A stretch of 19,270 nucleotides of DNA from Candidatus Iainarchaeum sp. (GCA_030649735.1 JAUSFL010000022.1:1-19270); one strand, 5' to 3'. Numbered from the stretch's first letter, positions 1 to 19,270 are shown. The notes: a model not told the origin generated them from the letters alone. Program-made: numbers and translations.

Positions 1-3000
1 TTTGGAATGCAGCCATTGACTGAATTGACAAGCAAGAAATTCTACGGCACTCCTTCAAAATACGATGCCGTTGAATTGTTTGACACAATGGCAAGCCAGA
101 CTGGCGGAGATTCAATACTTTACAATGGCGACAAGAATGCCGTAATTGGAAAAATAGTCAATTTCGTAACCCAATTGTCAGCCCAAAAGAGGGCAAATTG
201 TGCGGCAAGCGGCGGAATAGTTACAAGAACTGTTGGAGAAGACAATTGCACTGGGCCTGAAACTTGCGCTTGCCCTGCGGGAAAAGAAATGAGCTCTAAT
301 GGAACTTGCATTACAATAGTTTGCTCAACTGGCCAGAACAGGCAATGCGGAACAGCTGCCGAAATTCCAACGCCTCCGGCACTTGCTTGCGGAATTGGAA
401 CACAGGTCTGCAGCAACAATAACTGGAGCGCTTGCAATGCAGTTGAAACGCAGTCTTGCACCAACACTCAAGGAAAAGTAGGAACGCAAACTTGCATTTT
501 GGGACAATGGACTGCCTGCAATGCGTCAAAAGACTTTTTTGTAAGGACTGAAGTGAGGGACGTTAAAGGATTCTTTTCAAATGACACTAACCAGTGGCAG
601 TCTGCATGGTCTGACGTTGATGTAAATGCAAAATTGATTTGCACTGGCGGAGAAAGCATGCCAAGCACTTTAGGGCAGCCATTCAATCAAGCTAACATTC
701 AAGCAATAGCAAGCGCGCCTTCAGGAAGCGAAACTCACCAAGTGCTTTATGAAAGCCCTACAGGCAGCGGGCCAATGTATTATGACAGCGTGAATATGCG
801 TTTCATACTTCCTTCATCATATTCTGCCGGAAGCGTTTATGTGACTTTGAATTCAGGCCTCCCGAACACTAAATGGACCAGGTATTCTGCAGGAATTTTC
901 TCAATGATCAATGGTTATGAAACCACTACATTGAACTCAAATTACTTGGGTTATGGAATAAGCTACATTGCCTCAGACAGCCAGGCAGGGCTTAACGGAA
1001 CATACGGTTCAGAATACACTAATTTGGCAAATGGAGACTTGCCTGGAGTTTCAGGACAGTACATCAGGTTCAAAATAAGGCTTTACAGGAATACTGCCAT
1101 GGGCACAAGCACTGATTCTTTGATATTGAAGAATTTTTCAAGCGATTTCATTGCTGGCGAAACCAGCATTTCCAGCGCCTGCCAGGGAACTTACTATAGG
1201 GTTGACACTGACGGAAATTCCGCAGAGCAATTCTCGCCGGCTTCAGGCAGCGGAGACTTGAATGCTAGTGGAAAAAGCTGGAAACTGCTTGGAGCAGACA
1301 AGAACTTACTGTTTGCTCAGGATGGAAATTACGCTTTAGAATTCTTTTCAAGAAGCACTGCAAGCATTGACGAAAGCCCGTTAAGGAGAATAAATATTTT
1401 AGTGAAAAAACTGCCGGACACTATTGACTTGGGAGATTTCTGCAGTGGAATACAGGATGCTGCAAGCATTAGCGACTTGAACTTGAACATTAATTGGGCC
1501 GCAAGCAGCACTGCCGAAGGAGTCTACAAGTACAGGGTTTATGCCTCAACAAGCCCCACTTTTGAAAGCAGGAAGCTAGTGTTTGAAAGCGGCACTTCAA
1601 CAAGCACTTCGCTAAACTTCAGGGACATTAACTTTTCAAGCTGCGGCGATGGAAAATGCTCTATTGGAGAAAACTGCCCCACAGACTCAATGAGCTGCCC
1701 GATGGGACAAATTTGCACTAATGGCTGCAATTACGTGACAAGCATTACCTTCAATCCATCGCCTTCAGAATGCGGTCCTGGAATGAACAATCCATCGCTT
1801 GACTCGCAATGCCAAGCCAAGTTCGGCACTAACTATGCCTGCATTGACGGCTGCGTGCCAACATCAACAAGCACGTTCTCAAGCCCTATTTGGGATGCTT
1901 TCAAGTATTCTTCAACAAGCCAGGGATTTTGCGGAGAAGGATACTGCGACTTGAATGAATTCTGCCCTAGGGACAACACCTACTGCTCCAGCGGGCAAGT
2001 GTGCAATTACGGCTGCAGGTCGACTCCAAGCGTTTGCGGAAATGGAATTTGTGAAAATGACGAGCACTGCAATGCAGACTCTAGCGTTTGCGGAACTGGC
2101 TATGCATGCATTGCAGGCTGCAGGCCGACAACCACTACAACAAGCGGCGGCGGTTCTGGAACTTCAGGCGGCGGCAGCGGATATTACATTCCAATGTACA
2201 CTTTGACTGTTGCGGCTGTAAAGAACACTTCAAGCCCTTGCGGTGACGGGTTTTGTGAAACAATTAATGCAAGGCCTAATGGCGCGGGAAATTCAAGTTT
2301 CCAGAATGCTTCAGGCGGCGCAACAATTGATGAGTACTGCCCGTTCGACAACAGGTACTGCATTGCGCAAGGATTTGCTAACGGAATTTGCGCCGGCGGC
2401 TGCATAAGCCCAACTACAACTGGCTCTGGGGGAATTCCAGCATCCCAGACTACTTTAATATGCGGCGATGGAGTCTGTGCGATTGGAGAAAACTGTCCAT
2501 TGGATAATTTCTCATGCAATGCCGGAGGACTGACAGGATATGCCTGCATTAATGGCTGCGCTCCAGCTTCAGGGGCTGTAATAACAGATCCTTCCAGGAC
2601 TCGCTTTGACCCTTACAAGGGAAATTATAATGGAATGTGGTGGTTCCAGCTGGAATTAGAATCACAGACTGGCTCCAGAGTATTAAGCGCTCCAAAGCAA
2701 TGCGAATTCAACTTTGAAAGCCCTTTCAGAATTCCAATCACTGGAAGAACATTGCAGAAGGCAATTGGCGACAGGAACATTGATTTTAGGTTCCCGGCAA
2801 ATGCATTAGGCAATGCAACAGACACTAACATAATCATTGACACTAATGACACTCCTCCTTCATTCATGAATGGAAGAATGCTGCAGGCATTCAATTTGGA
2901 AAACGTGAACGGCGACTTGAATTTGACGCAAGCGGCAACTTTCAAAGTGGACTTCAACAAGCAAGCATTGCCTTGCTGGCCTGCCTGCACAATTAAAGAC

Positions 3001-3117
3001 GCCAACAGGTTTTCATTATACAATTACAGTCCAGACACCAATGCTTGGACAAAAATATCCACAATAGTGGACTGGGACAATAACCAAATGTGGGCTGACT
3101 TGAACAGGATTGGATGA
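1..3117 (+). CDS. Large Cys-rich extracellular/surface protein, 5'-truncated by the window edge. It contains Cys repeats, a beta-sandwich, an OmpL47-type Ig-like domain, an FN3-like domain interrupted by CGDGxC repeats, and a C-terminal beta-sandwich.
   Basis: The frame is open from base 1 (TTT GGA ATG...) to TGA at 3115-3117, and there is no signal peptide after the ATG at 7, so the true start is probably upstream. Motifs: GTQxCxxxxWxAC (twice); TYYRVD...DGNYALEFFS (OmpL47-like); about six CG(D/E/N)GxC...C...GC repeats; YNY...W.KIST.VD.DNN at the C-terminus. Confidence 0.8.
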   Translation, partial: FGMQPLTELTSKKFYGTPSKYDAVELFDTMASQTGGDSILYNGDKNAVIGKIVNFVTQLSAQKRANCAASGGIVTRTVGEDNCTGPETCACPAGKEMSSNGTCITIVCSTGQNRQCGTAAEIPTPPALACGIGTQVCSNNNWSACNAVETQSCTNTQGKVGTQTCILGQWTACNASKDFFVRTEVRDVKGFFSNDTNQWQSAWSDVDVNAKLICTGGESMPSTLGQPFNQANIQAIASAPSGSETHQVLYESPTGSGPMYYDSVNMRFILPSSYSAGSVYVTLNSGLPNTKWTRYSAGIFSMINGYETTTLNSNYLGYGISYIASDSQAGLNGTYGSEYTNLANGDLPGVSGQYIRFKIRLYRNTAMGTSTDSLILKNFSSDFIAGETSISSACQGTYYRVDTDGNSAEQFSPASGSGDLNASGKSWKLLGADKNLLFAQDGNYALEFFSRSTASIDESPLRRINILVKKLPDTIDLGDFCSGIQDAASISDLNLNINWAASSTAEGVYKYRVYASTSPTFESRKLVFESGTSTSTSLNFRDINFSSCGDGKCSIGENCPTDSMSCPMGQICTNGCNYVTSITFNPSPSECGPGMNNPSLDSQCQAKFGTNYACIDGCVPTSTSTFSSPIWDAFKYSSTSQGFCGEGYCDLNEFCPRDNTYCSSGQVCNYGCRSTPSVCGNGICENDEHCNADSSVCGTGYACIAGCRPTTTTTSGGGSGTSGGGSGYYIPMYTLTVAAVKNTSSPCGDGFCETINARPNGAGNSSFQNASGGATIDEYCPFDNRYCIAQGFANGICAGGCISPTTTGSGGIPASQTTLICGDGVCAIGENCPLDNFSCNAGGLTGYACINGCAPASGAVITDPSRTRFDPYKGNYNGMWWFQLELESQTGSRVLSAPKQCEFNFESPFRIPITGRTLQKAIGDRNIDFRFPANALGNATDTNIIIDTNDTPPSFMNGRMLQAFNLENVNGDLNLTQAATFKVDFNKQALPCWPACTIKDANRFSLYNYSPDTNAWTKISTIVDWDNNQMWADLNRIG
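1642..2559 (+). repeat. Protein-level array of about six Cys-rich repeats (consensus CGDGxCxxxExCPxDxxxC...CxxGC) with Ser/Thr/Gly linkers
   Basis: Examples: CGDGKCSIGENCPTDSMSCPMGQICTNGC, CGEGYCDLNEFCPRDNTYCSSGQVCNYGC, CGNGICENDEHCNADSSVCGTGYACIAGC, CGDGVCAIGENCPLDNFSCNAGGLTGYACINGC, plus two degenerate or insert-bearing copies. Confidence 0.85.
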
Positions 3118-3150
3118 TTGGAGAATTGAAGGAAAAAGAGGTCTTGGAAA

Positions 3151-4269
3151 ATGCAGAAAAAAACAATTGCAATGCTTTGCGCTTTCGCGCTATTGTGCTT
3201 TTTTGCAGCAGTCACTGTGGTTGGAGAAACAGGGCTTATTGTCATTGGCCAAGGCTTTGACAATGAAAGCCCAATAGTCACAATTACTGCGCCAACTGCG
3301 GGTCAGACATTTGCCACTGGAACGACTTCTGTGCTGCTTTCATACAGTGCTGAAGATGTTGGCGGCGGAGTCATAGCAAATTATTGGGTAAGCTCTAATG
3401 GAACAACCTGGATAAACAAGAATTTGGAAACAACGCATACTTTCACTGGACTTTCTGCAGGCAGCCATGTTTTTTACGCCATTGCAACTGACGATTCGGA
3501 CAATAATTCCGCAACAGCAAGCGTAAGCTTCACAATTTCAAGCTCTACTGAACAACCGCAGACCTGTTCTGCAAAAGGCGGCAGGATTTGTTCCGGAAGC
3601 CAAAATTGCTCTGTAAGCGTTGTGGCGGCAACTGACACTGACAATTGCTGCTTGGGAACTTGCGTTGAAAAAACCTGCCCTCAATTGGGCGGTGTACAGT
3701 GCGACATTAACGCGAATGACTGCTCAAGCTGGATTAACCAATCTTCAGGCTGCTGCACTGCCGGCGCTTGCGCTCCAAAAGCATTAAGCACTGTCCTTTG
3801 CTCTTTTCCGGAATACTTGACGAACGAGCCAATAACCGCAATTTTCATTGAACCGTCAAACTTGGAAGCCTCTTACGACTTTAATGTTGTCGGAAAAGAA
3901 CTGGAAATAAGGCCAAGCCTGGCGAACGAGCTTGCGGACACCATTGTAACGCAATATCCCGCATTGGCAACCTACCTTATTGCAACAAACTTGACTGAAA
4001 GCCCAAGCATGACTTCAGGGCAGGTTTACTTCCTAGAGCTTTTGAGAAAAAAATTGAATTACGGGACTTCAGGATATTCCGCAAAGCCTGAAGAATTCCA
4101 GAACATTTATGACTTGATTTCGGCTTCAAGAATCCGGTGGTGGAATGCCAAAACTGACGACACTTGCGGAATAAAGCTTGACACTAAAGATTACAGCCTG
4201 CAGACAATGCATTACTTCAGGATAAACAACCTGTGGCTGTTATGGAATGACCTTGCAAAAAGAAAATGA
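3151..4269 (+). CDS. Secreted protein: signal peptide, Ig-like domain, two CxxxGGxxC...CC repeats and an unknown C-terminal domain
   Basis: MQKK followed by a hydrophobic stretch. DNESPIVTITAPTAGQTF...GSHVFYAIATDDSDN is a typical bacterial Ig-like pattern. Cys repeats lie at 3565-3771. A GAGGT SD-like motif lies upstream. Confidence 0.8.
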   Translation: MQKKTIAMLCAFALLCFFAAVTVVGETGLIVIGQGFDNESPIVTITAPTAGQTFATGTTSVLLSYSAEDVGGGVIANYWVSSNGTTWINKNLETTHTFTGLSAGSHVFYAIATDDSDNNSATASVSFTISSSTEQPQTCSAKGGRICSGSQNCSVSVVAATDTDNCCLGTCVEKTCPQLGGVQCDINANDCSSWINQSSGCCTAGACAPKALSTVLCSFPEYLTNEPITAIFIEPSNLEASYDFNVVGKELEIRPSLANELADTIVTQYPALATYLIATNLTESPSMTSGQVYFLELLRKKLNYGTSGYSAKPEEFQNIYDLISASRIRWWNAKTDDTCGIKLDTKDYSLQTMHYFRINNLWLLWNDLAKRK

Positions 4270-4303
4270 AAAATTACATTAATAAAATTGGGTGGTGAAT
4301 TAT

Positions 4304-4945
4304 TTGAAAAGAAATATCATGGTATTATTGTTTTTTTTGCTTGCCGGCTTTTTCGCAAGCGCGCAAAGCCCTGCCGAAATTTCATTGGATTTGAAGGCAG
4401 ACACTTTTTACGCAGGCCCAGGGGACACTTTCCAGCTTGTTTTCACATTGAACAATCCAATGCCTGCAGGCGACAATACAATCGACAGGATGGACGTTCA
4501 CTTGCTTGGCTTGAAAACCGCTGGATTGCAGGTTGTCGGCTGGGAACAAAATGGCTGGCTGCATTCCTTTGACGCAAAATTCGAGGACGACCGTTTTTTC
4601 ATCACAAACGCCACAAGCCAGACTTTAACAATCACTTTGAAAGCAACCGCGCAAGTCAAGACATCATCAATCATTGGAAGCTATGCTTTCCAAAAGCTTT
4701 CAGGAACGCAATTCTTGAAGACTCCTTCAGAATTCAATGTCAAAGTGAATGCTGTTGCCGCAGGACAAGCGCAAGCGCCTTCAAAAACCCAGATTCCATT
4801 AAAAGAACAGGAGCAAAACAACATAATAATGATTGAAAGCATTGCAATTATTGCCTTGCTTGCAGTCGTGGCTTTCCTTGCATTCAAGAAGAACAGGACA
4901 AAGCAAGCCCAAGAAGCACAGCATTTTTCGCACAGAAAGAAGTGA
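4304..4945 (+). CDS. Single-pass membrane-anchored surface protein with one beta-sandwich (cohesin-like or Ig-like) domain
   Basis: GGTGGTGA SD at 4291-4298 favours a TTG start at 4304 (MKRNIMVLLFFLLAGFFASA, a signal peptide) over the GTG at 4292. The C-terminal TM helix IIMIESIAIIALLAVVAFLAF is followed by the basic tail KKNR. Confidence 0.8.
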   Translation: MKRNIMVLLFFLLAGFFASAQSPAEISLDLKADTFYAGPGDTFQLVFTLNNPMPAGDNTIDRMDVHLLGLKTAGLQVVGWEQNGWLHSFDAKFEDDRFFITNATSQTLTITLKATAQVKTSSIIGSYAFQKLSGTQFLKTPSEFNVKVNAVAAGQAQAPSKTQIPLKEQEQNNIIMIESIAIIALLAVVAFLAFKKNRTKQAQEAQHFSHRKK

Positions 4946-4946
4946 G

Positions 4947-4975
4947 TTTTCTCGCTTCTTTTTTTTCCTTTTTTT
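4947..4975 (+). terminator. Archaeal-type oligo(T) terminator
   Basis: Long pyrimidine/T tract (ttttctcgcttcttttttttccttttttt) immediately after the stop at 4945. Confidence 0.6.
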
Positions 4976-5004
4976 CCAAAATCTTTTGCCGCATGCAAGT
5001 TAGG

Positions 5005-5012
5005 TTTAAATA
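5005..5012 (+). promoter_or_regulatory. TATA box for the 1255-aa gene
   Basis: TTTAAATA begins 37 nt upstream of ATG 5042, in an intergenic region after a terminator. Confidence 0.55.
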
Positions 5013-5041
5013 TGCAAAACCGCTAGTATTAAGCGAAAAGC

Positions 5042-8000
5042 ATGCATTTCAGGACACTATTTTGGGCTTTTGCTTTAGCTTTGCTTTTGCAAAACGCGGT
5101 CGCGCTTTCTTCAAACATTGACATAAACATTGCCCAGACAGATTATTACATTAAAGACCCGCAAAACATCACGCTCAAGTTTGGCTTTTCAAACTTGCGC
5201 GATGACGATTTAATAATTGACAGAGTTGACTTTTACATTCTTGACTTGAAGTCAAACAATGTCGACTTTGTCGCTTTTTCTGGAAGCGACTGGCAGCACG
5301 AGTACTTGGCAAAGTTTGATGACGACCATTTTTGGATAACCAATGCTTCAGGCCAGACATTGAATGTTACAGTAAAGCCAAATTTCACGACCGAAGGCTC
5401 GTACGACCTTCAGGCATACTACCAGTTTTTTGACCAAACCGGAAGCATGGTTGGATTAGGAGACAACAGGCCAGTCAAGCCTTTAAATGATGTAGTAGAC
5501 CATGTTTTTGCCAGAATAATTGTTGACAAAACCCCGCCGCTTGTTTCATTCACTAAACAGCCGTCCTGGGTGGCCGCGGGCTTAAGCATTGAAGCAAGCG
5601 TTTCAGACGCAAACCCGCTAGTGTACGTCAGGCTGGCCTATAATTCGTCAAGCGGGCAAAAAACAATAAGCATGAAATACAATTCAAAGACAAAGCTGGG
5701 AATTGCAACAATCCCGCTGGCTGACATAAAAGAAGGAACTCTTGTCAATTACACTGTAACTGCCGGAGACCGCGCGGGAAATATCGGAACTGCCTCGGAG
5801 TCTTTCATGGCTTCAGACCTTCCGCAAATAAGCGGGCATCCAGACACTTTACTTCCCCAAGTTCCAATAACCTTGATTGCCAAAATCATTGACTCTTCAG
5901 GCGTGAATGACGCTTCAATAACATTCACTGTTGACGGAAAAAACGAGCAAACATTGCCAATGGCTAAAGGAAGCAGCAGTTCTTGGAGCGCTGTTTTAGG
6001 AAGCTTTCCAAAAGGCGCAAAAATAGACTATGCTATCACAGCGCATGACTCTTTTAGCAATGTTGGAAATTACGCCGGCACTTTTTCAATACTTGACGAA
6101 TACGCTGTAAAATTCAATGTAAAGGACGCTGTCCTGAAAACCCCTGTGAAAAACGTCAATCTCACTGTTTCCTCAAGGGTTGTTGACAATAACGGCGCAA
6201 ACTTCACGATTCCTGAAAAAACATTCGTTTTTGACGATTCAAAAACATTCACGCAGCTTGAAGGAAGCTATTACTTCATTTTTGACACGACTGAATACCC
6301 CCAGCACAGGTTTCTCTTTAACATTCAGTCAGACATGGAAAAAGACATTCTCTTGGGCGCTGGAGTGCAGTCAAGCATTAAAAGCGCAGACATAAAGCCA
6401 AAGATTGCGGACGACAATGAAAGCTTTTACCTTGAAATAAAGGCAGTGATTCAAGAAGCATATCCAGTGAAAACAATCAAGCTCATTTACAGCATCAACA
6501 CCGACTCTTTCAGCGAGTTTTTGGATCTTTCAAAAAACTCCAATGGAGAGTATGTCGGGACTTTAGGCCCTTTCACTGACCAAATAGTCCTTTATTCAAA
6601 AATTGAATTGGTTGACGCTTCAGAGCAGGCAATCATTTACGATTTGGGAATCAGGTGGTACAACCTGTTAAGCACTTTAAATGGCCTGAACATTGGGGTT
6701 GAACTTTGCGGCAATGGAAAAGACGACAACAACAACGGATTGATTGATGAAGGCTGCCCTTGCAAGGAAGCGGACACTCAAACATGCAGCAATAACAGGG
6801 GAGTCTGCAAGGTTGGAACGCAAAAATGCCTTAATGGCGCGTGGAATTCAGTTTGCGAGGGAGGAGTGACTCCAAGCGCTGAAATCTGCGGCAATTCATT
6901 GGATGATGACTGCGATGGCGCAGTTGACAATGGATGCTTCATTGACACTGACGGAGACGGATTGAGTGACGAGAGGGAAATAAAATTAAAAACAGACCCG
7001 CGCAATCCAGACACTGACGGAGACAATGTCTCTGACGGGCAGGAAGTGCTTTACGACAGCACAGACCCGCTAGACGCCAAAAGCAATTTGCTTTATACCG
7101 ACTTGCGCTCAAACATTAGCTTGGGAGAAACCCAAGAAATAAAATTATTCCATCCAAAGCTTGGGCAAATAACCGCGATTGAAGCCTTAATTATATCGCC
7201 TTCAGGAAAGGAAGACGCGTATTCTCCAGACGCGGAAGGAACAGTAAGCTTTAAGCCCACGGAAGCGGGAACTTACTCTGCAAAAATCGCGAAGAAAAAC
7301 TTTGAAGTAGTGAAAAGCTTTGCTGTAAGCTCGGGATTGTTTTCAATATTCAACAGCGCGGGAGTCTCAAATTCAGTAAGCTATGTTTTTGGAGAGTCTG
7401 CAGCGAAAGCGCCATTGGACATTATTCTGGTCATAATACTTTGCATTCTGGTTGGCTTTGTCGCAAATTCCCAGTATAATTCAGTAATGCGCCCTAAAAG
7501 AATTCTTTCTTCAAGCCAGGAAAGAAAAGAATTAATTAAGAGAACAGCGCTAGTAATTTTCAGCGCCGCATTGCCGCTCATTGCATTCAGGATTTTTGGA
7601 ATTCTTGGGGCATTGGTCATTGCAGTCCTTGCAGTCATTGCTTATTTCTTTTCGGGCTTTGCGGCAGCGAAATTTTCTGGAAAAAAGGCAATCAGGGTGG
7701 AAAGCGAAGAATCTGAAGGCGAAAAAAAGTCGTTAGGAAAGCTTGCGGCAGGCTTTAAGGGCTTGTTCGTGTCTGAAAAAAAGCAGGCTGAAATAAAGCA
7801 AACCAAAGAATGGAAAAAGCTGGAATGGACTTTGGACAACCGGCAGCAAAAAGCCGAAGGCCAAACTGAAGACAAGCAAGGCAAGCCGCTGGATTCAGGA
7901 AATTACGCGCAGTCAAAAACCCAGGAAAAAGGAATTGAATACATCACTCCAGAAACAGCCTCAAAGTTTGATGAAGCGTTTTCTGAAAAAGAACAGGCAG

Positions 8001-8809
8001 TGGACACTTCAAAATACGCCGACTCTTCAACTGCAGGCAGCACAAAGTCAATTGAAGTCTGGAAGCGCTTTGAGCCAGTCGAGTTTGAAGAACGCATGAC
8101 TGAAATAGGCAAGGAAGTGGAAAAAAGCCTTGAGAAAAAGCTTTTGGAAGTCGGCGAGGAAATCGAGGGAAGGGTTGGAAAGAAGCTTGCCGAAGTCGAG
8201 GAAGAAGTCGACAAGAGAGTCTCAAGAAGGCTCATGGAAACAGAGGAAACAATAGAGCGCAGAATGTCAAGAAAGCTTTCTGAAGTCGAGGATGACGTTG
8301 ACAGGAAATTAAAAAGAAGAATGGACGACCTTGAAGACGAGATTGGAAGGGAAGTCGAAAAGAAAATTTCCAAGGCAAGCTCTAAAACCAAGCAAAAAAC
8401 ATTGCAAGTGAAAAAAATCAAAAGGCAGGCATTGCTTAGAAAGATTGCGGAAGAAGAGTTGAAAAAAACCGAAGTGTTGAAAGCAAAGCTTGCCGCAGCA
8501 CAGCTGCAGCAGGCCCGGGCCCAAGTTCAAGAAAAGCCGGCCGCAGTCCCAACGCCAGTAATAAAAGAAAAACCAGCAAAAATTGAGGAAACTGGCTTTG
8601 TCCTCAAGGAAACAAAACAGCCAACAGCGCTCGCGCTTGTTTCAAAAACCGAAGAATTGCAGGTTGTCTCAAAAAACAGCGAGCAAAAAATGCAAGACCT
8701 GACAAAACAGCTTGCAATGCTTAACGAAAGCTTCTCCAAAGGCCTTGTAAAGAATGAAGAATTCCAAGCACGGGCCAAAAAGCTTCGTGAAGAGCTCCAA
8801 AAAATTTGA
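5042..8809 (+). CDS. Large multi-domain membrane protein. It has a signal peptide, an N-terminal domain paralogous to the upstream gene, several Ig-like domains, MopE-related Cys/Asp motifs, bacterial TSP3-type Ca-binding repeats, about 3 TM helices, a cytoplasmic 15-residue-repeat coiled coil and a SHOCT-like C-terminus.
   Basis: Motifs ELCGNGKDDNNNGLIDEGC, EICGNSLDDDCDGAVDNGC and DTDGDGLSDERE...DPRNPDTDGDNVSDGQEV at 6701-7076. Hydrophobic segments at about 7420-7670. C-terminus LAMLNESFSKGLVKNEEFQARAKKL. Confidence 0.85.
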   Translation: MHFRTLFWAFALALLLQNAVALSSNIDINIAQTDYYIKDPQNITLKFGFSNLRDDDLIIDRVDFYILDLKSNNVDFVAFSGSDWQHEYLAKFDDDHFWITNASGQTLNVTVKPNFTTEGSYDLQAYYQFFDQTGSMVGLGDNRPVKPLNDVVDHVFARIIVDKTPPLVSFTKQPSWVAAGLSIEASVSDANPLVYVRLAYNSSSGQKTISMKYNSKTKLGIATIPLADIKEGTLVNYTVTAGDRAGNIGTASESFMASDLPQISGHPDTLLPQVPITLIAKIIDSSGVNDASITFTVDGKNEQTLPMAKGSSSSWSAVLGSFPKGAKIDYAITAHDSFSNVGNYAGTFSILDEYAVKFNVKDAVLKTPVKNVNLTVSSRVVDNNGANFTIPEKTFVFDDSKTFTQLEGSYYFIFDTTEYPQHRFLFNIQSDMEKDILLGAGVQSSIKSADIKPKIADDNESFYLEIKAVIQEAYPVKTIKLIYSINTDSFSEFLDLSKNSNGEYVGTLGPFTDQIVLYSKIELVDASEQAIIYDLGIRWYNLLSTLNGLNIGVELCGNGKDDNNNGLIDEGCPCKEADTQTCSNNRGVCKVGTQKCLNGAWNSVCEGGVTPSAEICGNSLDDDCDGAVDNGCFIDTDGDGLSDEREIKLKTDPRNPDTDGDNVSDGQEVLYDSTDPLDAKSNLLYTDLRSNISLGETQEIKLFHPKLGQITAIEALIISPSGKEDAYSPDAEGTVSFKPTEAGTYSAKIAKKNFEVVKSFAVSSGLFSIFNSAGVSNSVSYVFGESAAKAPLDIILVIILCILVGFVANSQYNSVMRPKRILSSSQERKELIKRTALVIFSAALPLIAFRIFGILGALVIAVLAVIAYFFSGFAAAKFSGKKAIRVESEESEGEKKSLGKLAAGFKGLFVSEKKQAEIKQTKEWKKLEWTLDNRQQKAEGQTEDKQGKPLDSGNYAQSKTQEKGIEYITPETASKFDEAFSEKEQAVDTSKYADSSTAGSTKSIEVWKRFEPVEFEERMTEIGKEVEKSLEKKLLEVGEEIEGRVGKKLAEVEEEVDKRVSRRLMETEETIERRMSRKLSEVEDDVDRKLKRRMDDLEDEIGREVEKKISKASSKTKQKTLQVKKIKRQALLRKIAEEELKKTEVLKAKLAAAQLQQARAQVQEKPAAVPTPVIKEKPAKIEETGFVLKETKQPTALALVSKTEELQVVSKNSEQKMQDLTKQLAMLNESFSKGLVKNEEFQARAKKLREELQKI
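8087..8356 (+). repeat. Six tandem 15-residue (45-nt) charged helical repeats
   Basis: EERMTEIGKEVEKSL / EKKLLEVGEEIEGRV / GKKLAEVEEEVDKRV / SRRLMETEETIERRM / SRKLSEVEDDVDRKL / KRRMDDLEDEIGREV, with hydrophobic residues at positions 4, 7, 11 and 15. Confidence 0.85.
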
Positions 8810-8885
8810 CTCTTTTTCTTAATTTTCAATTATATACCACAAGTTGAATATAAAGGCCTGCAAAGAATGTGTTTGTGGAACATTA

Positions 8886-10706
8886 ATGTGCGGAATTGTG
8901 GGATATGTTGGGGAAAAACAAGCGGCCCCATTGATTATTGAAGCTTTGAAAAAGCTTGAATACCGCGGTTATGACAGTTCAGGCATCAGCGTCTTGAACA
9001 GTGAAGGAATTTTTACTGCAAAAAAGAAAGGCAGGATTCAAGAGCTGGAAAGTATGCTTGATTATTCAAAAATTGAAGGCACTTTGGGAATAGCGCACAC
9101 TCGCTGGGCAACGCATGGAATTCCTGACGAAATCAACGCACACCCGCACTTGGACTGTTCTGGAAAAATCGCAATAGTTCATAATGGAATAATCGAAAAT
9201 TACGCTTCCTTGAAAGAAGTCCTGATTTCTGAAGGCCACAGGATTGTTTCGCAAACAGATTCCGAAATCATAGCGCACTTGATTGAAAAATTCCAAAAGC
9301 AAGGCAATCCCTTGGAGCACTCGGTGAAAAAAGCCCTGTCTTTGGTTGAAGGCACTTTCGGGCTTGCTGTATTGGGAACTGACAAGTTTGGCGGGCCAAG
9401 AATAATTGCCGCAAAAAAAGGCGCGTCATTAATAATCGGCATTGGAAACAATGAAATAATACTTGCGTCTGATGCAACCGCAATAATAAACCACACGAGA
9501 AAAGTGATTTACTTAAATGATGACGAGGTCGCAGTGCTTTCAAAAGACGGCTGTTTTATAACAAAAATCAATGGAGAGCGCGTCAAAAACCAAATCCAAG
9601 AAATAAAATGGAGCCTTGAAGAAATCGAAAAGAAAAATTTCAAGCACTTCATGCTCAAGGAAATAATGGAACAGCCTGAAGCAGTCCAGAATGCCTTGCG
9701 CGGCAGAATTAATGGCGCTGTTCCAAAATTAAGCTTGAAAATAGACGTGAATAAAACCAAAAGAATAATCTTGACTGCCTGCGGAACAAGCTGGCATTCT
9801 GCCCTGATTGGCAAATACCTGATTGAAAAAATAGCGCAAATTCCTGTAGAGGCAGATTATGCCTCTGAATTCCGCTACAGGGATCCGTTAATTTCTGAAA
9901 CAGATTTGGTAATGGCCATTTCACAATCCGGAGAAACAGCAGATACTCTGGCTGCATTGCGGCAGGCAAAATCAAAAAATGCGCAGACTGCCGGAATAGT
10001 GAATGTTGTCGGTTCCACAATTGCCCGCGAAGTAGATTCTGGAATTTTCCTTCATGCCGGGCCAGAGATTGGGGTTGCAAGCACCAAGGCATTCACGACC
10101 CAAGTGGTTGCTTTGGCATTGTTTGCATTGTTTTTAAGGCATGAAAAGGGAATTAAAGACAGTCCAGAATTGATGAGAGAGCTTTCAATGATTCCTTCAA
10201 AAATCAAGGAATTCTTGACAAGTGCTGAAGGGCAAATTGGCGGGATTGCCAAAGAATTTTACAGTTCAAAAAACTTTCTTTATCTCGGCAGGGGAGTGAA
10301 TTTTCCAGTGGCCTTGGAAGGCGCCCTGAAATTAAAGGAAATCTCTTACATTCATGCTGAAGGATATCCCGCGGCTGAAATGAAGCACGGGCCGATAGCC
10401 TTGGTCGATGATGAAATGCCTGTCGTGTTTGTTGCAACGCAAAGCGCTTCAACTTTTGACAAAATCACCAGTAACATGCAGGAAATCAAGGCCCGCGGCG
10501 GCAGGATTATTACAATAACTGACGAGGAAAACAGTTCAATAAAGTCTCTTTCAAATTTTTTGGTTCTGGTTCCAAAAACAATTGAAGAGCTTTCTCCAAT
10601 AATTAATGTGCTGCCATTGCAGCTTTTGGCTTACAAAATTGCGGACTTGAAAGGCCTGAGCATTGACAAGCCACGCAATTTGGCAAAATCAGTCACTGTA
10701 GAGTGA
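8886..10706 (+). CDS. glmS: Glutamine--fructose-6-phosphate aminotransferase (isomerizing)
   Basis: The true start is ATG 8886, giving MCGIVGY with the catalytic N-terminal Cys. Motifs LEYRGYDSSG, HTRWATHG, HNGIIEN, SQSGETADT, GPEIGVASTKAF, EGALKLKEISY and the C-terminal PRNLAKSVTVE. Confidence 0.98.
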   Translation: MCGIVGYVGEKQAAPLIIEALKKLEYRGYDSSGISVLNSEGIFTAKKKGRIQELESMLDYSKIEGTLGIAHTRWATHGIPDEINAHPHLDCSGKIAIVHNGIIENYASLKEVLISEGHRIVSQTDSEIIAHLIEKFQKQGNPLEHSVKKALSLVEGTFGLAVLGTDKFGGPRIIAAKKGASLIIGIGNNEIILASDATAIINHTRKVIYLNDDEVAVLSKDGCFITKINGERVKNQIQEIKWSLEEIEKKNFKHFMLKEIMEQPEAVQNALRGRINGAVPKLSLKIDVNKTKRIILTACGTSWHSALIGKYLIEKIAQIPVEADYASEFRYRDPLISETDLVMAISQSGETADTLAALRQAKSKNAQTAGIVNVVGSTIAREVDSGIFLHAGPEIGVASTKAFTTQVVALALFALFLRHEKGIKDSPELMRELSMIPSKIKEFLTSAEGQIGGIAKEFYSSKNFLYLGRGVNFPVALEGALKLKEISYIHAEGYPAAEMKHGPIALVDDEMPVVFVATQSASTFDKITSNMQEIKARGGRIITITDEENSSIKSLSNFLVLVPKTIEELSPIINVLPLQLLAYKIADLKGLSIDKPRNLAKSVTVE

Positions 10707-10756
10707 AAGAATTCCTTCTTTCCAAATTTGCTAGAGTTGCTAATTATCCCTTTGTT

Positions 10757-10778
10757 TTTTAAATGTGTGTTAGCACAT
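10757..10778 (+). promoter_or_regulatory. TA operon promoter: TATA box with an adjacent palindromic operator
   Basis: TTTTAAA at 10757-10763 runs directly into ATGTG-N6-CACAT (10763-10778). SD GGTGGT at 10791-10796. Confidence 0.55.
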
Positions 10779-10799
10779 ATTACAAATAGTGGTGGTTTA

Positions 10800-11018
10800 A
10801 TGGCTAATATGACTTTGAGCATTCCTGAAGAATTGCATAAGAAAATGCGGAGGCATTCTGAATTCAAGTGGAGCGAGGTTGCGAGGAAGGCGTTTGAGGA
10901 AAAAGTAAATGATGCTATTTTGATTGAAGATCTTAAATCAATTTCACGGGCTGAGAAAGAGCACAGTGCGGGGAAGACAATTTCACATTCTGCTTTGTTG
11001 AAAGAATTAGGCCTTTGA
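10800..11018 (+). CDS. Ribbon-helix-helix antitoxin (type II TA)
   Basis: The start at ATG 10800 follows a GGTGGT SD. MANMTLSIPEELHKKMRRHSEFKWSEVARKAFEEKV is an RHH pattern. The C-terminal GKTISHSALLKELGL is typical of RelB-like antitoxins. It lies 3 nt upstream of the toxin gene. Confidence 0.85.
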   Translation: MANMTLSIPEELHKKMRRHSEFKWSEVARKAFEEKVNDAILIEDLKSISRAEKEHSAGKTISHSALLKELGL

Positions 11019-11021
11019 AAC

Positions 11022-11270
11022 ATGGCTCAGAATATTTTTTATTCTACTTGTGCGGTTAGGCAAATAAAGAAATTGGATAATTCTTTGAAAATCCAACTTT
11101 CGAAAAAGATTTCCGAATTGCGGGAAAACCCAGAGCTTGGAAAGCCTTTGGGCAATATTTTGAAGAATAAGCGAAGCCTGCATATTGGAAAATTCCGCGT
11201 GCTTTATTCAATCAAGGAAAAAGACATAATAATTGCTGAAGTGGGGCACAGAAAAAACATTTGTGAATGA
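11022..11270 (+). CDS. RelE/ParE-family toxin (type II TA)
   Basis: 82 aa and basic. Motifs A.RQIKKLD, L.ENP..GKPL.G.L, IGKFRVLY and VGHRKNI. Confidence 0.88.
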   Translation: MAQNIFYSTCAVRQIKKLDNSLKIQLSKKISELRENPELGKPLGNILKNKRSLHIGKFRVLYSIKEKDIIIAEVGHRKNICE

Positions 11271-11299
11271 GCGGGCAGACTTGCTGAATTAGGGAATAA

Positions 11300-11333
11300 A
11301 AATTAGAAAAAAAGCAAAAGCGCCTGGCGCTTT
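11300..11333 (-). terminator. Hairpin plus U-tract terminator for the minus-strand histone gene
   Basis: Perfect palindrome AAAGCGCC-T-GGCGCTTT (11317-11333) starts at the stop codon. On the minus strand it is followed by a T-rich tract (gctttttttctaattttt). Confidence 0.65.
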
Positions 11334-11737
11334 CACTTTACGAATTTTCTGTCAACTTCATTAATTAGAACATCGCATGCTGCCTTGATGCTTTCGAGCT
11401 GTTTGATGATTCTTTCTTTTTCTTTTTCAATGTCTTGGATGTTTTCGTAGGCTTCGACTGCTTCCCTAAACATTGAACCGTCAACATAACTGTATGGGTT
11501 TTGGTTCATTTTTGTGGCCACTCTTTCAATCATTTTTCCAAGCCAAAGGTTTAATTCGACTTTTACCTGGCCTTTGATTTGCTTTCCTTTGTCCAAGTGC
11601 TTTCTGAGCTTGTTTGTTATTGTGGCGCGAGGGAATGGAAGCTCTATTCCTGACTCTTCAGCCTCTAATTCTTCGACTGAAATTTCTTCTTCGCTCACCG
11701 TATTAGTACTGTTTTCTTCAATTTCTTCTTCAACCAT
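11333..11737 (-). CDS. Histone-fold protein with an acidic N-terminal tail and a C-terminal coiled-coil helix (coiled-coil histone-like)
   Basis: LPFPRATITNKLRKHL (alpha1), IKGQVKVELNLWLGKMIERVATKM (alpha2), YVDGSMFREAV (L2/alpha3), then the heptad helix IEKEKERIIKQLESIKAACDVLINEVDRKF. SD GGTGGGG lies on the minus strand at 11744-11750. Confidence 0.72.
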   Translation of the reverse strand: MVEEEIEENSTNTVSEEEISVEELEAEESGIELPFPRATITNKLRKHLDKGKQIKGQVKVELNLWLGKMIERVATKMNQNPYSYVDGSMFREAVEAYENIQDIEKEKERIIKQLESIKAACDVLINEVDRKFVK

Positions 11738-11755
11738 TCAAAACCCCACCTTAAA

Positions 11756-11772
11756 AATGCCGAATCGGCATT
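11756..11772. promoter_or_regulatory. Perfect 17-bp palindrome (operator or 5'-UTR hairpin) between the divergent histone genes
   Basis: AATGCCGA-A-TCGGCATT, 5 nt upstream of the SD of the minus-strand gene. Confidence 0.5.
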
Positions 11773-11978
11773 GTTTTTTGGTATGTTATTACTGCGGCGA
11801 TTAAAATAAAAAGCCAACCACCCCCAAAACCATTGTTCCTTTTTATTCTTTTCTGTGGCTTCAAAAAACGTAGTGCCTAACTCTTTTTTGTGCTTCCTGA
11901 ATGCAGAAAAAACCACTATTTTTAATTTCTTCTGCCTTTTTTGATTGCTATTCTTCACATTTTTTGGAGGTAATTAAA

Positions 11979-12155
11979 ATGGCAGAATTATTGGTTGTAA
12001 CAAGCAAAGTAAAAGAAGCGATTTCAAAGGCTGACATGAACTGTTCAAGCGACACTCCTGACGCCTTAAGCGCTCACGTTGACGCAGTCATTCAAAAGGC
12101 AGTCGCGCGCGCGAAAGCAAACGGCAGAAAGACAGTAAGGCCAGAGGATTTCTAA
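11979..12155 (+). CDS. Short (58 aa) prokaryotic histone with a truncated alpha3 (face-to-face / Bd0055-like / DUF1931-like type)
   Basis: Strong SD GGAGGT at 11966-11971 precedes ATG 11979. The protein is MAELLVVTSKVKEAISKADMNCSSDTPDALSAHVDAVIQKAVARAKANGRKTVRPEDF, with the LVVxSKVK N-terminus and the RAxxNGRKTVxxxD histone L2 motif. Confidence 0.9.
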   Translation: MAELLVVTSKVKEAISKADMNCSSDTPDALSAHVDAVIQKAVARAKANGRKTVRPEDF

Positions 12156-12161
12156 AATCCT
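12145..12161 (+). terminator. Hairpin overlapping the histone stop codon (possible 3'-end structure)
   Basis: AGGATTT-CTA-AAATCCT, imperfectly extendable to about 12137-12168. Confidence 0.45.
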
Positions 12162-12175
12162 TGCCCTTATTGTCT

Positions 12176-12210
12176 AAAAAATTAAATACTAAAGCTTCTT
12201 CTTTTCTAAT
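12176..12210 (+). promoter_or_regulatory. Conserved promoter cassette copy 1 (A-rich BRE-like element, TATA, pyrimidine spacer)
   Basis: aaaaaaTTAAATActaaagcttcttcttttctaatGTG. The TATA at 12182 is 29 nt before the start codon, and there is no SD. Confidence 0.7.
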
Positions 12211-14100
12211 GTGGGATTAAAACTATTGGTTGTTTGCTTTGCATTACTGCTTTTTTCAAGCACTGCTTTTGCAGCAGAATGGTATGTCAGGCCTCCAATT
12301 GATACTTACGGCTTGAATAATGGCTCTTCTTTTGAAAATGCGTGGAGCGGGCTTGAAAATGTTGTTTGGGGCAATTCAGGCATCAATGCCGGCGACACTT
12401 TATTTATTTGCGGAGTCCAAATCAGGACAGTTTCTCAAGTAAGATATGAAGAAGGAATAATCAAAATTCCTTTTTCTGGAACTTCAGAATCAAGCCCAAT
12501 TACAATCAGGATGGACTGCCCTAATGGGGAAACAGGGTTCTTGTGGGGCATTTATGACGACCGCGTAAAAAACTCCAATGGCCCGCAATGGCAAGGCCCA
12601 GACCCTAATGGAGTTTACTCAACTAAAGACTTTACAACTCTCGGAAAGGGCGAATACGTCGAATACAATGGAACAACCGCGGTAAAGTTCAAGAAAATGC
12701 CCGGCAAGACTTGGGTTGGAAACAATGCGGCTTCTTTTTTTGAATCTTCAACAGGCACTACTTTCGTGAAAACAATTAATGGTGGAAGTCCTTCAGGAAA
12801 AATTTTTGCGCAGCATTGGGCCTTGGGCTATGGAATCAATTTTGCGGGAAAGAATTACATAAAGTTTTACAAATGCAATTTTTTGGGGGCTGCAATCCAA
12901 AAATACAAGCCAGATGATGATGAATATCTTGGGCCTTCAACGCACATTGTGTTTGACAATTGCGTGATAAAATACTATAATGAGGCCTTGAACCTTTATG
13001 CCGGCGACAATTACTGGACAATCAAGAATTCAGAAATCAGCAATTTTGGAGAAACGCACGGCGCAATTTACGCGCACACTCCAGGAATGGTTTACAACCT
13101 TACTGTGGAAAACAACAAAATCCACGACGTCTGCTATGATTGCGATGGCTCAATTTGCCCATCAAACACTTTTGACTGCCACGCGATTGGAATCCAGAAT
13201 GGCGAAAACCATTTAATTCAAGGCAATGAAATCTGGAACACTGGAGAGGCAATCAGCTTTTGGTCTGACACTTTCACAATGAAAAACATGACAGTGCGGA
13301 ACAATTTCATAAAAAATGCGAGAGTCTTTGGCGGAGAGAATGGAACTGGCGGCTCTGGAATAGTAATTTCCGGCGGCTCGAACGCGACTGCGGGCAAGAG
13401 AACTGGCTTTAAAATTTACAACAACATCATAATGAACACTGGACTAGGGTATGAATCAACTTGGACTGGAAGCGGAATAAGCAGCAACAATCCAGACTAC
13501 ACGGAAATTTACAATAATGTAATTTACAACCCGGGCGGGATTGGAATCAGGATAATTCCGGCCTTACCATTCAGCGGGAAAATCTATAACAACATCATAG
13601 TAAGCCCAAGGCTTAATTACTTGAAAATAATTGCCCAAGTAAACCCAAATCCTGGTTTGATTGTTTCCAACAATCTTTACTCTCCTGCAGTAGATTATTC
13701 CAATTTTGCTGTCTCTGAAGGAATCAATTTTACCGTAAATTCAATCTTTGCAAGCCCTAAATTCAATATTTCAAGCCCGCAAAACCCTGCCGATTTTGTA
13801 TTAGAGCAATCAAGTCCTGCAATTGACAAGGGCGTTAGCTTTTCAGGCGCTTTCGCGAACGATTTTTCCGGAACTTCAAGGCCTCAAGGAACTGCTTGGG
13901 ACATTGGCGCTTTTGAGTCTTCAAATGCTCCGGCATGCCTTGACTTGAAAAAGGACGGAAAAATTGACATTTTGGATTTAGTGTTTGTGATTTCCCGCTT
14001 TGGCAATCCAAGGGGCGATCTTGCAGATGTTGTTGGGAATAACGGCGTGGACATTAGTGATTTGCAGGAAGTTGCGGCTCATTTTGGCCAAACTTGCTGA
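12211..14100 (+). CDS. Secreted right-handed beta-helix (pectin-lyase-like) protein with a choice-of-anchor-Q-like segment and a C-terminal dockerin-like domain
   Basis: Signal peptide ending in AFA. WYVRP...GSSFENAW N-cap. Repeated I.NN.I.N beta-helix rungs. DFVLEQSSPAIDKG...DFSGTSRPQGTAWDIGAFE. Dockerin-like DLKKDGKIDILDL...DVVGNNGVDISDL at 13936-14100. Confidence 0.88.
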   Translation: MGLKLLVVCFALLLFSSTAFAAEWYVRPPIDTYGLNNGSSFENAWSGLENVVWGNSGINAGDTLFICGVQIRTVSQVRYEEGIIKIPFSGTSESSPITIRMDCPNGETGFLWGIYDDRVKNSNGPQWQGPDPNGVYSTKDFTTLGKGEYVEYNGTTAVKFKKMPGKTWVGNNAASFFESSTGTTFVKTINGGSPSGKIFAQHWALGYGINFAGKNYIKFYKCNFLGAAIQKYKPDDDEYLGPSTHIVFDNCVIKYYNEALNLYAGDNYWTIKNSEISNFGETHGAIYAHTPGMVYNLTVENNKIHDVCYDCDGSICPSNTFDCHAIGIQNGENHLIQGNEIWNTGEAISFWSDTFTMKNMTVRNNFIKNARVFGGENGTGGSGIVISGGSNATAGKRTGFKIYNNIIMNTGLGYESTWTGSGISSNNPDYTEIYNNVIYNPGGIGIRIIPALPFSGKIYNNIIVSPRLNYLKIIAQVNPNPGLIVSNNLYSPAVDYSNFAVSEGINFTVNSIFASPKFNISSPQNPADFVLEQSSPAIDKGVSFSGAFANDFSGTSRPQGTAWDIGAFESSNAPACLDLKKDGKIDILDLVFVISRFGNPRGDLADVVGNNGVDISDLQEVAAHFGQTC

Positions 14101-14107
14101 TCCTTCA

Positions 14108-14161
14108 AAAACCTGTTCTTTTTTGGCAATTAATAAATACTGAAACTTCTTTTTCTTTTGC
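14108..14161 (+). promoter_or_regulatory. Terminator/promoter cassette copy 2
   Basis: T-tract followed by ggcaattaATAAATActgaaacttctttttcttttgcGTG. The TATA at 14133 is 29 nt before GTG 14162. Confidence 0.7.
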
Positions 14162-16204
14162 GTGAGAGTTAAATTATTGCTTTTTTTATTTGCACTTCTG
14201 ATTTTTTCTAGCTTTGCTTTTGCGCAAGATTGGTTTGTGAGCCCGACTGCTCAAGGAACGCACAACGGCAGTTCTTATGCTAATGCTTGGGGTGGTTTTG
14301 ATCAATTAATTTGGGGCGAGGGCGGAGTAAGTGCTGGCGATACTCTTGTCGTTAGCGGAACTTTTATCTACCCCGATAATATGCTGAAAGGTTTGGTTAT
14401 TGGCGCTAATGGATCAGCGGGTAATTATATTACAATTAATGGCAATGATGGAATTCATCCGCAAGGCGTGATTATTGGAGCCCGCAAAATGGCCTCAGCC
14501 AATTTTTTGGACAATAATGATAACACTTTTTCCGCAAATATCTCCTTTAATGCTCCTTTGGCTTGGCAGGGCGATCCAACTGGAACTCCAAAGCTGTTGA
14601 AAATAGCCACATCGAAGGATGAATGTATTCAAATAGATGGCAGTTTTTACGTTGATACATTACCCACTCCAGATGTTTTATATGTCAATCCTTATGGGTT
14701 GAGCATTGAAGATATCTACTATAACTGGGCTGATAATATTGCAGGCAATGGGTATGATTACATTTATCTGAAAAACCTGAGATTATTCGGCGCTTCAAGC
14801 TCGCGTGGAATAATCCAGCTTTCCCGCGTTGGCGCTGCTGCAGGAAATGGCGCTCGGCACTGGATTATTGAAGACAGCGAGCTTGCCTTTGGCGGTAAAA
14901 CTGGAATTTATGCCCAAGCATATTCTACTGATGATATTCAAATTCTCGACAGCAATATTCATCGCGTGCCAACTGGGACTTACCCAACCGCAGAGCCGGG
15001 CATAGCGCACACTAATTGGGTTTTTGATGGAATTGAAATTTATTCTGGCGAGGACCTTGACAACATTTATGGTTGGACGCGCTCCGACAGGCATGCTTTG
15101 GGCGGGCAAGGCTTGGCTGGCGCGTTGTTTCAGAATAATTACATTCATGATTGGGCCGGGGATGGAATTCTCGTTGGCGGATCGCTTTCACCCATCACTA
15201 ATGTCACTGTCAGAAATAATCGCATTTTTAATTTAAATGATAATGACAGCGCAAATTATCATTGGGCAATCGCGCAGGCTTTGTCCAATGCAACTGATTA
15301 TAGTAAAAGATCTGCGGGCTGGAAAGTTTATAATAATCTTATTCAAAACTGCGGGCCTGGCGCGACTGGCTATGATGGCGTGGCTTTTTATCTCAAAGGT
15401 AAAAGCGATATACAAATTTACAATAATACTGTTCGTAACTGCCTGTTTGGGATTCATTGGCTGAATGTATCGCAAGAGATTGGCATGCAGTTCACCGCCA
15501 AAAATAACATTTTCGCTGATATGCCTGCGGCAAGTTATTACTTGTATGGCGGGGTCAGCACTGGCGATGTCAATATTGTGATGAATAATAACTTGTATTC
15601 AGCGGACACCAGCGGCACAGCCAATAAATGGATGCTTGACTATGTTGATTCGACTAATTTCCTAGATTGGAAGAGCGATTCGCTTCAGGATGCTAATAGT
15701 TTGCTTGGAAATCCTGGTTTTGTTAATGCTGCTGCGGGAAATTTCAGGTTGCTCTCTGGCTCTTCTGCAATTAATGCTGGCCAGAACTTGAGCGCTTACT
15801 TCAATGACGACTTTGACGGCAATCCTCGCCCGACGGCTGGCGTTTGGGCTATTGGCGCTTTTGAGTTTGCTGGAGAACTGCCGTCGTGCAATCTGCCGCA
15901 GATTCTTTGCGGGGGAATTTGCGTTACTCCAGTGTGCTCTAGTAGTGCAGAATGTGATGACCATAATCCTTCAACAATAGACTCTTGTAATAATTCAGGC
16001 ACTTGCACTGCCAGCTGCACGCACACTTCGGCAAGAACTTGTTTTGACCTTACAAGCGATGGAAAAATTGACTTGTTTGACTTGGTTTTTGTTGCCTTAA
16101 GGATTGGAAATGCTACTGGAGACCCTGCGGATGTTAAAGACAATGACGGAGTCAACATCAGCGACTTGCAGGCTGTTGCTGGACAGTTCGGGCAGACTTG
16201 TTGA
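14162..16204 (+). CDS. Secreted right-handed beta-helix protein with a choice-of-anchor-Q-like segment, an 8-Cys linker and a C-terminal dockerin-like domain
   Basis: Signal peptide ending in AFA. WFVSP...GSSYANAW. Beta-helix rungs. NFRLLSGSSAINAG...DFDGNPRP...IGAFE. Cys module at 15887-16018 and dockerin-like domain at 16040-16204. Confidence 0.88.
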   Translation: MRVKLLLFLFALLIFSSFAFAQDWFVSPTAQGTHNGSSYANAWGGFDQLIWGEGGVSAGDTLVVSGTFIYPDNMLKGLVIGANGSAGNYITINGNDGIHPQGVIIGARKMASANFLDNNDNTFSANISFNAPLAWQGDPTGTPKLLKIATSKDECIQIDGSFYVDTLPTPDVLYVNPYGLSIEDIYYNWADNIAGNGYDYIYLKNLRLFGASSSRGIIQLSRVGAAAGNGARHWIIEDSELAFGGKTGIYAQAYSTDDIQILDSNIHRVPTGTYPTAEPGIAHTNWVFDGIEIYSGEDLDNIYGWTRSDRHALGGQGLAGALFQNNYIHDWAGDGILVGGSLSPITNVTVRNNRIFNLNDNDSANYHWAIAQALSNATDYSKRSAGWKVYNNLIQNCGPGATGYDGVAFYLKGKSDIQIYNNTVRNCLFGIHWLNVSQEIGMQFTAKNNIFADMPAASYYLYGGVSTGDVNIVMNNNLYSADTSGTANKWMLDYVDSTNFLDWKSDSLQDANSLLGNPGFVNAAAGNFRLLSGSSAINAGQNLSAYFNDDFDGNPRPTAGVWAIGAFEFAGELPSCNLPQILCGGICVTPVCSSSAECDDHNPSTIDSCNNSGTCTASCTHTSARTCFDLTSDGKIDLFDLVFVALRIGNATGDPADVKDNDGVNISDLQAVAGQFGQTC

Positions 16205-16240
16205 AATGCTTAAATATTAGATTATTCTTTTTTATATCAA
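16205..16240 (+). promoter_or_regulatory. Diverged promoter cassette copy 3
   Basis: gcTTAAATAttagattattctttttatatcaaATG. The TATA at 16210 is 31 nt before ATG 16241, and there is no SD. Confidence 0.6.
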
Positions 16241-19063
16241 ATGAAACTTTGTTTTTTATTTTTTGTGGCCTTGCTTTTTGCAGGTTTTGCATTTTCTGCA
16301 ATTGCGCCAAGCAATTACTTGATTGAGCGGGTTAGCGGCGGCTCTTATCCGCCTGTAAGCCAGCACTTGATTTTTCCAGAGCCTTCAGGCATTTTGCCTG
16401 CAAAGGGAGTTTCTTGGATTCACGCGCAAACTGGCAATCGAACCGCAAGAGTCACTGACGCTTTTGCTGATGACAATGCATTAAACCCAAGCTATTACAA
16501 TCCAACATGGCCCGGAACTGGATTTTACAATGGATATTCAACTTACACTAATGTCAACATTACTGGCGAGTATGCTGTTGTTTTTGCAACAACTGCGTTG
16601 TCTAATTTGTACAGGCTTTCAGACAATGCTAGATTGAACAGGATTAAAACAAAGCAAGCCACTGCAGGAAACAACATTGGGGAAGTTCATGGAATTCGCT
16701 GGGACTTGACTGGAATTCCAGGAACCCAGACAATAATTTATTACAATATTGGCAGCAAGCTCTACCAGCAAGATGTTCTGTTAGGGTCTGCTTCAGAGCA
16801 AATTGTTTTCACTTTTCCAGGACAGCTTGGCGAAGACACTTACGGAGATTTTTCAACAGACGGAAAATACAGGGCTTTTGTAATGGCTGACAATAATGCT
16901 CCGTCAGGAATCAGCATTATAGTTTTTGACAAGCTTAACAAGCGAATTCTTCCAGGAAAAATAACAACGCATTTGGGAGTAACTAGCATGGTTAAAACAG
17001 GCGCTGATGTTTCGCCTGACGGAAAATGGCTTTATGTGACTGGAAGCGTTTACACTTATTACGACGGCACTCCCGGAAGCATTGGAGGCGCAAGATATTA
17101 CAGGATTAGCGATTTGGAAGCAGGAATGACAGAGCCCATACGCTGGCTCAATTACGTGGGAAGCCATTCAGGATGGAATTACGATTACAATGGAAAATTA
17201 GTTAAAATCGTAAGGGCTTCTACAGGCAATAGCGCAGACTGGTATTTTGCAGAATATCCTGAAACCGGGGAAAAAATGAAAATAATGCACATGACAGAAT
17301 TAGGCGGCTGGAATACAGACCAGCACATTGCAAGAATGTACAATCCAAGCATGAAAGGCTGGGCGTTATTTTCAACCTACAATTGCCTTACTGAGTACAA
17401 CACTTGGGGCAGCCAGCAATTGTTCATGGTTGAAATAAAGCCTGCTCAAATCAACGGCGTGAAAGTTCCAGCAGATCAAATGCCCAGAATTTGGCGGCTT
17501 GGCCAAACTTATGCCCAAACAAACGCTGACTCTGATGCAAGCTGCAATAAGCAATACTTTGCAGAAGCTTTTGCAAACTTGGATCCTTCAGGAACAAAAG
17601 TTTTTTGGGGCGGCAATTGGATGTTTTCGGGAAATCTGGAAATGTACGAGCTGGAGCTTCCTGAAAACTGGCATCAAAATCTTTCAGGAATCATTCCGCC
17701 GCCAGCCTGCACTTTACCCCAAATTTCGTGCAATGGCTCTTGCATTGCTCCAGTTTGCTCTTCCAATTCTCAATGCGATGACTCAAATTCTAGCACAACA
17801 GACTCTTGCAATAATGCGGGAACTTGCACTGCGTTTTGCTCTCGCATTCCTATCCCGCAACAGTCTGGCAAAGTTTACAATCTTTATGCAGGAACGCCTG
17901 ATGTCAGTTCTTACTCAATAGGGCCTGATGGCGTTTGCGTGCAAGGATTGTATTGGGGAAAAGACACATTATCAAATACAACTAGGGGAAATTACTTTGG
18001 CGCAGTATCAATAAGAAAAGGCACGTGGACTTATTTTAATGGCACAACAACAATTACGAGTTCTTTTGACTCTGTGTGGGCCAACAGTTACCATCATGGC
18101 TCAATTGTTTTCAGGTTCAATATTCCGGCAGAACTCACTGGCAAAAAAATCAAGAGCGCATATTTTGGATTTAACGCAAATAATCCTTCAGGCGCAAGCG
18201 ATGGAGGATCGATTCCCAAAGGCCGTGAAATGGTTCCCATAAAAACAATCCTAAACCCTCAAGGATACGCTGACCCGCCCACTTGCGCATACTTAAAAGA
18301 CATTAATGGGGGAACTGTAGAATCAAACTGGAATGGCGCATCATTTTTGAACCGTTATGAAGTTCCAAATGGCAGCGGGGGATATAATTCAACGCCTTGG
18401 AGCACTCTGCCAACAAAACTCATTGTTGACGGCAAAACGTACGGTAAAATAGGGGACATAACTAGTGTCGAAGGCCCAATTGCGGGGTGGATTTCATTTG
18501 TCTCAAACGCAATGAGCTACTCGACAGACGTTACGCCCGCAATCCAGGCCATTGTTGATGGAGCGCAAAACAACGGCTTTTTCATGGATGTTGATAATCT
18601 TTCTTCGCCTGACAATTTTGGGGATTACTCTAACACTCTCAACCCGAAATTCACTAGCCATGTGATATTTTATTCGTCATTTGCTGCCGACCCTGCCACA
18701 AGGCCGCGTTTAGTAATAACTTTGAATGAGAATCCTCAAGTAAATTGTACTTTGCCGCAAATTTCCTGCAGTGGGGTTTGCATCGTTCCTGTTTGCTCTG
18801 TTAATGCACATTGTGATGATTTGAATTCTTTGACTGTTGATATTTGCAACAATGTGGGAACTTGCAATGCAAACTGCACTCATGCCGTGATTGCGGCCTG
18901 TTTTGACCTTACCGGAGACAAGAAAGTAAATTTATTTGACCTTGTTTTTGTTGCATTGCGAATCGGCAATGGCACGGGAGATCCTGCCGATGTTTTGGGG
19001 AATAATGGAGTCAACATCAGCGACTTGCAGGCTGTCTCAATGAACTTTGGCCAAACTTGCTAA
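16241..19063 (+). CDS. Secreted modular protein: beta-propeller-like domain, 8-Cys linker, DNRLRE/disaggregatase-related-like beta-sandwich, second 8-Cys linker, and C-terminal dockerin-like domain
   Basis: Signal peptide. FSTDGKY, VSPDGKWL and LDPSGTKVFWGGNW are propeller-type motifs. FRFNIP...KIKSA...DVTPAIQAIVDGAQNNGF...FYSS...RPRLVIT matches the DNRLRE-type pattern. Cys modules at 17708-17839 and 18746-18877, dockerin-like domain at 18899-19063. Confidence 0.82.
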   Translation: MKLCFLFFVALLFAGFAFSAIAPSNYLIERVSGGSYPPVSQHLIFPEPSGILPAKGVSWIHAQTGNRTARVTDAFADDNALNPSYYNPTWPGTGFYNGYSTYTNVNITGEYAVVFATTALSNLYRLSDNARLNRIKTKQATAGNNIGEVHGIRWDLTGIPGTQTIIYYNIGSKLYQQDVLLGSASEQIVFTFPGQLGEDTYGDFSTDGKYRAFVMADNNAPSGISIIVFDKLNKRILPGKITTHLGVTSMVKTGADVSPDGKWLYVTGSVYTYYDGTPGSIGGARYYRISDLEAGMTEPIRWLNYVGSHSGWNYDYNGKLVKIVRASTGNSADWYFAEYPETGEKMKIMHMTELGGWNTDQHIARMYNPSMKGWALFSTYNCLTEYNTWGSQQLFMVEIKPAQINGVKVPADQMPRIWRLGQTYAQTNADSDASCNKQYFAEAFANLDPSGTKVFWGGNWMFSGNLEMYELELPENWHQNLSGIIPPPACTLPQISCNGSCIAPVCSSNSQCDDSNSSTTDSCNNAGTCTAFCSRIPIPQQSGKVYNLYAGTPDVSSYSIGPDGVCVQGLYWGKDTLSNTTRGNYFGAVSIRKGTWTYFNGTTTITSSFDSVWANSYHHGSIVFRFNIPAELTGKKIKSAYFGFNANNPSGASDGGSIPKGREMVPIKTILNPQGYADPPTCAYLKDINGGTVESNWNGASFLNRYEVPNGSGGYNSTPWSTLPTKLIVDGKTYGKIGDITSVEGPIAGWISFVSNAMSYSTDVTPAIQAIVDGAQNNGFFMDVDNLSSPDNFGDYSNTLNPKFTSHVIFYSSFAADPATRPRLVITLNENPQVNCTLPQISCSGVCIVPVCSVNAHCDDLNSLTVDICNNVGTCNANCTHAVIAACFDLTGDKKVNLFDLVFVALRIGNGTGDPADVLGNNGVNISDLQAVSMNFGQTC

Positions 19064-19070
19064 TTATTCG

Positions 19071-19124
19071 AAAACAAGCTTTTTTTTGGCAAAAATTAAA
19101 TACTGAAACTTCTTTTTCTCTAGC
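19071..19124 (+). promoter_or_regulatory. Terminator/promoter cassette copy 4
   Basis: T-tract followed by ggcaaaaaTTAAATActgaaacttctttttctctagcGTG. The TATA at 19096 is 29 nt before GTG 19125. Nearly identical to copy 2. Confidence 0.72.
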
Positions 19125-19270
19125 GTGAAAGCCAAATTATTGCTTGTTTTTTTTGCTTTCTTGTTTTTTGCCAGTTTTGCGTTTTCCACCAGCTGGTATG
19201 TTTCACCGACTGGAAACAACACTACTGGAAATTCTTGGGCTAATGCTTGGACAAGCCTTAATTTTACTGG
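19125..19270 (+). CDS. Fourth paralog of the secreted array, 3'-truncated by the window edge (absent from the ORF track)
   Basis: Translates to MKAKLLLVFFAFLFFASFAFSTSWYVSPTGNNTTGNSWANAWTSLNFT. It has the same signal peptide and W(Y/F)VxP...GxSxxNAW N-cap as genes 12211 and 14162. Confidence 0.85.
   Translation, partial: MKAKLLLVFFAFLFFASFAFSTSWYVSPTGNNTTGNSWANAWTSLNFT

Follow-up and report, generated by a model that had tools for sequence, protein, structure and literature searches.

Dockerin-like tails mark an array of secreted proteins as the probable cargo of a non-cellulosomal cohesin-dockerin display system in a small archaeon

Genes and features of the window

The stretch of DNA that was analysed (the window; 19,270 nt) is the entire contig C32 of the 1.28-Mb genome of Candidatus Iainarchaeum sp., a tiny groundwater archaeon. 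The archaeal source assumed in a preliminary description of this DNA is borne out by the small archaeal genome and by the nearest matches of GlmS, which include Woesearchaeota and Nanoarchaeia MAGs. The organism is probably a small-genome DPANN archaeon (kingdom Nanobdellati) of the Woesearchaeota/Nanoarchaeia kind. The following features were found:

1-3117, plus strand: cysteine-rich secreted protein of at least 1036 aa whose gene lacks its 5' end (BLASTP: giant protein of relative G047, E 3e-49; relative G030, E 3e-38)
3151-4269, plus strand: secreted protein of 372 aa with Ig and Cys-rich parts; its C-terminal domain is conserved and ends in MHY-x-RI-x-NL; belongs to one conserved block with both membrane proteins
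4292-4945, plus strand: small membrane-anchored protein, 217 aa, with signal peptide, shared domain (4364-4756), one TM segment and basic tail
5042-8809, plus strand: large membrane protein, 1255 aa, with shared domain (5105-5551), stalk of Ig-like and Cys-rich/TSP3 parts, TM segments and coiled coil
12211-14100, plus strand: secreted right-handed beta-helix protein, 629 aa, type A tail (Pfam Beta_helix, 39.6 bits)
13936-14097, plus strand: tail 1 (type A, dockerin-like), 54 aa with a Cys at either end and a duplicated Ca-loop/helix unit (25.8 bits against Dockerin_1 as an isolated tail)
14162-16204, plus strand: secreted protein, 680 aa, with Cys-rich linker and type A tail (choice_anch_Q, 36.6 bits)
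16040-16201, plus strand: type A tail of 14162-16204 (Dockerin_1 14.8 bits when cut out, under the cut-off)
16241-19063, plus strand: secreted protein of 940 aa; its N-terminal domain is propeller-like, and it also has a pair of Cys-rich linkers and a type A tail
18899-19060, plus strand: type A tail of 16241-19063 (Dockerin_1 16.2 bits when cut out, under the cut-off)
19125-19270, plus strand: start of a fourth paralog

Secreted proteins with a common dockerin-like tail

The three complete secreted ORFs (12211-14100, 14162-16204 and 16241-19063) each contain a single hydrophobic segment at the N-terminus and no further TM segment. As had been described, they share a 54-residue tail and have no anchor of their own. 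The ORF that begins at 19125 resembles them in its signal peptide and N-terminus and confirms the fourth paralog at the window edge. The protein bodies are diverse. Those of 12211-14100 and 14162-16204 are weakly related (26% identity), and the part common to 14162-16204 and 16241-19063 is the Cys-rich linker only. In 12211-14100, the NCBIfam domain choice_anch_Q (44.7 bits) stands immediately ahead of the tail. No Pfam family was found for 16241-19063; its nearest ESM Atlas clusters are PL22/PD40 beta-propellers (0.85-0.88), which is a lead only.

In the alignment, each window tail reads as a tandem pair of repeats, each about 22 residues long and made up of a Ca-binding loop and a helix. Tails 2 and 3 are 56% and 53% identical to tail 1 over 66 aligned columns, 12 upstream residues included. 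The proposal that these tails are dockerins was examined with Pfam PF00404 (Dockerin_1), for which the gathering score is 22.9 bits. The outcome was divided: tail 1 exceeded this score when cut out, whereas the other two stayed below it. In scans of the whole proteins Dockerin_1 was listed for 12211-14100 alone (16.0 bits), and all three proteins were below the cut-off. A six-frame search of the genome yielded 20 matches, seven of them over the cut-off.

A hidden Markov model built from the three window tails matched 24 ORFs of the genome, and the pattern is therefore not a product of chance. Thirteen of these ORFs, including those of the window, scored 82.8-135.1 bits and are designated type A; the remaining 11 or so constitute a second type, B. 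In all 13 type A tails the motifs D-L-T-x-D-x-K-[IV]-[DN]-x-x-D-L in repeat 1 and A-D-V-x-x-N-[ND]-G-V-[ND]-I-x-D-L in repeat 2 are kept, and the bracketing cysteines are invariant. The spacing of the second loop is one residue off what we take to be the dockerin consensus. When a profile of the 13 tails was compared with the PDB, seven of eight matches were dockerin-bearing chains, with 2jnk/2ozn as the best, but all were weak (E 0.004-0.73). Judged by sequence, the window tails are dockerin-like, as had been claimed. Genome-wide, the tailed proteins that were scanned carry beta-helix, LamG and Ig/cadherin domains and, in one case, GH39.

Cohesin anchors follow the dockerin arrays

The census of tails and cohesins that had been recommended was carried out across the genome. 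In addition to the tails, it uncovered four cohesins over the gathering score of Pfam PF00963 (24.1 bits), the very partner that was to be sought elsewhere in the genome. The six-frame scores were 34.9, 34.0, 31.6 and 24.6 bits; two of the cohesins lie on contig C13, one on C24 and one on C30. At the protein level, three scored 34.4, 28.0 and 31.3 bits, whereas the C30 cohesin, which had reached 24.6 bits in the six-frame search, scored 21.0 bits as a whole protein and thus fell under the cut-off. It is 62.5% identical to the C24 cohesin over 144 residues. The C24 cohesin alone as a query matched no PDB sequence. All four proteins comprise a signal peptide, one N-terminal cohesin and C-terminal TM segments.

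Contigs C32 and C24 share an exact end overlap of 108 nt that is unique in the genome. On C24 (reverse strand), the fourth paralog is completed to a beta-helix/fn3 protein of 1476 aa with a type A tail, and a cohesin membrane anchor is the next gene. The overlap of the two contigs therefore means that a four-gene type A array leads directly into a cohesin anchor. On C30, too, the gene immediately ahead of the cohesin anchor encodes a protein with a type A tail. Overlaps of 141 nt join C15 to C10/C19 and these to C13, and along this path type B genes are followed by two cohesin anchors, a conserved small-plus-large pair on C13. Since true cohesins are encoded in the genome and are mounted on membrane anchors, this archaeon probably displays proteins on its surface by means of a cohesin-dockerin system.

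The genome and 60 relatives (61 genomes) were searched for co-occurrence, as a census in relatives had been called for. Cohesins were found in six genomes and the tail profile in five, and all five tail-positive genomes were also cohesin-positive. The sixth, G015, contains cohesins, and the tail profile had no match in it. The 24 tailed ORFs of this genome compare with one to four matches in each of the four other tail-positive genomes. At five of 11 cohesin loci examined in relatives, a dockerin gene adjoins the locus; at the other six, no tail gene lay within the stretch covered.

Two membrane proteins share a rare domain of cohesin-like predicted fold

The preliminary description had paired the tails with a beta domain common to the membrane proteins 4292-4945 and 5042-8809, whose genes lie 3.4 kb upstream of the tailed array. 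The common N-terminal domain itself is real: the two copies are 33% identical over 107 residues (E 3e-16), and a TM scan placed C-terminal TM segments in both proteins. For the 217-aa ORF, the candidate starts are GTG 4292, 4304 (chosen in the preliminary description) and ATG 4319, at which a 208-aa database copy begins. Three database relatives of this protein were found, and no Pfam family matched it at E up to 10. The large protein contains TSP3_bac (36.4 bits) and TM segments at about residues 782-878; the part that follows, about 375 residues long, is a cytoplasmic coiled coil. Its residues 634-878 align with the stalk and TM segments of a true cohesin protein of G047 (27% identity, E 7.6e-22), and the shared domain occupies exactly the position that the cohesin has on this homologous protein. 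The domain is rare: its profile found 18 representatives among 1.84 billion proteins.

An AF2 model of 5105-5551 (pLDDT 89.1) predicts about 145 residues with ten strands. In a Foldseek comparison with the PDB, 26 of the 42 matches listed were cohesin chains and these were the top matches (TMq 0.37-0.63, best E 2.1e-5). Cohesin-dockerin complexes of clostridia and ruminococci matched best, and the Archaeoglobus fulgidus cohesin 2xdh was among the matches listed. The 16 others, with similar E-values, included YcnI, integrin, pilin and CLIPPER. At the sequence level no such likeness emerged: a Pfam search with the domain brought up no cohesin family at E up to 10, the profile of the domain matched PDB sequences at E 0.18-0.62 only, and hhalign gave probabilities of 0.65-3.1% against four or 15 archaeal cohesins, this genome's own included. 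The claimed resemblance to cohesins is suggested by the predicted fold and finds no match in the sequence. The domain models as cohesin-like rather than as the CARDB fold that had been named as the opposing outcome; it had no Pfam CARDB match at E up to 10, and no CARDB structure was among the Foldseek matches listed. The nearest ESM Atlas clusters were CARDB/DUF11, with scores of 0.78-0.82 that are below the tool's bar of 0.9. Like CARDB and DUF11 (PF07705, PF01345), the domain is all-beta and is carried by archaeal surface proteins; unlike them, it is without a Pfam match and is modelled with ten strands.

Giant cysteine-rich proteins accompany the shared domain

In relatives, the conserved neighbours of the shared domain are giant Cys-rich secreted proteins and not dockerin genes. 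The product of 1-3117 is collinear with the giant protein whose gene precedes that of the shared domain in relatives, and the gene order is the same in L106. The C-terminal end of 3151-4269 is also found on giant proteins of G047 and G028, where their genes stand immediately ahead of those for homologous membrane proteins. Altogether, Cys-rich proteins and a membrane protein with the shared domain are kept together in L106, G047, G030 and G028. A search with the C-terminal domain of 3151-4269 as the one query gave no match in either G030 or G047 at E up to 0.01, and structure prediction yielded no usable model of this domain (pLDDT about 27).

Interpretation and alternatives

Domains, architectures, gene order and co-occurrence were observed directly, and every binding step is inferred. 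We favor, with a probability of roughly 0.6, the explanation that the window encodes the cargo side of a cohesin-dockerin display system of the non-cellulosomal kind, and that the shared domain represents a new and rare family, predicted to fold much like cohesins, in a module separate from the true cohesins. The secreted cargo would carry glycan-binding or glycan-cleaving modules: a right-handed beta-helix and a PL22-like propeller in the window, and LamG, GH39 and Ig/cadherin domains on proteins encoded outside it. With Ca2+, the type A tail would plug into the one cohesin that a membrane-anchored protein presents at its tip. Gene adjacency suggests that the socket for the window array is encoded on C24 directly after the fourth paralog, with the C30 paralog as an additional candidate; the type B tails are likewise placed ahead of the cohesin pair on C13. 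In this way, the cell could hang interchangeable modules on its own surface. The proteins 4292-4945 and 5042-8809 would form the separate module, in which a cohesin-shaped domain sits on the stalk/TM scaffold of large cohesin anchors, and this domain may anchor the proteins 1-3117 and 3151-4269 via their conserved C-terminal domain.

Several other readings were weighed against this one. The tails might not dock at all but stabilise their proteins by binding Ca, or they might be C-terminal sorting signals for a processing enzyme. Two of the three window tails are under the Pfam cut-off, and in two window proteins choice-of-anchor Q stands directly ahead of the tail, where an anchoring or sorting domain usually follows. 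However, in six of the 24 tailed ORFs, e.g. the GH39 protein, the module is N-terminal, straight after the signal peptide, and a C-terminal sorting signal is therefore ill-fitting. As the tails also adjoin cohesin genes and, among the 61 genomes, occur only where cohesins do, we regard this reading as very improbable. Only slightly better placed is the original pairing, which takes the shared domain for a divergent cohesin that serves as receptor for the nearby type A tails. Its predicted fold is consistent with this, as are its short distance from the array, a stalk homologous to that of a relative's cohesin protein, and the same architecture of signal peptide, domain and TM segments as in the true anchors, which likewise come as a small and a large protein. 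Moreover, all three genomes that bear the domain also have cohesins and tails; two of the three belong to one genus. Against the pairing stand the missing sequence match and the Pfam-grade cohesins that directly follow both dockerin arrays and the C30 type A gene. In addition, G030 and G047 possess the domain, yet the one tail-profile match in each lies beside the true cohesin pair, and in L106 neither a dockerin nor a cohesin is encoded in the 6.8 kb downstream of the shared-domain pair. In relatives the domain travels with the giant Cys-rich proteins, and we consider the pairing unlikely.

A stronger competitor, still clearly less probable than the favored explanation, is that the domain is a generic Ig/CARDB-like beta-sandwich, a spacer or an adhesin for host surfaces, that has no docking partner in its own cell and resembles cohesins by convergence. 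The lack of a sequence-level link to cohesins, the CARDB/DUF11 clusters as nearest named neighbors and the non-cohesins at similar E-values argue for it. It fits less well with the majority of cohesins among the Foldseek matches listed, the lack of CARDB there and in Pfam, and the ESM scores under the tool's own bar. It would also leave the domain in the cohesin's exact place on a homologous scaffold, next to a secreted neighbor that is kept in four lineages. More speculative, and in our view doubtful, is an extension of the separate-module explanation: the shared domain could be a third class of cohesin-shaped receptor, beyond sequence recognition, that captures the MHY-x-RI-x-NL C-terminal domain of the giant Cys-rich proteins; that C-terminal domain would then be a new non-EF-hand counterpart of dockerin. 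If so, three orthogonal plug-and-socket systems would be built on a single stalk/TM scaffold family, and through the large protein the cell surface would be connected to the cytoplasmic coiled coil.

Comparison with known systems

The display system that we favor follows the same logic as the cellulosomes of clostridia and ruminococci, with anchorless dockerin proteins and cell-bound cohesins. Nevertheless, the label "cellulosome-like" of the preliminary description was too strong. Each anchor has one cohesin and no multi-cohesin scaffoldin was seen among the anchors, no cellulase was found among the cargo proteins scanned, and anchoring is by TM helices instead of SLH domains or sortase. Closer counterparts are the non-cellulosomal cohesin-dockerin pairs of archaea and bacteria (PF00963/PF00404), for which we refer to Peer et al.; examples are the A. 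fulgidus cohesin 2xdh and the GH84C dockerin 2jnk/2ozn of Clostridium perfringens. Common to both are the duplicated Ca-loop/helix tail on secreted multi-domain proteins and Pfam-grade cohesins in the same genome. The archaeon described here differs from them in that each tail is bracketed by invariant cysteines, two tail types each lie beside their own cohesin anchors, and every cohesin is single and N-terminal on a TM-anchored protein. With 24 tailed ORFs, the set is also large for a genome of 1.28 Mb.

Results

Gene content of the contig and its source organism

The G000 assembly (1,281,898 bases, 51 contigs, 92.7% complete) contains the window as its entire contig C32, and every large ORF of the window is carried on the plus strand:

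1-3117 (+), Cys-rich protein, 5' end cut
3151-4269 (+), secreted Ig plus Cys-rich protein of 372 aa
4292-4945 (+), membrane protein of 217 aa
5042-8809 (+), membrane protein of 1255 aa
8844-10706 (+), GlmS
10728-11018 and 11022-11270 (+), small ParE-type toxin-antitoxin pair
12211-14100, 14162-16204 and 16241-19063 (+), three secreted tailed proteins
19125 onward (+), start of a fourth paralog

The organism had been described as a probable DPANN archaeon. This is consistent with the full-length archaeal SSU rRNA of G000 (1373.8 bits), with the small assemblies of its relatives (0.5-1.5 Mb), with GlmS matches to Woesearchaeota and Nanoarchaeia, and with the NCBI taxonomy, which places Woesearchaeota within the kingdom Nanobdellati, a kingdom that we take to correspond to the DPANN archaea. 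One DNA run (X1), labelled as a groundwater metagenome, contained 0.99 of the sampled words of the stretch and may be the source of this DNA; no RNA runs containing it were listed in the sequencing-run search.

The secreted proteins carry dockerin-like tails

All three secreted proteins end in a 54-residue Cys-to-Cys module, and each has a single N-terminal hydrophobic segment and no further TM segment. The tails are conserved, the bodies much less so: the first two proteins are 26% identical, and the common part of the second and third is limited to a Cys-rich linker. The preliminary description of three anchorless secreted proteins with a common tail, followed by a fourth paralog at the window edge, was thus confirmed. 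The Dockerin_1 search that it had proposed gave a divided result, as one of the excised window tails scored above the Pfam cut-off of 22.9 bits (25.8 bits) and two scored below it (14.8 and 16.2 bits). When PDB sequences were searched with a profile built from the 13 closest tails (A6), 8 matches were obtained at E values up to 1, all of them weak, and 7 of these were dockerin-bearing chains (best 2jnk/2ozn, E 0.0043).

An HMM built from the three window tails was used to search 6399 crude ORFs of G000, and 24 tailed ORFs were found. Thirteen carry tails of the window's kind (type A, 82.8-135.1 bits), which are 56-91% identical to the first tail and without exception retain the duplicated Ca-loop/helix pattern and both bracketing cysteines. 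The second group of 11 ORFs (18.7-38.9 bits) comprises type B tails and two intermediates; two of its members, on contigs C10 and C19, are variants of one locus. Of the 24 modules, 18 are C-terminal and the other 6 lie at the N-terminus, directly behind the signal peptide; one of these 6 belongs to a GH39 protein. Because the module occurs at either end of the protein, a docking module fits better than a C-terminal sorting signal. We regard the dockerin observation as real.

Two further modules were noted. A third kind of dockerin-like C-terminal module is present in a 1343-aa Cys-rich protein on another contig (C47, 30663-34694, minus strand); it was missed by the tail HMM and scores 23.7 bits on Pfam Dockerin_1. 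Also, two of the tailed proteins share a recurrent Cys-rich module (about 45 residues, C-x-LPQ-[IL]-x-C-x-G-x-C-I-x-P-x-C ...), with copies at about 15880-16040, 17700-17850 and 18740-18900 of the window. As several copies of it were also recognized by eye in the cohesin anchor on contig C30 (L007), cargo and anchor seem to have a linker module in common.

Tail arrays lead into membrane-anchored cohesins

A six-frame search of G000 with the Pfam Cohesin model yielded four matches above the cut-off, two on contig C13 and one each on C24 and C30. The four proteins have the same order of a signal peptide, a cohesin, spacer domains and C-terminal TM segments. Positions 19163-19270 of the window are identical to 17986-18093 of C24 (reverse strand), and this exact overlap of 108 bases is unique in the genome. 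Therefore, the locus runs on into C24, and the fourth paralog is a 1476-aa beta-helix/fn3 protein with a type A tail. About 55 nt behind it, the next gene on C24 encodes a cohesin-fn3-LamG-TM protein. This C24 cohesin alone had zero matches among PDB sequences; it is 62.5% identical to the cohesin on C30, where a type A protein is encoded directly upstream of the anchor. For type B, assembly-graph overlaps of 141 nt lead from C15 (two type B genes) via C10 or C19 (one type B gene) to C13, with its two cohesin anchors of 193 and 1038 aa. Hence, arrays of both tail types lead into cohesin anchors. C10 and C19, of 1699 bases each, both encode a 519-aa protein with a type B tail, and as these alternative contigs occupy one position in the graph, strain heterogeneity is suggested at this locus.

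The relatives were included in the census. Among 61 genomes (G000 and 60 relatives), which are kin and in many cases incomplete, a Pfam cohesin was found in 6 and the tail profile in 5, and all 5 were also cohesin-positive. The tail profile had 25 matches in G000 versus 1-4 in the other positive genomes. In three relatives (G008, G030 and G047), a dockerin-tailed gene, a small cohesin anchor and a large cohesin anchor follow one another on one strand, and a tail gene adjoins the cohesin gene at 5 of the 11 cohesin loci examined in relatives. Of the 151 phylum members that were sampled (genome completeness 80% or better), 6 contained a cohesin.

Together, the four membrane-anchored cohesins and the arrays leading into them support the proposal that the tails belong to a cohesin-dockerin surface display system. 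We regard this system as genuine, with every binding step being inferred.

A domain of predicted cohesin-like shape in two membrane proteins

The preliminary description had sought the partners of the tails in the 217-aa and 1255-aa membrane proteins of the window. Both have C-terminal TM segments, and their N-terminal domains are 33% identical over 107 residues (E 3e-16). In a search of 1.84 billion proteins, a profile built from both copies of this shared domain retrieved 18 representatives. In 15 of these, the domain follows a signal peptide at the N-terminus; besides small (about 190-230 aa) and large forms (about 890-1230 aa), they include shorter proteins, which are probably partial.

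The claim that the domain is cohesin-like drew support from the predicted fold, but not from the sequence. No Pfam family was matched at E values up to 10, and the domain is not among the Pfam cohesins of the census. Comparison with 4 or 15 archaeal cohesins by hhalign gave probabilities of 0.65-3.1%, i.e. no sequence link, and the profile reached E values of only 0.18-0.62 against PDB sequences. In contrast, the confident AF2 model (ten strands, pLDDT 89.1, pTM 0.83) retrieved cohesin chains in 26 of the 42 Foldseek rows listed for the PDB (best E 2.1e-5, TMq up to 0.63); the other 16 listed rows were YcnI, integrin, pilin, CLIPPER and similar domains. A weak counter-signal came from the ESM Atlas features, which pointed toward CARDB/DUF11 clusters at 0.78-0.82, under the bar of the tool. 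Residues 634-878 of the 1255-aa protein (TSP3 repeats, an Ig-like domain and TM helices) align over 254 residues with the corresponding part of the true large cohesin anchor of G047 (27% identity, E 7.6e-22), and thus the shared domain occupies the place of the cohesin on a homologous scaffold. On the basis of the structural model, the shared domain would represent a new, cohesin-shaped family. If a ligand is found, this family would enlarge the known range of such sockets. Behind its TM helices, the 1255-aa protein has a long Glu/Lys-rich, coiled-coil-like cytoplasmic tail (residues about 880-1255, window about 7680-8806), which is also present in two database relatives (P0004 and P0011).

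A complex predicted from the shared domain (alignment A3), residues 11-66 of a type A tail (A6) and two Ca scored 0.00 in both runs, which speaks neither for nor against binding. A related metagenome contig (L106) contains the same block of four genes, namely homologues of 1-3117 and 3151-4269, the small form and the large form, and neither a dockerin nor a cohesin lies within 6.8 kb downstream of it. In G047 and G030, the gene just before the large form encodes a giant Cys-rich protein, collinear with the first two ORFs of the window, and in G028, a giant protein ending, like 3151-4269, in an MHY-x-RI-x-NL motif precedes a 902-aa large-form homologue with degenerate copies of the shared domain. 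G030 and G047 have one tail-profile match each, and it adjoins their true cohesin pair. A scan for related loci with a narrower alignment (A4) found two loci in metagenome_contigs and none in genome_contigs. The C-terminal domain of 3151-4269, used as a single query against the 60 relatives, matched G028, with G020 being borderline and G030 and G047 unmatched; a small-database BLAST gave a G047 match (E 2.4e-5). The AF2 model of this protein (alignment A5, 7 rows) had a mean pLDDT of 49.9, and of about 27 for the C-terminal residues 174-372.

Hence, the conserved neighbours of the shared domain are genes other than dockerin genes. For this reason, and because the sole tail-profile match of G030 and of G047 lies beside a true cohesin pair, the two membrane proteins are probably not the receptors of the window tails. 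We read them as a separate anchor-like module, which, judging from gene order, may hold the upstream Cys-rich proteins, with the C-terminal domain of 3151-4269 as the candidate ligand.

Cargo and comparison with known systems

Pfam domains on the tailed proteins were Beta_helix, Laminin_G_3, fn3, CHB_HEX_C_1, He_PIG/Big_9/cadherin-like and GH39; a disaggregatase repeat matched below the threshold. The N-terminal 460 residues of 16241-19063 show a likeness to PL22/PD40 propeller clusters, which we treat as a lead only. Pfam detected no cellulase on the tailed proteins scanned, and no scaffoldin with several cohesins was found in G000. Therefore, the system is non-cellulosomal, and the earlier label "cellulosome-like" was not borne out. 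We infer that the cargo binds or processes glycans at the cell surface.

The system is of the same kind as known cohesin-dockerin systems, but is distinguished by Cys-bracketed tails, two tail types, TM anchors with a single cohesin, and arrays that lead into their own anchors. In the parts of the literature covered, no description of a cohesin-dockerin system in DPANN archaea was found; related passages concerned Omnitrophota and a CPR bacterium. The attachment of DPANN archaea to their hosts, and their action on host surfaces, are little understood. Here, a 1.28-Mb genome devotes about two dozen genes to proteins that combine a dockerin tag with modules for glycan binding or cleavage, and encodes membrane anchors with the putatively matching socket beside the tail arrays. 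These parts of a proposed modular surface can be tested for the pairing of tails with cohesins and for the targets that the cargo may bind or cut.

Other genes of the window

In the toxin-antitoxin pair, ORF 11022-11270 matches Pfam ParE_toxin (45 bits), and ORF 10728-11018 weakly matches DUF6290 and RelB/VapB antitoxin models. An acidic 134-aa ORF (11333-11737, minus strand) had no family match; a similar ORF on L106 (7693-8148, minus strand) is likewise placed after the large membrane protein. A histone-fold identity for 11333-11737 (minus strand) and for 11901-12155 was dropped for want of Pfam support. The listed TTG start of GlmS adds 14 residues before Met-Cys, and as alignments with related proteins begin there (query residues 13-15 onward), translation probably starts near 8886. 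Among the best GlmS matches are Candidatus Woesearchaeota and Nanoarchaeia MAGs (62% and 59% identity) and bacterial MAGs (55-63%), and because archaeal and bacterial matches are mixed at similar identity, the gene may have been transferred.
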